Shown here: piece by piece, positions 1 to 58,342 of the stretch
Numbering within the stretch: position 1 is the stretch's first letter
Layout of the letters: the number at the start of each line of letters is the position of its first letter
IMG/VR virus record: IMGVR_UViG_3300020021_000012
Coordinates: 1-58,342 of that record
Source: a virus
Taxonomy: Duplodnaviria; Caudoviricetes
Reading direction: 5' to 3' (one strand)
DNA length: 58,342 bases
Translations under genes and position numbers: made by a program
The notes under the pieces: model-generated
Told to the model about the DNA's origin: nothing
The model's input: only the letters and a program-made list of their open reading frames with translations
Databases searched by the model: none

Positions 1-126
1 TCTCTAAGGCGATTCTGTCGTACTCATATCGTTGGCCGTCTTTGGTGATGATGTAGGACGGAATGTCGCGTTCCCGATAAGTACCGATGCTGGGTCCATG
101 CTCGATCACGGCCATTTGTGTCCTCC
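1..126 (+). repeat. Terminal direct repeat, left copy (circular assembly overlap)
   Basis: Identical to 58214-58339. Confidence 0.95.
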
Positions 127-344
127 TGTTGCGCGATCCCGTGATGACATATCATCGGGTCTTGCGTTTTGGGCGACGCCGCGCATTCCACGGCGCCGGC
201 CTGATCGTTCGCCACAGCGGGCTATGGATTGCCTGAATGTGCCAGAGGAAGGGATTCATCCTCGGGATTTTGTGTCGCCATTTTGGGCCATAGGCGGGCA
301 CGATCATTTAGTCTCTCCTAGTCCGATGATAGCGCATCACAGCG

Positions 345-590
345 TCACAAGGTCCCCGGCACGATCCAGTCGCACGCCGTGAGACTGGGCTTGCCGATAA
401 ATCCGAATGTGTCTGGCGGGCAGTGGACCGGCTTGCCTCGTCCTCTGTAATGCACGTAATGCGGCCAGCGCTCGAACATCAGCGCAAAGAACTGGTCATG
501 CCGCAGCAGATGTCCGGTGTCTGCCTGCTGCATCGCGGCGTTGATAAGCATCGCTCGCCCGGCATCAGTCTCAGCTACAGAGAGCGCCAT
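345..590 (-). CDS. Hypothetical phage protein
   Basis: 81 aa ORF with upstream GAGGA, co-oriented with the early arm. Confidence 0.6.
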   Translation of the reverse strand: MALSVAETDAGRAMLINAAMQQADTGHLLRHDQFFALMFERWPHYVHYRGRGKPVHCPPDTFGFIGKPSLTACDWIVPGTL

Positions 591-754
591 CTCATCCTCC
601 TCTGGTCCGACCGTCTAGACATCACCGGGTCAGCCAAGAAAGGCTGATCAACCTCTCTGTCCTGCCGTTCATTGGACGGCGCATCCAGACGACTTCCACC
701 TTCCAAATGTGGAAGCACCAGCGATCGCGCGTAAAGGAATTTATTTGCATGGTC

Positions 755-979
755 CTATGATCTCTTGACACCGGCTGGCGCAGTTTCGGTGTGCCTAAAT
801 TCTACCGCTGATTTCCTGTTCTTCGCGCCAAACCAGAATTGCCAATAGGTGCCATCCGATGCCTGTACGCCCATGTACCAACTGTTGGCATCCATCTGCT
901 CGACGTGAATGGCGCAGTCTTGCGCCACGATCTCACCAATTGAGCCGTCATCGTTGCGCCTGATCTCGACCGCGCTCAT
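755..979 (-). CDS. Hypothetical phage protein
   Basis: Start re-called at MSAVEIRR, which has a GGAGG RBS. Confidence 0.7.
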   Translation of the reverse strand: MSAVEIRRNDDGSIGEIVAQDCAIHVEQMDANSWYMGVQASDGTYWQFWFGAKNRKSAVEFRHTETAPAGVKRS

Positions 980-992
980 GTTTCCTCCGGTC

Positions 993-1247
993 TCATGATT
1001 GCCCATCATCGATCAACTCTGGCGCCGCCTTAACTGCAGCAATGTAACGCAAATCGTGCTTCAGATTGGTGGCTATCTTTATTCCATAATGGCCCTTCGG
1101 CATCTCCTCCTTTACCTTTGGAGGCAGCGTGTCGAGATAGTTTTTTAAAGCACGCTTGGACGCAAGCCGCATCTCCGGTGTCATGGTGAGCGGTACCAAT
1201 TTCCACCCTGGAGGAATTACGACCGCTATTGTCCTATCGTGCTTCAT
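993..1247 (-). CDS. Hypothetical phage protein
   Basis: Start re-called at MKHDRT; PPGWKLVP motif common in small early phage proteins. Confidence 0.65.
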   Translation of the reverse strand: MKHDRTIAVVIPPGWKLVPLTMTPEMRLASKRALKNYLDTLPPKVKEEMPKGHYGIKIATNLKHDLRYIAAVKAAPELIDDGQS

Positions 1248-1264
1248 GGTCCGATGTTCGCTTA

Positions 1265-1528
1265 TCACCCAATCGGCGATCCGCCGGCATCTGCATCCCA
1301 GCACACGTCTAGCTTTGTTGCCGATGGTTTTCGGCGCCCCCTGATCTTCCCGCACTCATGGCAGCGATCGACGCCCTTTAAAGCATCATCAAGCGCCTGC
1401 TCGTATCGAGAGAACACATCGAGATAGCGCTTGGCTTGCTTTGCTTCCGCGTTTTCTCGCCGTATTCGAACCAACTCGGCCTCGACATCCGACCGCGTCA
1501 TATTGAGAAATAACCGTGGCTCATTCAT
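1265..1528 (-). CDS. Hypothetical protein with CxxC
   Basis: 87 aa, abuts upstream gene. Confidence 0.6.
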   Translation of the reverse strand: MNEPRLFLNMTRSDVEAELVRIRRENAEAKQAKRYLDVFSRYEQALDDALKGVDRCHECGKIRGRRKPSATKLDVCWDADAGGSPIG

Positions 1529-1753
1529 CTAAGGCTCCTGGCCCGCTGTCTGCTCATCGTCGGACCGCACCTTGTTAAGCCCAAGAGCGCGCCGCGCACG
1601 ATTGCGATCCCCCGGTGTTAGCTCATTCATCCCGAGACATGCGAAAGGACCGAGTGCCTTGCGCAGTTCTCCGTTTTCCTTTTTGAGCCGCCCGATCTCG
1701 GCATTCTTCTCCGCGATCGCATCCCATGCGCGAGCCTTATCGACGTGTGTCAT
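1529..1753 (-). CDS. Hypothetical coiled-coil protein
   Basis: 74 aa, RBS GGAGAGG, ATGA coupling. Confidence 0.65.
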   Translation of the reverse strand: MTHVDKARAWDAIAEKNAEIGRLKKENGELRKALGPFACLGMNELTPGDRNRARRALGLNKVRSDDEQTAGQEP

Positions 1754-2121
1754 GGTTTCCTCTCCTGGTCCGGTGTCTCACCGACACCGGCCGGCTCCGG
1801 GAGCGGCTGCCAATGCGTCGGTTGGTGGTCCCGATGCGAATGCGCCCAACACATATCGATGCCGACGTTCGTGAATTTGTCGACACTGACGCGCGGATAG
1901 AAGGGATGCGGAGGCCGTGAGACCAAAACACTCACCCCTTTCGGCGCCGTCTCGATATCCATCCACCCCTCCGGCTGGCGGGGCGCGGCGGCGCGCAGGG
2001 CGGCGCGGGCATGCGGGATGTAGGCTTCCCAATCTTCACTGGCTGATTCAGAGGGATCAAACGAGCAGTCCCAAATGGCTCGCGCTGCCGCCGCAACCTG
2101 CTGCTCGGTGGGGTCGCTCAT
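1750..2121 (-). CDS. DUF551-like phage protein
   Basis: WMDIETAPK...PTHWQPLPEP signature. Confidence 0.75.
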   Translation of the reverse strand: MSDPTEQQVAAAARAIWDCSFDPSESASEDWEAYIPHARAALRAAAPRQPEGWMDIETAPKGVSVLVSRPPHPFYPRVSVDKFTNVGIDMCWAHSHRDHQPTHWQPLPEPAGVGETPDQERKP

Positions 2122-2336
2122 GGCTGATCCTCCCAAACCCAGAGGCCAATTCGAAGTGGATCGCTGATCTTGTCGAGTTCGACCGCTATAAGGTCATCAA
2201 CTTCATCTCCCCAGCAAGGGAGATAGCCGATCTCGCCGGCCATGAATCGAGCAAGTCGCACATTTGCCCAGGCCATTACGTGGCGCTGGATTGTTTGCAT
2301 TCGCTGCTTTCCGGTCATCTCGCTCTCCGGTCCCAT
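2118..2336 (-). CDS. Hypothetical phage protein
   Basis: 72 aa, overlap coupling with next gene. Confidence 0.55.
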   Translation of the reverse strand: MGPESEMTGKQRMQTIQRHVMAWANVRLARFMAGEIGYLPCWGDEVDDLIAVELDKISDPLRIGLWVWEDQP

Positions 2337-2355
2337 GATGTGAGGTCAGCGGACC

Positions 2356-2532
2356 TCAATCTGCAGAGGGCATCGAATCGAATGCCCTCCTTTTCCATGT
2401 GTCGCGTTCCGCTCGAAGACTCTCGATCTCCACTTTCGCCCGCCGGAGCAAAGCGGCCGTATGGTGCGCGCTTGGGCCGCTCTGCTCATATGAAACGGCT
2501 CGATCTTCAAGTATTTCAGTAATGTCCGCCAT
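2356..2532 (-). CDS. Hypothetical phage protein
   Basis: Start re-called at MADITEIL; short coiled coil. Confidence 0.6.
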   Translation of the reverse strand: MADITEILEDRAVSYEQSGPSAHHTAALLRRAKVEIESLRAERDTWKRRAFDSMPSAD

Positions 2533-2569
2533 CTCGCGCTCCTGCTCTGTGCCGCTCCCGCCAACGAGG

Positions 2570-2911
2570 TCAGCGAAGCGCGTCCGCCGCAACTCGCTGA
2601 GGATCGCCGCAGCCTTCCCTAATCATCATCAGCGCTAACCCAAGCCTGTCGGCCTTTCTGCGCTGATCTTCGATCACGTCGGCGGTCGATTGGCGGATCG
2701 TATTGGCCACCGCAGCAAAGCAAGCAGCCGGCTCGCGCAAGGCGACGATTGCCTTTATGGCGGCGTCCTCAGCAACTGGCGGCAGGGCCGCGAGGCGATG
2801 ATGATTCCGACCACAACGCGGACATTCGCAGGCTCGCAACGCATCGGATCGGGCAAAGCGTTCGGCTGCGGTGCGGGGGATATCCAAGTCAACTGTCGTC
2901 TTGTTTTCCAT
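2570..2911 (-). CDS. Hypothetical protein with CPRCGRNH Zn-knuckle
   Basis: Start re-called at MENKTT with GGAGG RBS. Confidence 0.65.
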   Translation of the reverse strand: MENKTTVDLDIPRTAAERFARSDALRACECPRCGRNHHRLAALPPVAEDAAIKAIVALREPAACFAAVANTIRQSTADVIEDQRRKADRLGLALMMIREGCGDPQRVAADALR

Positions 2912-2955
2912 TCTCGCCTCCTGTTGCCGCCTGCTACTGTCTATCGCCAACTCGA

Positions 2956-3144
2956 TCAGCGTCGTTTGATCGTCTTGCGCTTTCGGACCATTGGGACGAC
3001 CATCACGCGAATGTGCCGAAGATCATCGCGAAGATGCTTCTTGTGCCATTCGACCTCGTAAATCTGGGGCGGGTCGTCCTCGCTGATCGCGGCCCATGCC
3101 TTGCCGGGCAGTGTTCGATTTGCTGGTGCCGTGTGCCTGCTCAT
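2956..3144 (-). CDS. Hypothetical phage protein
   Basis: Start re-called at MSRHTAP with GGAGAGG RBS. Confidence 0.55.
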   Translation of the reverse strand: MSRHTAPANRTLPGKAWAAISEDDPPQIYEVEWHKKHLRDDLRHIRVMVVPMVRKRKTIKRR

Positions 3145-3234
3145 ACTGACCTCTCCTGCGTCTTCCTGCCGTCTCTCGCCAACTCGACCGCCCGCAAATC
3201 CTTTACAAATCAATGGCCCGCGTGTGATGCATAA

Positions 3235-3507
3235 TCAGCGGGGCGCGCGTTGGCGCATGAGCTTGAGGAAGTATTCCGCCAGGCCGATCTCCGAATAGTT
3301 CCGGATCGTTGTCCATGGCATGTCGACAGAAATAAGCCTGTCGTCCATCGCGATGGCAAATTTGATGTCCTCGCGGCCACGCGCAGCGACGATCTTGCCG
3401 CCTGGATCGTAGGCAATTTGTTCACCGCGGTCGGCAGCTTTAAGGGACTGCGCAATTCGGCAAGCCTGAGCCTTGAGTTCTCGAAGGGGAGAGGTTTTTG
3501 GCGTCAT
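3235..3507 (-). CDS. Hypothetical phage protein
   Basis: 90 aa, ATGA-coupled to upstream gene. Confidence 0.65.
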   Translation of the reverse strand: MTPKTSPLRELKAQACRIAQSLKAADRGEQIAYDPGGKIVAARGREDIKFAIAMDDRLISVDMPWTTIRNYSEIGLAEYFLKLMRQRAPR

Positions 3508-4187
3508 GGGATTAACTCCAATTGTTTAGCCGATATGCGCCATGACGCCGGGCATTGCGCGGAATCCCAACGGTCGGCCATTTTTCTCGGGCTGTTCTGG
3601 TCACGGTTGTGATTGCGGGCGATGTCCGTGCTATCGACAGACGCAAACGGCCAACGCTTGCCCGAGCAGGCCATCCCGCGCAGCATGTGAACCCAAGGCA
3701 GGCGATGGTGCTGCCTCGCTAGCCGATCCCACGCCTCATCCATGCGGCGTTCCCATGGCGCCGACATCACGTCGGCATAGATCGAGGTCGACCCGATGCA
3801 AACCTTCGGCCAGTCGCTGCAGAGCTGCGCAAGGCGGTCGATTGGTTCGTCCATGTGCCAAACGGGTGCCCCGCGATCCCCGAACGGCCATTGCAGAACG
3901 AGGCCGTCCTGAGCCTCCGAGCCACCATCAATCTCATCCGGGATCACGGCCCACGTCGTGGGATAATCGAGCCACTCATCCGACCAGTCGTAATAGGCCG
4001 GCCAGTTGGTTGCCGTTCCCTTTTTCCATTTGGAAAATGCACCGTTGTCGAGCATCACGGACTGTCCGATCATGTGACAGCGCGAGACATCGCCAGGGTG
4101 GGCAAACGACACACAGAAGCACCGACCCGCGAGGTCGTAGAGCGCGGTCATCGGCGTTATCGGCGTGCCATGGTAGTGAATGGTCAC
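3504..4187 (-). CDS. Conserved phage protein, putative TGT/DpdA-like (queuine tRNA-ribosyltransferase-like) fold
   Basis: HYHGTP N-terminus, LDNGAFS (compare TGT DSGGF), IPD, HMLRG and SVDST motifs. Confidence 0.55.
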   Translation of the reverse strand: MTIHYHGTPITPMTALYDLAGRCFCVSFAHPGDVSRCHMIGQSVMLDNGAFSKWKKGTATNWPAYYDWSDEWLDYPTTWAVIPDEIDGGSEAQDGLVLQWPFGDRGAPVWHMDEPIDRLAQLCSDWPKVCIGSTSIYADVMSAPWERRMDEAWDRLARQHHRLPWVHMLRGMACSGKRWPFASVDSTDIARNHNRDQNSPRKMADRWDSAQCPASWRISAKQLELIP

Positions 4188-4199
4188 GTGGCCACCCCC

Positions 4200-4388
4200 T
4201 GCGGCACAGCTTTGGCACAGTAATGCGCCAATGTTCTTGCTCGGTTCACGTTATTCATCCGCGTTCGTCTTAGGTTTATCAACTACTTAACCCTGGGGCA
4301 CATCGTTCCGCACGATGCTCTATTTTGCAGATTGCGCACTGCCGCAGCGGTATCTTGCAGGCGCGGATCGGATACGGCACAGATTGGC
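4200..4388. other. Putative attP site
   Basis: GGCACAG arm-like repeats (4203, 4214, 4376); perfect IHF consensus TATCAACTACTTA (4277-4289); core CATCG-TTCCGCA-CGATG (4301-4317), a 5-bp inverted repeat around a 7-bp spacer. Confidence 0.6.
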
Positions 4389-4389
4389 G

Positions 4390-5160
4390 TCATAAGTCCT
4401 GCTCTGCGATGTGGCAAAGGAAGTCGCACGACGGCTGTATCGGATCGTTGGTCGGCTGGTCGGCCGGTATCTCATCAATGAACCTGCGCTCGTCATTGAT
4501 CCGGCAAAGTCGGGCGCCGATTTCGCGGGAGTAGATCGCCGCCCGGTCAAACTCGATCGGGAAGTGCTTGCGGATCAGTGCCCAATAAGCTGGCGAGGTC
4601 GCCTTGACGCACGGGATACAATTGTTGTTTTCGAAGCCCAATTCGTACATCACCGGAACGGTGATGCCAGCGCGCTCGACCATGGCGATGCATGCCGCTT
4701 TGGTCAGCCCGCGATCGATCAGCGGGGTGCTGATCGTCAATTCGGGATAGGTGTCTCGGAGCAGTGCGGCTCGCGTCATGTCCCGGAGGTCGGCCGTGTA
4801 GCCGAAAACGTGGATGTCGGTCGGCCGCTGGAACTCAAGCCGGGGCTCGACCTTCAGCGCCACCGTACATTTTGCGCCGTTGATGCCGGCCATGTATCGA
4901 TGCTTTTCCCAGACGTGCCAAGTGTCGCGATATTTCGGATTGCGCAGGCGCGTAATCGGCCGCCCGAACCACGTCTCGCAATCGCCGAAGAATCGCAGAT
5001 TGTCGGGGTGCTCAGAGCCCGTCTCGCAATAGGTTGGCAATGCATGCGGACATAGCTTCGCCGCGACAGCGGAGGCCGCCCCGCAAGAGAACCAGGCTAT
5101 TGTTCGCGTCAACGCTCGTGCTCCCATTCGCCGCAACGAGAACAATATGCTCCGTCCCAC
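4390..5160 (-). CDS. PAPS-reductase-like (PP-loop) protein; true start probably ~5112
   Basis: WFSCGAASAVA PP-loop variant, EHPDNLRF, LGFENNNCIPCVKA Cys motif. Confidence 0.75.
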   Translation of the reverse strand: MGRSILFSLRRMGARALTRTIAWFSCGAASAVAAKLCPHALPTYCETGSEHPDNLRFFGDCETWFGRPITRLRNPKYRDTWHVWEKHRYMAGINGAKCTVALKVEPRLEFQRPTDIHVFGYTADLRDMTRAALLRDTYPELTISTPLIDRGLTKAACIAMVERAGITVPVMYELGFENNNCIPCVKATSPAYWALIRKHFPIEFDRAAIYSREIGARLCRINDERRFIDEIPADQPTNDPIQPSCDFLCHIAEQDL

Positions 5161-5201
5161 TTATGTCCTTTAAACATACAGATTATCCATTTATACATCG
5201 G

Positions 5202-6194
5202 TCAAACCTCCGCCGCTGCCTTCTGGTGATCCGGGTGGTGGTGGGAATAGGTCCGCGTTATGGTCTCCACCGTCATCCCCAAATGCCCCGCCGCTTCCCA
5301 GATCGGCACCCCGGCCTGCATCAGCCATGTTGCACGGGTGTGTCTGAGCGTATGCGGCGTGACCTTGCTCAGCCCCGCGCGCTTGACGGCCGCCGGGAAG
5401 GATGTCTTGAGCATCGCCACCCTGACCCCATCGTAGTGGCACAAGTATTTGACCTCCGGGGAATCGAGCCGGCGCCAGCGTCGCAGGTGCGATAGAATGC
5501 GCTTGCCTAATCGGACAGGCGGGGTACGCTTGCGCGCATCCTCGGCCTCGCCAGAGGCCCGGCGCCGCATCACTCCCCGCTCCAGATCGATTTGGTTCCA
5601 TGTCAGGCTCAGGATGACCGTGGGTCTACTGCCGGTGTAGAGCCCGAGTAGTATGAAGCGCGCCAGATGCGGTATTCTTCGTCCCGCGTTAAGGAGGGCT
5701 GCAGCTTCTGCTCTGGTAAGCCATCGGTCGCGGGCTTCTCGTTTGCCGGGGAGCACGATACTTGGTATCGCCGCCAAAGGACTCTTTTCTCGATGCCAGT
5801 ATCGGATGGCGGCTCGGAGGATTTCCAGATCACGGCGTGTTCCGGAACCTTCCCGGCTTCGAGCATATTCGCGACATGATCCGGGAGTGATATCGGATAA
5901 TCGAAGGCCACCGAACCATCGTCCCAGAACACCGAGATTGTATAAATTGTTCCGCGCGGTTTTGGTGTGCGGAACATGCTCTGTAGCGTAGACAGAAAGG
6001 ACATCTGAAATCAGCGGCGAGGGGCCGCGCTCCGGTGTGTGTTTTTGTTCGAGGTAGCTTTCAAGTTGCTTTGCAGCGTTTGCAACGTCCGCTTCAAGGC
6101 ACCCTGTGCGGACGAAGCTCGCTCCGTCGCGGATAACCCACGCGCCTCGCGCTTTGTCGAGATAAAGCCTCGGCGGCGATCTGCGACGCGGCAT
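5202..6194 (-). CDS. int: Tyrosine integrase
   Basis: Catalytic R (TGSR), K, HTLRH, H (GHLG), Y (TYSH). Confidence 0.95.
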   Translation of the reverse strand: MPRRRSPPRLYLDKARGAWVIRDGASFVRTGCLEADVANAAKQLESYLEQKHTPERGPSPLISDVLSVYATEHVPHTKTARNNLYNLGVLGRWFGGLRLSDITPGSCREYARSREGSGTRRDLEILRAAIRYWHREKSPLAAIPSIVLPGKREARDRWLTRAEAAALLNAGRRIPHLARFILLGLYTGSRPTVILSLTWNQIDLERGVMRRRASGEAEDARKRTPPVRLGKRILSHLRRWRRLDSPEVKYLCHYDGVRVAMLKTSFPAAVKRAGLSKVTPHTLRHTRATWLMQAGVPIWEAAGHLGMTVETITRTYSHHHPDHQKAAAEV

Positions 6195-6364
6195 TTCTCT
6201 ATCATCTCCCGCACGCTACGAATTGTCGTAAAGTCTCGCTTGCCGATCCTGAACACGTCAAGGCGTCCCCGCGCGGCCTCGGCACGAAGGGTACTCGCTG
6301 TCACCTTGCCGCCGAAGACTTCCTTGCATGCCTCAGCGAGCGTCACGGGATCATCTTCTGTCAT
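6011..6364 (-). CDS. Excisionase-like wHTH protein overlapping int
   Basis: VTLAEAC...TLRAEAARGRL...RIGKRDFTT pattern directly upstream of int. Confidence 0.7.
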   Translation of the reverse strand: MTEDDPVTLAEACKEVFGGKVTASTLRAEAARGRLDVFRIGKRDFTTIRSVREMIEKCRVADRRRGFISTKREARGLSATERASSAQGALKRTLQTLQSNLKATSNKNTHRSAAPRR

Positions 6365-6392
6365 TTTGTTCTCGCGAACGCGCCAAAATTCT

Positions 6393-6779
6393 CTAGTCTC
6401 CGCTGTCAACGCTCATGTCGAGCCCGCACTTACTGCAGCGCGCGGGATGCCAGCCGCGCGAATGGTTGGCGCCCGCGCCCTCGACCGGGGCATGGTCGCA
6501 GATCGCAAACTTCATCGCGGTCGCGCGGCAGGCGCCATCTTTCCACGCTGTCCAAGCGACGATGCCGGTGCCTTGCAGGCCGCCGCCCTGGCCATAGTCG
6601 AGGAAGAAGCGCGCGCCCCATTCGGTGCGACCGCCCAGCAGCGCGCGACCGGAATGCATCTCGCGATAGTGGAGGATCGCCGCGCCGACATCGCCTTCCA
6701 CGGCCTTCGCATTCGGCACCTCGACCTTGCCGTTCACGATAGGCATCAGGTCGTCGTCGAGTGAATATCGCTTGTTCAT
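6393..6779 (-). CDS. Hypothetical protein with C-terminal Zn-binding motif (copy 1 of duplicated gene)
   Basis: CDH...HPARCSKCG; near-identical to 10395-10781. Confidence 0.8.
   Translation of the reverse strand: MNKRYSLDDDLMPIVNGKVEVPNAKAVEGDVGAAILHYREMHSGRALLGGRTEWGARFFLDYGQGGGLQGTGIVAWTAWKDGACRATAMKFAICDHAPVEGAGANHSRGWHPARCSKCGLDMSVDSGD
6393..6779. repeat. ~390-bp near-identical direct repeat of 10395-10781
   Basis: Manual alignment, offset 4002 nt, about 10 synonymous differences in the gene body. Confidence 0.95.
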
Positions 6780-6806
6780 TAGTCCCTCCTGGTCCGGTGA
6801 TACCGA

Positions 6807-7235
6807 TTAAAGGCCCGCAGCGATCAGATGCCGCCGGGCCTCGATTGTCTCTCGAACGATTGTTTCCATGACGCCCACATTGTCGCCGGCACCAAACAGA
6901 CAGAGCGCCAACAAGAACGGGTCCGTCCGATGTTTGCTCCAGAACGCTTCCTCGCCGATGTTGTGCTGCGCATCGGGCAAGAGACGATGATGGCCCGCGC
7001 ACAATGGAATCGCCCACCGATCGGACGGCTTTTCGCCAGATCCCGGGCTATCCTTGCCGTGCGCTCTGCTGGCCATTCGGATGTGCGCCGCTTCGATGGC
7101 CTGGTAGGTGCCGCAGATACAGCACGGCAGTTGCCTGATGGCCTTGAGATGACGTCCGTCCTCGACGCGCGGGCGCTTCTTGCCGTGCGACAATCGGAAC
7201 GCCGTGTCCGGAATGGCAATGCGGCCGGCTCTCAT
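6807..7235 (-). CDS. DUF968-like Zn/HNH-type putative nuclease
   Basis: IRQLPCCICG...EAAHIR...KPSDRWAIPLCAGHH. Confidence 0.75.
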   Translation of the reverse strand: MRAGRIAIPDTAFRLSHGKKRPRVEDGRHLKAIRQLPCCICGTYQAIEAAHIRMASRAHGKDSPGSGEKPSDRWAIPLCAGHHRLLPDAQHNIGEEAFWSKHRTDPFLLALCLFGAGDNVGVMETIVRETIEARRHLIAAGL

Positions 7236-7699
7236 GCTGGCTCCCTCTCGCGCTCTGGCACGACGGACGGCGACTGCGTTTCATCGGTCTCCGCCATCAG
7301 CTCTTCCGGCGTGCAGCCGAGAAATTGCCCGAGCACGTAGGAGCAGCGTCGCCTGAATCGCACAAACTTCGCTTCACCCATGGCCGCGAAACTGATGGAG
7401 CCCGGCCGCTGGCTTTCCCGACCAGTCAGCGGGTTGATCTTTTTCTTGGAGAGCCCGACCGCCTCTTTCAGATCGTCGAGCAATTCCTCTTCATCGAGCC
7501 ATTGGTCGTCAGTATTCTCGCAGACTTTTCGCAGCATCGCGAAAAACCAGCGAAGATGTTGGGGGGACCGGGCCTTGCGAACGGTGAAGACAACCTCACG
7601 GCCATCCGCGACCGATGCGGTCATCTCCTCAGCTGCGAAATCGGCCGGAAAAAAACCGCCGTTGCGCTTCACGAAGCATCGCCCGTCAAGGTCGCCCAT
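7232..7699 (-). CDS. DUF1367/NinB-like recombination-associated protein
   Basis: ARSPQHLRWFFAML and PGSISFAAM motifs. Confidence 0.7.
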   Translation of the reverse strand: MGDLDGRCFVKRNGGFFPADFAAEEMTASVADGREVVFTVRKARSPQHLRWFFAMLRKVCENTDDQWLDEEELLDDLKEAVGLSKKKINPLTGRESQRPGSISFAAMGEAKFVRFRRRCSYVLGQFLGCTPEELMAETDETQSPSVVPEREREPA

Positions 7700-8703
7700 C
7701 AGTCGCCACCGAGACGGCGTTCATGCTTGCGGAACAACGACAAAACCTCGTCGGCATCCGGCGGCAGAAACTGCGCCAGATGCGGCTCGATGCGATGGCT
7801 GTACGTTGGATCGAGCATCCCGGCATCCGTCACGCTGGCCAGGATGGCGTCGGCGTATTTGAGGAATTGCTCAGGGTCGGTCGGGATTTCCTCGCCCTTG
7901 GCGATAGCCTTCGGCTTGGCCTTAAGACCCTCTCGGTGTTCCTTGTACCGCCCGCTGAGAATCTCCCGCCAATCATCCGGCAAAACCTCGGCGCGCTTCT
8001 CGGCCTTTTTCTTCCATGCCCGCAATTCCTCGACGTCCGCGATTGCGTACATTTCCTTTTGCAGCGCGTCACCGATCGGACGGGCATTCGCCTTGGACAG
8101 CGGCTTGATGCCGTCGCCTGCCGGCGGGAACCAGTCCTCGCTATCCGACGAGGGGACGTCGGTGATATCGTCGGGGCGCGTGACGTGAGGATTCTGCCGC
8201 CGCGCTGCTGGGATATCCTCGACCTCGGTTTCGTCCAGCATTGCAAGCCCGCAGATCGAGAGCGTGGCGCGGCGCTTGGCCTTGGTCTCCGCCTTCATCA
8301 AGGCGTTCGCGAGCGCCTCGCCCTTTAAATTGGCAATGCTCACAGCACCCTTGGAGATATCGGTGCGGCCATCGGCGTTGGCCACCTTGCACGTCACGAT
8401 GTAGACGCCGTCGCGTTCGGTTTCGGCCATCTCTGCGACCGAGATTTTGTGAATGGACCGGAGCTGGTCGGTGCAAGCGCGCAGGGCGTAGAGGGTCAGC
8501 TTATTGTTGAGCGTGATGTATTCGAACGGCTTCGTCAGCGGATTGAGGCCGACCGATTTGCAGACCGCATTGTAATAATCGAGACGCTGCGGATCGGTGA
8601 GCTTAGAGAGATCACCGCGCATGACGACGCTCTCGACGGTGGACGGGGTCGGATGCGATCCATTGCCGTTGCGTGTTGCAACTGCTGTGCTGCTGATGCT
8701 CAT
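7699..8703 (-). CDS. Single-strand annealing recombinase (Bet/RecT-like)
   Basis: CKSVGLNPLTKPF...MKAETKAKRRA; position in recombination module. Confidence 0.7.
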   Translation of the reverse strand: MSISSTAVATRNGNGSHPTPSTVESVVMRGDLSKLTDPQRLDYYNAVCKSVGLNPLTKPFEYITLNNKLTLYALRACTDQLRSIHKISVAEMAETERDGVYIVTCKVANADGRTDISKGAVSIANLKGEALANALMKAETKAKRRATLSICGLAMLDETEVEDIPAARRQNPHVTRPDDITDVPSSDSEDWFPPAGDGIKPLSKANARPIGDALQKEMYAIADVEELRAWKKKAEKRAEVLPDDWREILSGRYKEHREGLKAKPKAIAKGEEIPTDPEQFLKYADAILASVTDAGMLDPTYSHRIEPHLAQFLPPDADEVLSLFRKHERRLGGD

Positions 8704-8975
8704 GACTGCGCCTTCCGCCTGTTGACGTGAAACTGGATCACCCGGCCCAAGCTCTCCGATAGCAGCCGGGATTGTTTGATGAGCCTCGTGAGTTCGGCGT
8801 GGGCCTCGTTCATGCCGTCAAGTTCGCGTCTATCTCGCCAGCATCTTAGATGGGCAACCGCCAAGCGAGCGTCGGCAAGCGCGCTGTCGATCTCGCTGAC
8901 GACATATGCCGTGCCATCAAACACATCGATCATCTGTTGCGGCTCGTTCACGACACATCCCCACAATGCTTGCAC
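8700..8975 (-). CDS. Hypothetical phage protein
   Basis: ORF coupled to neighbours; start uncertain. Confidence 0.5.
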   Translation of the reverse strand: MQALWGCVVNEPQQMIDVFDGTAYVVSEIDSALADARLAVAHLRCWRDRRELDGMNEAHAELTRLIKQSRLLSESLGRVIQFHVNRRKAQS

Positions 8976-9334
8976 TCACCCGGCGCGTTGTGTTGCGCCT
9001 CCATCTGGTCGAGATGCAGGGCTACTGCATCGGCAACGACGGCTGAGGCAACCTCGCCATGGGCCATGCAGTAGCGGCGGAGTTTTTCCTCCAGAAAGAT
9101 CGACAACGTGAACTGCATGCTGGTCGGCGTGATCACGATGGAGCGCGCCCTACGAGGCATCCAGTCGACCAAGCCGCGATCTTTGAGGTTACAAAGGATC
9201 GACTGGACACGACCGGGAGATTTCAACCCAAGTTCGTCCGCAATCTCCCGGAGCGATGGAGATTTGCGATGCCTGGAGATGTACCGCTCGATGAAGGCGA
9301 ATGCGTCCTGTTGCCGCCCGGTGGTGCCCATCAT
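8948..9334 (-). CDS. LexA DNA-binding-domain protein lacking the peptidase domain
   Basis: SPSLREIADELGLKS...L..RG...RARSI, the LexA N-terminal wHTH signature. Confidence 0.8.
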   Translation of the reverse strand: MMGTTGRQQDAFAFIERYISRHRKSPSLREIADELGLKSPGRVQSILCNLKDRGLVDWMPRRARSIVITPTSMQFTLSIFLEEKLRRYCMAHGEVASAVVADAVALHLDQMEAQHNAPGECKHCGDVS

Positions 9335-9654
9335 GGCGTGGTTGCCTTCTTGATTGCGGCGCGGATCATTTCGACATCGAGCATGTGCCCGCTGTTGTCA
9401 TCGACGATGAGTGCCACGTCGCTGCCACCCTCTTTCTCGCAATGCTCAAGGCAACTGAGTAGTGCCGCGAACATGTCCGGGGCGGCGGCGAGCAGCCGAG
9501 CGTTGGCCGCCGCCGTGACGGTCTTGCTGTCTGTTTCGAGCGCGCCGCGGTGATCCACGTAGATGCAGGCATTGATGGGCTCGATCTTGTGGGCGTGCCC
9601 GATGCTCGTCTTGACGGTCGTGACTGTCCACGGTCCCGCAGTGTGCTCACTCAT
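9331..9654 (-). CDS. Hypothetical phage protein
   Basis: HTAGPW...ANARLLAAAPDM, a common phage early-protein motif. Confidence 0.75.
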   Translation of the reverse strand: MSEHTAGPWTVTTVKTSIGHAHKIEPINACIYVDHRGALETDSKTVTAAANARLLAAAPDMFAALLSCLEHCEKEGGSDVALIVDDNSGHMLDVEMIRAAIKKATTP

Positions 9655-9806
9655 GATCCGCCTCCAAAGAGAAAATAGAACCCCGCCAGCCCGAGCCCGC
9701 CTCCGACCACAACGGCGGCGAAACACTCCAGATAGTCCCGCGCATTCGCAGCAAGCCTCGCCGCGTCGGCAAGCAGGGGTCCGCCGAATTGGGGGAAGGG
9801 GCGCAT
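9651..9806 (-). CDS. Small membrane protein (51 aa)
   Basis: Manually translated MRPFPQF...GLAGFYFLFGGGS; ATGA-coupled. Confidence 0.5.
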   Translation of the reverse strand: MRPFPQFGGPLLADAARLAANARDYLECFAAVVVGGGLGLAGFYFLFGGGS

Positions 9807-9808
9807 GG

Positions 9809-10165
9809 TCAGAGATTCTGTTCGATGTAGTCGGCGATAACGGCGAAGGATTTTCCGCTATCATTCATCTTGATCAGGATGGATTGCTGCTCCGCGGTGA
9901 GTCCAATCTCTCGTATGTATCCCAGCGATAGTCCCCCGTCGTCGCCATCCCCGATGTTCCGTTCATTCAGAACAGGGACATTCACCAGCGAACGCACACT
10001 GGGTTCGTCCTGCTCAAAATCGTCGAATACAGCTCCGGCGCTCAAACAGAGCACGCCAATACAGCAGTAGGCGTGATCGCGTATATCGTGCAGCACATCT
10101 CGGGCTTGCGCATATTTGCCACTGCGCAGATCGGCCAACCATTTCTCTTTGAGAGCTTGGTCCAT
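9809..10165 (-). CDS. Hypothetical phage protein
   Basis: WLADLRSGKYAQ...YCCIGVLC...MND.GKSF.IADYIE motifs. Confidence 0.75.
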   Translation of the reverse strand: MDQALKEKWLADLRSGKYAQARDVLHDIRDHAYCCIGVLCLSAGAVFDDFEQDEPSVRSLVNVPVLNERNIGDGDDGGLSLGYIREIGLTAEQQSILIKMNDSGKSFAVIADYIEQNL

Positions 10166-10392
10166 CAGATGGCCTCCAGTTGCCTGACGTTGATGTGAGA
10201 CAGTTGCTCGCTGTCATCCCAGCGAACTACGACGTCCCCCACATTGAAGCTTGGCCCCTTCACCACCCCGGTCGTGTCCGTCCGATTGCGCAGACGAACG
10301 CGGACCCCGGCGCGGATGGCCCGCGGGCGGGCGGCCTCCTGCAGGGTCGTAACGAGGCCGGCGATATGGTTGAGACGGGATTGCGCGAGCAT
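10165..10392 (-). CDS. Hypothetical SH3/KOW-like small protein
   Basis: Start re-called at MLAQSRL; GVRVRL...GVV...VVVRWD. Confidence 0.6.
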   Translation of the reverse strand: MLAQSRLNHIAGLVTTLQEAARPRAIRAGVRVRLRNRTDTTGVVKGPSFNVGDVVVRWDDSEQLSHINVRQLEAI

Positions 10393-10394
10393 GG

Positions 10395-10781
10395 TCAGTC
10401 TCCGCTGTCGACGCTCATGTCGAGGCCGCACTTGCTGCAGCGCGCGGGATGCCAGCCCCGCGAGTGGTTGGCGCCCGCGCCCTCGACCGGGGCATGGTCG
10501 CAGATCGCAAATTTCATCGCGGTTGCGCGGCAGGCGCCATCCTTCCACGCCGTCCAAGCGACGATGCCGGTGCCTTGCAGGCCGCCGCCCTGGCCATAGT
10601 CGAGGAAGAAGCGCGCGCCCCATTCGGTGCGACCGCCCAGCAGCGCGCGACCGGAATGCATCTCGCGATAATGGAGGATCGCCGCGCCGACATCGCCTTC
10701 CACGGCCTTCGCATTCGGCACCTCGACCTTGCCGTTCACGATAGGCATCAGGTCGTCGTCGAGCGTGTATCGTTTGGTCAT
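10395..10781 (-). CDS. Hypothetical protein (copy 2 of duplicated gene)
   Basis: Protein identical to 6393-6779 except residues 2 and 6. Confidence 0.8.
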   Translation of the reverse strand: MTKRYTLDDDLMPIVNGKVEVPNAKAVEGDVGAAILHYREMHSGRALLGGRTEWGARFFLDYGQGGGLQGTGIVAWTAWKDGACRATAMKFAICDHAPVEGAGANHSRGWHPARCSKCGLDMSVDSGD

Positions 10782-10910
10782 GATGTTTCCCTCAAAAAAC
10801 GATGATGTTGCCGAGCAGCGAGCACCCAGCCACGCCCGCACTCACCATCACCGCAACGGCACCGAGCGCCGCGAAGTCGAGGATGAGATGGAGCTTGAGG
10901 CTGGGCATGT

Positions 10911-11063
10911 TCATTTGCTGGCCTCGTAGCGGGCGAGAACGGCGTCCATCCGGTCGAGCAACTTGCTCTCAGAGATGCTTTTGCCGGTTCGGATGCGCAG
11001 CACGCGGCGCGCTTCCGTCAGCGTAGCGGCGAGCTCCTCAACGCATTCCATCATGTCGGCCAT
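10911..11063 (-). CDS. Hypothetical protein (50 aa)
   Basis: Manually translated MADMMECVEELAATL...; AAGGA RBS. Confidence 0.5.
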   Translation of the reverse strand: MADMMECVEELAATLTEARRVLRIRTGKSISESKLLDRMDAVLARYEASK

Positions 11064-11095
11064 CGGTCTGGTCCTTCGTGTCTGTCAGGCGGCGG

Positions 11096-11248
11096 TTAGG
11101 CGCGAGCCCGGCGAAACGCGAGGATGGAGATCAGCTTTCCAAGACCCCAGCCGATGAGCATCGGCAGGATGATTGCGATGGTCAGCCAGCCCGTGATCGG
11201 CGGGTAGATCATCTCGAGCAGTCCGGCGGCGATCAGGATGTAGAGCAT
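11096..11248 (-). CDS. Small two-TM membrane protein, first gene after PL
   Basis: MLYILIAAGLL...; GGGAG RBS. Confidence 0.6.
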   Translation of the reverse strand: MLYILIAAGLLEMIYPPITGWLTIAIILPMLIGWGLGKLISILAFRRARA

Positions 11249-11275
11249 CTGCGTTCTCCCCGTTTCGATGGGGGC

Positions 11276-11340
11276 ATTATGCGCATGTGAATATATGAAG
11301 TCAATACGCGGACGCATAAAAAAATGCACAAAGATGCATT
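11276..11340 (-). promoter_or_regulatory. PL promoter with OL operators
   Basis: Minus-strand TTGACT-17-CATAAT (11304 to 11276); operator-like TATGCG-N4-TGAATA (11278-11293) and AATACG-N4-CGCATA (11303-11318). Confidence 0.75.
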
Positions 11341-11373
11341 TATTTTATTGTGCGGTGCACAATATGCGTGGGA

Positions 11374-11955
11374 TCAGTCTACGCGTATCCAGGTGATGCG
11401 GGCGGCCCAGGTCACGAGCTGGTCCAGGAGGACCCCGCCGGCCGCTGAATAGAGGTCGAAATGGCCCTTGTCCCGGCCGCGGACGAGCCGTTTGATCAAA
11501 ATGCGGCCATCCAAGAGGCCCAGAACGCAAAGCTTCCCTAGGAGGTCGTCGGTAGGGGGATCGCGGCGGTCGTCATAGTAGACTGTCCAGCCATCTTCGA
11601 GCTGGCCCGTCATGCTGTCCCCGCGGACCACAACGGCCACGGTTTCTTTTCTTGCTCCTCCAGGGGGCATTGGCGCCTCTCCGAAGGGGCCTTGTCCTTC
11701 TTCGTAGAGGACAGCCCCGCCAGCACCGACGTAACCAACGACTGGAATTGTCTCGGAAGCGAAGTTGTCTGAAGGTTGAATAACACCTTTTAGGCGCGCA
11801 TAATCCAAGATCACGTCTTTGTGATCCGATTCCGGGGAGTGGCCCTTTTCCCAGCGTGAAACGGTGGGCTGAGAAACGCGCAGGTCTTGCGCCAGCTCGG
11901 CCTGGTTCTTTCCGGTGACCTTTTTCAGGTCCCGTATGATTCGGGAGACGTTCAT
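11374..11955 (-). CDS. cI: CI-like repressor (XRE HTH plus S24 peptidase)
   Basis: QAELAQDLRVSQPTVSRWE; VGAG cleavage site, GDSM serine and IKRL lysine. Confidence 0.92.
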   Translation of the reverse strand: MNVSRIIRDLKKVTGKNQAELAQDLRVSQPTVSRWEKGHSPESDHKDVILDYARLKGVIQPSDNFASETIPVVGYVGAGGAVLYEEGQGPFGEAPMPPGGARKETVAVVVRGDSMTGQLEDGWTVYYDDRRDPPTDDLLGKLCVLGLLDGRILIKRLVRGRDKGHFDLYSAAGGVLLDQLVTWAARITWIRVD

Positions 11956-11964
11956 AACGGCCCT

Positions 11965-12044
11965 TTCTATGCGATAGCGCATAGAACGAGGCAAATGCAT
12001 CGAAGCATAAATTTCTTGACGACGGCTATTCTTATGCGCATTAT
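11965..12044 (+). promoter_or_regulatory. OR operators and PR promoter
   Basis: Palindrome TTCTATGCG-ATAG-CGCATAGAA (11965-11986), variants at 11994-12009 and 12027-12042; TTGACG-17-CATTAT (12016-12044). Confidence 0.8.
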
Positions 12045-12050
12045 GCGTGA

Positions 12051-12272
12051 ATGAACCCCATCCGGCACATCCGCCTAACCGTTTTCAAGATGATCCAGGC
12101 GGACTTTGCCGAGTTTGCCGGCGTCACCCAAGCCACTGTTTCTAGGTGGGAAAACGGTGAATTCGAGCCAAACCGGGACGACATGGAGCGCATCAGGCGG
12201 GCCGCTATCGACCGAGGAAAGCCTTGGGACGATCGGTGGTTCTTCGAGGTGCCAGAGCAGGCTGCATCATGA
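12051..12272 (+). CDS. cro: Cro-like HTH protein (probably leaderless)
   Basis: QADFAEFAGVTQATVSRWE; divergent from cI; ATG 6 nt after the -10 box. Confidence 0.88.
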   Translation: MNPIRHIRLTVFKMIQADFAEFAGVTQATVSRWENGEFEPNRDDMERIRRAAIDRGKPWDDRWFFEVPEQAAS

Positions 12273-12916
12273 GCGATCTCGATCTCATCAGCCTCGTGAA
12301 TGGCGCGGCATCGCAGCTTTTGATCCCGCGCCCGGAGCGGCGCTTCAAGCGATGGCGGCCGGAGGAAGATGAATATCTGCGCCAAGAATGGTTGCGCCAC
12401 ACCCCTGCTCAGGAAATCGCGAAAGCCCTGATCCGAAGCGTCGGCGTCATCCGGCAGCGGATTTTTCATAACCACAAAGACTTGCATGGCAAGCGCGTCC
12501 CTGGCGCAACGCGCCTTGTTCGAAAGCATGGGCACGCAGTTTTGCAGGCTGGTGGCACGCCCGCTGAAGCCGCAGCCGCAATGAAGGCAGCTAAAGTCCT
12601 AGCCTATGCTGATGCGAAAGCGTCCGCCACCAAGGCTAAGCAGGCGCGATATGAAGTTGCCCTCTCCGTAATGCGATCTGCGATTGCCAATGGCGGCGAT
12701 CGGGACATGGCAATCTTCGTAGCCCGAGCCGAGGGCGTTCGTCTCGAAGCTCTCGGTAAGGAGTTCAAGATTACGCGCGAGCGCATTCGCCAAATCTGCG
12801 AGAAAGTCGCCTTCACCATCTCACTGGAAGCGCAGCTCAAGAATAGCGATGAGCGCGCCCGTCTTCTCGATCAATCTCAACCAACTCCGGCCGCTCTCGC
12901 CAAAGAACCGGCCTGA
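12269..12916 (+). CDS. DNA-binding protein with Myb-like N-terminal and sigma70-region-4-like C-terminal HTH
   Basis: WRPEEDEYLR...EIAKAL and LEALGKEFKITRERIRQI. Confidence 0.65.
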   Translation: MSDLDLISLVNGAASQLLIPRPERRFKRWRPEEDEYLRQEWLRHTPAQEIAKALIRSVGVIRQRIFHNHKDLHGKRVPGATRLVRKHGHAVLQAGGTPAEAAAAMKAAKVLAYADAKASATKAKQARYEVALSVMRSAIANGGDRDMAIFVARAEGVRLEALGKEFKITRERIRQICEKVAFTISLEAQLKNSDERARLLDQSQPTPAALAKEPA

Positions 12917-13013
12917 ACTCTCTGTACCGGCGCCAGCCGGGGACGTGTGTCTGTAGTGTTTGCGTAGACTCCCGTTGTTGTGACCTCAACATGACAACGG
13001 GAGTTTCCGAAAA

Positions 13014-13364
13014 ATGGAAAAGGTTTCCATGCGTGAATTAATCGCTGCGGTCGCTGGGCCTCGGTTGGACGGCGACAATCGGAAGAGTTGGTTGAACCGG
13101 GCCGCCCGCAAGTCGGGCTTATCGTTCCGATCGGTAAAGGCAGTGTTTTATGGCGAAATCACAGACGAGAATCACAGTGCAGTACGACTCCTCAAATACG
13201 CCGCCCGAGAGCGCGCGCAAACTCTGGCGAGCCGCTTCGAAACGATCGCGCGGGGGATGGAGTCGGCCGATCCGGATTTCTATCGCGCTGATGTGCTTGG
13301 CCTTATCGACGCGGCTCGCGCTCTTCGCGGTCTGGCTAGCCCCGGAGATGACCCAGAGGATTGA
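13014..13364 (+). CDS. CII-like regulator
   Basis: HTH-like AARKSGLSFRSVKAVFYGE; position after cro. Confidence 0.55.
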   Translation: MEKVSMRELIAAVAGPRLDGDNRKSWLNRAARKSGLSFRSVKAVFYGEITDENHSAVRLLKYAARERAQTLASRFETIARGMESADPDFYRADVLGLIDAARALRGLASPGDDPED

Positions 13365-13367
13365 CCG

Positions 13368-13814
13368 ATGACAGCGTGGTCGGAAGAGCGCATTGCCGAC
13401 TTGCGCGAGCAATGCGCGAGCCCGGAACGGCCATCGGCCGGCGACATGGCTCTACGATACGGGATAACGCGCAACGCCGTCATCGGGAAGGTGAAACGGC
13501 TGGGCCTCCTGTTGCCCAATCATGGCTCCTACAACTCACATTCCGGCGTCCGACCGCGCAAAAGCCCCGAGCGCAAGACGAGATTCTACGCGCCGCCAAC
13601 TCAGCCCGATACGACGCCCGTGTCCGTCGATCCGCCCATCCCCTTCGACGGCAAGGGCGTGACGCTGTTCGAGCTCTGGGAGGGGACGTGCCGATTCCCA
13701 ATTGGCGACCCGCAGGATGCAGCATTCCGTTTCTGTGGCCGTCCGCCTCGAGCGGGCTCCCCTTACTGCCGGGAATGCCACGGTTTGGCCTACCAACCGT
13801 GGCGCCGCGCATGA
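13368..13814 (+). CDS. gcrA: GcrA-like cell-cycle regulator
   Basis: WSEERIADL...TRNAVIGKVKRLGL...TCRFPIGDP...FCG...PYCREC. Confidence 0.88.
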   Translation: MTAWSEERIADLREQCASPERPSAGDMALRYGITRNAVIGKVKRLGLLLPNHGSYNSHSGVRPRKSPERKTRFYAPPTQPDTTPVSVDPPIPFDGKGVTLFELWEGTCRFPIGDPQDAAFRFCGRPPRAGSPYCRECHGLAYQPWRRA

Positions 13815-14251
13815 TCCGTGCCGCCCTACCAGCCATCGATACCTCAGCGCCACCGTTCGCGCTGCCTCCCGACGTCGTGCTTGACATTCCCGTGCCGCCA
13901 TCTGTGAACCGCACCCGCAGGGTCAATCATGCCCACTCCGGGAAGGTGACGGCCTGGGAAAAGGCCGCGGACGGCCTCCTGATGGCCTCTGGGCAGTATC
14001 GCAGGGCGCGCAAGGTTCCTGGCCGGTTCGAGCTCAAGATCGTCCTGTGCGAGCAGAAATGCCGGCTGGATGCCGATAACCCCGTCAAGCAGGCCGTGGA
14101 TTATCTGCGGCGGCTCGAGCTGATCACCAACGACGACAAGCGGTTCATGCGCAAGCTCACGATCGAGTGGGGCGAGGCGCCAGAAGGCTGCCGGCTGATC
14201 CTGCGGGAGATCGGACCAGCGCGGGTTGGTGCTTATGGGGTGGGCCGATGA
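13811..14251 (+). CDS. rusA: RusA-like Holliday junction resolvase
   Basis: PPSVN, DADNPVK...DYL, NDD motifs. Confidence 0.8.
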   Translation: MIRAALPAIDTSAPPFALPPDVVLDIPVPPSVNRTRRVNHAHSGKVTAWEKAADGLLMASGQYRRARKVPGRFELKIVLCEQKCRLDADNPVKQAVDYLRRLELITNDDKRFMRKLTIEWGEAPEGCRLILREIGPARVGAYGVGR

Positions 14252-15042
14252 GCCGCATCGAGCATCTCTCCGATTCCGTGACGCTGCATCTCGGCGATTG
14301 CCGGAAGATATTGCCGACGCTTCCGAAATTCGACGCCTGCGTCACCGATCCGCCCTATGGGATCGACTACGGAAATCAAGGATCGTTCCAGGCATCGCAC
14401 GGTTGGGGGCCTTGGCGCGAGAATGTCGCATGGGACGCGCAGAGGCCGGAACGAGCGATCTTCGATGCAATGCTCGCTTGCAGCAAGCATCAAATCATAT
14501 GGGGCGGAAACTACTTCACGGACTATCTGCCGCCGACGATGCAATGGTTCATCTGGGACAAAGGCCAGCGCAATTTCTCTCTAGCGGATTTCGAGATCGC
14601 TTGGTCCTCGCAGGAGGCCGCATCTCGCATCGTGGCAATTCCGCGTGCGGTAGCGCGGCTTGATGGCAAAGAGCATCCGACCCAAAAACCGATTGATCTG
14701 ATGTGCTGGTGCATCGAGAAGCTACCACCCCCTGCCCATAGAATTGTTGATCCCTTCATGGGCAGCGGAACGACGGGAATCGCAGCCGTGAAGCTGGGCC
14801 GTCGCTTCACTGGCATCGAAATTCACGAGCCATATTTCGACATCGCCTGCCGGCGCATCACCGATCAGTTGTCGCGGCCGATGCTGGCGCTAGAACAGCC
14901 TCCCCAGGCCAAGCAGGAGGCTTTCCAGTACGACGCGGAAAAGGACTTCGCCGGAAGCCTGGAGGAGGGATACCGCACCATCAGGGAGCGCGTGGCGGCC
15001 GGTGGCGAGCCTTGGGTTCCGAAAATTCCGGGGCAGATTTGA
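14248..15042 (+). CDS. DNA N6-A/N4-C methyltransferase (beta class)
   Basis: TDPPY, HPTQKP, DPFMGSGTT. Confidence 0.92.
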   Translation: MSRIEHLSDSVTLHLGDCRKILPTLPKFDACVTDPPYGIDYGNQGSFQASHGWGPWRENVAWDAQRPERAIFDAMLACSKHQIIWGGNYFTDYLPPTMQWFIWDKGQRNFSLADFEIAWSSQEAASRIVAIPRAVARLDGKEHPTQKPIDLMCWCIEKLPPPAHRIVDPFMGSGTTGIAAVKLGRRFTGIEIHEPYFDIACRRITDQLSRPMLALEQPPQAKQEAFQYDAEKDFAGSLEEGYRTIRERVAAGGEPWVPKIPGQI

Positions 15043-15512
15043 TGGCCCGAATCCGATCCATCAAACCCGAATTCTGGACCAGCGAACAGGTCATGGAGTG
15101 TTCGCCGAATGCCCGATTGCTGTTCATCGGCCTGTGGAATTTCTGCGACGACGCCGGTCGCCATCCATTTTCGGCTCGGCAGATCAAAGCCGAGATAATG
15201 CCGGGTGACGATGTGTCTTCCGAGAACATTCGTGGAATGCTCGAAGAGCTTTCTAGGATCGGTCTTATTGAGGTTTATGAGGTTGATAATAAACAGTATT
15301 TGCAGGTTACAGGATGGCATCATCAAAGGATCGACAAACCCCAAGTCCCCAAGTATCCGGCAAAACCCAAAAACCATTCCACGAATGTTCCAAGAACACT
15401 CCCGCCTGATACGATAGGAGAAGAAGGGAAGAAAGTAAGTAAGAGCCTCAGCCAAGAAGGGGAAGATCTTAGTAGGGTACTAACCCCCTTCCGCCGCGGG
15501 GGTGGCGAATGA
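15042..15512 (+). CDS. Phage replication initiator (N-terminal HTH type), short; purine-rich 3' end may hold the origin
   Basis: MARIRSIKPEFW...LLFIGLWNFCDDAG...HQRIDKP. Confidence 0.75.
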   Translation: MARIRSIKPEFWTSEQVMECSPNARLLFIGLWNFCDDAGRHPFSARQIKAEIMPGDDVSSENIRGMLEELSRIGLIEVYEVDNKQYLQVTGWHHQRIDKPQVPKYPAKPKNHSTNVPRTLPPDTIGEEGKKVSKSLSQEGEDLSRVLTPFRRGGGE

Positions 15513-16984
15513 ACCGTGAACTGTTCCCCCATCAGGTCACGGCCATCGAAATGCTCAGGGCCTCCCTTGGCTCGGGCAAACGTAGGCCGGTGCTGCAAGC
15601 TCCGACAGGTTTCGGCAAGACGATGCTCGCCGCGGCGATAGTCGAGGGGGCATTGGCCAAGCGCAAGCGGGTGATCTTCACGGTGCCTGCGCTGTCGTTG
15701 GTTGACCAGACCGTCCAGGCGTTCTGGGACGAGGGCGTTCGCGACGTCGGCGTGATCCAGGGCTATCACGCGATGACTGAGGCATCCCGTCCGGTACAGG
15801 TCGCGAGCGTGCAAACGCTGATGCGGCGTGAAGTGCCGATGGCCGATGTCGTGGTGATCGACGAATGCCATCGGTGGTTTGATTTCTACGGCCGATGGAT
15901 GACCGAAGCGGCATGGCAGAACGTGCCGTTCATCGGCTTGTCGGCAACGCCGTGGACGCGCGGGCTCGGTCGATACTACGATGATCTGATCATCGCCGCG
16001 ACGACTGACGATTTGATCAAGTCCGACTATCTCGCACCGTTCCGTGTGTTCGCCCCGTCGCATCCGGATTTGAGCAAAGTTCGAACCGTGGCTGGGGACT
16101 ATCACGAGGGCGATCTGTCCGACGTGATGAACGACAATCCGCTCGTGGCCGACGTGGTGGAAACTTGGCTGAGGAGAGCTGAGGGTCGGTCAACGTTTTG
16201 TTTCGCGGTCGATCGGGCACACGCCAAACATTTGCAGGAGAAGTTCACGGCGGCTGGTGTCTCGACTGGCTACATCGATGCCAACACACCGGTTTCAGAA
16301 CGTGAGGTGATCAAGGGCAAATTCCACAACGGGGAGATTCGCGTTGTCTGCAACGTCGGCTGTCTGACGACGGGGATTGATTGGGATGTGCGCTGCATCG
16401 TCCTGGCTCGGCCGACCAAATCTGAGATGTTATTTGTTCAGATCATCGGGCGGGGATTGCGAACGGCTGAGGGCAAAGAGGATTGTTTGATCCTCGATCA
16501 TTCCGACACGCATATTCGGCTCGGTTTCGTTACCGACATTCATCACGACGCGCTTGACGACGGCCGCCCTCGCGCCCAGCCGAAGATGTCGGATCGCGTG
16601 AAGCTTCCGAAAGAATGCCCGAAGTGCGCATTCCTGAAACCGCCTCGCATGCAGAATTGTCCGGCATGCGGTTTCAAGGCCGAAGCGGTTTCCAACGTCA
16701 AAATGGGCGATGGCGATCTGGTGGAGGTGAACGGCCGCAAGCGCAGCGATGCGACGATGGATGAGAAAGTGATGTTCTTCGGCGAGCTGAAAGGCTTTGC
16801 CGTGGAGCGCGGATACAAGCCGGGATGGGCAGCAAATCAGTATCGGCAGAAGTTCGGTGTGTGGCCTCGAGGAATTGACGACGTCACGCCGCGCGAGCCT
16901 TCGATGAAAACACGGAGTTGGGTCAAGTCACGCCTGATCGCATGGGCCAAGAGCAAAAAGCGGGAAGATCATGCAACCGCTTGA
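15509..16984 (+). CDS. SF2 DEAD/DEAH-like helicase with C-terminal Zn finger
   Basis: PTGFGKT, DECH, SAT, QIIGRGLR, CPKC/CPAC. Confidence 0.92.
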   Translation: MNRELFPHQVTAIEMLRASLGSGKRRPVLQAPTGFGKTMLAAAIVEGALAKRKRVIFTVPALSLVDQTVQAFWDEGVRDVGVIQGYHAMTEASRPVQVASVQTLMRREVPMADVVVIDECHRWFDFYGRWMTEAAWQNVPFIGLSATPWTRGLGRYYDDLIIAATTDDLIKSDYLAPFRVFAPSHPDLSKVRTVAGDYHEGDLSDVMNDNPLVADVVETWLRRAEGRSTFCFAVDRAHAKHLQEKFTAAGVSTGYIDANTPVSEREVIKGKFHNGEIRVVCNVGCLTTGIDWDVRCIVLARPTKSEMLFVQIIGRGLRTAEGKEDCLILDHSDTHIRLGFVTDIHHDALDDGRPRAQPKMSDRVKLPKECPKCAFLKPPRMQNCPACGFKAEAVSNVKMGDGDLVEVNGRKRSDATMDEKVMFFGELKGFAVERGYKPGWAANQYRQKFGVWPRGIDDVTPREPSMKTRSWVKSRLIAWAKSKKREDHATA

Positions 16985-17909
16985 GCGCACCCTCGATCGT
17001 GCTCGCGGCCGATGGCATGGCATTCTGCCGGCGCTCGGCGTGCCGAAGAGTTTCTTATCGGGCAAACATCAGCCTTGCCCCATTTGCGGGGGCAAGGATC
17101 GTGCTCGGTTCGATGACCTGGAGGCGCGGGGAACTTTCTACTGCTCGCATTGCGGGGCGGGGTCAGGCATCGATTTGCTGATGAAGCTTCATGGCTGGGA
17201 TTTTAGGGAGGCCACGAAGCGCATTGACCAGATCATCGGCTCGGTCGTGGTTCGGGCCGCCAAGCCGTTGCAGACAGACGATCAGAAACGCGAGGCGATG
17301 AACAAGCTGTGGCGTACCAGCCGGCCAATTACCATGATCGATCCGGCTGGGCGCTATCTGTTCTCGCGCTGCGGCATCAAGCAATTCCCATCGTGCCTAC
17401 GGGTGGCCAGCAACGTCCGCTATCAGGCCGACCCGCCGAGCTTCCACCGCGCCATGATCGCGATGGTGACCGGGCCCGATGGCAAAGCCTCGATCCTGCA
17501 CCGAACCTATCTGACTGCGGACGGTCGAAAGGCCAACGTCGAGGCGCCCCGCCGCCTGATGCCGGGCACCGTCGCCAAAGGGGCCGCCATTCGCCTCACG
17601 GAGGCCGCTGAGACGCTCGGAATTAGCGAGGGCATCGAGACAGCCCTCTCGGCCACGATCCTCTCAGGCGTGCCCTGCTGGGCGGCTGTGAGTGCATCCA
17701 TGCTCATGGCTTGGCAGCCTCCTCCGGAGGTCCGCCGCGTTATCGTTTTCGGCGACCATGACCAGGGCTTTGCTGGCCATGCCGCGGCCTATGCGCTGGC
17801 CAAACGGCTCGCGACAGATCGCGCCGTCGAGGTCCGGATTCCGGATCAGCCTGGCACGGACTGGAACGACGTTCACCGCCTCGTCCAAGCCAAGACGGAG
17901 GCCGCCTAG
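16971..17909 (+). CDS. Primase (Zn ribbon plus TOPRIM)
   Basis: HQPCPICGGKDRARF...CSHC; EGIETALS; GDHD; DWND. Confidence 0.9.
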   Translation: MQPLERTLDRARGRWHGILPALGVPKSFLSGKHQPCPICGGKDRARFDDLEARGTFYCSHCGAGSGIDLLMKLHGWDFREATKRIDQIIGSVVVRAAKPLQTDDQKREAMNKLWRTSRPITMIDPAGRYLFSRCGIKQFPSCLRVASNVRYQADPPSFHRAMIAMVTGPDGKASILHRTYLTADGRKANVEAPRRLMPGTVAKGAAIRLTEAAETLGISEGIETALSATILSGVPCWAAVSASMLMAWQPPPEVRRVIVFGDHDQGFAGHAAAYALAKRLATDRAVEVRIPDQPGTDWNDVHRLVQAKTEAA

Positions 17910-18116
17910 ATGTTCGATCCAAAATACCGAATCCGACATCGCGTCACGTCGATCAATCGGCTTGCCCGATATGAGCGATTGCCGCCGCCAATGGTCGATG
18001 AGCCCCGCGATGCTCGATCGGGTGATTGGGAAGATCGGTGTCGTGCGGTCTACGACTACATGATCGCGATTAAGCGACGCCGCGGTCTCTGGTTCTACTC
18101 CGTGGATGGGCAATAG
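17910..18116 (+). CDS. Hypothetical protein
   Basis: 68 aa, GGAGG RBS. Confidence 0.55.
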   Translation: MFDPKYRIRHRVTSINRLARYERLPPPMVDEPRDARSGDWEDRCRAVYDYMIAIKRRRGLWFYSVDGQ

Positions 18117-18118
18117 GC

Positions 18119-18307
18119 ATGCCAACCACCAACCACTACCGCGAAACCGAGCATCACCGGTATGCCCGCCGCCGGGCGCACCGTCAGAGGTTCGCCAACG
18201 AGTGTACGCCCAACGCCTGCCAGGACCGCACCGATTGGTTTGACGACGCCCAGGGTAACCCGACGCGTCTGGTGGGGGATTTGGCGCGGGAGGGAGCGGA
18301 GGCATGA
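18119..18307 (+). CDS. Hypothetical protein
   Basis: 62 aa, ATGA-coupled to the MTase. Confidence 0.5.
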   Translation: MPTTNHYRETEHHRYARRRAHRQRFANECTPNACQDRTDWFDDAQGNPTRLVGDLAREGAEA

Positions 18308-19044
18308 GCCGGATTGAGACGATAGGCGATGCTACCCTGTATTTGGGTGATTGTCGGGAAATTCTGCCTACATTGGGCAAGGTCGATGCGGTCGTAACAG
18401 ACCCGCCGTATGGGATTGGTTTCAAGTACGAAAGCCACATAGACGACGCCGAGTCCTATCCGTCGTTCCTTTGGCCAATTATTGAGGAGGCTGAGCGGCA
18501 CGTCGTACCAGGTGGGCCGATCTTTGTTTGGCAGGCCCAGGAATGGATGCCCCGATTTGCGGAACTATTTCCGCGCAAATGGCGCATCATGATAGCGGCT
18601 AAAAACTTCGTACAAATGCGCGCCGTTGCGATGCAGCACGCGTATGAGCCCGTGGTCGTTTGGTGGACACCTGGCGCAAAACCTTGGCGATCGTTGTCAG
18701 GCACCACATATGCGAATCGCGATTGGTTTGTGGCCGATAGCGCTTCTGCCGTGTCGGATATTCATAGGTTGGCGAAGCAACATCCGTGCCCACGCCAAGA
18801 CGATGTATGTGAATTCATTGTGGCGAATTGGGTTTCTGACGGCGGCGTCATCCTCGATCCGTTCATGGGCAGTGGGACGACCGGCGTTGCTGCTGTGAAA
18901 CTCGGCCGTCGTTTTATTGGAATTGAAATTGAGCCGAAGTATTTCGATCTTGCTTGCCGGCGCATTCAGGCGGCCGTGGACGCTCCAGATATGTTCGCCA
19001 CACGCTTCGCGCCAGCAAAGCAACTCACACTGGACGCCATGTGA
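18304..19044 (+). CDS. Second DNA N6-A/N4-C methyltransferase (beta class)
   Basis: TDPPY, HPCPR, DPFMGSGTT. Confidence 0.9.
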   Translation: MSRIETIGDATLYLGDCREILPTLGKVDAVVTDPPYGIGFKYESHIDDAESYPSFLWPIIEEAERHVVPGGPIFVWQAQEWMPRFAELFPRKWRIMIAAKNFVQMRAVAMQHAYEPVVVWWTPGAKPWRSLSGTTYANRDWFVADSASAVSDIHRLAKQHPCPRQDDVCEFIVANWVSDGGVILDPFMGSGTTGVAAVKLGRRFIGIEIEPKYFDLACRRIQAAVDAPDMFATRFAPAKQLTLDAM

Positions 19045-19599
19045 ATGCTAACCAAAACCCCCAACGATATCAAGAATTTCGTCCTCCTCACCGAGCCTGG
19101 CGGGGAGAAACGAGCCCACGGATATCTCCGTAACGAGGGCTTTGACCCCTACGTGCCGATGGAGAGCAAGATAGTATCGTTCTCGGTGCGGACCATGTTC
19201 GGAATCCACCGCCGCTCTCGTGAGGAAACCCGGGCGATATTCCCCGGATATCTGTTCCTGCCGATCGACATGGGATGGAACCACGGCGATGGCTGGGAGA
19301 CCCCGCTCGATCGCTGCCCCGGATTGCGCCGGCAGGGCAAATTCCTGCTCAAGGCCAACAAGCGACACCGGTATCTCACCGAGGACGAAATGGACAAACT
19401 GCGGCTGGCCGAATGCATCTGCAACAACAAATCCCCGTTTGAAATCGGCGATCAGGTCCGCATCTTGGATGGCCCGTTCGCCGACCACATCGCGGAAATC
19501 TCACGTATGGATGACCTGCAACGCATTGAATTGTTGAAGGATTTCCTCGGGCGTAAGACGAAAACGCTCGTGACGATATCGCAGATTTCTGCTATATAG
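19045..19599 (+). CDS. NusG-paralog transcription antiterminator (late activator position)
   Basis: IFPGYLF NGN motif and GDQVRILDGPFAD KOW motif. Confidence 0.88.
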   Translation: MLTKTPNDIKNFVLLTEPGGEKRAHGYLRNEGFDPYVPMESKIVSFSVRTMFGIHRRSREETRAIFPGYLFLPIDMGWNHGDGWETPLDRCPGLRRQGKFLLKANKRHRYLTEDEMDKLRLAECICNNKSPFEIGDQVRILDGPFADHIAEISRMDDLQRIELLKDFLGRKTKTLVTISQISAI

Positions 19600-19837
19600 G
19601 GAATCGGCCTTGAGATCAATTAAATCAGTGACTTAGCACATAAAAAGCCAGCGGAGGAACTCATGGCGTGTTCACAGTTTTCGTACGGCGCTTGGTTGCT
19701 CATGACCGGCGGTTCGCTTGGCCTCGGTGTGGGGTTGCTTCTCTACGGCATGGTGCATCGTGTTTGCACGTAACGCCGGCCAAAAGAGCAAGCTGGTGGC
19801 GTCGATATCGCAGATCGCGGCGGTGTAGGGAGGTATC

Positions 19838-20107
19838 GTGCAAAGCATTCGGGGCAACGAACAGCGGGCGGTTGTGCTAAAGCCAGTCACCGCGACGATT
19901 GAGAGGACATCCGCGAAGCTCCGCGACTTGATGTTCGATGAGATCGAAGAGCTGCGCGCTGGCAAGGGCGACATCCACCGGGCAGGAGCTATCGCCAAGC
20001 TTGCCGGCCAGATCATTGCCTCCGCTCGGCTGGACGTGGATTATGCCGCCACTATGCGGGATGGCAAAACGGCAGAGGTGGAGCCGCTCGCGCTGGGCAA
20101 GAAATGA
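19838..20107 (+). CDS. Hypothetical protein
   Basis: 89 aa, GGGAGG RBS. Confidence 0.6.
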   Translation: MQSIRGNEQRAVVLKPVTATIERTSAKLRDLMFDEIEELRAGKGDIHRAGAIAKLAGQIIASARLDVDYAATMRDGKTAEVEPLALGKK

Positions 20108-20475
20108 TCCAGTTCCATTGGTGCAATCCGCTCAAGACGTGCCGGGTATGCGGCGAGGGCGACGAGATTGCGCCGAGTCACGCGCTCTGTGAGGCATGCG
20201 TGCGGCGCTGTGCTGGCTGGGTGCGGAGGCAAGATCGGTTTGCGCCTGCGTGCGATTCCCCTCCTAGGGGTCTCGGCTGGGATGTCGATGACCTCCCTGA
20301 TGATGATCCCCGTGTAATCGCGTACATGGCATACTGCGACCGCCATAATGCTTGGAGCGCGCGGCTTTGGAATGGCGAGTTCACGTCGGAAGAAATGGCC
20401 TCGTGGGTGTCGTGGGTGCTCGAAAATCCAAATCAACGCAAGTGGCTGAAGTTGGAAAGGGTGCAACACCCTTGA
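20104..20475 (+). CDS. Hypothetical protein with two CxxC motifs
   Basis: 123 aa, ATGA-coupled. Confidence 0.6.
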   Translation: MIQFHWCNPLKTCRVCGEGDEIAPSHALCEACVRRCAGWVRRQDRFAPACDSPPRGLGWDVDDLPDDDPRVIAYMAYCDRHNAWSARLWNGEFTSEEMASWVSWVLENPNQRKWLKLERVQHP

Positions 20476-20700
20476 CAAACAACACGTTTCACCCCCATTG
20501 AGGACAGCCACTGTGTTTCGTTCACCTGCCGGCGCCCTCGTGTAGCAAGGGGAGGGCCATACGGCACCTGGCCTGCGCTGCCGCCCCCGTGGATTGGCAG
20601 AGGGCCCGTGCAACGCTGTGGCGGAAATCATCAGCTTGCGTCCGAAATGGCGCAAGAAGCGAGCCGGAAATTCCACCAAATCCTCAATTGAAAGCAATGG
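20472..20700 (+). promoter_or_regulatory. Putative late promoter and structured leader
   Basis: TTGACA at 20472 with a weak -10, then GC-rich hairpins before terS. Confidence 0.4.
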
Positions 20701-20707
20701 ATTCTGA

Positions 20708-21031
20708 ATGCCTTTCAAGAAGGGCCAATCCGGCAATCCGGGTGGCAAATCCAAAGAACTGAAGGAAATTCAAGCGGCTGCGCGCGAGCATGCGCCGGCC
20801 GCATTGCGCACGCTGGCTCGGATCGCGACCAAGGGCAAAACCGAGGCCGCGCAGGTCCGAGCTGCCGAGGCGTTGCTCGATCGCGGGTTCGGTCGGCCAG
20901 CACAGGCCCACACTGGCGAAGACGGGGGGCCAATCCGATTCCTGCTCGAGGGAATGACCGACGATGAGCTTGCCCGTATCGCCGCAGGAGGCCGCTCGGG
21001 CGCTTCTGCAGCGCCGGACGGTTCGTCGTAG
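20708..21031 (+). CDS. terS: Terminase small subunit (DUF5681-like)
   Basis: FKKGQSGNPGG and LLDRGFGRP; overlaps terL. Confidence 0.85.
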   Translation: MPFKKGQSGNPGGKSKELKEIQAAAREHAPAALRTLARIATKGKTEAAQVRAAEALLDRGFGRPAQAHTGEDGGPIRFLLEGMTDDELARIAAGGRSGASAAPDGSS

Positions 21032-22436
21032 CCTGGCTGAATGGGGTCGGTTCAAGGGCTTTGAGCCCGCCCCCCATCATCAACTGATCTGCGACGAGAT
21101 CGAGGACTTCCTAGCCAGCGACGACGAGGTGCTGCTGCTGTTTGCGCCTCCGGGTTCCGCGAAGAGCACGTGGGTCTCGGTTCTGTTCCCGGCGTCCTAC
21201 TTGGCCCGGTTTCCGCAAAACAGCGTCTTGTTCGCAACGCACTCGGTCGAGTTCGCCAAGCGATGGGGCCGAAGGGTCCGCAACGATATCCTGCTTGAGC
21301 ACAGGATGCTTGGTATCAACGTCGCGCCGGACAACCAGGCGGCCGATCGCTGGGCCCTCACGACCGGTGGCGAATATTACGCGGTTGGCGCCGGAACCGG
21401 CATCGCGGGCTTTCGTGCTGACCTCGGGCTCGGGGATGACTTCTTCGGCAGCCGCGAGGATGCATTCAGCGAGATTGTCCGCCAAAGGCGATGGGACTGG
21501 TACGTCGACGACTTCAGCGCCCGTCTGAAGCCTGGCGCCAAGCGTATCCTCATGAACACTCGCTGGCACGAGGAGGACGTGGCTGGTCGAATCCTCCAGC
21601 AGATCGACAAGGGCATCATTCGCGGGCGGGTGATATCGATCCCAGCGATTGCTGAGGCTGGCGATCCGCTCGGCCGCAAGGTCGGCGAATATCTCTGGGA
21701 TGAGCCGAAAGGCTACAATTACGGGGAGTTCCTACGGGCTCGCCAGCGCGAAACCTCGCCGATGATGTGGTCCGCGCTGTATCAGCAGCGGCCGGCTCCC
21801 GAGGAAGGCGATTTCTTCAAAGCCGACTGGCTCAAGCCCTACGACAAGGCGCCTGCGCTCGAAACGCTCACGACCTACGGCGGCTCGGATTACGCCGTTA
21901 CCGCGGATGGTGGCGATTACACGGTTCACGGCGTTGTCGGGATCGACCCCGAAAACCGCATGTACCTGCTCGATCTATGGCGCCAGCAGGCCTCGTCCGA
22001 GAAGTGGATCGATGCGTTCTGCGATCTGGTCATCAAGTGGAAACCGCTGGGCTGGGCCGAAGAGCAGGGACAAATCAAGGCCAGCTTGGGGCCGTTTATC
22101 AACAACCAGCAGCATGAGCGCAAGGCCTACGTGGCCCGAACGACGTTCCCCACACGAGGCGACAAGGCCGTGCGGGCTCAATCGATCCGTGGCCGCATGG
22201 CGATCGAGGGGCTGTACGTGCCGATCCACGCGCCATGGTATCCCGCGCTGAGGTCGGAACTGCTGAGCTTCCCTGCCGGCAAGCACGACGACCAGGTCGA
22301 CATGCTGGGGTTGATCGGTCAACTGCTCGACATGATGACCGCCGGCCGCGCGCCGAAGAAGCCCGAGCCCGACACGAGTTCCGGCTACCGCTCCGTTGTC
22401 GATCGCGAGCGCGGGCCTTCGCTGGTGACGATTTGA
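20964..22436 (+). CDS. terL: Terminase large subunit
   Basis: PPGSAKS Walker A, GDD Walker B, TRWHEED, YQQRP, FPAGKHDDQVD nuclease motif. Confidence 0.95.
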   Translation: MSLPVSPQEAARALLQRRTVRRSLAEWGRFKGFEPAPHHQLICDEIEDFLASDDEVLLLFAPPGSAKSTWVSVLFPASYLARFPQNSVLFATHSVEFAKRWGRRVRNDILLEHRMLGINVAPDNQAADRWALTTGGEYYAVGAGTGIAGFRADLGLGDDFFGSREDAFSEIVRQRRWDWYVDDFSARLKPGAKRILMNTRWHEEDVAGRILQQIDKGIIRGRVISIPAIAEAGDPLGRKVGEYLWDEPKGYNYGEFLRARQRETSPMMWSALYQQRPAPEEGDFFKADWLKPYDKAPALETLTTYGGSDYAVTADGGDYTVHGVVGIDPENRMYLLDLWRQQASSEKWIDAFCDLVIKWKPLGWAEEQGQIKASLGPFINNQQHERKAYVARTTFPTRGDKAVRAQSIRGRMAIEGLYVPIHAPWYPALRSELLSFPAGKHDDQVDMLGLIGQLLDMMTAGRAPKKPEPDTSSGYRSVVDRERGPSLVTI

Positions 22437-22445
22437 GGTAGGCCG

Positions 22446-22634
22446 ATGGCAATCACTTTGCAGCCAGAAATGAGCCCAGCGCTACGATCGGCAATTAATG
22501 CCGAGTTCCGCAGGATTGTCCTGTCCACAGACTCGCCGCTGCTTGCGATCGTGAAGGATGATGCTGAGATGTGGGTGCGTTGTTTTCCTCATGACGAGCG
22601 AGCACGCAAGGTGTGGGCTGCCGCGCATAAATGA
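22446..22634 (+). CDS. Hypothetical protein
   Basis: 62 aa, GAGG RBS. Confidence 0.55.
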   Translation: MAITLQPEMSPALRSAINAEFRRIVLSTDSPLLAIVKDDAEMWVRCFPHDERARKVWAAAHK

Positions 22635-22726
22635 TGCCCGAATCCGACGACGGCACGCTTGAGGATGGCGACGAGGATGCCGACTACGATCAGCCGGACG
22701 AATGGCGGGATTATTGGGATGAGTGA
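22634..22726 (+). CDS. Acidic micropeptide (30 aa, 15 D/E)
   Basis: Manually translated MPESDDGTLEDGDEDADYDQPDEWRDYWDE; TGATG coupling. Confidence 0.45.
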   Translation: MPESDDGTLEDGDEDADYDQPDEWRDYWDE

Positions 22727-22931
22727 ACGCAACTGGTCATCTCTCTATCGCCAGAGACCTCCACCGGATACCAGCAACTACGTGCTGCGGCGGCGCCCGT
22801 TCTTGCGGCGTTTGGTGTCCCACTATCGATGCTTTCGCTACGTAGGGCTCGGACCTATTGGGGCGTTGCGTGGGGCGTTCTGCTTGGCTCGCTGTGCTCG
22901 AGTGTCAGAGCCTCCATGCCACGATGAGTGA
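22719..22931 (+). CDS. Hypothetical basic protein
   Basis: Start re-called at MSERNW. Confidence 0.45.
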   Translation: MSERNWSSLYRQRPPPDTSNYVLRRRPFLRRLVSHYRCFRYVGLGPIGALRGAFCLARCARVSEPPCHDE

Positions 22932-22937
22932 GGCCGC

Positions 22938-23030
22938 ATGTTCATGATCGGCATCGCGATCGGCCTTGTTCTCGGTGTCCCAGCCGGCGTTGCGCTCGCG
23001 GTTTGGGCCGCGATACCCGAAACGCCATGA
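22938..23030 (+). CDS. Single-TM micropeptide (30 aa)
   Basis: MFMIGIAIGLVLGVPAGVALAVWAAIPETP; GAGG RBS; ATGA-coupled to the ligase. Confidence 0.5.
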   Translation: MFMIGIAIGLVLGVPAGVALAVWAAIPETP

Positions 23031-24118
23031 GTTCCGTCCTCGCCTTCCTCGTGCTCGCCGCCTATTGGCCCGGGATCGCAGGGCCTGCCACGACGCCACG
23101 CTGGGTCGCGCTGTTCACCTTCGTGCCGCTGCTGCTGTTCTTCGCCGATCGGGTGCGACTGACGCTCAGCCATGTCGCCGGGCTCGCCTTCATAGCCTGG
23201 TGTGCGGTGACGCTCGCATGGTCGGTGAGCCCGTTGGACGGCATCGGCGCGCTGGCCGAACTTGCCACTATCGGAGCCGTGTTCGCGCTGGGATCCCTGA
23301 GTGACGACCTGACCCCGCTCTATCGCGGTGCTGCGGTGGGGATCGGTGTATCGAGCGTCCTCGTCATCGGGCAATGGCTGCACCTGATCGACATTCCGGC
23401 GTTCTACCTGCCGGCCGCGCTGTTCGTGAACGCCAACCATATGGGCGAGGCTGCGGCGTTGATCCTGGTGGCCTGCATGTTCAACCGCATCTGGTGGGGC
23501 GTCATCGCATCTGCCCCTGCCTTGCTGCTCTCTGGCTCGCGTGCGGCGGTCCTGGCGGTTGTCATCGCCTGCCTCTATTGGCTGTGGGCGCATCGCCTGC
23601 GGGCGACCGCGGCGGTGTGCTGTGTGCTAGCCCTCTGGCTCGCCGTCGCGGCGTTCTTCATCGTCAAGCCCGACATGAACGGCCAGCACGAGCGGCTGGC
23701 GATCTGGTCGGATACGGCGCGCAATCTCACATTCACCGGGCAGGGCATCGGCTCGTATTGGGAGGCGTTCCCCGACATCGCTGTGGCGACCGACATCAGC
23801 CGTGTACGTCCCGATCATGCTCACAACGAGTTCCTCGACATTGCGTTCGAGACCGGGGCAGTGGGGTTCATGCTGTTCCTGGCATTTGTGGCCACGCTGC
23901 GCGGTCCATTCAATGTCGAGCGTGCCGTTCTGATCGCGCTCATGGTGGAGGCCTGCTTTGCTTTCCCATTTTCTAACGCATCCACCGCGTTTCTGGGAAG
24001 TGTTGCTGCGGGGGCTGCTGCTCGCTCTCGGCGTGACATTCGCAGTGAGGTTGTCGCTGGCCGAGATCGAATACGTGCGTGGCTGGCAGCCGGGAAAGCC
24101 GCTCAAACCGCAGTTTGA
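23027..24118 (+). CDS. O-antigen ligase / O-oligosaccharyltransferase family (Wzy_C) polytopic membrane protein
   Basis: About 10 TM segments; FVNANHMG, SGSRAA, ERLAIW, GQGIGSY, HAHNEFLDIAFETGAVG. Confidence 0.85.
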   Translation: MSSVLAFLVLAAYWPGIAGPATTPRWVALFTFVPLLLFFADRVRLTLSHVAGLAFIAWCAVTLAWSVSPLDGIGALAELATIGAVFALGSLSDDLTPLYRGAAVGIGVSSVLVIGQWLHLIDIPAFYLPAALFVNANHMGEAAALILVACMFNRIWWGVIASAPALLLSGSRAAVLAVVIACLYWLWAHRLRATAAVCCVLALWLAVAAFFIVKPDMNGQHERLAIWSDTARNLTFTGQGIGSYWEAFPDIAVATDISRVRPDHAHNEFLDIAFETGAVGFMLFLAFVATLRGPFNVERAVLIALMVEACFAFPFSNASTAFLGSVAAGAAARSRRDIRSEVVAGRDRIRAWLAAGKAAQTAV

Positions 24119-24215
24119 GGCATTGGCCCGCGCCGAGCAGGACTATCCGTTCAATCACCGGTTTCGCGAAGGCACGACAGTGCGGGTGAAGCTGCTGGCG
24201 GAGAGAGGCAAATAG
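24000..24215 (+). CDS. Small TM plus TPR-like protein overlapping the ligase 3' end
   Basis: LLRGLLLALGVTFAVRL hydrophobic stretch then ALARAEQDYPFN; fills the gap to the next gene; start uncertain. Confidence 0.5.
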   Translation: MLLRGLLLALGVTFAVRLSLAEIEYVRGWQPGKPLKPQFEALARAEQDYPFNHRFREGTTVRVKLLAERGK

Positions 24216-24216
24216 C

Positions 24217-24438
24217 GTGGCCAATTCCTCCCCGTCCCCCAACAACGTCCCCGTCAAATTCCGCGGCAAAGGAGAGCGTGAAATGCCCAAGCCCCCGAAC
24301 ATGGATGTATCGACCGTCGCAGGTCCGAAGGGCGGCAAGCCCAAGTTCCCGCGCGGCCTGAAGAAGAAGGCCAAGCGGCTGCAGGGCCAAGGCCGCATCT
24401 CCGACAAGGCGATGAAGAAGATCACGGGTGAGGCGTGA
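24217..24438 (+). CDS. Small Lys/Pro-rich basic protein
   Basis: 73 aa, GAGAGG RBS; C-terminal motif shared with the ATP-grasp protein. Confidence 0.7.
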   Translation: MANSSPSPNNVPVKFRGKGEREMPKPPNMDVSTVAGPKGGKPKFPRGLKKKAKRLQGQGRISDKAMKKITGEA

Positions 24439-24444
24439 GAGTAG

Positions 24445-24870
24445 ATGCCAGCCCGTTGCCGGCCAGCGCACGACAAGCACTACCATCTGCGCGAGCCATT
24501 CGGCTATCTCCTGACCCTCGATCTCTACGGCTGCAGGCCGTGCGTCTGTGACGACCTGAACCTCTGCTACGATTTCCTCGTTGATCTGGTGCGCGATCTC
24601 GGGATGACAGCGCAGGGCCCGCCGCACATTTACCGCAGCCCGCCTGAATTCCCCGACAAGGCCGGTCTGTCAGGCTGGATCGGCATGATTGAGAGCGGCA
24701 TTCAGATTCACACGCTCACGCCGAGGAGCTTCATCTCGATCGACATCTATTGCTGCCGGGACTTCACGTCGGATGGAGTGACCGAGTTCGTGCGGGACTA
24801 TTTCGGCGGTTGCCGGGAAATCGAGATGAACCGGATTCTGCGCGGCATGAAATACAACGAGGTTGTGTGA
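24445..24870 (+). CDS. Pyruvoyl-dependent S-adenosylmethionine decarboxylase family proenzyme (SpeD/SpeH-like)
   Basis: LTLDLYGC, GLSG...IES cleavage site, IHT, IDIYCC; ESG replaces the usual ESH. Confidence 0.82.
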   Translation: MPARCRPAHDKHYHLREPFGYLLTLDLYGCRPCVCDDLNLCYDFLVDLVRDLGMTAQGPPHIYRSPPEFPDKAGLSGWIGMIESGIQIHTLTPRSFISIDIYCCRDFTSDGVTEFVRDYFGGCREIEMNRILRGMKYNEVV

Positions 24871-26208
24871 ATGCCATCGCATCGCGACCGCACGGTGCTG
24901 ATCTATGATCATGGGCTCTTCGTTGAGCTTGCCGTCACGCTCTCAAAGCACTTCGGCCGCGTGTTGCTGTACGTCCCCTGGGAGAACGGATATCCGAGGA
25001 GTAACGCCCCGCGCATCGGCCAGGGCATCAAGGGCGTCGAGCGCGTGCTGTCGCCGTGGGATCATTACGACGAGATCGACCTGTGGATATTTCCCGATGT
25101 GTATGAGGGCGCGCTGCAGCAGCATCTCGTCGACATGGGCAAGCGGGTCTGGGGCTGCCGGATGGGCGAGGAGCTGGAACTCGACCGCGTCAAGTCCAAG
25201 GAGCACTGTAAGGCGATTGGCATCGACATCGGCCCTTACGCGCACATCGTCGGCCTCGATGCGTTGCGCGAGCATCTGAAAGACAACGACGATCAGTGGG
25301 TGAAGATATCCGCCACCCGTGGCGACATGGAGACCTTCCACGCCCCGAACTACGCTCAGGTCGAGCAGCAGATCGACGAGCTGGAGCACAATCTCGGCGC
25401 CAAGAAAAAGGTGATGGAGTTCATCGTCGAGGAGGGCATCGATCCCGCCATCGAGATCGGCTACGACGGCTATACCATCGACGGCCGATATCCCAAGGGA
25501 GCCATCGTCGGGGTCGAGGTCAAGGACAAGGCCTACGTCTGCAAGACCATGCGCTATTCGCAATTGCCGGAGAAGGTCCGCAGCGTCAACGACAAGCTGG
25601 CCAAGACGCTGAAGGGCTACGGCTACCGTGGCTTCATCTCGACGGAGATCAGGTGCAAGGGCGATAAGGCCTACCTGATCGACCCATGCGCGAGGTGCGG
25701 ATCGCCGCCCTCCGAACTCTATCAGGTGATGATCACCAACCTTGCCGACGTGATCTGGGAAGGTGCCGGCGGCGTCGTAGTGGAGCCTGAATTCTCCCAC
25801 GAATGGGGCGCACAGATCCTGCTGCTGTCGGATTGGGCGGACAGCAACTGGCAGCAGGTGTCGTTCCCTGAATCCATCAGAGAGAACGTCAAGCTGCGCA
25901 ACATGACGATCATTGATGGAAACTATTACGTCATTCCGCAATGGACCGGCATGCCTGAGATTGGCGCCATCGTTGCGACCGGCGACACGCAGGAAGAGGC
26001 CATCAACGAGGTCAAGCGGTTGGCCGAGATGGTGCACGGCCACGACATGAACAAGCCGGTCGAGGCGCTGGAGAAGGCGCGCGACGACCTCAATGAGGCG
26101 CTGGGCACAGCAAAGCCGAAGTCCAAGCTTCAGGTTGAGGCTGAGCGGCTGCGAAGTGAGGGGAAGATTTCGGATCGACGGTTTGACCGGATGGTGAGGG
26201 CGGAATGA
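24871..26208 (+). CDS. ATP-grasp ligase, PurD (GAR synthetase)-like
   Basis: ELELDRVKSK, WVK, FIVEEGI..IEIGYDG, GYRGFISTE, IDPCARCGSP (compare PurD EFNARFGDP). Confidence 0.75.
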   Translation: MPSHRDRTVLIYDHGLFVELAVTLSKHFGRVLLYVPWENGYPRSNAPRIGQGIKGVERVLSPWDHYDEIDLWIFPDVYEGALQQHLVDMGKRVWGCRMGEELELDRVKSKEHCKAIGIDIGPYAHIVGLDALREHLKDNDDQWVKISATRGDMETFHAPNYAQVEQQIDELEHNLGAKKKVMEFIVEEGIDPAIEIGYDGYTIDGRYPKGAIVGVEVKDKAYVCKTMRYSQLPEKVRSVNDKLAKTLKGYGYRGFISTEIRCKGDKAYLIDPCARCGSPPSELYQVMITNLADVIWEGAGGVVVEPEFSHEWGAQILLLSDWADSNWQQVSFPESIRENVKLRNMTIIDGNYYVIPQWTGMPEIGAIVATGDTQEEAINEVKRLAEMVHGHDMNKPVEALEKARDDLNEALGTAKPKSKLQVEAERLRSEGKISDRRFDRMVRAE

Positions 26209-26378
26209 TGTCCATCCCGAAAGACGGAACCTACGTGGTTTTGCACCCCGCACAAATCAGCAACTTCGATTTGGTGTGCGCGTTCAAGGCTAACTATCCG
26301 CACACCGAGATCATCGTGTCGCAGAAACTACCTACAGGAAACGAAAGGACCCAGCCATGTACTTCAAGGAAGACGTAG
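26205..26378 (+). CDS. Hypothetical protein (57 aa)
   Basis: Manually translated MMSIPKDGTYVVLH...; ATGA-coupled. Confidence 0.45.
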   Translation: MMSIPKDGTYVVLHPAQISNFDLVCAFKANYPHTEIIVSQKLPTGNERTQPCTSRKT

Positions 26379-26794
26379 CGCGCCTCGTCAGCGAACTCGG
26401 CAACGTGAAGATGGAACCGCCCGTCGAGTTGGGTAAGGCCGACGACTTCGGTCTGTCGCTCGACCTGTTCGACCCCGTGTCTGGCCAGATCATCGCCCTG
26501 GCGCGGCCGGCGCGGATCGACCTCGGCCAGCCGCAAATCTTGCTGACCGCAACTCAGGCCCGCACTGCGGTTGCCGCTGCCCGCACCGGGCATCTGCATC
26601 GCGTTCGTGGCATGGGCTTCGCCTCGATCGAGGAATTCAACGAGGCGCACAAGCGCGACGTGGCGGCGGCCGATCTGAAGGCCAAGCAGGCTGAGGAGTC
26701 GGCCAAGATGAACCAGGCCCACGCCGACGCGGCGAACAAGGCTGCGGCCGATGCGCAGCCTAAGAAGCCGGCGCAGGCTGAGGCAGTCGCGTAA
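26357..26794 (+). CDS. Hypothetical protein, Ala-rich C-terminus
   Basis: 145 aa, AAGGA RBS, strong codon bias. Confidence 0.75.
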   Translation: MYFKEDVARLVSELGNVKMEPPVELGKADDFGLSLDLFDPVSGQIIALARPARIDLGQPQILLTATQARTAVAAARTGHLHRVRGMGFASIEEFNEAHKRDVAAADLKAKQAEESAKMNQAHADAANKAAADAQPKKPAQAEAVA

Positions 26795-26802
26795 GTAACA
26801 GC

Positions 26803-28803
26803 ATGCCCCAACCCGTCCTCGCAGCCATGGAAGCCCGGCCCCGCGGCATCTCGCCCGCGGTGTCGGGTCGCGTCCGTGATCCCGAGGATCGGCGATCGCG
26901 CAACGTCGAGGACGATGAGGACGAGAACTACCTCTCTGTCCGCGAACTGCGGAACCAGTTCGAGGATTACCTGACCTCCAAGGTCGACGAGATCGAGGAG
27001 CAGAAGGATTCGCGTCGTTATTACCATGGCTCGCAGTTAACGTCCGACCAACTCCGCGTGTTGCGTGCCCGCCATCAGCCGCCGATGACCTGGAACCGTA
27101 CCGGCCGCAAGATCAACGGCATCGTTGGGTTGGTGCAGCGGATGCGCTCGGACCCGAAGGCTGAGGCGACCAGCCCCAAGAGCGAGCAGGGTGCTGAGAT
27201 CGCCACGCAGTCGGTGCGCTCGGTGCTCTCCGCCAGCGACTGGAAGTCCTTGGAGCCGTGGTGCCTGCTGCAATGCGGCATTGATGGAATTGCCGGGGTG
27301 CAGTCGGTGCTCCAGAAGGATGCCCGCGGCGATTACAAGATCAGGCTCGAATGGGTCATTGGAGACGAGTATTTCTACGACCCGAAGTCCTACCGGCAGG
27401 ATTTCACCGACAGCCGCTACGAGGGCACATCCAAGTGGATGGACGTCGACGAGGCCATAGAGCTTTGGCCCGACGACGAGGAGAAAGAGGAGCAACTCCG
27501 CAGCCTGTTCGCCGGCGACACCGACATGACCACGAACCCGGACCGGGAAATCAAGTGGATCATCACGTCGAGCAAGCGCATCCGGTTGGTGCAGCACTGG
27601 TACAAGAAAAAGGGCAAATGGCGGTGGGCGTTCTACGTCGCCAACACCCTGATCGACCAGGGCACCTCGCCGTTCTTCGATGAGGACGGCAACAGCGCCT
27701 CGTCATTCGATATGTTCGCCGCTGCGGTGGATCATGACGGCGACCGCTACAGCTTCGTACGAAATCTGAAAGGCCCGCAGGACGCCCTGAACCAGGGCAA
27801 GTCCAAGATGCTGCATCTGGCCAATACCAAGCTGGTGCGCTCCGAGAAGGGTGCGGTCGATGATGTCGAGACGGCGCGGCGCGAGGTGGCGCGGCCGGAC
27901 GGCTGGGTCGAAACCAACCCGGGCCGGGTATTCGAGCTCGTCGACACCAAAATGGACCTCGCCGCCTTCACCCAGTTCACCGAGGATGCCAAGGCCGAGC
28001 TCGACGCCTACGCCAACAGCAATCTGGCCTCGCTCAACGGCACCGCGATCACGCAGATTTCCGGGCGGGCGATCGAACTGCTGCGGCAGCCTGGCATGGC
28101 CGAACTTGGCCCGTTTATCCTGGCTCAAAGGGCATGGAAGCTCCGGGTGTTCCGCAAGATTTGGAACGCGGTCAGCCGCTACTGGACCAAGGAGCGGTGG
28201 ATCAGGGTCAACAGCGACGATGCCAAGCTGGCCCAATGGCTGCAGGTCAATGGCCTCGGCCTCGATCAGTACGGCCTGCCGGCGATCATCAACGCGGTCG
28301 GGGCGCTCGACGTCAATATTGTGCTTGAGGAAGGCCGCGACGTCGCCTCCGTGATGGAAGACATCCAGGACCAGTTCAAGGGCTATCCGCCGGGCACCTT
28401 CCCGCCGCAGGTCTTGGTCGAGTTCTCGACCCTGCCGCGGTCGGAGAAGGACAAGTTCATGCAGATGATGGCGCCGAAGCCGCCTCAGCAGGACCCGGCA
28501 GCCGAGCTTATGAAGAAGCTCCAGCTCGAGGGCTTGGCCGGCGAGGTCGCTCACACGGCCGCGAAGACCGCCAAGGACACCGCGTCGGTCCAGCAGATTC
28601 TGGCCACCGCCGAAGAGAAGCGCGCCAAGGCCGCCACCGAGAGCATCAGGCCTGCCCACATGGCGCACGGTGCGGAGATCGATGCCGCAACCTTCGCCCG
28701 AGATACGCTCGCCCAGGCCCATCAGATCGCCACGGCGGGGCAGCAGCAGCCACAGCAAGCCTCACCGCAGAAACCGCCGGCACAGTTCCCGCTGCCGTTC
28801 TGA
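26803..28803 (+). CDS. Portal protein (P22-like)
   Basis: 666 aa; RRYYHGSQ...N, YDP.S..DF.DSRY, NKGKS-like NQGKSK, SGRAI; C-terminal coiled coil. Confidence 0.88.
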   Translation: MPQPVLAAMEARPRGISPAVSGRVRDPEDRRSRNVEDDEDENYLSVRELRNQFEDYLTSKVDEIEEQKDSRRYYHGSQLTSDQLRVLRARHQPPMTWNRTGRKINGIVGLVQRMRSDPKAEATSPKSEQGAEIATQSVRSVLSASDWKSLEPWCLLQCGIDGIAGVQSVLQKDARGDYKIRLEWVIGDEYFYDPKSYRQDFTDSRYEGTSKWMDVDEAIELWPDDEEKEEQLRSLFAGDTDMTTNPDREIKWIITSSKRIRLVQHWYKKKGKWRWAFYVANTLIDQGTSPFFDEDGNSASSFDMFAAAVDHDGDRYSFVRNLKGPQDALNQGKSKMLHLANTKLVRSEKGAVDDVETARREVARPDGWVETNPGRVFELVDTKMDLAAFTQFTEDAKAELDAYANSNLASLNGTAITQISGRAIELLRQPGMAELGPFILAQRAWKLRVFRKIWNAVSRYWTKERWIRVNSDDAKLAQWLQVNGLGLDQYGLPAIINAVGALDVNIVLEEGRDVASVMEDIQDQFKGYPPGTFPPQVLVEFSTLPRSEKDKFMQMMAPKPPQQDPAAELMKKLQLEGLAGEVAHTAAKTAKDTASVQQILATAEEKRAKAATESIRPAHMAHGAEIDAATFARDTLAQAHQIATAGQQQPQQASPQKPPAQFPLPF

Positions 28804-28815
28804 GGACATCAACCA

Positions 28816-28938
28816 ATGTGGAAGATTCTGGGGTGGATAGCCCTCGGAATAGCGATTGGCTTTGCGATCGACGATGCGGCGCTTCACGTCGCTGGAACGT
28901 CATTCACTCAGCTTGCCGCGCAGATGAAGGGGTCATGA
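28816..28938 (+). CDS. Single-TM micropeptide (40 aa)
   Basis: MWKILGWIALGIAIGFAIDD...; GAGGA RBS; ATGA-coupled. Confidence 0.55.
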   Translation: MWKILGWIALGIAIGFAIDDAALHVAGTSFTQLAAQMKGS

Positions 28939-29420
28939 CCATGAGCAGATTCCCTGAATCGAACTACGACCGCAAGCGGCGGATGACGACGCGGTTTGCG
29001 CTGGCGGTATGCGGCGCAGCGCTGCTGGGGTTCATCGCCATTGCGGTGGCAAGCTCGGGAGCGAAGGCGCAGTCGATACCGTCAAAATATCTAAGCACGG
29101 CATCGACCAATTCGACATTGGTAAAGGTGTCAGAAGCACACCTGTCGATCATCGTCGCAGTCAATACCACGACGACGGTCTATTACCTCAAGTTCTACAA
29201 CAAGGCCGTTGCGCCGACATGCAACACGGACCCCGTCCTGTTTATGGTTCCGATCCCGTTTGGCGCGAGCAATGCGGGCGGTGGCGCGGTCATCCCGATC
29301 GCCGATCCGGGCGGCTTGTATTTTCAGCAAGGTCTCGGCTTCTGCATCACCAGCGGCAGCGCCGATAGCGACAACGGAAATGCGGCGACCGGCGTGACCG
29401 TGAGCCTGGGCGTCAAATGA
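28935..29420 (+). CDS. Signal-peptide-bearing beta-rich virion-type protein
   Basis: Basic n-region, hydrophobic h-region, AKA|Q; 2 mature Cys. Confidence 0.75.
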   Translation: MTMSRFPESNYDRKRRMTTRFALAVCGAALLGFIAIAVASSGAKAQSIPSKYLSTASTNSTLVKVSEAHLSIIVAVNTTTTVYYLKFYNKAVAPTCNTDPVLFMVPIPFGASNAGGGAVIPIADPGGLYFQQGLGFCITSGSADSDNGNAATGVTVSLGVK

Positions 29421-29614
29421 TCCGGGTCGTCATCGTAGCGCTGGCGATGTGCGCGATGTTCGCACTGAGCGCCAGCGCACAGTTGCCGATGATGGGCTAC
29501 GGGCCGGGGAACTTTGCGGGCTCAGGCGGGGGCGGTAGCGCCTGTGCTGCCGGACAGCTCGATTTCTCCGATCCCACAGGATGCAACCTCACGCTCTACA
29601 TGGTGGGATTATGA
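29417..29614 (+). CDS. Small secreted protein
   Basis: MIRVVIVALAMCAMFALSASA|Q; 2 mature Cys. Confidence 0.7.
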   Translation: MIRVVIVALAMCAMFALSASAQLPMMGYGPGNFAGSGGGGSACAAGQLDFSDPTGCNLTLYMVGL

Positions 29615-29871
29615 GATTCAAATTCTGGTGGAGCATCTTCGTCTGCCTATCGGCAGTGCCGGCACAGGCCGCCGAGCGGGCCCTGATGTTCGACGACAAC
29701 GACGTCAAGGTGCTGACGCAGATCCTCGACGCTGCGACCCGCTCGGGTGGCATCCAGATCGCCCCGGCGACGGTCTACATCCTGGACAAGCTCAACAAGG
29801 CGCCGGTCGTGACCGAACGCAAGGACGCTGATCCCGCTGCCGCCGAGAAGCCGAAGGAGCCCGGGCAATGA
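29611..29871 (+). CDS. Small secreted protein
   Basis: MRFKFWWSIFVCLSAVPAQA|A; ATGA-coupled on both sides. Confidence 0.7.
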   Translation: MRFKFWWSIFVCLSAVPAQAAERALMFDDNDVKVLTQILDAATRSGGIQIAPATVYILDKLNKAPVVTERKDADPAAAEKPKEPGQ

Positions 29872-30815
29872 AGATGCTTCGATCCGTTGCAGTCGGGCTT
29901 GCGCTCTCCTGGTTGATGTCGGGCTGGGCCTTTGCCGGCACCAGCACGATCACCACCAAGGATGCATCCGGAACGACTAAGACGTTCGATGTCATCACCG
30001 ATGGCTCCGGCAACTTCGGGGCGATGATCGGAGTCTGTGACGGGACGGCGCTGGCGCAATGTGCGGCGGTCAAGGCCGCGAGCACGGCGGCGGTAGCGAC
30101 TGATCCATCATTGGTGGTCAGGATTAATCCCGGCGATGCGGTAGCGACCGGTATCGCCACGATCGCCACCAACAGCGCGGCGCCGAGCCCGTGCCTCGCG
30201 GCGACTGCCTTCAACACCAACTCCTACTCCAATGCGGCAACCGCCCCGTCGAATTGCGACCTGAACGGCGGCTTCTACGTCCATCCGCCAGCGAACCAAA
30301 CCGTCAACGTGACGCAGGTCGGCGGCGCGACGCTAGCTCTCGGCCAGACGACGATGTCGGCCGGAATTCCGGTGGCTTTAGCCAGCAACCAATCCTCAAT
30401 TCCGGTCGCGGCGACGCTGAGCGCGGAGACGACGAAGGTCATCGGGACGGTCAACGAATCGAGCCAATATCCCGCCGGTGCAACGGCGATCACGGCCTCG
30501 GCGACCGGAACCACGGGCGCGACGACCGCGACACTCGCGGGAACATCGGGAAAAACGACGTACATCTGCAGCTATTCGATCCGCGCCAATGCGACAGCTG
30601 CGACGACGGTCACCAACACCGTCACTGGAGTGATCACGGCAACCTTGAGCCATATCATGTGGGTGGCTCCTGCTGCCTCTGGCGTCGGCCTCGATGAGCA
30701 GATTTTTTCGCCCTGCGTTCCAGCCAGCGCAACCAATACCGGAATCGCGGTCGTATCCGGCGCCCCTGGAACGGGCGGAAATGTGAGCTCTACTGCGACG
30801 GGCTACCAACTGTGA
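29868..30815 (+). CDS. Secreted Thr/Ala/Ser-rich fibre-like protein
   Basis: MKMLRSVAVGLALSWLMSGWAFA|G; 6 Cys in three near pairs. Confidence 0.8.
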   Translation: MKMLRSVAVGLALSWLMSGWAFAGTSTITTKDASGTTKTFDVITDGSGNFGAMIGVCDGTALAQCAAVKAASTAAVATDPSLVVRINPGDAVATGIATIATNSAAPSPCLAATAFNTNSYSNAATAPSNCDLNGGFYVHPPANQTVNVTQVGGATLALGQTTMSAGIPVALASNQSSIPVAATLSAETTKVIGTVNESSQYPAGATAITASATGTTGATTATLAGTSGKTTYICSYSIRANATAATTVTNTVTGVITATLSHIMWVAPAASGVGLDEQIFSPCVPASATNTGIAVVSGAPGTGGNVSSTATGYQL

Positions 30816-31729
30816 GACCCTTCGCCCGCTGGCTCTTTGCTCTAGCCGCGATACTCTGCGTCTTCTCGACAGGGGCGAAGCCGTATTGGCAATCGCGGCT
30901 GCAGGTCAGTATCGCCAGTTCGGTTGGATGTTCTCAGGCAACCACATTTCTGGCTCGCACATCTGGGTTGGATGCTACTCATCAAAGTGCCTATACAACG
31001 TTCATTTGCAACTTGGTTGCCCAGGGCGTCTGGGCGAAGATGGATATCGTTTATGTCTTCGCGACTGCGGACACAACAACTGCTGGGCTTAATCTCGTTT
31101 CCACGTCATTCACCGGCGCGACTGCAGGCTCCCCGACATTTACTGCCGATGCGGGATATACTGGAGTAAACGCCTCCACAACGGTTTTTTTCAATAGCAC
31201 ATTTAACCCAACGACAGCGACGACTCCGCAATTCACTCAGAATTCATCTCACGTTTCAGCGTGGAGCAATACAAACGCAGCGGCGGTTTCAAACGGCGGC
31301 GTGGTAGTCGGACTTGGATCAGGCGCAGGACTTGCTGCACCTAATACCAGCCTATTCCCAAAATTCAACGACGGGAAGGCATATTATCGTATTAACGACG
31401 GCTCAAGCTCCGCCGGTGTGACAAATGCAAATTCGACTGGCCATTATTTGGCCAACAGATCGGGCGCCTCTACGCAGCAGGGGTACAAAAATGCCGTAGA
31501 TCAAGGCGTTGTGTCTCAGACATCAGGCACCCCGGCCAATGGGCCCATGTATATTTTAGCTGTTGATGATGTCATAACTGGAGTCCCAAACCCCGCGTTT
31601 GGTGCCGGGTATCAGGTCATGATGGCAACAATTGGCGGTAGCTTGTCTGCCGGAGACGTTACAAATCTGTGTCATGAGACAAATACCTATTTGAACACAA
31701 TAGGTGGCATATCTTCTGGGATATGCTAG
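30812..31729 (+). CDS. Secreted protein, putative lectin/beta-sandwich virion accessory
   Basis: N-terminal signal peptide; GVWAKMDIVYVFA motif; 4 mature Cys; visibly more AT-rich. Confidence 0.7.
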   Translation: MRPFARWLFALAAILCVFSTGAKPYWQSRLQVSIASSVGCSQATTFLARTSGLDATHQSAYTTFICNLVAQGVWAKMDIVYVFATADTTTAGLNLVSTSFTGATAGSPTFTADAGYTGVNASTTVFFNSTFNPTTATTPQFTQNSSHVSAWSNTNAAAVSNGGVVVGLGSGAGLAAPNTSLFPKFNDGKAYYRINDGSSSAGVTNANSTGHYLANRSGASTQQGYKNAVDQGVVSQTSGTPANGPMYILAVDDVITGVPNPAFGAGYQVMMATIGGSLSAGDVTNLCHETNTYLNTIGGISSGIC

Positions 31730-34700
31730 ATGTCTCTATGTCGTAGAGAGTTTTTAGCGTCCGTAGCTGCAATCACGCTCATTGGTTCGACAGCGGCACT
31801 TGCGCGCTTCCCGCACGGCGATCCAAACACATCTCCGCCGACAGTGCCGTTCTTCGTCGAAGTGACGATGACGGCACCGGACATAATTCGGCTGGAGATA
31901 CGCGATCCGATCATCCAGCGCGGGCTCTTCCAGCAGCTCGGGACGCCTGACGCCGCTGCCGCTGGCAGTTGGACGACACGGACACACCCCATCACGGGGG
32001 CAAGCACAGCGTGCTTCATCGGTGGTTTTAACCAGAACTTCGCACGCTTCACCGACGTGCTGTTTCCGAACTACTACAATCGTGCTGCTGGTGATGTCGC
32101 CGCCGACTGGTCGATTACGGGCGGCCTCACAGTCACGAATGTCTACCGGTTCTCGTGGCCCTACTGTGAGGGCATCGTTAATACTGGCGGCCAAACGACC
32201 GCGAACCAGACGACATTCCGGCATTACATCTGGCTCAAGGTTAGTTCTGCCCTGGTCTCTGGAACGAACTACGTCATCACGCCGCCGGCCGGCGTGTCGC
32301 TTGTACCCATCTCGTTCCCATTCAACGATAAGGTCACTCGGGCGTCGAGCATCGTTGCGAACCAGGTCGGCATCTCGCAAACCGATGACCTCAAGCTCGC
32401 ATACCTGACAGAGTTTATCCCAGGTCTCGGCCCCGTCAATTTTGCATCGACCTACGGCATCAGCAGCTTCAACATCCTCGATAGCGCTGGGAATGTCGCC
32501 TACAACACTGGGACCTTCGCGCAGCGGGTAACGCCTTCGACGACCGAGACCAGCGGCGGCGCGATCCGCTACTACATAGACACGACTGTTGCGCCGAAGA
32601 AGTTCGACCAGATCACGAATGCAAGCCCAGGAGTCATAAGGTCTATTGCTCACGGGTATTCCGGCGGAGAGATTATCTTCATTGTCGGCGCTGGCATCTC
32701 CGGGGGAGGGATAGTCAGCAACCCATCGCTTTGCGATACTCCGCTGACGGTCGTTCTCGTCGATGCCGATCACTTTTCTCTGACGGGGACGATTGCAACA
32801 AATAGTCCTGTCGGCAGCGCGATCAATACGCCGTCGATGACAACCTATGTTCCGGGAACGTTCATCGCGACTGGAAACTCATTCAATTCGGGCTATGACA
32901 GCCTGATCTACTCTGCCTATCCCTCCAACCGCGCCGGAACCTACGTCTACGGCCTCGACGCGAGCACTGCTACTGGACTAGCGGACGGCAGCTACTGCTA
33001 CCAAATTCCAGGGCTTGGCATCTCTGACTATTTCCCCGTGAACGCCAACGCATGGCTATCGGCCGCGACGACATGGGCGCAGGGCTATTACCATCAAACG
33101 TCCGGGATCGCGATTGACGGTCGGTTTGGCTATGCTCGTGGTCCAGCTCAAGTTGACGGCTTCGACGGGACGCAGCTTTTCCTTAGTCTATTGCCGATGG
33201 GTTTCACGTCTGAAGACGGCGGCTACAATGGCGGGAATGCCCTGGATCAGGGGCTATCTGGACTTGCTCCCTTCCTAACGGCAACGCGCGGTCCTGCTGG
33301 TTTGTTTGGCACCTTCCATGATGCCGGTGACTGGTGCTCGGTTCTTTACTACCACGCCGACGCGCCATGGGGTCTGCTCGATAGTGGCTACGAGTACATC
33401 CCGACAGCCGGCCATGCCACCAATTTCAATTTTCCGAAGATGTCGCAGACGTGGGGCCAGACCTACGCAGGGACCGACAGCCTGTCCGATGTCATTCACA
33501 TGGCGGTCTACTTCGCCGAGTTCTACCGGCTCGCCCAGAACGCATTCGGTGCGGTGCCCTCTGGAACGTCATTTGGGCAGTCCGGTTTCGGCGATGGCGG
33601 CGCGACTGAAACCGCGCCAAGCCCGGCGAACTATAAGGTGTGGGTGCTGAACGCCCCGGATCATCCGTCGACATATCTCTTTGCTGTCGTTGCCGCGAAG
33701 CTCGCGGTTGTGTTTTGGAATTTGGGGTTCACGACGCTCGGTAATCTGTGGGCGACCTCAGCCGAGAGTGCGTGGACCTGGGCGGAAGGTGTCTACACCG
33801 GCCTTCAGTCCGATACAAATTTCTACTACAACACGACCACTTATAACGGCGTCGCGCTTGGTCTTCAGGCCAACGCCAGTTGGTCTGGGGCGCAGTATTT
33901 GACGGCGCTCGGGACTTTCAGTGCCGGCACACCTTTGTCCTCAACTGGCATGATGAAATTTGGTGCGCAGCAGAGGTTCAATGCTGCGGGTGCATTGTTC
34001 CGAATGGCTGGCGTCGTTGGCCGTTCACAAGTAGCTTATGATGCGGTGGTGCATGCGTTCGGCGTTACCGGACTCCAGAACTCTTCCTGCACGCTTGGTA
34101 CTTGGGAGTACAGCCACGGTGCAGGATTCGACGCTGCGCTCTATGCCAGTGCGAACGGTAACAATATTTTCATCAACCCCATGAACACCGCCTCGACGGC
34201 GTCAGAGGCTACGAATGCCTACCGCACCTACAATGGCGGCATCGGTACGGGCGTTAATATCGATCAGGCGATTCACGGATACGTTCTCAGCAGCGCAAGC
34301 CCGACGAACCAAGCGCGTCTGCGCCGTCAGCTTCAGGGGCAACTGAGCGTCACGCTCGGCGCCAATCCGACCGGGCTCTGCTACTCCAGCAACTCAGGGA
34401 AACGCAGCACGCTCGGTATCCTGCATCGCGACTGGCAAGGGATGGGAAGCGGGTGCCCGCAGCCGACCGGATATACCGGCTATACCTGGGCTGGGACTAC
34501 ATATGCATTCGGCGTCTTCAACTTCAGTTCGGACTCGCCGCAAAACTTCACGGTGGAAAACCCGACCGGACTGTTTTCATCGACATTTGGCGTCAACCGC
34601 ATCGTCTACCCGCACAAATGCGCTGTTCCGATGTGGCGAGCGGTCCCGGAGGTCAGCTACTGCGTTCAGTTCATGGAGGGCACGACATGGCAGACGATCG

Positions 34701-34747
34701 TGCCTAACCTGCTGGCGGCGATGTGGCTGAATTACTGGAATAAGTGA
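31730..34747 (+). CDS. Tat-signal GH9 (cellulase-like) glycoside hydrolase with Ig-like and E1-FCCH-like domains
   Basis: CRREFL Tat motif; NQVG, YYHQTSG, FHDAGDW, LGANP...Y, LHR, C-terminal EGTTWQT; ITNASPGV...HG insert. Confidence 0.75.
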   Translation: MSLCRREFLASVAAITLIGSTAALARFPHGDPNTSPPTVPFFVEVTMTAPDIIRLEIRDPIIQRGLFQQLGTPDAAAAGSWTTRTHPITGASTACFIGGFNQNFARFTDVLFPNYYNRAAGDVAADWSITGGLTVTNVYRFSWPYCEGIVNTGGQTTANQTTFRHYIWLKVSSALVSGTNYVITPPAGVSLVPISFPFNDKVTRASSIVANQVGISQTDDLKLAYLTEFIPGLGPVNFASTYGISSFNILDSAGNVAYNTGTFAQRVTPSTTETSGGAIRYYIDTTVAPKKFDQITNASPGVIRSIAHGYSGGEIIFIVGAGISGGGIVSNPSLCDTPLTVVLVDADHFSLTGTIATNSPVGSAINTPSMTTYVPGTFIATGNSFNSGYDSLIYSAYPSNRAGTYVYGLDASTATGLADGSYCYQIPGLGISDYFPVNANAWLSAATTWAQGYYHQTSGIAIDGRFGYARGPAQVDGFDGTQLFLSLLPMGFTSEDGGYNGGNALDQGLSGLAPFLTATRGPAGLFGTFHDAGDWCSVLYYHADAPWGLLDSGYEYIPTAGHATNFNFPKMSQTWGQTYAGTDSLSDVIHMAVYFAEFYRLAQNAFGAVPSGTSFGQSGFGDGGATETAPSPANYKVWVLNAPDHPSTYLFAVVAAKLAVVFWNLGFTTLGNLWATSAESAWTWAEGVYTGLQSDTNFYYNTTTYNGVALGLQANASWSGAQYLTALGTFSAGTPLSSTGMMKFGAQQRFNAAGALFRMAGVVGRSQVAYDAVVHAFGVTGLQNSSCTLGTWEYSHGAGFDAALYASANGNNIFINPMNTASTASEATNAYRTYNGGIGTGVNIDQAIHGYVLSSASPTNQARLRRQLQGQLSVTLGANPTGLCYSSNSGKRSTLGILHRDWQGMGSGCPQPTGYTGYTWAGTTYAFGVFNFSSDSPQNFTVENPTGLFSSTFGVNRIVYPHKCAVPMWRAVPEVSYCVQFMEGTTWQTIVPNLLAAMWLNYWNK

Positions 34748-34804
34748 GGTTTCCTCCCACACCCTCCCCACCACTACAAGTGGGTAGAGGCCACCTTTTC
34801 GTCC

Positions 34805-34945
34805 GCAGCCACGATACGGCCGCGCGGGTTCTCAAGGTCCCCGCTCCACAATGACCCGCCGCAGGCGACCGCGATACGGCGCAGCGTCCAATCCCGGCCC
34901 CGACGCACCATCAGGCGGGCTGCCGTCCTCACGACGATACCGTGA
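34805..34945 (+). repeat. Three hairpins sharing loop RCGATAC at ~60-nt spacing in the scaffold leader
   Basis: Loops at 34811, 34871 and 34934 on different, self-complementary stems. Confidence 0.75.
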
Positions 34946-34967
34946 ACACTGAAAGGTTTGCCAAATC

Positions 34968-36074
34968 ATGGGTGCTATGCAGGACCGAGAAGCGGAAATC
35001 CTGAGCCAGGCGATCACCGATACCAACAAGGAGATCGCCAACGCGGCTTGGGGTGACGAGGAAGATATTGTCCAGGATGAGACCGGCGACCGCAGCCTTG
35101 AGGCGACGGGAGACGGGCTTGAAGGCCAGCACGAGCCGGAAGACGCCGAGACCGAATCCGAAGAGGAAGAGGGCGAGGAGTCTGAAGGCGAAGAAGGCCA
35201 GGACGATAAGGGCAAAATTGCCGCCAAGGATGCCGATGGCAAGGACGCTGCGGGGAAGCCCGACGCGACCGATGCTGGAGCGGACAATGCGGCACAGGGC
35301 GATGCCAACGGCAAGGTGCCATCCGGCCGGCTGCGTGAGCAGACCGAACGGGCGAAGGCGCTGGAGACCGAACGCGACACCCTGAAGGCCGAGCTCGAAA
35401 CCTTGCGCACGGGTTCGCGCAAGGAGGTCGATGAGCTGAAGGCGAGGTTTGATGGTGTCCTGCAAGCGTTGCAGCGCCAGCAGCCGCAGCCCAAGGCCGC
35501 CGAGCAGGCCAAGGCCCCCGATTTCCCCGATCCGCTCGAGGACCCTGTTGGTTTCCGCAAGGCGATGAACGACCAGCTCGAAGGCCGTCTTGCCCAAGTC
35601 CAAAACCAGATCATCACGGACCGGATCGAAGACAGCATGCAAGCTGCCGCCGATCGGCACAAGGAGACGTTCACGCAGGCCTACGACGCCGTAGGCAAGC
35701 TCAACCGCAATAATCCTGCGGATCAAGCGACTGTGCGAGCCATCTGGAATGCCCGCAATCCCGGCGAGGCCTTGGTGAAATGGCATCGCGATCAGCAAAC
35801 CTTGCGCGAGGTCGGCGAAGACCCGGCCAAGTACAAGGAGCGGATCGCCTCGGAAACCCGTGAAGCCCTGATGAAAGACCCGGAGTTCCGCAAGCAGCTC
35901 ATCGAGAGCCTGCAGGCGGATGCGACCGGGGACGATGGCAGACCCATGCGTACCATCACCCGCCTGCCCCCGAATATGTCCCGTGCCGCCGGTGGAAATT
36001 CCACCCGTGGCGACGCGGACATGGTGAGCAACGATGGCTCGCCGCAGGCTGTCGCAGACGCTGCCTGGCGCTGA
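34968..36074 (+). CDS. Capsid scaffolding protein
   Basis: Acidic N-terminus, VP..RL.E coiled coil, PDP.EDP; directly before the capsid gene. Confidence 0.8.
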   Translation: MGAMQDREAEILSQAITDTNKEIANAAWGDEEDIVQDETGDRSLEATGDGLEGQHEPEDAETESEEEEGEESEGEEGQDDKGKIAAKDADGKDAAGKPDATDAGADNAAQGDANGKVPSGRLREQTERAKALETERDTLKAELETLRTGSRKEVDELKARFDGVLQALQRQQPQPKAAEQAKAPDFPDPLEDPVGFRKAMNDQLEGRLAQVQNQIITDRIEDSMQAAADRHKETFTQAYDAVGKLNRNNPADQATVRAIWNARNPGEALVKWHRDQQTLREVGEDPAKYKERIASETREALMKDPEFRKQLIESLQADATGDDGRPMRTITRLPPNMSRAAGGNSTRGDADMVSNDGSPQAVADAAWR

Positions 36075-36175
36075 TCTACCCGCAATCTTGAACGGCTGTT
36101 CTCGCGTGCGCTCGATGTGAGCGGACGCGATCATGCGCGATTTCGGCGCCGGCGATCCTAGGAAAGATCACGGCA

Positions 36176-37342
36176 ATGGCTCTCTCTACCGTTCAGACCA
36201 ACAACAAACTGGTGCGTTACCGCACCGAAGTCTATCGCGAATACGTGCGCGAAAACCTGTTCTCGCCCTACATGGGGCGGGAGATGAACTCGATCATCCG
36301 CGTTATCACCGACCTAGACAAGGGCGGCAAGATGGGCGGCGAGCAGATCAACGTGCCGTTGCTCGCCCGTGCGAACGCGGTCGGTGTCGGTTCCGGCACT
36401 CTCGTCGGAAACGAAGAGGCGATCGACGACTACGGCGACCGCAAGTGGATCGACTGGACTCGTAACGCCTTCGCGGTCAAGAAGGCCGACGCCAACAAGT
36501 CGTCCTATGACCTCTTCGCCCAGTTCAAGCCGCTGCTGTCGGATTGGGGCAAGGAGCGTCAACGGGACGAAATCTGCGACGCCTTCTATGCGTTGCCGAC
36601 CGACGCTGTCGCCCCAGCTGGTCTTGGTTCGTCCGCCGGCCAGCGCGTCAACGGCATCCTGTTCGATGCCGCGACCGCGACCCAGCGCAACACCTGGATC
36701 AGCGACAACTCCGATCGCGTCCTGATCGGCTCCAGCAACGCCAACCTGGTTGCCGGAAACTTCGCCTCGTCCATGACCAACATCACGTCCGGCATGACGT
36801 TGTCCGGCGCGCTGGTGCTGCGGATGAAGCGGAGCGCGAAGAAGGCTAACCCGCGTATCCGGCCCTACAAGCTGAAGGAAAACGGGACGGAATGGTTCGT
36901 GCTGTTCGTGGGGCAGGAGCAGTTCCGCGACGCCAGCAACGACACCGACATCAAGACCGCGAACCAGAACAGCCGCGCTCGCGAGAATCAGGGTTATCTG
37001 AAGAACCCGATCTTCGTCGATGGCGACCTGCTCTACAACGGCGTGATCATCCGGGAAATCCCGGAACTCTCCACCCGTCTGCCGGTGTTCTACGCCACCG
37101 CTGGTGCCGGCGGAACGGTGCAGGTTGCGCCCGCGTTCCTGTGCGGCCAGTGCGCCCAGGCGTGGTGCTGGGGCCAGATGCCCGAGCCGACCTTCCGCAA
37201 GGAGGACGACTACGGGTTCATCCGTGGCGTCGGTATCGAGATGGCCTACGGCATCGGCAAGATCGCCAAGAAGAGCATCGCCGGGAAGCTCCAGGAATTC
37301 GGTATCTACACCGGATTCTTCGCCGCGGTCGCGGACGCCTAA
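36176..37342 (+). CDS. Major capsid protein (N4-gp56/DUF4043-like)
   Basis: LFSPYMG, LVGNEE, LLSDW, NPIF..GDLLYNGVIIRE, DDYGF..GV. Confidence 0.9.
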   Translation: MALSTVQTNNKLVRYRTEVYREYVRENLFSPYMGREMNSIIRVITDLDKGGKMGGEQINVPLLARANAVGVGSGTLVGNEEAIDDYGDRKWIDWTRNAFAVKKADANKSSYDLFAQFKPLLSDWGKERQRDEICDAFYALPTDAVAPAGLGSSAGQRVNGILFDAATATQRNTWISDNSDRVLIGSSNANLVAGNFASSMTNITSGMTLSGALVLRMKRSAKKANPRIRPYKLKENGTEWFVLFVGQEQFRDASNDTDIKTANQNSRARENQGYLKNPIFVDGDLLYNGVIIREIPELSTRLPVFYATAGAGGTVQVAPAFLCGQCAQAWCWGQMPEPTFRKEDDYGFIRGVGIEMAYGIGKIAKKSIAGKLQEFGIYTGFFAAVADA

Positions 37343-37358
37343 GCCCTAATCGGCTGAG

Positions 37359-37395
37359 AGCGCGCGGCGATCCCCGTCGCGCGCTTCCCCCTTTT
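37359..37395 (+). terminator. Intrinsic terminator-like hairpin after capsid gene
   Basis: AGCGCGCGGCG-loop-CGTCGCGCGCT followed by a pyrimidine run. Confidence 0.6.
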
Positions 37396-37426
37396 CACTT
37401 CTCATCGGCCGAAGGAGGCCAGAACC

Positions 37427-37951
37427 ATGCACACTCTCATCAAGCGTTCCGTCCTGGCGGGGCTCATCATCGCGGCAGGCATCGCGTTTGCCGTCAAGGG
37501 TCCGGCCATCGCGCTCGACGTCGACCAGACCCGTACCGTGCCGGCTCGGCAATTCACCAGTCAGCAAACCAGCTACTACCGGATCACGGTCAACTTCAAC
37601 GATCCGCGTATCTCGACCGCCCAGAAGTTCGGGCGCTTGCTCAGGAACACGTTCATCGGTGGCGTCGCATGCCACGTTATGACGGCGTTCAATGCCGCGA
37701 CCACCAACGTGTTCACCATCGGCACCACCTTGGCCAGCGCAAACGAGATCATCGACGCCGCGACCTCCACCAAGTCGATCGATGAAAGCTCAGCGACGTA
37801 CCAGACCATCACCCAAGCAGGATCGCTCGGGGTATCGGTCACGTCTGCGGCCGACGTCGATCTCTACGTAAAGTACACGCAGACCGGCGCCGCAGCGACT
37901 GCCGGCAAGGTGACCTGCCAGATCGCGTTTTTCCCCGACAACGATATGTGA
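37427..37951 (+). CDS. Capsid decoration/cement-like protein carrying a signal peptide
   Basis: Directly after the capsid gene; TAFNA.T...IGT and AATAGK motifs; signal MHTLIKRSVLAGLIIAAGIAFA...AIA|L; 2 Cys. Confidence 0.7.
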   Translation: MHTLIKRSVLAGLIIAAGIAFAVKGPAIALDVDQTRTVPARQFTSQQTSYYRITVNFNDPRISTAQKFGRLLRNTFIGGVACHVMTAFNAATTNVFTIGTTLASANEIIDAATSTKSIDESSATYQTITQAGSLGVSVTSAADVDLYVKYTQTGAAATAGKVTCQIAFFPDNDM

Positions 37952-38001
37952 GGCCAAGCGGGGCGGCGGGCAACTGCCGCCCTTCAACATTGGAGACGTT
38001 C

Positions 38002-38451
38002 ATGCCGCCGCGAGCCAAAGTCGAAGAGTCTGATAAGGCGCCGGAGAAAGTCTCCGAGCAGATCACCTATCTGCCGGGCCCGGAAGACCCGATCATAACG
38101 ACGTGGATGAAACACGTTTTCCACGGCCACATTCCGAAGACCGTGACCAATTCCGAATTGATCGAGAAGGCCCGTCTCAACAAGTCGTTCAAGGTCGGCG
38201 ACTTCAATCCTCATACCGACGCCAAGACCAAGATCGAGCCGACGCCGGTTCCGAAAACCTCCGATCAGTACAAGGTGTGGGCGCTGGCCTGGACAAAGAA
38301 ATGCGAGTCCGCCGATGCCCTCGATATGCGCTGGGCCGAGGAGGAAAACCTTCGCCGCGAATGCGATGTCGGCGAGGAGGAACTTGACTACCTGCGCAGC
38401 GTGATCGGGCCGATGCGAGCCGAGTTGTTGAAGAAAGATCGCCCTACGTGA
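38002..38451 (+). CDS. Hypothetical structural-region protein
   Basis: Start re-called at MPPRAK with GGAG RBS. Confidence 0.7.
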   Translation: MPPRAKVEESDKAPEKVSEQITYLPGPEDPIITTWMKHVFHGHIPKTVTNSELIEKARLNKSFKVGDFNPHTDAKTKIEPTPVPKTSDQYKVWALAWTKKCESADALDMRWAEEENLRRECDVGEEELDYLRSVIGPMRAELLKKDRPT

Positions 38452-38549
38452 CCCCTGCGGGGGCCGCTTTCGACTCCTTCCTGCGGAATACGGTCGCCGA
38501 TCTAGCAGTCTCGCCGTCGCCACTGGCGCAAAGAATTGGAGCTGAGAAC

Positions 38550-38810
38550 ATGCCGGAAGTCGGCGGCAAGAAGCTGGCAACGGAGTTCGGCGGCATGCTA
38601 GCGGGCGTGCGCAAGATGGTCGATGAGGCCAAGCTTGGGATTGCCGCGGCCGTCACGGAATTGGTGACCGAGGTAAAGTCTGGCAAGCAGGTCGAGACCG
38701 CGCTGCGTGCCGAGGCCGCTGAGGTCCGCAAGGCGTTCGGCGAGGTTCTGGGCAACGCGCCGCCGGAGATGGTCGAGGTCGACGCGACGAAGACCGAGTC
38801 GCAGCCATGA
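38550..38810 (+). CDS. Hypothetical protein
   Basis: Start re-called at MPEVGG; ATGA-coupled. Confidence 0.6.
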   Translation: MPEVGGKKLATEFGGMLAGVRKMVDEAKLGIAAAVTELVTEVKSGKQVETALRAEAAEVRKAFGEVLGNAPPEMVEVDATKTESQP

Positions 38811-39163
38811 GCACCCGCTCCCGCGCCGACCTCGTTACCAAGATCCTCGAGAAGCTCGGCGTTGTCCCGGAAGGCCAGACGCCCGAGGTCGAGGACACCG
38901 CGCGGGTCGATCGCAACCTGCCGTCGCTGCTGGTGCAGTTGATGGCCGAGGAGATCATCTACGTCCCAGACATCGAGAATATCCCGGAGCAGTGGTTCCT
39001 CTCGCTGGGCAAGATCGGTGCCTGGGAGATGCGAAACGAATTCGGCGTGACCGGTGAATTCGAGATGACATTGAAGAACGGCTACGACGAGGCAGTGCGG
39101 GCGCTGAAGGTGATGACAAGGGGCCGTCCGACATTTGAGCCGTTGCGGACCTATTCGTTCTGA
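38807..39163 (+). CDS. Head-tail adaptor (P22 gp4-like)
   Basis: DLV..ILEKLGV..EGQTP..ED; helical, 118 aa; position. Confidence 0.7.
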   Translation: MSTRSRADLVTKILEKLGVVPEGQTPEVEDTARVDRNLPSLLVQLMAEEIIYVPDIENIPEQWFLSLGKIGAWEMRNEFGVTGEFEMTLKNGYDEAVRALKVMTRGRPTFEPLRTYSF

Positions 39164-39212
39164 GAATCCGCGCCGGACGGCATCCGGCATATCCCGAAGA
39201 GGAAGAACCACC

Positions 39213-39518
39213 ATGTCGCGAGATGAGAAGGCTATCGAGGAAGAGATTCAGCGCAAAGGCCTCAATGCGCCCAGGCTCAACCCGAAGATGATCGACGACA
39301 CGATCTTGTCGGAGGCGTTCTACGTGTTCCCCGGCACGACCATGACCATCTGTGCTCTGACGTTGCAGAATGGCTACATCGTCACGGGGGAAAGCGCCGC
39401 AGCCTCGCCCGAGAACTTCGATCGCGAGATTGGGCGCAAGATCGCACGCGACACCGCGCGCAACAAAATCTGGGCGCTGGAGGGCTATCTGCTCCGGTCA
39501 AAACTCGCCGCTGCGTAG
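39213..39518 (+). CDS. Gp49-family phage protein
   Basis: TICALTLQNGY.VTGESA..SPENFD.EIG.KIA...KIW.LEGYLL. Confidence 0.85.
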   Translation: MSRDEKAIEEEIQRKGLNAPRLNPKMIDDTILSEAFYVFPGTTMTICALTLQNGYIVTGESAAASPENFDREIGRKIARDTARNKIWALEGYLLRSKLAAA

Positions 39519-39521
39519 TCG

Positions 39522-40967
39522 ATGCCGGCCACTGTTCCGATCCCATGGCCGACCTCATCGGCCCCCGGCGCTCATCCGCAGGAGTCGGGTGGGCGTCTCA
39601 TCAACTGCGCGGCCGAGCCATTGGGCGACGCGTCTCCGGTCAAGGTTGTGTGGCGCCGGCAGCCCGGTCTTTCCGTCTTCACCGATCTGCTGTTGACGAA
39701 CTACCGCGGCGCCATCCTGGTCAACAACCTGCTGTATGTCGCAGTCGGCGGCAAGATCGTCACCGTGGACTCGGCTGGTGTGGTGAACGTCGCCGGGAAC
39801 CTGCCCGGCACCGCCAAGGTTACGTTCGCGCGCAACAATGCGGCAACGCCGGACATTCAGTGCGTCTCCCCCGGTGATGGCGCATTCGCGGTGACTGCAG
39901 TCAGCGTGACGGCGTTCACAGGCGGAGGCAATCTTCCGGCCCCCACGGCCGTCTGCGGCATGGACGGCTACTTCTTCTGGCTGATCGGTGACAACAGAAT
40001 CTTTGCGGCGGGCCCGAACTCGACCACCGTGAACTCGCTCACCTTCGTCACCATGCAGTCGCGCCCGGTCGGCAATGCGTTGCGGGTGGTGCCGTATCAG
40101 GGCTACCTCTTCGCCTTCGCCACCAAGTTCATCGAGGTCTATTCCAACACCGCCAACGCCTTCCCGGCGTTCCCGTTCACCCGGCAGACCGTGATCGATT
40201 TTGGGCTGTTCGGGCGCAACGCCATCGCGGGATGGGAAGACGGCTTCGGACAACTGGCATGGGTGGCGGATGACTTCGGCACTTACATGCTCAACGGTAC
40301 GGCGCCGACCAAGATATCGCCGCCTGATCTCGATCGTCTGGTTGAGGCACTCGGCGACGCCAATGCCGATCTGCTGGAGGCCTCAGTCTATCACGTTGGC
40401 GGCAAGAGCTTCTTCGTGCTGTCGTGCCCGTCCTGGACATGGGAATTCAACATCAACTCCCAGAAATGGAACGAGCGCGACAGCTTCAATGCCGGCCTAT
40501 ACCAACGCTGGCGGGCGACCCTGAGCGTGAACGCATTCGGCAAATGGCTAACCGGTGACCAGCAGTCCAGCAAGCTTCTCTACGTCGACCCGACCACGTT
40601 TCAGGACGTCGGCTCGCCGATGCGGATGCGGATGGAGAGCGCGGCGGTAACCACGTTCCCCAACCGGTCGCAGATTTCTCGGGCCGATTTCAACTGGATT
40701 ACCGGAGTCGGCATCTCGTCATCCAACACGCAGACCGGCAACGATCCGCAGGTGTCCATCGCATGCTCGCGGGATGACGGCACGAGCTGGGACAATCCCC
40801 GGCTTCGCAAGCTCGGCAAGACTGCCGCCGGCCGTAGTGTCTACGTCACCAATTGCGGGATGTCTGGCGCCGCGGCGCAGGGTCCGAGATTCCGTCAGGA
40901 TATCACCGACGAGGTCTACGGTGCGTTCATGGGCGCGACGATGTCCTCCGATCCGAGGGCGCAGTAG
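39522..40967 (+). CDS. Tail hub / DNA stabilization protein (P22 gp10-like)
   Basis: RLINC.AE, DGYF, ISPP.LDR, DPQV....SRDDG.SW. Confidence 0.8.
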   Translation: MPATVPIPWPTSSAPGAHPQESGGRLINCAAEPLGDASPVKVVWRRQPGLSVFTDLLLTNYRGAILVNNLLYVAVGGKIVTVDSAGVVNVAGNLPGTAKVTFARNNAATPDIQCVSPGDGAFAVTAVSVTAFTGGGNLPAPTAVCGMDGYFFWLIGDNRIFAAGPNSTTVNSLTFVTMQSRPVGNALRVVPYQGYLFAFATKFIEVYSNTANAFPAFPFTRQTVIDFGLFGRNAIAGWEDGFGQLAWVADDFGTYMLNGTAPTKISPPDLDRLVEALGDANADLLEASVYHVGGKSFFVLSCPSWTWEFNINSQKWNERDSFNAGLYQRWRATLSVNAFGKWLTGDQQSSKLLYVDPTTFQDVGSPMRMRMESAAVTTFPNRSQISRADFNWITGVGISSSNTQTGNDPQVSIACSRDDGTSWDNPRLRKLGKTAAGRSVYVTNCGMSGAAAQGPRFRQDITDEVYGAFMGATMSSDPRAQ

Positions 40968-41417
40968 GTGGCTCTCCAGCCGTTGCCCGACAGAAAGCTG
41001 CCGGTCGGTTTCGCCAACAGCGCCCCGCAGAACTACTACGCCGACTACTGGCAATCGCTCGACGCCAACACGAGGGCCTTGCTGGCAAGCGTCGGCGGCC
41101 TTCCGTCATCGAGCCAGTTGCTCGGCATCAATCCGCAGACCGCAAGCTATGTGCTGGTGCTCGGGGATGCCGGCTTCACGATCGAGATGAACGTGGCCGG
41201 CGCGAATACGTTGACGTTCCCGCCCGGTGTTTTCCCAGTCAAGACCTTCATCAACTTCGTTCAGGTCGGCGCCGGCCAGACGACGCTGACCCCGGGACTT
41301 GGCGTCACGCTGCATGGTGTCGGCGGGGCGCTGAAAACCGCAGGGCAGTGGGCGATGGGCACGGCCTACCAGCGCGCGACGGACGAGTGGGTGGCAGGAG
41401 GCCGGTTGACCGTATGA
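40968..41417 (+). CDS. Tail needle/fibre-like protein
   Basis: QTASYVLVLGDAG...Q.GAGQ.T...W...G.L beta-domain pattern. Confidence 0.6.
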   Translation: MALQPLPDRKLPVGFANSAPQNYYADYWQSLDANTRALLASVGGLPSSSQLLGINPQTASYVLVLGDAGFTIEMNVAGANTLTFPPGVFPVKTFINFVQVGAGQTTLTPGLGVTLHGVGGALKTAGQWAMGTAYQRATDEWVAGGRLTV

Positions 41418-42034
41418 CGTTCCTGCCGGGGTTTCTGGGCAGCCCGAAGGCCTCGGTCTCGAAGACTGACAGCGGCGTCACCAACGGTGCGACGTATCAG
41501 TTTGGCCCCGCAGCGGCCGGGCGCGTCATCGCCGCCGCCATCTCGGTAGCCGCAGCCGGCGGCAACAGCATAACCGGAGTTTTGCTCGGCGGAACAGCGG
41601 CGGTGCTAATCGCCCGCGTGACATTCACTGCCGGGGACACGGCGGAAATCTGGGCGGCGGTCGTGCCGGCAGGCAGCAGCGGCGCGGTTGCCGCGACGGT
41701 ATCCGGAGCGCTCTCGGCGTTCGGCGTCACGGTCTATGCGATCCTAAACCCCAATGGTGTGGCGGCGTCAAATACTGCGGTCTCGGCAACGAGTTCGGTA
41801 AATCTCAGTGTCCCGCAGGATGGCGTCGCCATCGCGGTATCAACCAACGTGCGTGCCGGCGGATCGAGCTTCACCTGGTCGGGGCTCGCGGAAGACACCG
41901 ATTTCGCCATTGCTACGTCGGCGCAATCGTCGGCCGCCTCGGGAAGCGTTTCGGCCGCTCAGAACGTGACTGTCACAGCGACGCCATCGGCATCGACTGC
42001 GCAAGGCATCGTCGCCGCGTCTTGGTCTCCATAG
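41414..42034 (+). CDS. Ala/Ser/Thr-rich beta-sandwich tail-associated protein
   Basis: Start re-called at MTFLPG, ATGA-coupled. Confidence 0.7.
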   Translation: MTFLPGFLGSPKASVSKTDSGVTNGATYQFGPAAAGRVIAAAISVAAAGGNSITGVLLGGTAAVLIARVTFTAGDTAEIWAAVVPAGSSGAVAATVSGALSAFGVTVYAILNPNGVAASNTAVSATSSVNLSVPQDGVAIAVSTNVRAGGSSFTWSGLAEDTDFAIATSAQSSAASGSVSAAQNVTVTATPSASTAQGIVAASWSP

Positions 42035-42046
42035 GAGGGCCGTGTC

Positions 42047-42925
42047 ATCGGAATCTTCGACAATATTACCGGCTTCTTCGATGGATCGACCGCTCAAACG
42101 GCGGCGAACCAGCAGGTTTCAGGCTTGCAGCAGGGCTACAATCAGGCCTCCGGTCTTCTCGACCAGGGCCGCGGCGCCCTCACGACCAATTTCACCAACG
42201 CGCTGCAGCCGCTCCAGCAGAACTACAATCAGGCTCAGGGCGGCGTCACGGCCTATGGTAATGCGATGGGGCTGAATGGCCCGGCTGGTAATGCTGCTGC
42301 GACGGCGGCTTTCCAGAACAATCCCGGCTATCAGTACCAACTCCAGCAGGGCACCGAGAACGAACTGCGCAATCAGTCGCGTACTGGCGCGGTGAACTCC
42401 GGGCAGACGCAGGTTGATCTCCAGAACATCGGCCAGGGCGTAGCCAATCAGGGCTACAACCAGTATATCCAGAACCTGCAGCCGTTCCTCGGTCAGGCCA
42501 GCACCGCTGCCTCGGGCATCGCGGGTGTCGATACCGGCCTCGGTACGGGGCTCGCGAACAGCTACGGCAACCAAGCTGGCCTCGCACAGACCACACAAAC
42601 CGGCATCGGCAACGCGAACGCTAATGCGACGTTGGCGCAGAACTCGGGCGTGGCTAACCTGCTCAATCTCGGCATGAACGGAGCGAAGTTGGCGACCATG
42701 TCGGATCGCCGATTGAAGGAGGATATCTCGCCGATCGGCGAGACCTTCGACGGGCAGAACATCTACAGCTATCGCTATAAGGGTGACGATGTTCCCCGCA
42801 TCGGCCTCATGGCGCAGGAGGTCGAAGAGCGCTATCCCGACGCCGTGTTTGAGATCGGGGGCTTCAAGGCCGTCGACTACGGCAAGGCAACCCGCTTCGC
42901 GTCCCGGCTGTCGGAGTTCGTCTAA
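42047..42925 (+). CDS. Ejection (DNA transfer) protein with C-terminal S74-like chaperone domain; probable ATC start
   Basis: Q/N/G-rich, NNPGYQYQ, SDRRLKEDI...GLMAQEV...VDY; GGAGGG RBS 7 nt before an in-frame ATC. Confidence 0.75.
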   Translation: MGIFDNITGFFDGSTAQTAANQQVSGLQQGYNQASGLLDQGRGALTTNFTNALQPLQQNYNQAQGGVTAYGNAMGLNGPAGNAAATAAFQNNPGYQYQLQQGTENELRNQSRTGAVNSGQTQVDLQNIGQGVANQGYNQYIQNLQPFLGQASTAASGIAGVDTGLGTGLANSYGNQAGLAQTTQTGIGNANANATLAQNSGVANLLNLGMNGAKLATMSDRRLKEDISPIGETFDGQNIYSYRYKGDDVPRIGLMAQEVEERYPDAVFEIGGFKAVDYGKATRFASRLSEFV

Positions 42926-44769
42926 TGCCCGGGTGGGATTCCGGCGTCAACACTCCTTCGGCGCCCTCGTATAACTCGCCACTGATCGACTTTTCGACGT
43001 TGGGGAATCTTGCCCAGGACTACGCCCAAGGCCAGCAGAACCGGTTCGCCGAAGGCCAGCGCCAGCGCGAATTGATGCTGCAACAGCCGATCGACGCCAA
43101 GGACCCCCAGGCGGTGGCGGCCGAGCTGATGCGGCGCGGCGGTGCGCCCTATGCCGCCGGATTGATGCCGTTCCTGCAGTCGCAGCAGCCTGGCCAGGTT
43201 TCCCCGCTATTGGGCGGGCCTGGAGGCGGGCAGGGCGTGTCCGCGGGCGGCGGCCAGCAACAGCCGGCAAGCCTTCCCGCGCCTCCCCAGGCCAGCAGCA
43301 TGGCCTCACAGCCGGCGCCCATGGCCGTTTCTCCAGCCCAGCAGGGGCCCGGTGGCGGCTATGGCGGCGGCGACAACGGCGTCAACACGGTCGCGGCTGT
43401 GGTCGGCACCAAACTCCCGGCCGATTCCCCGAAAACCGGCGTCATCATCGGCAACGTGGCCAAAATCCTCGGCGTCGATCCGAACGCCCCGATGAGCCCG
43501 GAGCAGCAGCAGCGCGCAACCCGTCTGGTCGATGCCTATGCGGCACGGACGGCGAGCGGTGGCGAGGCTACGCCGGTGCCGATGGGCGATGACGTGAAGA
43601 TTCCGCCGTCTGCTGGTGGCGGCAATGCGCGGGTTGCCGATGCATTCGCAGGGCTCGGGCCGCAGGGTGGCCAGCCGCCCGCACAGGCCGCCCCACAGCC
43701 CGCCCAAGGGGCGCCGCAGCCTGTGCAAGCGCAGCCCCGGCCGCAGGCCCAACCGCAGCCACAGCAGGCCAAGCCGGCACCTGAGCCTGAGCCTACACCG
43801 CTGCCGCCAATTCCCGGCATTAGCTTGCCGACCGGCTTCAAGCCAGGGCAGGAGGCGGAGGCAGTCCAAGCGCTGCGGAGCGAGGAGGCCAGACTATCCG
43901 GTAGCCCAAATCCCGCAAATCAGCGGCTTGCCCGCCTCGCGGGCGCCAGGGCCGATCATATTGAAGACGCGATGAAGCCGCGCGTTGTCGCCGGGCAAGT
44001 CGTCGGGCCGCGGGGCGAAGTAATTTACGGCGCGCAAAACACGTTGTCTCCTGATGCGCTGCAGGCGGCGGCGTCGGGGTTCCGACAAACCGGCAAGATG
44101 CCGCCGAATATCGGCCGTGGCCTCCAAGGCAATGCCGAGCGCGTCGCAGTCCAGAACGAAGCGGCCCGGCAAGAGGTGGAGGCCGGCGGCGATCCGGCTG
44201 AATGGCCACAACGCTGGCAGGCCTATGGTACTCATGCCGCGGGCTTGCGCGTGCTCGAGGCCCGCGCCGCCAACATGACCTTGGTCGAGTCGGAGACCAA
44301 GACGTTGATTCCGCGGGTGCGTGAAGCTTCCAAGAAGGTATCGCGCACCGAATATCCCGATTTGAATTCGATCATCTTGGCGGCGAAGGAAAAGACCGGA
44401 AATCAGGACGTGATCAAGTTCGGCATCGCAGCCGAATCTCTCATCCCGGTTTATGCGCGTCTGCTCAAGCCTACCGGCCAGATCGGCGTTACCGATACGC
44501 AGAACGCCCGCCATATCCTGAACAAGGCCTGGAGTGACGGTCAGATCAACGCTGCGCTGGATCAGATGGAAGTCGAACGATCGGCCGCCAAGGACGCGCT
44601 TGAAGATGCGCGGTCCAGTTTCGGTCTCGCAAAACCGTCAAGCGGTAAGAAGACGGCGGAACCGGAGCCCGCCCCTGCCGCTGCGGCATCGCCCGCGCCC
44701 GTCGGCAAGCCCGACAAGGACGGTTGGGTGACCCTGCCGAGCGGTGTTCGCATCCGTGAGAAGCAATAA
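42925..44769 (+). CDS. Ejection/internal virion protein
   Basis: 614 aa Q/P/A-rich; position after tail hub. Confidence 0.65.
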   Translation: MPGWDSGVNTPSAPSYNSPLIDFSTLGNLAQDYAQGQQNRFAEGQRQRELMLQQPIDAKDPQAVAAELMRRGGAPYAAGLMPFLQSQQPGQVSPLLGGPGGGQGVSAGGGQQQPASLPAPPQASSMASQPAPMAVSPAQQGPGGGYGGGDNGVNTVAAVVGTKLPADSPKTGVIIGNVAKILGVDPNAPMSPEQQQRATRLVDAYAARTASGGEATPVPMGDDVKIPPSAGGGNARVADAFAGLGPQGGQPPAQAAPQPAQGAPQPVQAQPRPQAQPQPQQAKPAPEPEPTPLPPIPGISLPTGFKPGQEAEAVQALRSEEARLSGSPNPANQRLARLAGARADHIEDAMKPRVVAGQVVGPRGEVIYGAQNTLSPDALQAAASGFRQTGKMPPNIGRGLQGNAERVAVQNEAARQEVEAGGDPAEWPQRWQAYGTHAAGLRVLEARAANMTLVESETKTLIPRVREASKKVSRTEYPDLNSIILAAKEKTGNQDVIKFGIAAESLIPVYARLLKPTGQIGVTDTQNARHILNKAWSDGQINAALDQMEVERSAAKDALEDARSSFGLAKPSSGKKTAEPEPAPAAAASPAPVGKPDKDGWVTLPSGVRIREKQ

Positions 44770-46847
44770 TGCCGGTGTTCGAGCTCCAGCATCCCGACGG
44801 CAAGACCTACGAGGTCGACGCTCCGGATATGCAGGCGGCAGCGGCTGGGATGGCGGAGCACAAGACGTCGTCGGCAACCGACGCCTTCGGCCGCGGCATG
44901 ATGAAGGGCGCCACGTTCAATTTCTACGACGAGCTGACGGGCCTGGCCAAGGCTGGCGGCCTTGCGGAAGACGACCCTGACGTGGCGCATGCGATCAAGT
45001 CGCTTGCGGTCGGGTCGTACAAGAAGCTGCGCGGCGACGAGGATGCCCAGAAACACTACGACGAGCAGGTTGCCCGTACCCGCGCCAGTTCCAAGCAGAT
45101 GCAGGCGGAGCACCCCACGGCCACAATGGCCGGCGAGGTGACCGGTGCAGCGGCTCTCCCCGTCGGCGGCATGTTGCGGGCCGGGACAATGCCAGCGCGG
45201 ATGTTGCGCGGGGCAGGTTTAGGCGCGGTCACAGGCGCCGCCGCCGGGGCAGGTGAGGGCGAGGACCCCGCCGACCGTGCGACCCGCGCCGGTATGGGTG
45301 CCGTCACGGGCGGTGCTGTGGGTGCCGTCGCGCCTCCCGTGGTCGAAGGCTTGGTCCAAGGCGCTCGAGCAGTCGCGGCGCCGGTCGTCAACGCCGTGCG
45401 TGGTGCCTTCCGCCCGGGCGACGAGGCGGCCCGGCGCGTGGTTGGCGCGATCGAGCGCGATATCACGAACGATCCACAGGCCGCACAGCGGTTGACCCCG
45501 CAGGAATTCACGGCCAACCGCTTGCAGCCAGACGGCTCGGCCGCCGTTATGGACATGGGCGGAGAGACTACCCGCGCCCTCGCTCGCTCGGCCGCCAACA
45601 CCTCTCCGGAGGGCCGGCAGACCATCAACACCGCGATCGACCAGCGGTTCGAGGGGCAAACCGGCCGTGTGAGCGACTGGCTACGGCAGACATTCCACTA
45701 TCCGGATGCGACGGGGCAGCAAAAGGCAATCGAGCAGACCGCCCAGACCGTCAACCGTGCTGCCTATGGCCGCGCCATGCGCGATCCTGGCGCGCAGGCG
45801 ATGTGGGACGAGGGGTTCCAGCAACTGACCGCGGCGCCGGCCATGCGGGAGGCGATCCGATCAGCCGGGACCTCCGGGGCCAACCGTGCCGCCGCGCAGG
45901 GCTTCCGGGCGCCGGTCAACCCGTTCCAGTTTGCCGAAGACGGCACCATGACGATGAAGCAGGGTGTGACGCCCTCGCTGCAGTTCTGGGACCAAGTCAA
46001 GAAGAACCTCGACGGTATGATCGGCAAGGCCAAACGTGCCGGCGACAATACGCTGGTCGGCGAACTGCAGCCGCTCAAGTCCGGGCTGGTCAATCACCTG
46101 GACGAACTCGTTCCGACCTACCAGGAGGCCCGAGCCGGCGCGGCGCATTTCTTCGGGGCCGAGAACGCGCTCGAGGCCGGGCAGAATTTCGTCGGGGCAT
46201 CGTCGCGCTACGGGATGCCGGCGGCACGCGACGCTATGGCGCGAATGTCAGCCCAGGAACGGCAATTGTTCCAGGACGGCTATGTGTCGCGGCTGGTGGA
46301 GAAGATCGACGCCACCGGCGACCGCCGCAACATCGTCAACCAGGTCATGACCTCGCCGGCCGCTCGGGCGGAAATCCGGCTGGCGCTGGGGCCCGGCCGC
46401 TCGACCGAACTCGAGGCTCAGTTGCGGGTCGAGGGCATCATGGATTTGGCCCGGCGCGCGGTTCAGGGCAATTCAACGACGGCCCGGCAACTGGCGGAGT
46501 TGGGGCTTGCTGGGGGCGGTGGGGCGCTCGGCATCCACGGGGGTGTCACCCAGGACCCGCGGGAGATGACCGTTGCCGCCCTGATGGGCGCCTTGGCCAT
46601 GGGTGGGCGTCACATCGATCAGCGGGTGGCTCGACGGGTCGCCGAGATGCTCGTCTCGGATGACCCAGGGGTACTTCGCCGTGGCGTACAGGTGATCGCA
46701 CGTAACAATCAGTTCCTCAACTCGCTCCGTGCCGCGGACCAGCGGCTGGCGCGCATCGGTGGTCAGCAGTCGACGAATATCCCGGTACTTCAAACCAGAG
46801 GCTCTGGGCGCGGCGATGAGCAGCAACCAAACGTTCCACGGCCATGA
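44769..46847 (+). CDS. Ejection/internal virion protein
   Basis: PDGKTYEV N-terminus, GATF.F.DE, Gly/Ala-rich segments, GNSTTARQ. Confidence 0.7.
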   Translation: MPVFELQHPDGKTYEVDAPDMQAAAAGMAEHKTSSATDAFGRGMMKGATFNFYDELTGLAKAGGLAEDDPDVAHAIKSLAVGSYKKLRGDEDAQKHYDEQVARTRASSKQMQAEHPTATMAGEVTGAAALPVGGMLRAGTMPARMLRGAGLGAVTGAAAGAGEGEDPADRATRAGMGAVTGGAVGAVAPPVVEGLVQGARAVAAPVVNAVRGAFRPGDEAARRVVGAIERDITNDPQAAQRLTPQEFTANRLQPDGSAAVMDMGGETTRALARSAANTSPEGRQTINTAIDQRFEGQTGRVSDWLRQTFHYPDATGQQKAIEQTAQTVNRAAYGRAMRDPGAQAMWDEGFQQLTAAPAMREAIRSAGTSGANRAAAQGFRAPVNPFQFAEDGTMTMKQGVTPSLQFWDQVKKNLDGMIGKAKRAGDNTLVGELQPLKSGLVNHLDELVPTYQEARAGAAHFFGAENALEAGQNFVGASSRYGMPAARDAMARMSAQERQLFQDGYVSRLVEKIDATGDRRNIVNQVMTSPAARAEIRLALGPGRSTELEAQLRVEGIMDLARRAVQGNSTTARQLAELGLAGGGGALGIHGGVTQDPREMTVAALMGALAMGGRHIDQRVARRVAEMLVSDDPGVLRRGVQVIARNNQFLNSLRAADQRLARIGGQQSTNIPVLQTRGSGRGDEQQPNVPRP

Positions 46848-46898
46848 GGCTAGGAACAGGATCACCACGCATAGCGTGACGGCCAGGATGTAGCGCAT
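46473..46898 (-). CDS. Putative antisense membrane protein (leaderless)
   Basis: Hydrophobic N-terminus; TTGTAG-17-TAGGAT promoter (46933 to 46905) 6 nt before ATG; overlaps the ejection gene. Confidence 0.4.
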   Translation of the reverse strand: MRYILAVTLCVVILFLASWPWNVWLLLIAAPRASGLKYRDIRRLLTTDARQPLVRGTERVEELIVTCDHLYATAKYPWVIRDEHLGDPSSHPLIDVTPTHGQGAHQGGNGHLPRVLGDTPVDAERPTAPSKPQLRQLPGRR

Positions 46899-46954
46899 CC
46901 GCCAATCCTACCCGCCCGCGTTGAATTCTACAAATCAGACCTGAAAGGCCCTAA

Positions 46955-47914
46955 ATGGCCGGTCTTTTTCCATTCATAGCGAACTCCCAGAATTTCGACC
47001 GGAACGGCCAGCCGTTGGCCAATTCCGTGCTGTCGGTATTCCAGGGTGGTACGCTGACCCTGGCAAACTGCTTCCAGGATATCGGCCTGGCGCTGTCGGC
47101 ACCGAACCCGATGACGGCGGACCAGACTGCGAGGCTCCCCGTTTTCTATGTCGCCGACGGAATCTATTCCGTCCGTCTCGTCGATCAGTTCGGCGTCGAA
47201 ATCTACTTCTATCCGCAGGTGCCATCGATCGGTGCCTCGACCTCGGGCGGTGGCGGATCGGCGGTCGATCCTACGACGATCGCCCAGACCGGCGATCCGA
47301 TCTGGCTGCCGATCGACAACACTCGTACCGGCTGGGTGCGGATGAACGGCCGCACCATCGGTTCCCCCACATCGGGGGCGACCGAGCGCGCCAACAACGA
47401 TGCGCAGAACCTGTTTCTCTATAACTGGAACAACTTCACCGATGCGCTTTGTCCGGTTATCTCGGGGCGTGGCGTGTCGGCTGCGGCGGATTGGGCCGCA
47501 AACAAGCAGATCACCATGCTCGACATGCGCGGGCGTGGGCCCTACGGCCTCGATACCATGGGCAACACCGCGGCGGGTGTCCTGACGCTTGCGAATCTTG
47601 GCGTTGACCCCACGGTGGCGTCGCTGGCGATCGGCGAGGAAAAACATCTGCTCGCCACGCCAGAACTTCCTACCATCACGCCGGCCGGCACGAACAGCGC
47701 GCCGGTTGTCACCGCCAAGCGGCGAAACCGGAATGATGCCGCCCTCGGTTCGGGTCCTACAGAATTTATCACAGAGAATCAGACGGATGGAAACTCCGTC
47801 GACAATGCCGTGACCGCGAGCGCGCCAACCTTCACAGGCACGCCGTTCGGCGGTGGCGGCACGCACAACAACACCCCGCCCGGACGCGTCGGGACATGGT
47901 TCCAAAAGTTGTAA
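46955..47914 (+). CDS. Tail fibre protein with head-binding-like N-terminus and tail-collar domain
   Basis: FD.NGQPL...L...GT, GW..MNG.TIG, LDMRGR, GEEKHLL...ELP. Confidence 0.75.
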   Translation: MAGLFPFIANSQNFDRNGQPLANSVLSVFQGGTLTLANCFQDIGLALSAPNPMTADQTARLPVFYVADGIYSVRLVDQFGVEIYFYPQVPSIGASTSGGGGSAVDPTTIAQTGDPIWLPIDNTRTGWVRMNGRTIGSPTSGATERANNDAQNLFLYNWNNFTDALCPVISGRGVSAAADWAANKQITMLDMRGRGPYGLDTMGNTAAGVLTLANLGVDPTVASLAIGEEKHLLATPELPTITPAGTNSAPVVTAKRRNRNDAALGSGPTEFITENQTDGNSVDNAVTASAPTFTGTPFGGGGTHNNTPPGRVGTWFQKL

Positions 47915-47918
47915 AATT

Positions 47919-48350
47919 ATGGACCTCAACCCGACATTATTTCCAGCTATTTCGAACAGAGAAACCTGGCAACAGGTCATCCTCCTGTCCGATGGCGACA
48001 CCGGAGACGCGATTGAGTTGACCGACGCCGCTAATGGCTCAGGCAATCCTCTCTACGGCGTCAATCTGGAGATCGCCCCGGCACGCGAACCCCGCGGGGG
48101 AATGGGGATCGGCATCAGCCCGTTCTATGACGACTGGGATTCGCCGGTCATCACGGGGTCGTTGTCCAACTACATCACCATCATCGGTGCCGGCGTGATC
48201 CAGATCGTAATTCCAAAATCGATCATGCAGTCGTTGCGGGCTACGCAGACCTACGACGTGTTCCTCACCCTCACGACCAACGGCGAGGATGATGGCCGGC
48301 AACTGCTGATCGGGCGGTTGCCTGTGTTCTACGGCGGGCGGAGCACCTAG
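47919..48350 (+). CDS. Tail-associated hypothetical protein
   Basis: Start re-called at MDLNPT. Confidence 0.65.
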   Translation: MDLNPTLFPAISNRETWQQVILLSDGDTGDAIELTDAANGSGNPLYGVNLEIAPAREPRGGMGIGISPFYDDWDSPVITGSLSNYITIIGAGVIQIVIPKSIMQSLRATQTYDVFLTLTTNGEDDGRQLLIGRLPVFYGGRST

Positions 48351-48353
48351 GAT

Positions 48354-48911
48354 ATGACGCTTCCCGTAAGCATCCGAATCAACGTGATGGTCCTGTTCCC
48401 GGCGCGGGTGCAGGGATCAGGCTTCCTGACGGTCACGAAGGCCAACGGGATATTCACTCTCGGCATCGACTACTCTCTGCTCGGAACTCCGATCCCACTG
48501 AACGATCCCGCAAATACGGTGGTCGCCGTCTTCAACCTCATCACCAAAGCGTACAATCTCACGACTTTGGCAACGCTGATTGCATCGGCGGTTGGCGGCT
48601 ATCGCATGGTTACCGCGGCTGGAGATATCGCGGCGTCTGCGACCGATACCACGATACTTGTCAACAAAACTGTCGGCGCGGCGACCAACATCGTAGTGCC
48701 GACATCGGCATCGCGGCAAGGCCTGCCGCTGCGCGTCAAGGACTACAAGCGCGATGCCGGCACCAACAACATTACGTTCGTGATGTCCGCAGGCGAGACA
48801 ATGGACGGGCTGTCGCAGGCTGCGGCCGATGCGGCAGGTCTCACCAAGATCGATATGAACGGCGACGACAAGACTTGGTCGCCGTTGACCTCTGGGGGCT
48901 GGTTCACATGA
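48354..48911 (+). CDS. Tail-associated beta-rich protein
   Basis: VKD..DAG.NNIT....GET.DG fibre-type motif. Confidence 0.65.
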   Translation: MTLPVSIRINVMVLFPARVQGSGFLTVTKANGIFTLGIDYSLLGTPIPLNDPANTVVAVFNLITKAYNLTTLATLIASAVGGYRMVTAAGDIAASATDTTILVNKTVGAATNIVVPTSASRQGLPLRVKDYKRDAGTNNITFVMSAGETMDGLSQAAADAAGLTKIDMNGDDKTWSPLTSGGWFT

Positions 48912-50272
48912 TTCTTCGTCGGACGATTGCGTTTGCTATCGCGTTGCTGCTGGCGCCATGCGCCTCGCTGGCGCAATCAACAATTCCATCCGGCCATCTG
49001 CTCGGCAACTCGACCGCGGCGGAACGCACGCCGACTGATACGACCTTGTCAGCGCTGTTCGATCGCGCGTTCGCATGCACGCAAGGACAGATCGTCAATC
49101 GCGGCGCTTCTCTGAATTCCTGCACTGCGGCCCCGATTTTGGGGCTTTCCGGAACGCTAGGATCGCTGAGTTTCGGCAATGCGACGTCCGGTCTGGTGAA
49201 GATTCAGCCGGTTACCGGCGTGCTTGGGTCATCGGTCCTGAGCCTTCCTGCGGCGACCGACACGCTGACGGGCAAGGCCACTACCGACATCTTCACCAAC
49301 AAGACCTATGACACTGCCGGCACCGGCAACTCTTTCAAGATAAACGGCCAGTCGATCACCTCAGTCAGCGGCACCGGTACGCAGGTTGCCATTGTCGGCG
49401 CGCTGACGAATAGCACCGTGCCGCGCTGGCTGGCCGGCGTTCTGTCCAACGGCGCCATCTCGGATGACGGCACCAATATCGCCGTTGCTGGTGCGGCGTC
49501 TGCTACCGCATTTTCGTCTGGCACAAACGGCGTGATTGGCGGAAGCCTGACGCTCAACGGCTCGGCAACGGGCAGCTCTCTCGTTAAGGTGGCCGCTGCC
49601 GCCGGCTCCTCAACCTTTCAGCTTCCCGTAGGGAATGGGTCAAGCGGTCAACTGCTCTCGACCAATGGCTCTGGTGTGACGAGTTGGATCACGGCATCCG
49701 GCACCGGCACTGTCACGAGCGTCGTCTGCGGCAGCGTCACCATCACCAGCACAGGAACCTGCGACAACGGCGTGTTGCTCGATACCGTGACGGCCAGCAG
49801 TTCGGCAAGCATCACTGGGGCGGTCACATTCTCCGGCACCTATAACCGCTATCAGCTCGTATTCTCCGGCATCCTGCCGGCCACCAACGCGGTCGGCTGC
49901 CGGCTGCGCATCAACAGCGGCGGAATTCAGACTACGGGATATCTGGCCGCCATTGTGTTTTCGACCGCCGCAGCCACGCCCGTTGCCAGCGCCCCGACAA
50001 CGTTCATAAATTGTTCGCGCTCCGACACGGCCGATGTTCCGAATACCGGACAGGGCATCTCTGGACAAGTCTGGATTGATGCTCCGTCGGGCACGACGGC
50101 GCCCAAGAACATCGACGTGAAGTTCGTCTATCCGTCGTCGGCAAACTCGATCACGCAGCTATCGGGAGGCGGCTTCTGGAACGGCGGCAACGGTGCCGTG
50201 ACCAATTGGCAGGTCGATTTCACCTCCGGCAATATCGCGAGTGGGACCGTCAGGGTTTACGGCTGGAAGTGA
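48908..50272 (+). CDS. Tail-fibre-like protein carrying a signal peptide
   Basis: MILRRTIAFAIALLLAPCASLA|Q; LP...DTL.G..T.D.FTNKT, LP..NGSSGQLL.TNGSG..SW, GNIASGTVRVYG; 6 mature Cys. Confidence 0.78.
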   Translation: MILRRTIAFAIALLLAPCASLAQSTIPSGHLLGNSTAAERTPTDTTLSALFDRAFACTQGQIVNRGASLNSCTAAPILGLSGTLGSLSFGNATSGLVKIQPVTGVLGSSVLSLPAATDTLTGKATTDIFTNKTYDTAGTGNSFKINGQSITSVSGTGTQVAIVGALTNSTVPRWLAGVLSNGAISDDGTNIAVAGAASATAFSSGTNGVIGGSLTLNGSATGSSLVKVAAAAGSSTFQLPVGNGSSGQLLSTNGSGVTSWITASGTGTVTSVVCGSVTITSTGTCDNGVLLDTVTASSSASITGAVTFSGTYNRYQLVFSGILPATNAVGCRLRINSGGIQTTGYLAAIVFSTAAATPVASAPTTFINCSRSDTADVPNTGQGISGQVWIDAPSGTTAPKNIDVKFVYPSSANSITQLSGGGFWNGGNGAVTNWQVDFTSGNIASGTVRVYGWK

Positions 50273-50484
50273 TGGTGTCGCTCGGCCGCAATGGTGGCCA
50301 AGCTCACCGCGAGCGCGATTAGCAACGCCACCGCGCCAAGCAGTACGCCCTTCCACCCGAATTGAATAATCGCCACGCCGCCTGCAAGTCCCGCCAGATA
50401 GGTGATGGTCGGTTTCATTCCGCAACCTTACCGGACCCAACCTGCGATGTCATCCCCCATTCCACTACCGCGAGGAAACCCAGC

Positions 50485-51558
50485 ATGTGGGCCAATTTCG
50501 ACGGGCGTCCGTATGATCGCGCCAGCTTGGCGGCCCATATTGCCGCGATCGATTTCTCCCATTGGAGGCGCAAGGACGGATCGAAGGGCGTCCCGCTCTA
50601 TCTCGTGTTCCACAATACGTCTGAGCCGACGATCGCGCTTTGGCTGTCGTGGTCTCTGCAGGTTCGCCAGCAATACATCCTCAACGCCGAACACATGTAT
50701 GAGGTCGAAGACGGTTGGCGCGCTGGACCGCATTTCTTTGTTCCACCGACAGTTGATCCCTGCGCCTTCGGGTTCTCTGATCCTGGTACGGCCGGTACGC
50801 ACGCTTCGTGCTTCAACTCGGACTCGATCGGCATCGAGCAAGTCGGCGAGTTCAACGTCGAGGCTTACGACACCGGGCCAGGGGCGATCGTTCAGGACAA
50901 TACGATCTACCTCGCCGCGCTGCTCTATCGGCGCATCGGTATCGCGCCGGACACGAATACGCTGAAATTCCATATCGAGTGCAAGGCCGACGACCATGAC
51001 TGCCCAGGGAAATTCGCCCGGGACAAGGCGGGGCTGATTGCCAAGATCAAGGCGAAGATGGCGGAGCTGGCCGGCGCGGCACCCGTGGCCCCGTCTCCGT
51101 CGCCGGCCGCTGTTATGCAGGCTGCGCAAGCGACCCCCGGGCCGCGCCCCGTGCTGTTTCACGTCCACGGCAAGATGTCCACGTTCGGCGGTCCGCACGA
51201 TACCGGTGTCGGCTCCAGCGAGGGCCTGGCGCTCTACACCAGCGCCCAGCAGCTCGCGGACACTCTTGGCGGCGATTGGGTTCTGACGGCTTCCCAGGCC
51301 GGCGCCTATGGCCTCGCGCGCCGCATCAACCCCGACAAGTCCTATCTGGCCTGCCGGTGGACGGGCCAGTACCCGTTCCTGCGCACCGCGGCCGTGCACG
51401 TCTCAGCCAACGGCAAGAGCGTGGTAGCCCATGCCGTCGACTGGGGCCCGAACGTCAATACCGGCCGCGTGGCCGATCTGTCGCCCGGGCTGGCCAAGGC
51501 GCTCGGGCTCGATACCGACGGCGCGTGCGAGGTCATCGTCTACGCCGATGGCAAATAG
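50485..51558 (+). CDS. Endolysin: N-acetylmuramoyl-L-alanine amidase plus C-terminal DPBB/RlpA-like domain
   Basis: VFHNT, PHFFV, H...FN..SIGIE, H...HDCPG; VDWGP...GRVADLSPG. Confidence 0.82.
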   Translation: MWANFDGRPYDRASLAAHIAAIDFSHWRRKDGSKGVPLYLVFHNTSEPTIALWLSWSLQVRQQYILNAEHMYEVEDGWRAGPHFFVPPTVDPCAFGFSDPGTAGTHASCFNSDSIGIEQVGEFNVEAYDTGPGAIVQDNTIYLAALLYRRIGIAPDTNTLKFHIECKADDHDCPGKFARDKAGLIAKIKAKMAELAGAAPVAPSPSPAAVMQAAQATPGPRPVLFHVHGKMSTFGGPHDTGVGSSEGLALYTSAQQLADTLGGDWVLTASQAGAYGLARRINPDKSYLACRWTGQYPFLRTAAVHVSANGKSVVAHAVDWGPNVNTGRVADLSPGLAKALGLDTDGACEVIVYADGK

Positions 51559-51569
51559 GGGGGGGTGAC

Positions 51570-51884
51570 ATGACCACCGAGCAGATCGAGGCGGCGGTTG
51601 ACGAAGGTATCCGTCAATATTGGGCCGATAACGAGCTTCAATCTCAGGCTTTCGCAGAATGGAAAGCGGCGGGTTTCGCTGGCAAGTGCCGACAACATGC
51701 GGAAGGCAGCTTGGCCGATTATGTCAAGCGGGCCCTCCGTCAGGCGGAAGTTGGGCGCGAGACAGTTGCCGCGTGGATGATGGAGCGCAGCTACGCCACC
51801 GGGCACGGCGATACGATCGAGGATTTACTGGTCGAACTCGAAGGGCATGCGCGCGACCGAGGGGCGAGGGAGCGGAAATCATGA
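51570..51884 (+). CDS. Hypothetical protein
   Basis: YATGHGDTIEDLL motif. Confidence 0.65.
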   Translation: MTTEQIEAAVDEGIRQYWADNELQSQAFAEWKAAGFAGKCRQHAEGSLADYVKRALRQAEVGRETVAAWMMERSYATGHGDTIEDLLVELEGHARDRGARERKS

Positions 51885-52012
51885 TCCGCACGCCGCCGCT
51901 CACCCCGGCCGAATTCGAGGAGGCCAAGGTCAACTTCCTGCGATTCGTGTTCAGGCTGTTCTTCGCCGTGGGCACTGCATCCCTCATCTGGAGCCATTTC
52001 CATGCTGTATGA
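51881..52012 (+). CDS. Small membrane protein
   Basis: 43 aa with C-terminal TM; ATGA-coupled. Confidence 0.5.
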   Translation: MIRTPPLTPAEFEEAKVNFLRFVFRLFFAVGTASLIWSHFHAV

Positions 52013-52280
52013 CGCCAAACGCTGGAGTCGCCCCACGGTCATCTCCGTCGAGGGCCTGATCGACTGGCTGGAGACGCAACCCGCCGCCGGCCGCTATGAC
52101 TGGCCGCGGACCCGCAAATGTCTGCTCGGGCGCTGGTTCCTGTCCATGGGCATGGACGGCCCCACGGCTGACCGCCTGTGCCAAGCGTACAGCCTGACCC
52201 TGCCGTACCTGCACATTGCGCATAGCGAGCCCTGGACGTTCGGGGCGGCTCTGGAGCGGGCCCGGAAATACACCGTATGA
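52002..52280 (+). CDS. Hypothetical protein
   Basis: LIDWLETQP...YDW...CLL...PWTFGAALERAR. Confidence 0.65.
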   Translation: MLYDAKRWSRPTVISVEGLIDWLETQPAAGRYDWPRTRKCLLGRWFLSMGMDGPTADRLCQAYSLTLPYLHIAHSEPWTFGAALERARKYTV

Positions 52281-52408
52281 GGGCTGAGACTTTCCTCGGG
52301 GCGGCTTCGATCGTCTTCGCGGTTTGGCTCGCTTGGCACATTGGCCACGATTACGGACGACGAAACTACGAGCGGCCAGCAGCCATGGGTGACGTCGGAA
52401 AACGCTGA
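52277..52408 (+). CDS. Small membrane protein (43 aa)
   Basis: Manually translated MRAETFLGAASIVFAVWLAWH...; ATGA-coupled. Confidence 0.5.
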   Translation: MRAETFLGAASIVFAVWLAWHIGHDYGRRNYERPAAMGDVGKR

Positions 52409-52414
52409 ATTTAC

Positions 52415-52443
52415 TTGATGTTCATGGTGTGTTCTTGTATAGA
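52415..52443 (+). promoter_or_regulatory. Sigma70-type promoter
   Basis: TTGATG (52415-52420), 17 nt, TATAGA (52438-52443). Confidence 0.65.
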
Positions 52444-52449
52444 AAAAGT

Positions 52450-52860
52450 TGCGCCGGCAGCGATGCGACTCGCCCCGGCGCTGATCGGAACGGACTCGCT
52501 GGAAGCAGTCCCGATCGAGGTGGCCCATATATCACACCTCGATATCCCAGCGCAACCGGCCCGTACACAGTTTGTCGAGTCGCCGCGCGTTATCGGGGTC
52601 GCTGGCCTAACCGCGCGAGGAATGGGCGCTAGGTGAGTACTGTCAAAGCGTCCACGGGTCTGATCGGAGAGCCATTGGCGCAAGCCTCAACGCTCTCTGA
52701 GGGGTGCCCGGACAGTCACACGGGTGTTGTGAACAAGTCCCTCGGTTGGCTGTGCTCCCAAAAAGCAGCCGCCTCCGGCAATGGGCCCTCGTCCGAAAGG
52801 ATAAGAGCTGTCCCGGAATGATCGCCAACCCTGTGAGGGGCCAAGCGATCTTTCCGGACT
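52450..52860 (+). ncRNA. Putative large structured ncRNA upstream of HNH gene (family not recognised)
   Basis: Nested long-range stems and four GNRA-capped hairpins; no convincing ORF; begins at the predicted TSS. Confidence 0.6.
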
Positions 52861-52928
52861 GCAAAACCCTTGAACCGAAGGATAAGAACTCAGGAAGTAA
52901 GAAGGTAGTAAGTAAGAGGGAGAGGGCG

Positions 52929-53564
52929 GTGCTCTGGATCGATCGAATTGAGTTGCTCATTCAGCGGGACGGGCGCCATTGCCACTACTGCAAGCGCCCT
53001 GTTCGCCTTGCGCGTGAGCTATCCGCACACCGCAAGGATGACGCCACGATCGATCATAAAATTCCCACGAGTAAGGGGGGAGCCAACGCCCCCGATAATC
53101 TCTTGCTCGCGTGTCGTGAATGCAATGAGGCAAAGGCTGATCGTGATTACAATGACTTCGTCGCGCGGCCGTATCGCGTAGAACGCGATGGTCGACCCAT
53201 CAGGTCAAAATGGCCGTGCAGTCGGTGGCCGCGTAATCCTCCCGTGCGGGAGGAAAAGCCTATCAAGGGCACGCTAGCTCACGCTATCGCTAAGGGCGAA
53301 GTTGACGAGGTCGGCCGTTATCGGATGGCGCCGATGGACCATAAGCCTAGCAAGGCTCGCCAGTATCGTGAAGACCAAAACGAATTAGACCGAATAGAGA
53401 GAGATTGGCCCTGGCTGGGTAATCTGGTTCGGCCGCGCGTCGAACAGGTCGGCTTTGGACCATGGGCCGCGCCTGCTCCGGCTAAGCGGATGACGGCATT
53501 GGAGACCGCGCGTTACTTGCGTGAGAGCGCGGAAACCAAGGGAAAGCCGTGGCCGCTGGCTTAA
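52929..53564 (+). CDS. HNH endonuclease with basic C-terminal extension
   Basis: RDG..CHYC, TIDHKIP.SKGG.N..NL..AC..CN..K; GTG start after GAGGGAGAGGG. Confidence 0.88.
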   Translation: MLWIDRIELLIQRDGRHCHYCKRPVRLARELSAHRKDDATIDHKIPTSKGGANAPDNLLLACRECNEAKADRDYNDFVARPYRVERDGRPIRSKWPCSRWPRNPPVREEKPIKGTLAHAIAKGEVDEVGRYRMAPMDHKPSKARQYREDQNELDRIERDWPWLGNLVRPRVEQVGFGPWAAPAPAKRMTALETARYLRESAETKGKPWPLA

Positions 53565-53623
53565 CGTCGCCCTGAAACACTCGACCTACCGCCTTTCCAA
53601 TCCTCACCACAGGAGACTTACCC

Positions 53624-53788
53624 ATGGCTGGACCCATGCTCGATAAGCTTATCGCCGAAATCAAGAACGGCTTCTTCAAGGTCAAGCCGGACGACGCAAC
53701 GGCAGCGCTGGAGGAAATCAAGTCGCGGCTCGATGCGCTGGAGGGTGGCGTTGCGCAGTTGAAGACGCCCGGCGTCCAAAAGATATGA
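53624..53788 (+). CDS. Hypothetical protein (54 aa)
   Basis: MAGPMLDKLIAEIK...; AGGAG RBS. Confidence 0.65.
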   Translation: MAGPMLDKLIAEIKNGFFKVKPDDATAALEEIKSRLDALEGGVAQLKTPGVQKI

Positions 53789-53910
53789 CGTGGGGCCGAA
53801 TCCTCTTCTTGTGCTTTGTGGCTGCCGTGCTCGTGGCCCTCACCATCCACATGCACCGCGGACAGGACATCTTCCACGGGAAAGAATCGTCGATCGGCAG
53901 AGAGGGTTGA
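53785..53910 (+). CDS. Small membrane protein (41 aa)
   Basis: MTWGRILFLCFVAAVLVALTIH...; ATGA-coupled. Confidence 0.55.
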   Translation: MTWGRILFLCFVAAVLVALTIHMHRGQDIFHGKESSIGREG

Positions 53911-53911
53911 A

Positions 53912-54397
53912 ATGGACGTGAATCCGCTGAACTGGAACTGGAACGAGAAAAAGGCGGCGGGGCGCCACGTCCTCACCTATGCAGGCGGCCTCGTGACCAT
54001 GGCTGCGGTGTGGGGTCTTGTGTCGCAAGGCGACGCCTCGACGCTCACCCAAGGCCTCAACGACATCGGCGCCGGCCTCGCTCAATTCGCCAAGGGCGTA
54101 GCCGCTATCGCAGGCGTTCTGGTCCCCCTCTACAGCGCTCTGATGGCGAAGAGGAGCGCTCAGCCAGACCAGCAAATCAAGTCCGTGGTTGCCACCCTGT
54201 CTGCACCGAACTCCGGGAAAACCGTCGCCGAAGTCGTGTCCGACGAAAGCGACCGCAAGAAACTGATCAGCGCGGTTGCCGACATGCCCGAGGTCAAGGG
54301 CGTCGTTACGACCGCAAAAGTGGCCGACGAGACCGCCAGCAACAAGGTCGTTGCGACCGCGGCGGAAATCCCGGTGGCCAGATCGGGCGCTAGCTGA
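53912..54397 (+). CDS. Putative holin
   Basis: RHVLTYAGG TM1, second TM, downstream of endolysin. Confidence 0.55.
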   Translation: MDVNPLNWNWNEKKAAGRHVLTYAGGLVTMAAVWGLVSQGDASTLTQGLNDIGAGLAQFAKGVAAIAGVLVPLYSALMAKRSAQPDQQIKSVVATLSAPNSGKTVAEVVSDESDRKKLISAVADMPEVKGVVTTAKVADETASNKVVATAAEIPVARSGAS

Positions 54398-54585
54398 TGA
54401 AACCCCGGCCGCCATGGCGATGCGATAAGCACCACGTCGAGTCCGTCGAGGCCAGCGCCCTCTGGGGGCAGCAGCCGGGGCGGGCTCGCTCTGTCAGGGT
54501 GTGTCCGCGCTGCCATGCGGAGGCGGTCGTAAAGGCTAGGTTGGCCATGAAACAGCGGCGGCAGGGAAGGCGGCTGACGGCATAA
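54397..54585 (+). CDS. Small Zn-finger-like protein
   Basis: CxxH...CPRC; coupled. Confidence 0.5.
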   Translation: MKPRPPWRCDKHHVESVEASALWGQQPGRARSVRVCPRCHAEAVVKARLAMKQRRQGRRLTA

Positions 54586-54685
54586 CTGTTACCAAGCCTG
54601 CACAGAAATTCTATGTTTGTTTCCAGACAAAATAGTTGCTCGTCCCCGGCGTATGCTGACCGCTCACGAAACAGGGGACAAGCTC

Positions 54686-55444
54686 ATGCGTAAATTCTTG
54701 CTCTCTCTCGCCGCGCTTGCGATGGCGGGCCCGGCGTTCGGCGCGGATATCGCTCTGAAGGCCAAGCCGATTGCCTATCCGTATGCCAAATCGGGGTGTT
54801 ACTTCGGAATCAACACCGAGGCGGCGGTCGCCTCCACCGACACCTCCGGAACCGGGCTGTTCATCAATTCGGCGGCCAGCGGCAAGCTCTACGCGGCCGG
54901 TGGCGCGATCGGCGGCTCGGTCGGCTGCATCAAGGGTGGCCCAGACCTCTGGTACGGCGTTCAGGCCGATCTCGATTACCAGAACATCACCGGTAGCGTC
55001 CCGGTCGCCGGGGCAAACATCAACTTCGCCAGCCGGCTCCAGGGTGGTGCGGAGGTCCGCCTCGGGGGAACAACCCTCCTGACGCTCCTGACCCAATGGG
55101 TGCCCTCTGGGAGCTTCCCGGTGGTCGGTACGCCGGCCGTCCCCGGTAGCTTCCAACTGGCCGCAACTCCCCCGCTGCCCTACGTGGCGGCCGGCTTCGA
55201 GGTGTTCCGGGTGGATGCGGCTTTCGGTGCCATCAGCGGCTCCGGAACCGAGATCGCCCCCAAGCTCCGGGCCGGCGTCATCAACCAGCTCACCGACGCC
55301 CAGGGCAAGCTGACGGGCGCCGTGATGGACACCTACGCCAAGGTCGTATTCGCCGGCAAAGGCGTGACGTTCAACGATGGCCAGTTCGCCGCGATGACGA
55401 ACATGGGCAACCAGTATCGGGCCGGCGTCGCCTTCTACTGGTGA
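54686..55444 (+). CDS. Outer-membrane beta-barrel protein (Omp25/RopB-like)
   Basis: Signal MRKFLLSLAALAMAGPAFG|ADI..KA; G.YFGIN; YGVQADLDY; terminal aromatic beta-signal AGVAFYW. Confidence 0.8.
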   Translation: MRKFLLSLAALAMAGPAFGADIALKAKPIAYPYAKSGCYFGINTEAAVASTDTSGTGLFINSAASGKLYAAGGAIGGSVGCIKGGPDLWYGVQADLDYQNITGSVPVAGANINFASRLQGGAEVRLGGTTLLTLLTQWVPSGSFPVVGTPAVPGSFQLAATPPLPYVAAGFEVFRVDAAFGAISGSGTEIAPKLRAGVINQLTDAQGKLTGAVMDTYAKVVFAGKGVTFNDGQFAAMTNMGNQYRAGVAFYW

Positions 55445-55515
55445 GCGTTAGTTATGACTCGCGCTGGCCACGGCTGGCGCGAGTCAAAAAGCTCAATAGC
55501 GCACATGGGGGAACA

Positions 55516-55926
55516 ATGAACGAGATCACGGAATACAAGCGCCGGCCGACTGTTGCGCCACAGCCACAGCCTAATGACCCGGCGGTGACCGGATTCCTCA
55601 ACCGTTTCGCCGCGCTCGAGCGTGAATGCGAGGATCTTCGCGCCCTGGCCGACCGGCAGGAAGTCACCATCGCCACCCAAGGCCACCGCATCGAATATCA
55701 GGATAGCGTCATCAAGAAACTGACGGTCCAGCGGGACTCCTTCCAGCGCGGGTTCCTGTCGATCCAAGCGGAGATGCGGCTGTTCGCGACCAGCGCCATC
55801 CATTCGCTGGAAGTCGCAAATCAGGAATTCGCACGCGACGGCGTAGAGGCGCCTGCAACCGACCAGGGCGACGCCTTGGACGACGGCGCGCGGCAGATTG
55901 GCCAGAAATTCGGGGCGGGGACTTAA
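55516..55926 (+). CDS. Coiled-coil hypothetical protein
   Basis: Start re-called at MNEITE with GGGGG RBS. Confidence 0.65.
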   Translation: MNEITEYKRRPTVAPQPQPNDPAVTGFLNRFAALERECEDLRALADRQEVTIATQGHRIEYQDSVIKKLTVQRDSFQRGFLSIQAEMRLFATSAIHSLEVANQEFARDGVEAPATDQGDALDDGARQIGQKFGAGT

Positions 55927-55948
55927 CGATAACAACGGAGATCACGCC

Positions 55949-56113
55949 ATGTCGATCGGGACAATTCTACTCATCGTCCTCGTGATTATCCTGCTCGGGG
56001 GGTTCAGCGGCTACGGCGGCGGCCCGTTCTACGGCACTGGCGTCTACGGCGGCGGCGGGCTCGGCTTGATCGTCGTTGTGCTGGTCGTGCTGCTGCTGCT
56101 GGGTCGAATCTAA
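55949..56113 (+). CDS. DUF3309-family small membrane protein
   Basis: MSIGTILLIVLV..LLGG...GGGGLGL......LLLGRI. Confidence 0.85.
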   Translation: MSIGTILLIVLVIILLGGFSGYGGGPFYGTGVYGGGGLGLIVVVLVVLLLLGRI

Positions 56114-56123
56114 GGAGGTTGCC

Positions 56124-56279
56124 ATGGGACTAGTCCTACTCGTTTTCGCATTCGTGTTCGCGTGCTTGGCGGCGTGTATCCCTGGCCCGGTGTTCAATCG
56201 GTGGCATCTCGGATGGCTCGCGTTCGCCTTCTACCTCGCCAGCCTCATCTTCGGAGGCGTCTCCCACTTACTCCATTGA
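56124..56279 (+). CDS. Small two-TM membrane protein
   Basis: AAGGAGG RBS; two hydrophobic helices. Confidence 0.75.
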   Translation: MGLVLLVFAFVFACLAACIPGPVFNRWHLGWLAFAFYLASLIFGGVSHLLH

Positions 56280-56347
56280 TGCCGGCGGATCAGGAAATCC
56301 TATTCCAGGTCCCGCCGGCTCCACCGGACATCTGCACAGGCTGCTGA

Positions 56348-56926
56348 ATGACCCCGCCAAAAAGCGACGTTGTCGTCACGAATCCCGATCCGACTGTCGC
56401 GGTCAAGGAGGCGCTGGAACTCGCGATCAAGAACCTTGACGACAAGATCGATCGGCGCTTTCAGGGCATCGAGCAGGCAACGGCCCTCGCCAGGGATGAG
56501 CAGAAGGAAAAACTGATCGCCCTCAAGGAGACGCTGCAGAACGCAGCCGCCGAAAAGGCATCATCGAACAAGGACCTCGTCGAGAAGCTCGAGAAAGCCA
56601 ACCAGGTTGCGTTGACGGCTGCCCTGCAGACGCAGAAGGAATCGGCCGCCAAAAGTGAACTTTCCATGGCTGACCTGCTCAAGCAACTGCAGGTAAGCTT
56701 CGAGACGGCGAACAAGGCGACCAACGAGAAGATTGACCGGCTCACGTCCCGGTTGGATACGGGCGAGGGGCGCACTGGAGGCGCCGTCGACAATCGGCAG
56801 ATATCACGGCTGGACTTGCAGGACAGCCGGCAGAGCGCGGACAGTACCCGAAATTTCATCTTGGCGCTGATCGGAACGGTGCTGGTCGCCACCGGGATCA
56901 TCGTTACCGTTTTGCTGAGAAAATGA
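56348..56926 (+). CDS. Coiled-coil protein with C-terminal TM anchor
   Basis: ALTAALQTQKE...KSE; C-terminal hydrophobic helix. Confidence 0.75.
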   Translation: MTPPKSDVVVTNPDPTVAVKEALELAIKNLDDKIDRRFQGIEQATALARDEQKEKLIALKETLQNAAAEKASSNKDLVEKLEKANQVALTAALQTQKESAAKSELSMADLLKQLQVSFETANKATNEKIDRLTSRLDTGEGRTGGAVDNRQISRLDLQDSRQSADSTRNFILALIGTVLVATGIIVTVLLRK

Positions 56927-56954
56927 CGCCTACGCCGCGGGGTGGGGGCCCCAA

Positions 56955-57140
56955 ATGCACTTCCAGATCAGCGAGCGGTGTCCCAAATGCGGGAAGATAA
57001 TGGGCATCGCCACGGTCGAGCTTGACGACAAACGGCCGAACCGAGCGTTCCATACGGTACAATGCGCGTGCGGGTTTATCAGGACGAAAATTGTGTCGAT
57101 AGCGTCCGGCGAGGGGGCGCCAAGGACGGGGGATGGGTGA
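56955..57140 (+). CDS. Small Zn-ribbon protein
   Basis: CPKCG...CACG. Confidence 0.55.
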   Translation: MHFQISERCPKCGKIMGIATVELDDKRPNRAFHTVQCACGFIRTKIVSIASGEGAPRTGDG

Positions 57141-57471
57141 GGAAGTGCCGAATCAAGCCCACGATGACGCGATCGCAAATGCTCGCGCTACGTCAGCCAT
57201 TGCGACAAAGCTTGACATCTTCGTAGACGAATTCAAGAAGGAAAGGGAAGACGCCTCCACGCATCGGAAAGACCTGCGCGAGGTCGTCGGCGCCCTTAGC
57301 GAGGCGGTGCGCACCCAGACCGCCGCCATCTCGGAAATAAGGCCGATCGTGGCCGAATATCAGAACACCCGAGCCGAGGCGCGCGGCGCCGCCAAGATGG
57401 TGAAATACATCTGGACGGTCGTGGTCATGCTCGCCGGGCTGGTCGGCGCGTGGATCGGGAAGAAGATTTAG
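57133..57471 (+). CDS. Coiled-coil protein with C-terminal TM (lysis-cassette type)
   Basis: Helical body plus IWTVVVMLAGLVGAWI. Confidence 0.65.
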   Translation: MGEEVPNQAHDDAIANARATSAIATKLDIFVDEFKKEREDASTHRKDLREVVGALSEAVRTQTAAISEIRPIVAEYQNTRAEARGAAKMVKYIWTVVVMLAGLVGAWIGKKI

Positions 57472-57678
57472 CGCATCTGCTCACCGGGCCGCGTCCGCAT
57501 GGGTGAGGTCGGACATGGGGCTATCCATCTAGCCAGTCATCCCATGCCCTCGGCGCAAGACCGCTGGCTCTATGGACGATCGAGCACCGCTCGGCGCGCT
57601 TATTAGCGCGGTGTCTCGTAGGTAAGATCGCCGGCCATCCGGCTCAGACCGCCCCCGTCATGGGGCAACTCCCAGACT

Positions 57679-57711
57679 GGCCGCTCCGGGAAACCGGGGC
57701 GGCCTTTTTCG
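57679..57711 (+). terminator. Intrinsic terminator ending the late arm
   Basis: GGCCGCTCCGG-GAAA-CCGGGGCGGCC then TTTTT, between convergent arms. Confidence 0.85.
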
Positions 57712-57720
57712 TTTGTGGGA

Positions 57721-57912
57721 TCATCGCGCAGGCGGCGAAGCATTAGCTTTCCGATCTTGCCAGCGCCATATAGCCTCCCAAGAAGCCATCCAGCATATTC
57801 CGAGTGCCGCCCCAAAGCAGAGCGTAATATCGGACTCCGTTAGCCCGCGCTTCGTGAAGATGAGCAGGAGCGCGATTGACCAAAATGCACATATTGAGGC
57901 AACGTATTTCAT
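57721..57912 (-). CDS. Small two-TM membrane protein
   Basis: GGGAGG RBS; hydrophobic. Confidence 0.6.
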   Translation of the reverse strand: MKYVASICAFWSIALLLIFTKRGLTESDITLCFGAALGICWMASWEAIWRWQDRKANASPPAR

Positions 57913-57939
57913 CTCATCCTCCCGCTCGATGATTTATAA

Positions 57940-58101
57940 TCATCGGACCGCACCGTTGCACTGAAGTTCGGTTTTCTCGTAGCCCGGCCACGGCTGAGGC
58001 GGATATGCATCCCTCCATCGGCCGCCCTTGAACACCTGATAGGTGTTGCACCCGAGGCACCAGCGGCGGCCGCCGACCGTGATGTAGTTGTGCTCGGTCA
58101 T
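57940..58101 (-). CDS. Hypothetical protein
   Basis: Start re-called at MTEHNY; ATGA-coupled. Confidence 0.55.
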   Translation of the reverse strand: MTEHNYITVGGRRWCLGCNTYQVFKGGRWRDAYPPQPWPGYEKTELQCNGAVR

Positions 58102-58328
58102 CTTTCGATCCGAACGACAGGAAGCGTCACCACATTCGTCGGTCGGTAGATCAGGCCGGGGGCAATTACACATTCACCTTGGCTGAGCTGCGCAAGTTCG
58201 ACGCCGCCCTTGGTCTCTAAGGCGATTCTGTCGTACTCATATCGTTGGCCGTCTTTGGTGATGATGTAGGACGGAATGTCGCGTTCCCGATAAGTACCGA
58301 TGCTGGGTCCATGCTCGATCACGGCCAT
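58098..58328 (-). CDS. Hypothetical protein (5' part lies in the terminal repeat)
   Basis: 76 aa, GGAGG RBS. Confidence 0.7.
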   Translation of the reverse strand: MAVIEHGPSIGTYRERDIPSYIITKDGQRYEYDRIALETKGGVELAQLSQGECVIAPGLIYRPTNVVTLPVVRIER

Positions 58329-58339
58329 TTGTGTCCTCC
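58214..58339 (+). repeat. Terminal direct repeat, right copy
   Basis: Identical to 1-126; the last 3 nt of the window diverge. Confidence 0.95.
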
Positions 58340-58342
58340 ATC

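Follow-up and report, generated by a model that had tools for sequence, protein, structure and literature searches.

Virion proteins that carry signal peptides and mature outside the cytoplasm are known from the filamentous Ff phages, whose pIII and pVIII are of this kind, pIII also needing disulfides. For tailed phages the textbook view, to our knowledge, is that assembly takes place entirely in the cytoplasm, and we found no precedent in the literature for exported tailed-phage virion parts of the kind described below. Known exported proteins encoded among tailed-phage structural genes, such as Lom and Bor of lambda, Llp of T5, and Cor, belong to the morons and lysogenic-conversion genes. 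Morons show no homology to virion parts, and each as a rule comes with a promoter and a terminator of its own. Cor-type lipoproteins of phages are among those mentioned in PMC4936722.

The window, i.e. the whole 58,342-nucleotide stretch of DNA analysed, holds the full genome, 58 kb long, of a temperate podovirus-like phage from soil. It resembles Ff in having probable virion proteins with signal peptides, for which the genes point to extracytoplasmic maturation, and differs from it in kind: Ff is assembled at the membrane and extruded without lysis, whereas this is a tailed dsDNA phage with genes for a terminase, portal, scaffold and amidase-type endolysin. Signals and paired cysteines on outer parts of this phage and of many uncultured relatives suggest maturation outside the cytoplasm, with these parts joining the particle only at lysis.

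Export signals in the late operon

Export signals were called with a crude in-house heuristic rather than SignalP, flagging scores of 25 or more; the Sec-type criterion was a basic n-region, an uncharged hydrophobic h-region and a small-x-small site within about 45 residues. Among the 32 late-operon CDS, six were flagged, namely those starting at 28935, 29417, 30812, 31730, 37427 and 48908, and two more, at 29611 (23.3) and 29868 (23.2), fell slightly below the bar, both being textbook signals by eye. The translations of all eight genes, whose start codons were chosen within this analysis, open with basic residues, continue into a hydrophobic core free of charges and then reach a small-x-small site, in agreement with the preliminary description, which had listed these eight as starting with export signals. 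The same scan flagged 4 of 60 CDS in cyanophage Pam1, none of them among its first 18 structural CDS, and 0 of 17 in the terminase-to-cement stretch of Ralstonia phage GP4. Across 87 core gene calls (portal, scaffold, major capsid protein or MCP, hub, ejection-type proteins and others) no signal was found: signals are confined to peripheral virion parts, and the core parts are without them. A diderm envelope of the host is our assumption, taken from the Tat and Sec signals only.

Table 1. Late-operon features discussed in the text, with positions in the window
Feature	Coordinates	Strand	Characteristics
Wzy_C-family polytopic membrane protein	23027..24118	+	Pfam Wzy_C E 5.8e-14, 52.6 bits, cut-off 31.7
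Portal protein, left border of cargo slot	26803..28803	+	Pfam P22_portal E 2.3e-74
Cargo gene 1	28935..29420	+	signal and 120-aa domain; 2 mature Cys
Cargo gene 2	29417..29614	+	65-aa signal-bearing peptide; 2 mature Cys
Cargo gene 3	29611..29871	+	86-aa signal-bearing protein; no mature Cys
Cargo gene 4	29868..30815	+	315-aa Ser/Thr-rich signal-bearing protein; 6 mature Cys
Cargo gene 5	30812..31729	+	305-aa signal-bearing protein; 4 mature Cys; phrog_26223 E 4.1e-15
Cargo gene 6, putative distant GH9-family glycoside hydrolase	31730..34747	+	1005 aa; Tat signal with twin-arginine motif; family profile matches GH9 endoglucanases
Scaffolding protein, right border of cargo slot	34968..36074	+	by position; Pam1 gene order
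Major capsid protein (MCP)	36176..37342	+	Pfam Phage_capsid_3 E 4.6e-34; phrog_334 E 3.6e-65
Capsid cement-protein homologue	37427..37951	+	Sec-type signal at about residues 1-29; 2 mature Cys
Tailspike/tail-fibre protein	46955..47914	+	N-terminal head-binding domain; phrog_8763 tail protein E 1.4e-34
Signal-bearing tail-fibre-like protein	48908..50272	+	6 mature Cys; signal followed by a conserved N-terminal segment, then a fibre module and a C-terminal beta-sandwich

Peripheral parts with and without signals

The cement-protein homologue is encoded directly 3' of the MCP gene and 5' of the adaptor gene, in the order MCP-cement-adaptor found in Pam1. No sequence similarity to the solved cement proteins was detectable, and the AF2 model (pLDDT 83) gave its highest VIA Z scores with the four cement chains of Pam1 (9.8, with 118 aligned and an rmsd of 3.1), KHP30 (9.7), GP4 (9.6) and KHP40 (7.9), followed by unrelated chains of generic jelly-roll type, one at 7.3 and the rest at 6.2 or less; the Foldseek match to cement chains had an E-value of 2.2e-6. 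The decoration fold for which the preliminary description had proposed a search by structure prediction and Foldseek was thus found, and in both fold and gene position this protein corresponds to the cement proteins of Pam1 (gp6), KHP30 and GP4. With those of Pam1, KHP30/KHP40 and GP4 (PDB 7eel, 7dn2, 7dou, 8h89) it shares the jelly-roll, a gene right after an MCP of the same type and a mature part of about 140 aa; Pam1 and GP4 cement have no signal peptide, whereas this protein has a Sec-type signal and, in its family, co-occurring cysteine pairs.

A cement homologue was present in 64 of 75 related loci, with a Sec-type signal in 56 of the 64 and in all 10 complete genomes. The eight signal-less homologues begin at the predicted cleavage point, and the signal is a separable module. 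The residue following the cleavage site is mostly a leucine encoded by CTC or CTG, and a hidden internal start is therefore ruled out. On the MCP tree the signal-less forms comprise a distant outgroup and one nested clade, requiring two changes, and the signal seems to have been long retained in the cement lineage.

The tailspike of this phage has neither a signal nor the head-domain cysteine pair. In the PDB its family profile matched 9vyg, titled 'Tail spike protein', at E 8e-10, and 7eeq_A, titled 'Tailspike head-binding domain', at E 3.7e-7. In this respect it corresponds to the podovirus head-binding domains of 7eeq, 9vyg and 9vyh (E 8e-10 to 3.7e-7), to which 31 of 72 distinct relatives, unlike those structures, add a cleavable-looking signal, placed right after Met and directly ahead of the domain, with a cysteine pair in the domain of 17 of the 30 full-length ones. 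Each genome has one tailspike copy.

The fibre-like protein has 119 homologues, 65 of them signal-like; the N-termini of the others we take to be of the typical tail-fibre type. Its C-terminal residues 290-454 were modelled at pLDDT above 80, the best Foldseek matches being galectin/ConA-like sandwiches at a weak E of about 1e-3. Of 12 genomes, at least 10 have a signal-bearing product of the first gene after g185.

These families could also be read as exaptations, in which signal-bearing copies work in the cell envelope during infection or lysogeny, for instance in superinfection exclusion or receptor masking, or form a surface structure, as in the alternative of the preliminary description, and only their signal-less relatives are true virion parts. 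Exported proteins among structural genes are a known class, the cargo slots of these phages are variable, and the weaker fold matches of the cement homologue include Ena spore-appendage subunits, which form disulfide-linked pili (Z 5.5-6.1). However, cement and tailspike are each encoded by a single, syntenic gene, and their mature domains are no less similar to signal-less relatives (47-50% identity) than to signal-bearing ones. The tailspike also retains its virion-attachment domain, and a phage with an exapted copy would be left without any tailspike or cement. The signal-bearing genes overlap or abut their neighbours inside the late operon, and a scan around them, using the sigma-70 consensus only, returned 3 promoter-like sites (3.1 expected) and 6 terminator-like ones (7.0 expected), hence no excess of either. 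In the homology of cement and tailspike to virion parts the locus differs from morons, and it may also differ in lacking a promoter and terminator of its own; nor does the cement gene, found in most related loci, show their presence/absence pattern. We regard exaptation as unlikely.

Paired cysteines and a proposed completion of the virion at lysis

The seven Sec proteins have 2, 2, 0, 6, 4, 2 and 6 mature cysteines in gene order, all even and exactly as counted earlier, excluding one cysteine within the signal of five of them; the Tat protein at 31730 has 10. Cement homologues with a signal (44 distinct full-length proteins) have 0, 2, 3 or 4 cysteines in 4, 22, 3 and 15 cases and exactly one in none, and the eight without a signal have 0, 1 or 2 in 3, 3 and 2 cases. 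The cysteine columns form six pairs that always occur together (13/13, 10/10, 9/9, 9/9, 4/4 and 2/2). A wider set of cement representatives gave 40 even-nonzero and 4 odd counts among 52 signal-bearing proteins versus 9 and 32 among 86 signal-less ones. For tailspikes, counts of 0, 2, 4 and 6 were seen in 4, 13, 8 and 5 of 30 signal-bearing proteins, with no odd count, and counts of 0, 1, 2 and 3 in 9, 18, 7 and 6 of 40 signal-less ones; the head-domain pair occurs in 17/30 versus 0/40, and a lone cysteine there in signal-less proteins only. The fibre family has even counts in 64/65 signal-bearing versus 27/54 signal-less members. Across these four independent data sets, signal-bearing members nearly always have even cysteine numbers and signal-less members do not, the Fisher tests of this coupling being ones that ignore kinship among the sequences. 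On the tailspike tree, only 4 independent contrasts fall on well-supported branches, about 3 of which go the same way and none the opposite (median p 0.25). Among the signal-bearing proteins, 4 of the 44 cement homologues and 4 of the 30 tailspikes lack cysteine altogether, and disulfides are therefore not the sole reason for export.

The coupling bears on whether the hydrophobic N-termini are export signals at all. They might stem from mis-annotation, tether the proteins to a membrane, or be pro-peptides of assembly that are cut off in the cytoplasm, considering that the signals come from an in-house scan and the start codons from our own choice, but such N-termini would not be expected to track even cysteine numbers in four independent data sets, the small-x-small sites lie exactly where signal-less forms start, and the gene caller of a public protein set likewise starts the fibre-like protein at its signal (P0018). 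We give this explanation hardly any weight. The comparisons give good support to functional export signals coupled to disulfide-type cysteines, and export, cleavage and disulfide formation would presumably take place in vivo.

Given the coupling and the homology to peripheral virion parts, periplasmic maturation followed by joining at or after lysis is the most economical reading. Core proteins, which lack signals, would form heads and tails in the cytoplasm. Some peripheral, last-added parts would instead leave the cytoplasm by means of cleavable Sec signals, acquire disulfide bonds by oxidation in the periplasm and reach particles only at lysis or once the inner membrane is breached by the holin. 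The exported parts would be the cement and fibre-like proteins here, and in sister phages also the tailspike; the products of 28935-34747 would be of the same exported kind, comprising modular fibre/adhesin-like proteins and a Tat-exported GH9-like glycanase. We put the probability of this two-compartment finish, a cytoplasmic core with periplasm-matured peripheral parts added at membrane breach or lysis, at roughly 0.5. The load on export is a point against it: the GP4 capsid is described as carrying 540 cement copies (PMC9698820), and export on that scale would be heavy. The periplasmic routing of decoration and fibre proteins put forward in the preliminary description holds as far as the coupling and the cement, fibre and (in relatives) tailspike homologies reach; their attachment to particles after membrane breach and presence in virions are what we infer.

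Signals were seen in 52/138 cement representatives, 31/72 tailspike relatives and 65/119 fibre relatives sampled, and a widespread new route among tailed phages of diderm hosts, by which Sec-secreted, Dsb-folded cement, tailspikes and side fibres are added at holin breach, is a tentative proposal whose chances we judge to be a little short of even. If parts are added only at that point, the particle would become stable and infectious only at lysis, and virion completion would be coupled to holin triggering. The route would likewise account for disulfide-stabilised outer parts in phages of Gram-negative hosts, make host Sec, signal peptidase and Dsb phage dependency factors, and require revision of annotation pipelines that count a signal peptide against a structural role. 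One and the same protein occurs naturally with and without a signal, which opens the proposal to direct tests.

The Wzy_C gene and the cargo slot

The gene at the left end of the region does encode a Wzy_C-family membrane enzyme, as first described. Like the WaaL ligases, Wzy polymerases and PglL/PilO enzymes of this superfamily, its product is a polytopic membrane protein with the Pfam domain, the assignment being at superfamily level; unlike them, it is encoded in a late virion operon and not near the integrase. Temperate phages are also known to modify O-antigen, which would be an alternative role for such a gene. As a PglL-type O-oligosaccharyltransferase it could glycosylate the exported virion proteins: its late-operon gene is found between those for terminase and portal, as it is in G001 and G004, and several exported proteins contain 20-26% Ser+Thr. 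Among the Sec proteins, the Ser/Thr richness described earlier is seen in five (29868, 25.6%; 48908, 26.4%; 30812, 22.9%; 37427, 20.6%; 28935, 19.1%) but not in 29417 (10.6%) or 29611 (8.0%), and such richness is usual in fibres; nothing beyond it supports glycosylation. The subtype search gave no NCBIfam match and no PDB sequence match at E up to 10. Homologues with 34-40% identity occur in G001-G004, and none was found in G005-G009 or in five partial relatives, so that Wzy_C is present in 5/10 complete genomes versus 10/10 for the signal-bearing cement protein, and the tailspike signal shows no association with it (4/5 genomes with Wzy_C versus 3/5 without). The suggested co-occurrence of the ligase with signal-bearing genes was not seen in these genomes. 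By these comparisons the Wzy_C protein appears to be an optional accessory without a shown link to the exported proteins, and glycosylation of those proteins by a PglL-type Wzy_C enzyme is distinctly improbable.

The portal and scaffold genes enclose a slot that was measured from match to match in 40 loci; it spans 163 to 7844 bp and is empty in 8 of them; the scaffold gene is kept directly before the MCP gene in 63 of 75 loci. The six-gene block 28935-34747 appears to be variable, exchangeable cargo in this hypervariable slot. It is absent from relatives and therefore dispensable for particle building, and in being exported, placed among virion genes and present or absent among syntenic relatives it does resemble morons. 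With six of the eight signal-bearing genes in this slot and Wzy_C in half of the complete genomes, the eight genes and Wzy_C do not form the single system originally proposed.

The domain of cargo gene 1 stands alone in the same slot in 4 of the 75 related loci and makes up the C-terminal end of two longer signal-bearing proteins (579 and 863 aa; G008 and G001). Considered as a cement-family relative, cargo gene 1 showed no relation by hhalign. Neither cargo gene 2 nor cargo gene 3 had a match in the 75 loci, and the C-terminal third of cargo gene 4 recurs in the slot in 8 loci. The nearest Atlas clusters of cargo gene 4 are 100% viral and without a Pfam family, which we note as a lead only. 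The phrog_26223 match of cargo gene 5 corresponds to the inner part of 775-aa phage proteins, and a signal-bearing homologue (35% identity) lies elsewhere in G008, near the record start.

Cargo gene 6 has the twin-arginine sequence RREFL at residues 5-9, together with an h-region and an Ala-x-Ala site, and 6 of 7 fetched homologues share the twin-arginine N-terminus. The protein on its own had no Pfam match. Its family profile matched GH9 endoglucanases in the PDB (E 7.5e-10 to 4e-4); 10 chains had an E-value no higher than 1, of which nine, all at 4e-4 or below, are named or titled as glucanases, cellulases or cellobiohydrolases, and the tenth is not. Glyco_hydro_9 and CelD_N are precomputed in Pfam for two homologues. 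All 8 sequences compared share D531, A532, G533 and D534, D-A-G-D being the catalytic-base motif of GH9. Homologues occur outside this phage on long contigs, the longest of 184 kb, and in none of the 75 related loci. A Tat-signal GH9-like protein fits the class of prophage CAZymes, for 5% (3261/64,678) of which one report gives SignalP signals (PMC13507307); it differs in the position of its gene between portal and scaffold in the late operon, translationally packed with those of five exported proteins. A ninth signal-like ORF lies at 54686-55444, beyond the range 23027..50272.

Predicted export signals in the late operon

The preliminary description had named eight N-termini in the head/tail operon as export signals, and in translation all eight look like such signals, as judged by a heuristic scan and by eye; the mature cysteine counts it gave were reproduced on recount. 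The scan looked for a small-x-small site preceded by a basic n-region and by an uncharged stretch of 8-18 residues whose mean hydropathy is at least 1.7, and at a score of 25 or more it flagged 6 of the 32 late-operon CDS, with ORFs 29611 and 29868 scoring 23. In the control phages, the same scan made no call among the first 18 CDS of Pam1, which are structural (4/60 CDS overall), and none among the 17 CDS in the terminase-to-cement stretch of GP4. The twin-arginine motif of 31730 is common to 6 of 7 fetched homologues.

Besides the cargo genes between portal and scaffold, signals were located on cement protein, tailspike and the gene or genes that follow g185 (the position of 48908-50272 in the window); the first gene after g185 carries one in at least 10 of 12 genomes. 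Among the core genes of ten complete genomes, comprising the portal, scaffold, major capsid protein (MCP), hub, S74 fibre, ejection-type and head-completion proteins, terminase, ATP-grasp protein and two small post-tailspike ORFs, none of 87 gene calls was signal-like, the calls being made with a greedy ORF picker that overlooks some genes. Cement proteins and tailspikes are add-on parts, and finished particles can take up P22 tailspikes and decoration proteins in vitro.

A ninth signal-bearing ORF, 54686-55444, situated beyond the stretch first described, encodes 252 aa ending in Trp and has 10 relatives; it matched no Pfam family and may be an outer-membrane barrel.

Positions of annotated features in the window
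Feature	Position	Strand	Remarks
Integrase	5202-6194		
S24/HTH repressor	11374-12000		
Cro-like HTH	12051-12272		
N6/N4 DNA methylase	14167-15042		Early region
N6/N4 DNA methylase	18304-19044		Early region
NusG/KOW-like protein	19045-19599		Just before late genes
Large terminase	20964-22436	+	Late operon
Wzy_C membrane protein	23027-24118	+	Late operon
Pyruvoyl-type SAM decarboxylase	24445-24870	+	Pfam E 6.4e-14
Viral ATP-grasp protein	24871-26208	+	Atlas score 0.99, 'biotin carboxylase family'
P22-type portal	26803-28803	+	
Block of six ORFs, small to large	28935-34747	+	
Scaffold	34968-36074	+	
Major capsid protein	36176-37342	+	
Cement-type ORF	37427-37951	+	Followed by head-completion genes
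gp10-like hub	39522-40967	+	481 aa, phrog_578
S74-chaperone fibre	42125-42925	+	Followed by two large ejection-type proteins
Tail protein	46955-47914	+	Followed by two small ORFs
Fibre-like ORF	48908-50272	+	
Amidase endolysin	50362-51558	+	
HNH endonuclease	52704-53564		Near right end

Signal-bearing and signal-less forms of cement protein, tailspike and fibre

Homologues of 37427-37951 were found, always just after the MCP gene, in 64 of 75 related viral loci fetched with the MCP as query (MCP identity 53-81%). An AlphaFold2 model of the family, built from 45 members (pLDDT 83), consists of an N-terminal helix followed by a beta-sandwich and matched the cement chains of cyanophage Pam1 (Z 9.8, 118 aligned residues, Foldseek E 2.2e-6), Helicobacter phages KHP30 (Z 9.7) and KHP40 (Z 7.9) and Ralstonia phage GP4 (Z 9.6, 137 of 155 aligned), all other structural matches having Z ≤7.3. 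On this model, 37427-37951 is a capsid cement protein with a predicted signal peptide. The gene order of Pam1 is portal, scaffold, MCP, cement, adaptor, and the window gene likewise follows the MCP; the cement proteins of Pam1 and GP4 lack a signal, whereas that of the window carries one.

A signal-like N-terminus ending in a small-x-small site was present in 56 of the 64 loci (47 of 55 distinct proteins), and the eight signal-less proteins begin within one or two residues of that site. An internal start, which would yield a cytoplasmic form, was rejected as unlikely because most sequences have CTC or CTG as their first mature codon, and just two have TTG. On an MCP tree rooted only at its midpoint, the signal-less forms comprise a distant outgroup and a single nested clade (support 94/88), whose sister is a signal-bearing phage (99/98), a pattern that requires two changes of state. 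Provided that the distant signal-less row is the outgroup, the signal was most simply gained once, kept for long and lost once.

The window tail protein, 46955-47914, has no signal, whereas its homologues in 9 of 11 fetched relative genomes (G001-G007, G011 and G012) do. Alignment showed the signal to be a hydrophobic insertion of 20-29 residues right behind the initiator Met. Signal-less tailspikes mostly start Met-Ala-Gly-Thr, and predicted cleavage of the signal-bearing ones falls mostly directly ahead of Ala-Gly-Thr or Ala-Gly-Ser, so that both routes would yield a nearly identical mature N-terminus. The family profile matched solved tailspikes, including a 'Tailspike head-binding domain' (E 8e-10 to 3.7e-7), and the head-binding match covers the stretch behind the signal. 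A locus scan with the single window protein gave no match; an alignment-based scan of viral contigs gave 142 relatives, of which the best 80 loci were used. After one locus with an N-terminus cut by the contig end was dropped, the remaining 79 represented 72 distinct proteins, 31 with and 41 without a signal. On a quick tailspike tree the signal state changes about 10 times.

The layout of 48908-50272 is that of a fibre whose anchor is constant and whose tip varies: a short conserved segment lies directly behind the signal in the copies of the window, G001 and G009 (two relative genomes), and the homologues have a common fibre module, which covers about 20% of the protein and reaches 75% identity. 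Homologues without a signal have N-termini that we take to be typical of tail fibres. Precomputed Pfam assignments exist for 5 of the 120 homologues listed and name three families, one of them T4 gp9/10-like. The monomer model has a mean pLDDT of 66.6, with a poor shaft and good residues 290-454; this C-terminal part bears a weak likeness to galectin/ConA-type sandwiches (best E 1.3e-3), and the fold search gave no match at E ≤0.001.

Cysteine pairing and possible destination of the signal-bearing parts

If the signals work, the mature parts reach an oxidising compartment, and cysteines are expected in pairs. Clade cement proteins contain 0, 2, 3 or 4 cysteines in 4, 22, 3 and 15 cases when signal-bearing (n = 44), and 0, 1 or 2 in 3, 3 and 2 cases when signal-less (n = 8). 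A cement-family profile search of 1.84 billion proteins gave 1172 matches at E ≤0.001; from the best 150, 12 were dropped for lengths outside 125-260 aa, leaving 138 representatives, of which the 52 with a signal had even-nonzero, odd or zero counts in 40, 4 and 8 cases, and the 86 without in 9, 32 and 45. Full-length tailspikes followed the same direction, with 0, 2, 4 or 6 cysteines in 4, 13, 8 and 5 of the 30 signal-bearing proteins, none having an odd number, and 0, 1, 2 or 3 in 9, 18, 7 and 6 of the 40 signal-less ones. Among 119 homologues of 48908-50272, 64 of 65 with a signal had even counts (1.19 Cys per 100 aa), compared with 27 of 54 without (13 of them zero; 0.28 Cys per 100 aa). 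Fisher tests of even-nonzero against odd counts, which ignore relatedness, gave p = 4e-11 for the cement-family representatives, 3.6e-10 for the tailspike family and 9e-14 for the 48908-50272 homologues.

Individual positions pair as well. Six pairs of cysteine columns in the 45-row cement alignment invariably co-occur (13/13, 10/10, 9/9, 9/9, 4/4 and 2/2), and one pair in the tailspike head-binding domain is complete in 17/30 signal-bearing and 0/40 signal-less proteins, a single cysteine of that pair occurring in signal-less forms only (5/40). The tailspike tree offered just four independent contrasts on well-supported branches, an underpowered comparison with about three in the expected direction, none opposite and a median p of 0.25. 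The case draws its strength from the same direction being seen in three unrelated protein families and from the co-occurring columns, not from the p-values. We put the probability that these are real export signals on proteins that would form disulfides at about 0.85.

That the signal-bearing cement protein and tailspike still end up on virions appears only slightly favoured over another fate. The virion is the preferred destination because the two genes are syntenic and occur as single copies, the mature domains show conservation and the attachment domain has been kept; were the only copy diverted, the phage would be without that part. Against the model of exported virion parts stand the absence of cysteine from some signal-bearing members and the large export load; PMC9698820 gives 540 cement copies per capsid for GP4. 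The simplest way to the virion that we can infer is that periplasmic parts would meet cytoplasmic particles once the holin breaches the inner membrane, before or during envelope breakdown. Cement protein, tailspike and fibre are known kinds of protein, and what appears new is their signal-bearing sequence features: full-text literature searches, in a collection with few subscription journals, turned up no tailed phage in which a cement, decoration or tailspike protein had been described with a signal peptide. The implied assembly route would, if confirmed, be new in kind.

Cargo block, Wzy_C gene and genome context

In the 40 loci with both genes, the portal and scaffold tblastn hits lie between 163 and 7844 bp apart. 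The gap can be very small: measured from the portal's own stop codon it was below 300 bp in eight; in the remaining 32, 38 of 89 ORFs of at least 50 aa were signal-like. Within the 75 related loci, 29417, 29611, 30812 and 31730 had no homologue, ORF 28935 had homologues in four and the C-terminal third of 29868 in eight. GC content is 0.574-0.578 at 30-34 kb versus about 0.62 in the flanks. The block 28935-34747 is tightly packed, with overlapping stops and starts and no excess of promoter-like (sigma-70 consensus) or terminator-like sites. We read it as putative exchangeable exported cargo that is expressed with the late genes.

Elsewhere in the relative genomes G008 and G001, signal-bearing proteins of 579 and 863 aa, respectively, end in the 28935 domain; as a cement paralogue, ORF 28935 found no support (hhalign probability 0.3). 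One distal-tail-slot protein has a module in common with one portal-scaffold-slot protein, and the two slots therefore have at least some modules in common. The 31730-34747 family carries twin-arginine signals and invariant D-A-G-D columns, and its profile matched GH9 endoglucanases in the PDB (E 7.5e-10 to 4e-4); the Tat protein alone gave no credible match by PDB phmmer (best E 0.7) and none in a single-protein locus scan. An excerpt of PMC13507307 reports signal peptides in 5% of 64,678 prophage-encoded carbohydrate-active enzymes. In loci L109-L112 (genomes G011 and G012, from the clade that lost the cement signal), the portal-scaffold slot holds very large Cys-rich ORFs, some of them with signals; they contain 9-21 Cys and reach 1594 aa.

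The signal-bearing genes and the Wzy_C gene had been proposed to form one system with possible O-glycosylation. The Wzy_C gene does lie in the late operon with a solid domain match; a glycosylation role is unsupported because the gene tracks neither cement nor tailspike signals and its subtype is not separable. In G001 and G004 a homologue sits at the matching place in the late operon, G002 and G003 have homologues too, and the family is absent from G005-G009 and five partial relatives; the signal-bearing cement protein is found in 10/10 complete genomes, and the tailspike signal in 4/5 genomes with Wzy_C versus 3/5 without. NCBIfam and PDB sequence searches left PglL, WaaL and Wzy indistinguishable, the PDB search giving no match at all. 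Glycosylation may nonetheless take place, since the host may supply its own enzyme.

The window is a complete IMG/VR virus record (58,342 bp; CheckV 100% complete) with no tRNA genes; it is a temperate phage, with integrase, repressor and Cro-like genes. Megablast revealed no close cultured relative. Several of the related proviruses, L038, L041 and L043 among them, derive from isolate-genome records. The best identities were ≤30% for the portal and ≤34% for the MCP, against a small number of phages that include Pam1, Pam5 and Pan3 of Pseudanabaena, and the portal matches include Pseudanabaena (Pam), Helicobacter and Ralstonia phages; the cement protein had no tblastn match in 50,697 phage records, and the sole NCBIfam match was sub-threshold and due to chance. 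More than half of the window's words were present in only two sequencing runs, both from one soil sample, and no RNA run was among the runs listed as containing it. Among 401 genomes sampled from one phylum, the MCP had two distant matches; one bacterial genome of this sample (G060) holds two distant copies of this MCP type (loci L194 and L196; E 3e-62 and 3e-55).

The NusG/KOW-like protein may act as a processive antiterminator, in keeping with the apparent lack of internal promoters and terminators. The ATP-grasp gene, which at least 26 related loci also have between terminase and portal, adjoins the SAM decarboxylase gene, and the pair (24445-26208) possibly serves DNA or polyamine modification. 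The hub gene ends at a TAG (40965-40967), directly 3' of which lies a GTG ORF of 149 aa (39522-41417 for both) whose only matches are to the C-terminal portions of PHROG virion proteins; in relatives the hub is a single ORF of 568-792 aa, and the window form may reflect a gene split, read-through or a misassembly. Where a simple ORF list suggests a gap, at 41433-42034, a plausible Ala/Ser/Thr-rich gene of about 200 aa lies within the 3' part of a long ORF (40838-42034).

Follow-up and report, generated by a model that had tools for sequence, protein, structure and literature searches.

The SpeD-type decarboxylase and the PurD-fold ATP-grasp ligase encoded side by side among the head genes of this phage may constitute one two-step small-molecule pathway, co-expressed with the genes for the head and for packaging, a reading to which we give a probability of about 45%. 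The first-pass annotation had proposed that the decarboxylase makes an amine and that the ligase attaches it, and this gains support from the linkage of the two genes, seen at 53 of the 89 distinct loci compared in phages, and from a separate pair of the same kind in Patescibacteria.

Genomic setting of the module

The window, i.e., the whole stretch of 58,342 bp analysed here, has a CheckV completeness of 100% and comes from a complete, 58-kb temperate phage. The module (24217–26208) was found to consist of three + strand ORFs of 73, 141 and 445 aa at the positions previously reported. It is flanked by genes for the terminase large subunit (20964–22436, + strand; PHROG 38, E 1.2e-88) and a P22-type portal protein (26803–28803, + strand; Pfam P22_portal, E 2.3e-74), and the decarboxylase and ligase genes abut each other between these two, as had been described. 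A 145-aa protein encoded between the ligase and the portal (26357–26794, + strand; cluster 36) is conserved in 8 loci, including the window, and had no match in Pfam, PHROG or NCBIfam.

The stop codon of the decarboxylase gene touches the start codon of the ligase gene (TGAATG), and a scan revealed no terminator-like site on the + strand within 24217–26208. The genes of the module are therefore predicted to be translationally coupled, which we count in favor of a shared pathway. Neither a spermidine synthase (PF01564) nor purM was found in the 58,342-bp record, in agreement with the earlier statement that no spermidine synthase or other pur gene is recognisable in the genome. The phage also encodes TGT/DpdA-like and PAPS-reductase-like proteins, about 20 kb away and beside the integrase; the 49 larger ORFs scanned included none recognisable as encoding a hydroxymethylase, a DNA kinase or any other hypermodification enzyme.

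The SpeD-family decarboxylase

The 141-aa protein (24445–24870, + strand), a SpeD-family pyruvoyl decarboxylase proenzyme hereafter referred to as type A, belongs to the AdoMet_dc superfamily (Pfam PF02675; E 6.4e-14, 52.6 bits, cut-off 25) and matches PHROG 3125, 'S-adenosylmethionine decarboxylase', so the original family assignment stands. Its cleavage motif is I-E83-S84-G85, with cleavage predicted between E83 and S84 and with H89 and C104 at the presumptive catalytic positions. The Thermotoga maritima enzyme, as described in PMC10407285, has a Glu-Ser processing site with S63, H68 (Ser+5) and C83 (Ser+20); the 141-aa protein likewise has a Glu-Ser site, and its Ser+5 and Ser+20 positions are occupied by His and Cys, respectively. 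In an alignment of 17 SpeD sequences, S84 and C104 were invariant and E83 and H89 nearly so. The ESG sequence had been considered atypical, but G85 was nearly invariant in the 17 aligned type-A members, cellular proteins included, and ESG is the norm of a SpeD subfamily common to phage, Patescibacteria and Omnitrophota.

With the NCBIfam AdoMetDC equivalog model (TIGR03330), the 141-aa protein scored 38.2 bits, below the cut-off of 75.65, whereas the true SpeD of locus L102, taken as a reference, reached 129.8 bits. Decarboxylated S-adenosylmethionine (dcSAM) is therefore the least likely of the three amines (dcSAM, agmatine and putrescine) previously put forward as products, and putrescine is the one favored by the subfamily. 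The 141-aa protein is 56–65% identical to Patescibacteria and Omnitrophota proteins, and a subfamily common to these groups fits the published ornithine decarboxylase clade SpeDC. Residues Q87, T90, F96 and Y102 are present, with Q87, T90 and Y102 conserved; SpeDC has four diagnostic residues of these types (Gln, Thr, Phe and Tyr) in its central region, at positions defined only in Figure 8 of PMC10407285. The conversion of ornithine to putrescine would be the most likely reaction, an assignment made by subfamily and derived from taxonomic spread. In a quick tree, the seven phage type-A rows formed a single clade (SH-aLRT 97) nested within a 23-row Patescibacteria group containing all the linked loci.

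A second subfamily, type B, is restricted to phages and has an Asp residue at the position of T. maritima His68. The processing or chemistry of type B may therefore differ, and this counts against the two-step pathway.

The PurD-fold ligase

The 445-aa protein (24871–26208, + strand) had no match in Pfam, PHROG or NCBIfam, and belongs to an almost purely viral family of 1235 clusters at 50% identity that no model of these three databases covers. The earlier description of it as a PurD-like ATP-grasp protein was borne out by profile and model comparison. The family profile found PurD alone in the PDB (2yw2, E 2.2e-9), and the AlphaFold2 model (pLDDT 94.7) gave 2yw2_A as the top Foldseek match (E 2.1e-20, TMq 0.70). 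PurD accounted for 11 of the first 12 rows listed, and the first 49 PDB ranks were occupied by PurD, biotin carboxylase, PurT and PurK. The ligase has the four-domain fold of PurD (TMq 0.60–0.70 to the PurD structures listed), with an identity to these structures of 12–17%. Protein or peptide ligases of the RimK, TTL or graspetide type were not among these closest matches; TTL and RimK types gave only weak matches in BFVD (TMq 0.33 or less), a database in which no close structural relative was found (best TMq 0.47).

E103, R106, R150, E154, E195, D199, E216, K218, R275 and N290 were invariant in 36 diverse members of the family, and K145, E187 and D271 nearly so. The fold and the conserved Lys, Glu and Arg residues in the putative nucleotide/acyl-phosphate site, with roles assigned by analogy, place the protein in the ATP-grasp superfamily. 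Inteins are inserted at three conserved motifs of the ligase (in P0123, P0141, P0157 and P0255) and, together with the invariant charged residues, make it look like an active enzyme. N-terminal HAD-phosphatase fusions (P0174, with a Pfam match; P0180, weak and below the cut-off) and an acylphosphatase fusion (P0209) occur in the family; they hint at phosphorylated substrates, and this counts against the two-step pathway, as does the replacement of the Mg-ligand Asn of PurD with Cys or Thr.

One role considered for such a protein was that of a plain GAR synthetase boosting host purine synthesis. PurD provides the best fold and the sole significant PDB sequence match, but no match was obtained with NCBIfam purD (TIGR00877, E 0.01 or below) or with the Pfam GARS_N/A/C models (E 0.1 or below), and the ligase therefore does not appear to be a plain PurD. 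The low identity, the change of the GDPE motif to GSPP (R-x-G-S-P-P for R-F-G-D-P-E), the Cys in place of the Mg-ligand Asn, and the lack of another pur gene or of any purine-pathway context in the phage also argue against this role, which we regard as highly improbable.

Linkage in phages and in Patescibacteria

Searches for related loci were seeded with ligase alignment A1, P0125 and alignment A6. They yielded 94 distinct ligase loci, 89 of which had at least 700 nt upstream and were used as the denominator. A SpeD-like gene accompanied the ligase in 53 of these 89 loci (8 of type A and 45 of type B), and in 40 of the 53 it abutted the ligase gene, with stop and start codons touching or overlapping. 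The occupation of the same slot by two SpeD subfamilies suggests that the presence of a decarboxylase there is under selection. No SpeD-like gene was detectable in the other 36 loci, and in two Aquificae viruses the proteins encoded upstream of the ligase are not SpeD-like, with no Pfam match and no ES motif. The ligase is therefore not strictly dependent on a phage-encoded decarboxylase. One partner family (X) had no match in PDB, Pfam or PHROG. From Bradyrhizobium-type phages to Aquificae viruses, the ligase gene keeps its position in the head module, and in very distant viruses it still lies beside the portal.

The pair also occurs in cells, such that co-occurrence elsewhere, proposed as a check on the original annotation, was found both in phages and in bacteria. 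In five Patescibacteria loci (L099, L100, L107, L108 and L111), an EamA transporter gene precedes a type-A SpeD gene, which is followed by a gene for a 437-aa PurD-like ATP-grasp protein. The phage-ligase profile gave scores of 62–75 bits with these five ligases, whereas the highest-scoring true PurD reached 39.5 bits, and hhalign related the two sets with a probability of 98%. Their identity is only about 21%, however, which counts against the two-step pathway. Searches for purM in the five genomes containing the pair yielded no match (controls, 14/14), and there was no above-cut-off match to purD. In L105, L106 and L110, an LPG_synthase_C/DUF2156 gene adjoins the type-A SpeD gene and no ATP-grasp gene was found. 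Proteins of the LPG_synthase_C/DUF2156 type are aminoacyl-tRNA-dependent transferases, which provide another route to an aminoacyl bond. The transporter and the transferase in the place of the ligase point to a small-molecule product rather than to the acceptors proposed in the first-pass annotation (Asp/Glu or C-termini of a head protein, a peptide or a nucleotide). In L102, a bona fide SpeD is encoded beside the type-A gene. The pair is thus present in numerous uncultured phages as well as in Patescibacteria, the cells of which are tiny.

Small proteins, a shared tail and a capsid-like N-terminus

The first ORF of the module encodes a 73-aa basic protein (24217–24438, + strand; GTG start; cluster 5); members of its family are encoded ahead of the decarboxylase gene at 43 related loci. 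Residues M1, N10, F15, E22, G59 and S62 are invariant in the family alignment, and the protein had no match in Pfam, PHROG or NCBIfam. Its N-terminal stretch of about 23 residues (24217–24285, + strand) resembles the N-terminus of the major capsid protein (36176–36247, + strand; PHROG 334, Pfam Phage_capsid_3). The motif [NT]N[KRAVT]x[VI]x[FYW] near a Met was found in 43 plus-strand ORFs versus one minus-strand ORF, and among the proteins matched are those of the capsid in the window, L072/L073 and L080. A recent DNA duplication was considered as the source of this likeness and rejected, as the DNA similarity is weak.

A six-frame motif scan placed the tail G-R-I-S-D-K-A-M-K-K-I of the small protein at 24391–24423 (+ strand), four residues short of the stop codon. 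The ligase has a corresponding G-K-I-S-D motif (26161–26193), also four residues before its stop codon, within a C-terminal helical hairpin (residues 419–444; 26125–26202, + strand) with helices at 419–429 and 435–444 in the model. G431 and S434 of the ligase were invariant in 29 homologues. The tail G-x-[IV]-S-x-K is thus carried by the ligase, the upstream small protein and one downstream small protein. Of 77 loci, 42 had it on neighbours of the ligase and 29 on the ligase itself, and there was no match in 3099 minus-strand ORFs. A single capsid-gene neighbourhood therefore encodes several proteins that end in the same peptide but are otherwise unrelated. The acidic residue following the tail Ser is not invariant, more distant members of the ligase family have other tails, and the scaffolding protein (34968–36074) lacks the motif. 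Complex prediction with ligase residues 1–415 and the small protein gave a score of 0.00 against a mark of 0.32, the fold of the partner being uncertain, a result that weighs on neither side of the binding question. The tail common to the ligase and its small neighbours, and the copying of the coat N-terminus by a small protein, are new here.

Retention in the head module and a tail on small structural-module proteins are unexpected of a plain metabolic enzyme, and this counts against the two-step pathway. A further idea is that the G-K-I-S hairpin serves as an address peptide bringing the ligase and the two small proteins, one of them with the coat-like N-arm, to the same site in the assembling head. 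At the procapsid or within it, the ligase would then either produce a polycationic amide on the spot or amidate internal proteins at their acidic residues while the DNA enters, and the capsid would be loaded with enzyme by a logic like that of encapsulins. We consider this idea improbable.

Proposed pathway and alternative explanations

In the two-step pathway, the SpeD proenzyme would cleave itself at E83/S84, generating the pyruvoyl group, and would then decarboxylate a basic amino acid; ornithine, giving putrescine, would be the likeliest from the subfamily. The ligase would activate a small carboxylate, perhaps an amino acid such as glycine by analogy with PurD, as an acyl phosphate, and would join it to the new amine, yielding an N-acyl (aminoacyl) diamine. 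As for the use of this product, a packaging polycation derivative and a modifier of the host polyamine pool are both guesses.

Alternatively, the ligase may modify head proteins, linking either the product of the decarboxylase or a polyamine from the host to carboxylates of head-module proteins, for instance the small proteins with the tail or the coat N-arm, with the shared C-terminal tail as a docking or address element. The constant position of the ligase in the head module, the distribution of the tail on the ligase and its neighbours (including its absence from minus-strand ORFs and the invariance of G431 and S434), the capsid-like N-terminus of the small protein and the loci without a decarboxylase are all consistent with such a role. 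However, the closest matches by fold and by profile (PurD, biotin carboxylase, PurT and PurK) are all small-molecule enzymes, with RimK, TTL and graspetide ligases not near the top; the cellular pair adjoins a transporter rather than structural genes; and the variable acidic residue after the tail Ser and the other tails of distant members also speak against it. Modification of head proteins therefore seems rather unlikely to us.

The substrate of PurD is phosphoribosylamine, and the ligase may similarly act on a phosphorylated sugar or nucleotide amine, the module feeding nucleotide or DNA modification. The extension of the PurD fold over all four domains, the HAD-phosphatase (P0174; weak in P0180) and acylphosphatase (P0209) fusions and the TGT/DpdA-like and PAPS-reductase-like proteins of the phage would be in keeping with this, but the latter genes lie far from the module, no hypermodification gene was seen among the ORFs scanned, no purM was matched in the Patescibacteria genomes that carry the related pair and the partner is an amino-acid-type decarboxylase; we therefore find a nucleotide-amine substrate hard to credit. 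We would also be surprised if the module were a chance neighbourhood of two unrelated auxiliary genes in one late operon, a polyamine-boosting decarboxylase and an ATP-grasp protein with a separate role. Lone phage SpeD homologues acting as AdoMetDC, ADC or ODC are documented (PMC9992855), and 36 of the 89 ligase loci lack a detectable SpeD-like gene, but the overlapping or touching codons in 40 loci, the second, phage-restricted SpeD subfamily in the same slot and the recurrence of the pair in cells are difficult to reconcile with independent roles.

Comparison with known systems

SpeDC and SpeDA are class 1b AdoMetDC homologues that have become pyruvoyl ornithine and arginine decarboxylases, according to PMC9992855 and PMC10407285 (Li et al. 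2023). The 141-aa protein shares with them its Pfam family, the Ser, His and Cys residues at the positions of T. maritima S63, H68 and C83 and a score below the AdoMetDC equivalog cut-off, and its subfamily occurs across the candidate phyla radiation, Omnitrophota and DPANN, the distribution reported for SpeDC. However, the published clusters pair these enzymes with speE, hss, speY or casdh/casdc rather than with a PurD-like ligase in a phage head module, and the activity proposed here is a prediction. The word 'grasp' is absent from the main text of both papers.

The ligase resembles PurD in its four-domain fold, in a profile match spanning the start of the B domain and the A and C domains, and in the retained catalytic Arg (R275), but it differs in its failure with the purD and GARS models, its altered motif and Mg-ligand position, its additional C-terminal helical hairpin and its setting outside any purine context. 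The HsvB and HsvC enzymes of phevamine biosynthesis are ATP-grasp enzymes joining amino acids to a polyamine (PMC6187163). The amide chemistry proposed here, in which the carboxylate of an amino acid would be linked to a polyamine-type amine, with a neighbouring amine-tailoring gene, is likened to theirs by chemistry alone; the HsvB and HsvC genes are bacterial virulence genes with an amidinotransferase partner, unlike the decarboxylase-linked gene of a phage head module.

Encapsulin cargo proteins have loading peptides, and the P22 scaffolding protein ends in a coat-binding helix-turn-helix. Several proteins of the capsid-gene neighbourhood similarly end alike, in what is predicted to be a basic helical hairpin, but the phage's own scaffolding protein is not one of them. 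Packaging of the ligase into particles is pure conjecture.

A literature search combining SpeD or AdoMetDC with ATP-grasp or GAR synthetase in phage revealed nothing that looked related, by title and abstract, among the matches listed, and a search for a pyruvoyl enzyme with ATP-grasp and polyamine found nothing. The mentions of ATP-grasp in PMC6256558, PMC10580990 and PMC3890496 were set aside as citations of Iyer et al. 2009 or as referring to a different, 291-aa gene, which adjoins amidoligase and glutamine amidotransferase genes. The ligase gene goes unmentioned in the main text of Palmer et al. 2020, which deals with Aquificae viruses.

Significance

Phage SpeD homologues are currently taken to be stand-alone polyamine boosters. 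At the loci examined here, a SpeD-type decarboxylase is linked to most representatives of a large ligase family that is nearly confined to viruses, and with more than a thousand protein clusters lacking a family model, this family is a target for function discovery. The module defines a testable two-enzyme route to an amine conjugate, with a related pairing in Patescibacteria. Should the shared tail prove to be an address, enzymes would be brought to phage capsids in a new way, and a product in the form of a modified polyamine, synthesised during packaging, would bear on the old question of how phage DNA charge is neutralised in the head.

Organization of the module in the phage genome

The 58,342-bp window, a whole IMG/VR record with a CheckV completeness of 100%, corresponds to a temperate phage that encodes an integrase, repressors and a P22-type portal along with a replication module. 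On the plus strand, a small-terminase-like gene (20708-21031), the terminase large subunit gene (20964-22436) and the gene for a multi-pass Wzy_C membrane protein of 396 aa (22928-24118) precede those for a 73-aa basic protein (24217-24438), a 141-aa SpeD-family protein (24445-24870) and a 445-aa ATP-grasp protein (24871-26208), followed by genes for a 145-aa protein (26357-26794) and the portal (26803-28803). The stop of the small gene lies 6 nt from the start of the SpeD gene, the SpeD stop and the ligase start are in contact (TGAATG), and no terminator-like sites were found on this strand within 24217-26208. Neither a spermidine synthase nor purM was found in the 58,342-bp genome. The gene order, the TGAATG coupling and the lack of these two genes therefore confirm the first-pass annotation, which had placed the module between terminase and portal in a genome without spermidine synthase.

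The gene between terminase and module is probably a moron for lysogenic conversion, and its product has a domain of the Wzy_C O-antigen ligase/polymerase type (E 7e-14); a copy 35% identical is found at the same place in a related locus (L002), and in another, L010, this slot is filled by a RimJ/RimL-like GNAT acetyltransferase gene (3417-3953, on the same contig as L003 4417-4953; Acetyltransf_3, E 6e-18). About 6 kb of genes (28818-34747, plus strand), encoding Thr/Ala-rich, secreted- or fibre-looking proteins and one 1005-aa protein among others, separate the portal from the scaffolding gene (34968-36074, plus strand), which has an acidic coiled-coil product; the longer antisense ORF that overlaps this gene (34929-36134) is spurious. 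Beside the integrase, a minus-strand region (3504-4187, 4390-5160 and 5202-6194) encodes a TGT/DpdA-like protein (PHROG 887, queuine tRNA-ribosyltransferase) and a PAPS-reductase-like protein (PHROG 424), neither of which had a match in NCBIfam; these genes may form a 7-deazaguanine-type DNA modification set.

The SpeD-family decarboxylase

The 141-aa protein scored above the Pfam AdoMet_dc threshold and, at 38.2 bits, below the cut-off (75.65) of the NCBIfam AdoMetDC equivalog. Its processing site is Glu83-Ser84, and a His and a Cys stand 5 and 20 residues after this Ser, positions equivalent to those of the Thermotoga maritima enzyme, in which, according to PMC10407285, the corresponding Ser, His and Cys serve self-processing and catalysis. 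The ESG at the cleavage site had been considered atypical, a view that is not upheld: the motif ES-G-I-Q-I-H-T is present in all the ~130-aa relatives, 56-65% identical, from Patescibacteria, Omnitrophota, Planctomycetales-labelled MAGs and Woesearchaeota. This subfamily (type A) would fit SpeDC, the published pyruvoyl ornithine decarboxylase clade, in its taxonomic spread, in its tandem arrangement with a true SpeD (in locus L102, a bona fide SpeD with an equivalog score of 129.8 against the cut-off of 75.65 lies immediately 5' of the type-A gene) and in conserved Gln, Thr, Phe and Tyr residues, candidate counterparts of the diagnostic ones of that clade. We infer from these features that the 141-aa protein may be a SpeDC-type ornithine decarboxylase.

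The PurD-like ligase

The 445-aa ligase had no match in Pfam, PHROG or NCBIfam. We identified 656 relatives in a 90% clustered collection (7997 candidates scored). At 50% identity the family comprises 1235 representative clusters, of which 737 reach E 1e-30 or better. Many relatives are carried by 50-60 kb contigs, one (P0110) is held by Bradyrhizobium sp. YR681, and the only matches in 50,697 phage records were two uncultivated Aquificae viruses. Neighbouring clusters are 96-100% viral according to ESM Atlas labels, and the most distant among the matches listed is 67% viral. The suggested resemblance to PurD was borne out, since PurD alone was found in a PDB profile search with the family (E 2.2e-9) and GAR synthetases were the first structure matches of the AlphaFold2 model (pLDDT 94.7, pTM 0.88), followed by biotin carboxylase, PurT and PurK; the best BFVD match had a TMq of 0.47, with no close structure. 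Charged residues are invariant across 36 diverse members, and the E-x-N and G-D-P-E motifs of PurD are replaced with D-x-C and G-S-P-P.

Some homologues of ~780 aa (P0123, P0141, P0157 and P0255 among them) are interrupted by LAGLIDADG-type inteins, whose insertion points, close to query residues 150, 220 and 274-283, all coincide with invariant motifs. N-terminal extensions of ~120-130 aa occur in P0139, P0174, P0180, P0202 and P0235, with a HAD-phosphatase-like Pfam match in P0174 and a weak one in P0180, and P0209 has an N-terminal acylphosphatase domain fused to the ligase.

Linkage in phages and in cells

Pooling 154 IMG/VR loci yielded 94 distinct ligases, 89 with at least 700 nt upstream. 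A SpeD-like gene was present at 53 of these 89 loci (abutting the ligase in 40), type A in 8 and a second subfamily, type B, in 45; a further partner family, X, was present in 21 (10 without SpeD), and 26 had neither. The profiles derive from the loci that they were used to count, which makes the counts lower bounds. In type B the motif is I-T-E-S-F-L-A-L-D-T-W-P-D, and Asp takes the place of His68; its Pfam AdoMet_dc matches range from weak to passing, and its relatives lie almost exclusively on phage-sized contigs. Ser and Cys are retained (L010 4612-5001, L026 4482-4856 and 43 more loci), and type B may have a different self-processing or other chemistry. Partner X (115-150 aa; L088 6245-6631, L089 4284-4628, L091 4275-4634, L094 2218-2643 and 17 more loci) has invariant H48, E52, D70, G86, P92, Y93 and H97, the motifs H-E-x-x-E and E-P-G-D-x-x-A-P-Y-x-x-x-H, candidate metal ligands, and no Pfam, PHROG or PDB match. 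The 550-aa homologue P0165 has an X-like C-terminal part, perhaps through a frameshifted assembly. The ligase of the two Aquificae viruses, too, lies directly 3' of the portal, and an unrelated protein of 134-144 aa precedes it.

The cellular scan covered the nearest neighbours in 30 of 45 full-length type-A SpeD loci (80 loci fetched). Five Patescibacteria loci combine an EamA transporter, type-A SpeD, a 437-aa PurD-like ATP-grasp gene (GARS_A, E 1e-12 to 1e-16; purD model, 109-122 bits, below the cut-off of 288) and a histidine-kinase-like gene. The phage-ligase profile gave these cellular ligases 62-75 bits versus 39.5 for the best PurD, and hhalign of phage against cellular ligase gave a probability of 98%. 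In these five genomes, whose completeness is not stated, purM was found in 0/5 (controls 14/14) and purD had no match above cut-off. In three further loci type-A SpeD adjoins an LPG_synthase_C/DUF2156 gene, and no ATP-grasp gene was found there; Omnitrophota loci showed no conserved context. In a quick tree of type A (87 rows, 134 columns), the seven phage rows formed a single clade (SH-aLRT 97) nested in a 23-row Patescibacteria group (SH-aLRT 83) that contains all linked loci and is separate from a 60-row Omnitrophota group. We interpret the combination of decarboxylase, carboxylate-amine ligase (or an aminoacyl-transfer enzyme instead) and exporter as a putative pathway that makes an N-aminoacyl amine for export.

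A common tail and a coat-like N-terminus

The ligase and the 73-aa protein have a common C-terminal motif, G-[KR]-I-S-D-[KR]-x-[FM]-x-[KR]-[IM], 4 residues before the stop, which in the ligase model falls within a confident helix-turn-helix (residues 419-444), with G431 and S434 invariant in 29 homologues. In related loci the tail is found on the upstream small protein (43 loci) and on a downstream one (36 loci) that is absent from the window. Of 77 loci, 42 have it on one neighbour or more and 29 on the ligase, whereas none of 3099 minus-strand ORFs contains it, nor does the scaffolding protein (34968-36074); below ~52% identity (L054 onward) it is lost from ligase and neighbours, bar a few neighbour matches. 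The N-terminus of the upstream protein resembles the capsid protein N-terminus of the same phage (M-A-x-[ST]-...-N-N-K-x-V-x-[FY]-R-...-R-E; 43 plus-strand matches, including four capsid proteins, versus one minus-strand), with at most a weak likeness at the DNA level. Some tail-bearing small proteins (L018 3814-4425, L019 736-1497, L036, L037 and L051) have, in addition, a segment that resembles DUF6496 (M-P-L-K-K-G-x-S ... K-Q-A-V-A-I-A) or DUF3008 (S-x-A-Q-N-x-x-M-H-A-A-A).

A putative two-step pathway

We consider it rather probable that the decarboxylase and ligase are coupled. The SpeD-family enzyme would convert a basic amino acid to a diamine, which the ligase would convert to an N-acyl diamine, the two steps being expressed together with the head genes; this is the best-supported reading as a whole, with a tentative probability of about 0.45. 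Polyamines act as counter-ions in phage heads, and homospermidine is abundant in Bradyrhizobium. The main rival, in which the module modifies a protein or is targeted to the head, is favoured by the constant head-module position and by the tail common to ligase and small proteins; the PurD-type fold of the ligase and the transporter context in cells argue against it. We rank lower a role directed at nucleotides, separate functions for the two enzymes and a ligase that is plain PurD.

ATP-grasp partners are unmentioned in the main texts of the two Michael-lab papers on phage and prokaryotic SpeD homologues (PMC9992855, PMC10407285), and our targeted search of the open-access literature found no relevant paper on the pairing. 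New here are the subfamily assignment of the SpeD protein, the second SpeD type and partner X. Also new are a Patescibacteria counterpart that includes a transporter and in which a transferase can stand in for the ligase, the negative results with the purD and AdoMetDC models, the common tail and the coat N-terminus mimic.

Follow-up and report, generated by a model that had tools for sequence, protein, structure and literature searches.

A candidate portable leader cassette in the mosaic untranslated stretch upstream of a phage HNH endonuclease gene

The 520 nt that precede the HNH endonuclease gene of this soil phage are, on sequence comparison, a mosaic of at least three modules, and our analysis suggests that they form the untranslated leader of an acquired HNH gene, in which the last ~150 nt are a portable cis-acting leader cassette. 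We put the probability of this reading at roughly 45%. Since these last ~150 nt, which bear hairpins and are conserved, also precede unrelated genes elsewhere, they probably serve as a leader for expression that can be reused and do not form an RNA partner for the nuclease. The cassette and the HNH gene are separable, the cassette abuts the start codons of unrelated genes, and its long hairpin (P4) is non-random in two divergent copies; we infer that the cassette functions as RNA, on the + strand, through an effect on processing or translation. The original prediction had described a promoter-driven structured RNA of ~410 nt that works with the HNH protein; its observations are confirmed in part, and its interpretation is partly supported.

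The window (the whole stretch of DNA analysed, 58,342 nucleotides) is a complete temperate phage of 58 kb, whose relatives are Bradyrhizobium/Xanthobacteraceae prophages. The HNH gene lies in an accessory region, with the lysis genes on one side and the integrase on the other. The main features of the region are the following:

52409-52928, + strand: 520 nt that hold no credible gene, bounded 5' by the last small ORF of the late/lysis region and 3' by the HNH gene
52458-52590, + strand: 5' domain, two nested stems around two hairpins (MFE -55.8 kcal/mol), with three GANTC sites
52597-52770, + strand: middle module, near-identical in contigs of three metagenome runs and missing at the MAG locus described below
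52771-52922, + strand: conserved core (the proposed portable leader cassette), ending at a Shine-Dalgarno sequence
52891-52928, + strand: purine-rich tract and Shine-Dalgarno sequence of the HNH gene, with stop codons in two frames; retained to 52922 in a contig of metagenome X3
52929-53564, + strand: gene for a free-standing HNH endonuclease of 211 aa, whose C-terminal domain is conserved

That the stretch holds no credible ORF, as originally noted, is borne out by the ORF list, family searches and position-specific GC. The seven ORFs within or overlapping 52409-52928 gave no PHROG match and one sub-threshold Pfam match (E 0.062), translations of the leader searched as proteins returned the window's own protein or nothing, and position-specific GC revealed no clear coding periodicity; 1-nt indels inside the conserved blocks are likewise a sign of non-coding sequence. 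No tRNA or tmRNA was found. The ORFs that flank the gap and the HNH gene (52277-52408, 43 aa, and 53624-53788) are complete small ORFs with their own starts and stops and match no family in Pfam, PHROG or NCBIfam. Each is kept in just one of 16 related records, so that an empty-site comparison is impossible. The DNA of the stretch itself is absent from all 26 related phage and prophage records.

The GTG at 52929 holds as the start of the HNH gene, since homologues P0002 and P0003 begin there; in a metagenome HNH relative the TG at this spot is preceded by A and served by a separate Shine-Dalgarno sequence, and the 248-aa version proposed by the gene caller (ATG 52818) is probably too long. The protein matches Pfam PF01844 over residues 18-72 (49.8 bits, cut-off 21.4) and 30 PHROG families, the best 25 of which are mostly HNH endonuclease families. 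Its tail, described earlier as basic and Arg/Pro-rich, is more than basic filler: about 20 representative homologues share it as a conserved domain. Including the window's own protein, there are 73 representative homologues at E <= 1e-10 and three at E <= 1e-30. A full-length relative occurs in none of the 16 related records, among which the major capsid proteins are 71-79% identical; four of them carry matches to the HNH domain only (query residues about 10-93), in other places. No HNH relative was found in viral_contigs, one HNH-domain match (Calothrix) was found in genome_contigs, and a metagenome scan with A1 gave eight HNH-domain-only loci, none of which resembles the stretch. Third codon positions have a GC content of about 0.6, whereas those of the neighbouring gene at 52002-52280 reach 0.82-0.88. 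The sporadic occurrence in related phages, the atypical codon-position GC and the absence of the leader from relatives together suggest that the HNH gene was horizontally acquired. Free-standing HNH homing endonucleases and morons are known phage gene types, and the present gene resembles them as a small gene between conserved modules, in the accessory region between lysis genes and integrase, that is sporadic among related phages, atypical in composition and carries an HNH motif above the Pfam threshold. It differs from them in that neither a promoter nor a terminator could be detected nearby, and homing would here be putative.

Different relatives share different sub-segments of 52409-52928, with joints at about 52488, 52597, 52771 and 52922-52930. 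One relative contig shares 52367-52488 (16 differences and 2 gaps over 122 nt) and diverges at 52488, so that the 5' domain is not retained there as a unit. The middle module is matched by metagenome X3 record 1 (52597-52779, 2 differences) and X4 record 5 (52570-52720, 1 difference), and X3 and X5 contigs both part from the window upstream of 52597. Short metagenome contigs have 52597-52922 in common with the window and then run into another gene; as the metagenome contigs are only 151-415 nt long, such loose ends could partly be assembly breaks. Judged by these alignments, the 5' two thirds of the stretch consist of mosaic modules whose conservation is limited to near-identical relatives.

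The conserved core has a wider distribution. Its sole distant context found is a locus (L100, G295:C98) in one Xanthobacteraceae MAG, where it is present as blocks of 86% and 82% identity between unrelated flanks; a covariance model of the core (R1) scores 146.7 bits in the window and 168.8 bits in L100. The 360 nt upstream of the core are not conserved in L100, and tblastx of the window against L100 found nothing else in common. The genes that follow the core at L100 are a 51-aa ORF and a large serine recombinase (Resolvase, Recombinase and Zn_ribbon_recom domains). In a soil metagenome contig (X3 record 2) it is kept to 52922 and is followed by a different ORF with its own ATG. In all three contexts the core stands ~30-40 nt ahead of the start codon (of the HNH gene, the 51-aa ORF and the X3 ORF, respectively) and shares the orientation of the gene that follows, and these genes (HNH; small ORF plus serine recombinase; unknown ORF) have no common pathway or ligand logic. 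The linkage between RNA and HNH on which the original prediction depended is therefore not found: the core occurs without HNH at L100 and in the X3 contig, and an HNH relative from the same sample (X3 record 3) has different upstream sequence and no core. Such independent occurrence of the RNA is an outcome that the original prediction had itself named as refuting it. The comparative base for the core comprises three distinct sequences, namely the window, a variant lineage (X3/X4/X5) and L100.

The core contains several elements that can be recognized in more than one of these sequences:

52773-52779 with 52875-52881, + strand: P1, proposed closing helix in the RNAalifold consensus, with one C.A mismatch
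52783-52785 with 52867-52869, + strand: P2, proposed closing helix in the RNAalifold consensus
52788-52807, + strand: P3, short GAAA-capped hairpin with a 2-nt bulge, in the MFE of window and L100 (z about -2.0 each)
52810-52859, + strand: P4, long imperfect hairpin of 18 bp, with an invariant base and a variable interior
52786-52809 and 52867-52890, + strand: direct repeats of a ~24-nt motif (repeat search family D4), 75% identical

Of particular interest is P4, which has a z of -4.17 on the + strand of the window (0/200 shuffles as good) and -4.80 on the - strand. Its counterpart in L100 has 26 bp and a z of -3.72 on the + strand (0/200 shuffles) and -1.85 on the - strand, with energies of -39.2 and -28.0 kcal/mol, respectively; the - strand is weaker because of four G.U pairs. 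The interiors of the two hairpins differ, and their lengths differ by 11-15 nt. With about two imperfect duplex turns (18 pairs in the window, 26 in L100) interrupted by a bulge and an internal loop, P4 has the duplex form of an RNase III-type processing hairpin, at which cleavage is putative. It does not have the form of an intrinsic terminator, a G+C-rich hairpin with an immediate U-tract, as it is followed by ACUGCAAAA.

The other helices are less informative. P1 is invariant across all sequences and P3 is identical in the window and L100, so that neither speaks to structure in this comparison; the variant lineage breaks two of the seven P3 pairs (52802 T>A, 52807 G>A). In P2, aligned by hand, pair 85/67 is G-C in the window and L100 and U.G in the variant lineage, and pair 82/70 is U.U, U-A or A-U among the sequences. 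Enforcing P1 and P2 gives a fold 9.2 kcal/mol worse than the window MFE. Four consensus pairs are changed on both sides, but in this set of two full sequences and one variant lineage 41 of 500 shuffles reach the covariation score, and the same two rows had served to derive the structure. Both copies of the direct repeat are retained in L100, at a spacing of 92 nt against 82 in the window (one helical turn), and the variant lineage carries an identical T>A in both (52802, 52883). The repeat motif does not recur in the window, nor is there a second copy there of the repeat pair or of the stretch. Sequestration of the Shine-Dalgarno sequence by a CCUCC block was considered and rejected, as no model was consistent across the two loci.

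Searches for further copies returned little. By blastn, the stretch has no match among GenBank phages or PLSDB plasmids and three among 401 Xanthobacteraceae genomes, of which we accept only that in G295; E values of 3.3e-4 and 8.2e-4 per genome put the remaining two at chance level, and one of them (L098) aligns poorly. An exact two-block pattern matched once in genome_contigs (L100) and not at all in viral_contigs, where an exact 20-mer pattern and the last viral pattern were also without match. A pattern for the 5' block found 19 stretches in genome_contigs, but the 18 besides L100 fail the covariance model (best 11 bits, E 0.16). Run on genomes of the family (151), the genus (74) and the order (151), model R1 found the core in none, one and one, respectively, both hits being G295 itself; G295 holds one copy, and the P4 of L100 is not a repeat there. 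An endolysin pattern search gave no match. In those portions of the full-text literature that were covered, we found no description of the leader motif.

Many of the folding features named in the original prediction can be located in the sequence. The complementary segments 52465-52472/52576-52583 and 52475-52483/52548-52559 (with a 2-nt bulge) are present, as are those of the hairpins 52483-52516 and 52517-52540 and of the long stem 52813-52857. The stem 52697-52704/52738-52745 exists as complementarity with two G.U pairs, but the MFE pairs 52740-52744 with 52616-52620 instead. Measured against shuffles, the whole 486 nt fold only modestly better than chance (z -2.16 on the + strand, 3/100 shuffles as good; -1.64 on the - strand). 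The values for the parts are -2.69 and -1.07 on the + and - strands for 52458-52590, -1.49 and -0.48 for 52597-52746, and -2.33 and -2.37 for 52766-52895, where both strands are equal; the long hairpin alone is strongly non-random. A structured unit of ~410 nt is thus not borne out, and the claim of an undescribed phage non-coding element holds, as a conserved element with hairpin-forming potential, for the last ~150 nt only. Among the four GNRA tetraloops proposed, GCAA 52680 and GAAA 52795 cap MFE hairpins, GCAA 52778 caps none, and natural variants change the 'GTGA' at 52833 (52833 G>T, 52834 T>A).

The promoter proposed at 52415-52443 (TTGATG-17-TATAGA, + strand) is weak and finds no support: it matches the consensus at 8 of 12 positions and lacks the final T, its -10 hexamer is altered in the relative contig (52440 T>C and a deletion at 52442), and a consensus scan of 50000-55000 found no promoter-like sites. 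The same region contains no + strand terminator-like site. Rfam, which had been suggested as a check, yielded no gathering-score match in the whole window and nothing relevant at E <= 10 in 52250-53650, so that a ribozyme or intron was set aside. Inspection of the sequence by eye did not match an integron attC, a LexA box or a sigma-54 promoter.

If the core is a leader cassette, it would be transcribed on the + strand together with whichever gene comes next and act in cis. P4 would be a likely RNA stabiliser or double-strand-specific (RNase III-type) processing site, the GAAA hairpin and the two repeated purine motifs might bind a host factor, and the purine-rich tract would supply a strong ribosome-binding site next to the start codon. 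Phage intercistronic hairpins, such as the T7 RNase III sites and the lambda N leader, serve in mRNA processing or stabilisation and raise the translation of the gene that follows. P4 resembles these in being a long imperfect duplex of 18-26 bp, broken by a bulge and an internal loop, that lies in an untranslated phage stretch, shortly 5' of a ribosome-binding site, and lacks a U-tract. Unlike them, its cleavage is putative, and the element has further conserved parts (the GAAA hairpin, both repeats and perhaps closing helices) and is common to a phage and a non-phage recombinase locus.

A bolder version of the cassette reading, which we regard as quite unlikely, is that the core represents a new class of structured cis-regulatory RNA that senses a signal or factor and gates the translation of selfish nuclease and recombinase genes. 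In that case the core, of ~115-150 nt, would fold into a three-way junction whose joining nucleotides are conserved, would bear the two repeated purine motifs, would be found in phages and genomic islands of soil Alphaproteobacteria, and would spread as a plug-in cassette by recombination at the joint between Shine-Dalgarno sequence and start codon. As in riboswitch-like and protein-binding leaders, an ORF is preceded, in three contexts and in sense orientation, by a core of ~110-125 nt that comprises two hairpins, a closing helix and junction nucleotides that are conserved. In contrast to such leaders, however, the downstream genes have no metabolic theme, the core belongs to no Rfam family, covariation is non-significant, and the closing helices are thermodynamically disfavoured in the window.

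In favour of a cassette are its portability, with three different downstream genes in one orientation, the non-random P4 in two divergent copies, and the P2 pairing, which survives where G-C has become U.G and U-A has become A-U. Against it stand the base of three sequences, the covariation score reached by 41/500 shuffles, the energy cost of P1 and P2, the P3 pairs broken in the variant lineage, and a scan that found neither promoter nor terminator. A rival view is that the element acts at the DNA level or has no function, the RNA fold being incidental; the core would then be a recombination joint or boundary of phage mosaicism, or a pair of protein-binding direct repeats on either side of an inverted repeat, as an operator or recombinase site. 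The patchwork nature of the whole stretch, the recombinases next to the core at L100 and the equal folding of the window core on either strand all fit this view, and the parallel T>A in the two repeats and the ~10-bp shift in their spacing suit protein-DNA binding. We nevertheless consider it rather unlikely. The interior of P4 has been swapped for a different but still pairing sequence, and therefore selection appears to act on the hairpin and not on a binding sequence; in L100 the G.U pairs favour P4 on the gene's strand by 11 kcal/mol, which also speaks for + strand activity of the cassette. Moreover, the window has no serine recombinase related to that of L100, and the repeat motif is found once as a pair and nowhere else in the phage. 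A stand-alone ncRNA gene acting in trans, whether for a phage sRNA or for a structured RNA of larger size, whose position upstream of HNH is coincidental, would account for the long untranslated stretches in both loci (520 nt in the window, 616 nt in L100) and their modestly negative z (-2.16 and, from only 20 shuffles, -2.76), and with no Rfam match such an ncRNA would be new. It is improbable, however, since the scan found no bracketing promoter or intrinsic terminator, the upstream 360 nt are unconserved in L100, and conservation reaches the next gene's Shine-Dalgarno sequence, with the joint between that sequence and the start codon.

The - strand has to be considered as well, for a cis-antisense RNA over the leader and gene start could repress the downstream nuclease or recombinase gene. 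On this strand the C.A mismatch of P1 becomes U.G, giving an uninterrupted helix of 7-8 bp, the MFE has the same three-way-junction architecture in the window and L100 (a point against the cassette reading), and the window P4 is slightly stabler. Yet the L100 P4 is 11 kcal/mol poorer there, the U.G variant of P2 becomes A.C, the scan of 50000-55000 found no - strand promoter, and a terminator-like site at 52781-52769 is weak (5 pairs), with a T-run that is not conserved in L100; we therefore hold such an antisense RNA to be highly improbable. Scarcely credible, finally, is the proposal that the RNA serves as scaffold or guide for the HNH protein, as in IscB/HEARO, or is a self-splicing intron with a homing HNH. 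IscB is a single protein of about 400-500 aa with split RuvC and HNH domains (and PLMP), and in IscB/HEARO systems the HEARO/omega-RNA is encoded directly upstream, with RNA and nuclease linked across homologues. A group I intron has a catalytic core (P3-P9) and interrupts a host gene, with exons on either side. The likeness to the former is that a structured non-coding stretch lies directly 5' of a gene whose HNH domain is nearest to IscB/Cas9 models (NF040563, E 2.6e-12; Cas9d, E 2.8e-8). But the best NCBIfam match, guided_IscB, reaches 46.5 bits where the cut-off is 175 and is limited to the HNH portion (positions 185-253 of a 314-position profile), and the 211-aa protein has, as the original prediction had observed, no RuvC motif; Pfam and NCBIfam find HNH families only and no other domain. 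HEARO (RF02033), group I (Intron_gpI, also below gathering score, in agreement with the reported lack of group I elements) and group II models are unmatched even at E <= 10, and the flanking ORFs are separate small genes and not halves of a split gene. The guide-like variable segment that was to be sought beside a conserved scaffold is absent; the pattern is the reverse, the gene-proximal part being conserved across unrelated genes. With core and HNH each seen without the other, an RNA-HNH ribonucleoprotein or RNA-guided system is unsupported.

The greater value of the analysis is as a correction: a GNRA-rich fold drawn by eye beside an HNH gene is no evidence for an RNA-guided system, and comparative data here split the RNA-like element from the HNH. 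The latter is a member of a small, uncharacterised family whose C-terminal domain is conserved. Should the core indeed function as a leader cassette, a rare RNA motif of soil phages would join the catalogue, and expression signals would be swappable as modules between the genes of mobile elements, at a joint that falls between the ribosome-binding site and the start codon.

In PHROG and Pfam scans the window, a 58,342-bp IMG/VR virus record rated 100% complete, has the gene layout of a temperate tailed phage, with helicase and primase genes and the following landmarks.

Landmark genes of the window (PHROG/Pfam)
5202-6194, minus strand: tyrosine integrase
11374-12000, minus strand: repressor
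20964-22436: large terminase
26803-28803: portal
36176-37342: major head protein
50362-51558: endolysin, amidase-type

Capsid proteins from 75 IMG/VR contigs show 71-79% identity to the window's, and those of prophages in Rhizobiales genomes, Bradyrhizobium and Pseudolabrys among them, come similarly close. Two DNA methyltransferases are encoded (14167-15042 and 18304-19044; phrog_67), and adjoining the integrase are queuine tRNA-ribosyltransferase-like and PAPS-reductase-like genes (3504-4187 and 4390-5160, both minus strand), a pair that we take to be reminiscent of phage 7-deazaguanine DNA-modification genes. The HNH nuclease gene and the gene-free stretch upstream of it are located in a variable accessory region, with lysis genes on one side and the integrase on the other. 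A 275-aa ORF (54617-55444, plus strand) begins like a signal peptide, ends in an aromatic C-terminus and resembles, by eye, an outer-membrane beta-barrel protein; PHROGs, NCBIfam and PADLOC contain no family that it matches. At 56348-56926 (plus strand), PADLOC gave a weak match to ZorA, a MotA/ExbB-like part (E 3.6e-4), which probably reflects generic membrane-protein likeness.

The original prediction placed a promoter-driven, structured RNA rich in GNRA tetraloops directly upstream of the HNH gene. The 520 nt between the end of a 43-aa ORF (52408) and the HNH gene (52409-52928) are indeed without a credible gene: the ORFs within them have no match in PHROGs and, in Pfam, none above noise, and codon-position GC has no clear periodicity. 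All of the complementary segments proposed as stems are found in the sequence. The fold of the stretch is unremarkable, with overall z-scores of -2.16 (plus strand) and -1.64 (minus strand) and plus-strand sub-domain values of -2.69, -1.49 and -2.33. The proposed promoter is only an 8/12 match and fails a promoter scan; between 50000 and 55000 the scan returned no promoter-like sites and no plus-strand terminator-like sites. Of the four proposed GNRA tetraloops, two sit at the ends of hairpins in predicted folds, one forms no loop and one is altered in natural variants. The whole window has no Rfam match at gathering scores, nothing relevant appears at E<=10 around the stretch and the HNH gene, and ARAGORN found nothing. 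Three GANTC sites (CcrM-type methylation) fall within 115 nt of the 5' domain (52467-52471, 52493-52497 and 52577-52581), two of them, as read from the sequence, inside the proposed outer stem.

The stretch is absent from 26 related phage and prophage records (nine of them virus records with a completeness of 90% or more), the sole match being 20 nt long and at chance level; GenBank phages and PLSDB plasmids gave no match. Metagenome contigs from four soil or freshwater runs (three studies) were aligned onto window 52300-53700, and different relatives have different pieces in common with the window.

Pieces of the stretch found in metagenome contigs
52367-52488: 16 differences and 2 gaps in 122 nt, both flanks differing
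52570/52597-52779: 1-2 differences
52773/52813-52906/52922: 6-13 differences and small indels

Two contigs of one study have the same divergence point, upstream of 52597. Another tracks the window as far as 52922, a position within the Shine-Dalgarno sequence, beyond which a different ORF with an ATG of its own takes over; in an HNH-gene relative from the same run, the alignment starts at 52930 and the upstream sequence is unrelated. Leader and nuclease gene are therefore separable, and their joint appears, from these short contigs (151-415 nt, a caveat on the mosaic evidence), to lie between the ribosome-binding site and the start codon. The RNA-HNH ribonucleoprotein of the original prediction thus fails on that prediction's own terms.

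The gene most probably starts at GTG 52929, as first proposed, and not at the ATG 52818 chosen by the gene caller: its two closest full-length homologues begin there, and in a metagenome relative this position has an ATG, preceded by that relative's own Shine-Dalgarno sequence. The only domain of the 211-aa protein is a clear HNH motif (PF01844, 49.8 bits). This domain is nearest to the HNH of IscB/Cas9 models, far below their cut-offs and without RuvC, and PADLOC gave only weak HNH-domain matches (PtuB, Cas9). Within a small family of 73 representatives at E<=1e-10, about 20 of them similar in length and tail, motifs of the C-terminal 130 aa are conserved; full-length relatives are found neither in 16 related phage records nor, at E<=1e-10, in 401 Xanthobacteraceae genomes. 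Third-codon-position GC of the gene (52929-53564) is low for this phage, about 0.57-0.63 against 0.82-0.88 in the neighbouring gene at 52002-52280, which suggests that the gene came recently from another genome; it has the look of an acquired, free-standing HNH gene. Homologues P0004-P0019 combine the C-terminal motifs (window 53300-53564), a WPWL...GFGPW block and a GKPWPLA end, in various ways, and a metagenome contig has 53427-53594 in common, with 3 differences and other flanks, so that the tail also looks modular. A sub-threshold Rfam match to Actino-ugpB inside the coding region (53439-53508, plus strand; 21.7 bits against a gathering score of 42.5, E 0.32) is taken as chance.

The last part of the leader, here termed the core (52771-52922), has one credible blastn match among the 401 Xanthobacteraceae genomes, on contig 98 of metagenome-assembled genome G295: window 52763-52818 at 86% identity and, collinear with it, 52849-52884 at 82%. 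Nothing else in the 8-kb locus is common to the window. The G295 element lies in a 616-nt untranslated stretch (L100 2678-3293, JAIESR010000135.1). A 51-aa ORF follows it after about 30 nt and overlaps with the start of a large serine recombinase, and a resolvase gene is located further upstream; the likeness is limited to the last ~145 nt. That stretch has no Rfam match and a fold z-score of -2.76, from only 20 shuffles. Although the shared blocks are identical over up to 20 nt, the 1-nt indels that break them up mark them as non-coding. Exact-pattern scans of 185,579 species genomes, pattern scans of IMG/VR and covariance-model searches of 151, 74 and 151 genomes returned only the window or G295, whose known copy the covariance model does recover. 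From these searches, the core is rare in reference collections, but several metagenomes from soil and freshwater contain it.

The RNAalifold prediction for the core is a three-way junction.

Predicted helices of the core (RNAalifold)
52773-79 with 52875-81: P1
GGG 52783-85 with CCC 52867-69: P2
52788-52807: P3, GAAA hairpin
52810-52859: P4, long hairpin

P4 is the one solid structural feature of this predicted fold (z -4.17 in the window and -3.72 in G295; 0/200 shuffles each). Its interior differs between the two, and the longer G295 copy has four G.U pairs that favour the gene's strand by 11 kcal/mol. By hand analysis, P2 persists in a variant lineage of metagenome contigs although both of its sides have changed: pair 85/67 goes from G-C to U.G, and pair 82/70 is U.U in the window, U-A in the variant and A-U in G295. 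Against the junction, P1 and P3 are invariant between the two full sequences, 2/7 P3 pairs are broken in the variant lineage, enforcing P1 and P2 costs 9.2 kcal/mol in the window, P1 would form a better helix on the minus strand, the core of the window folds as well on one strand as on the other, and the pairs, counted formally on two rows, fall short of significance (41/500 shuffles as good).

The best-supported reading, with a probability of roughly 0.45, is a mosaic untranslated leader whose last ~150 nt form a portable cassette, comprising a hairpin and a purine-rich translation-initiation region, that, most likely as RNA, acts in cis on the gene that follows. A DNA-level element or functionless mosaic remnant is unlikely but deserves serious weight: the like folding of the two strands of the window's core speaks for it, and P4 stands on the other side. 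G295 retains both of the ~24-nt direct repeats (52786-52809 and 52867-52890), and the same T>A change in both copies in the variant lineage hints that one factor may read both, as RNA or DNA. A stand-alone ncRNA is improbable beside the empty promoter and plus-strand terminator scan of 50000-55000. An antisense RNA is more doubtful still, with a better P1 helix on the minus strand to set against the G295 hairpin's preference for the gene's strand. An RNA partner of the HNH protein, or an intron, is scarcely credible: the leader adjoins an HNH gene in the window, and is separable from it elsewhere.

What remains novel is a rare candidate leader motif, not yet statistically supported. In the cis-acting cassette, which would most likely work as RNA, the hairpin may stabilise or process the message, and the purine-rich region would drive translation initiation of the downstream gene.
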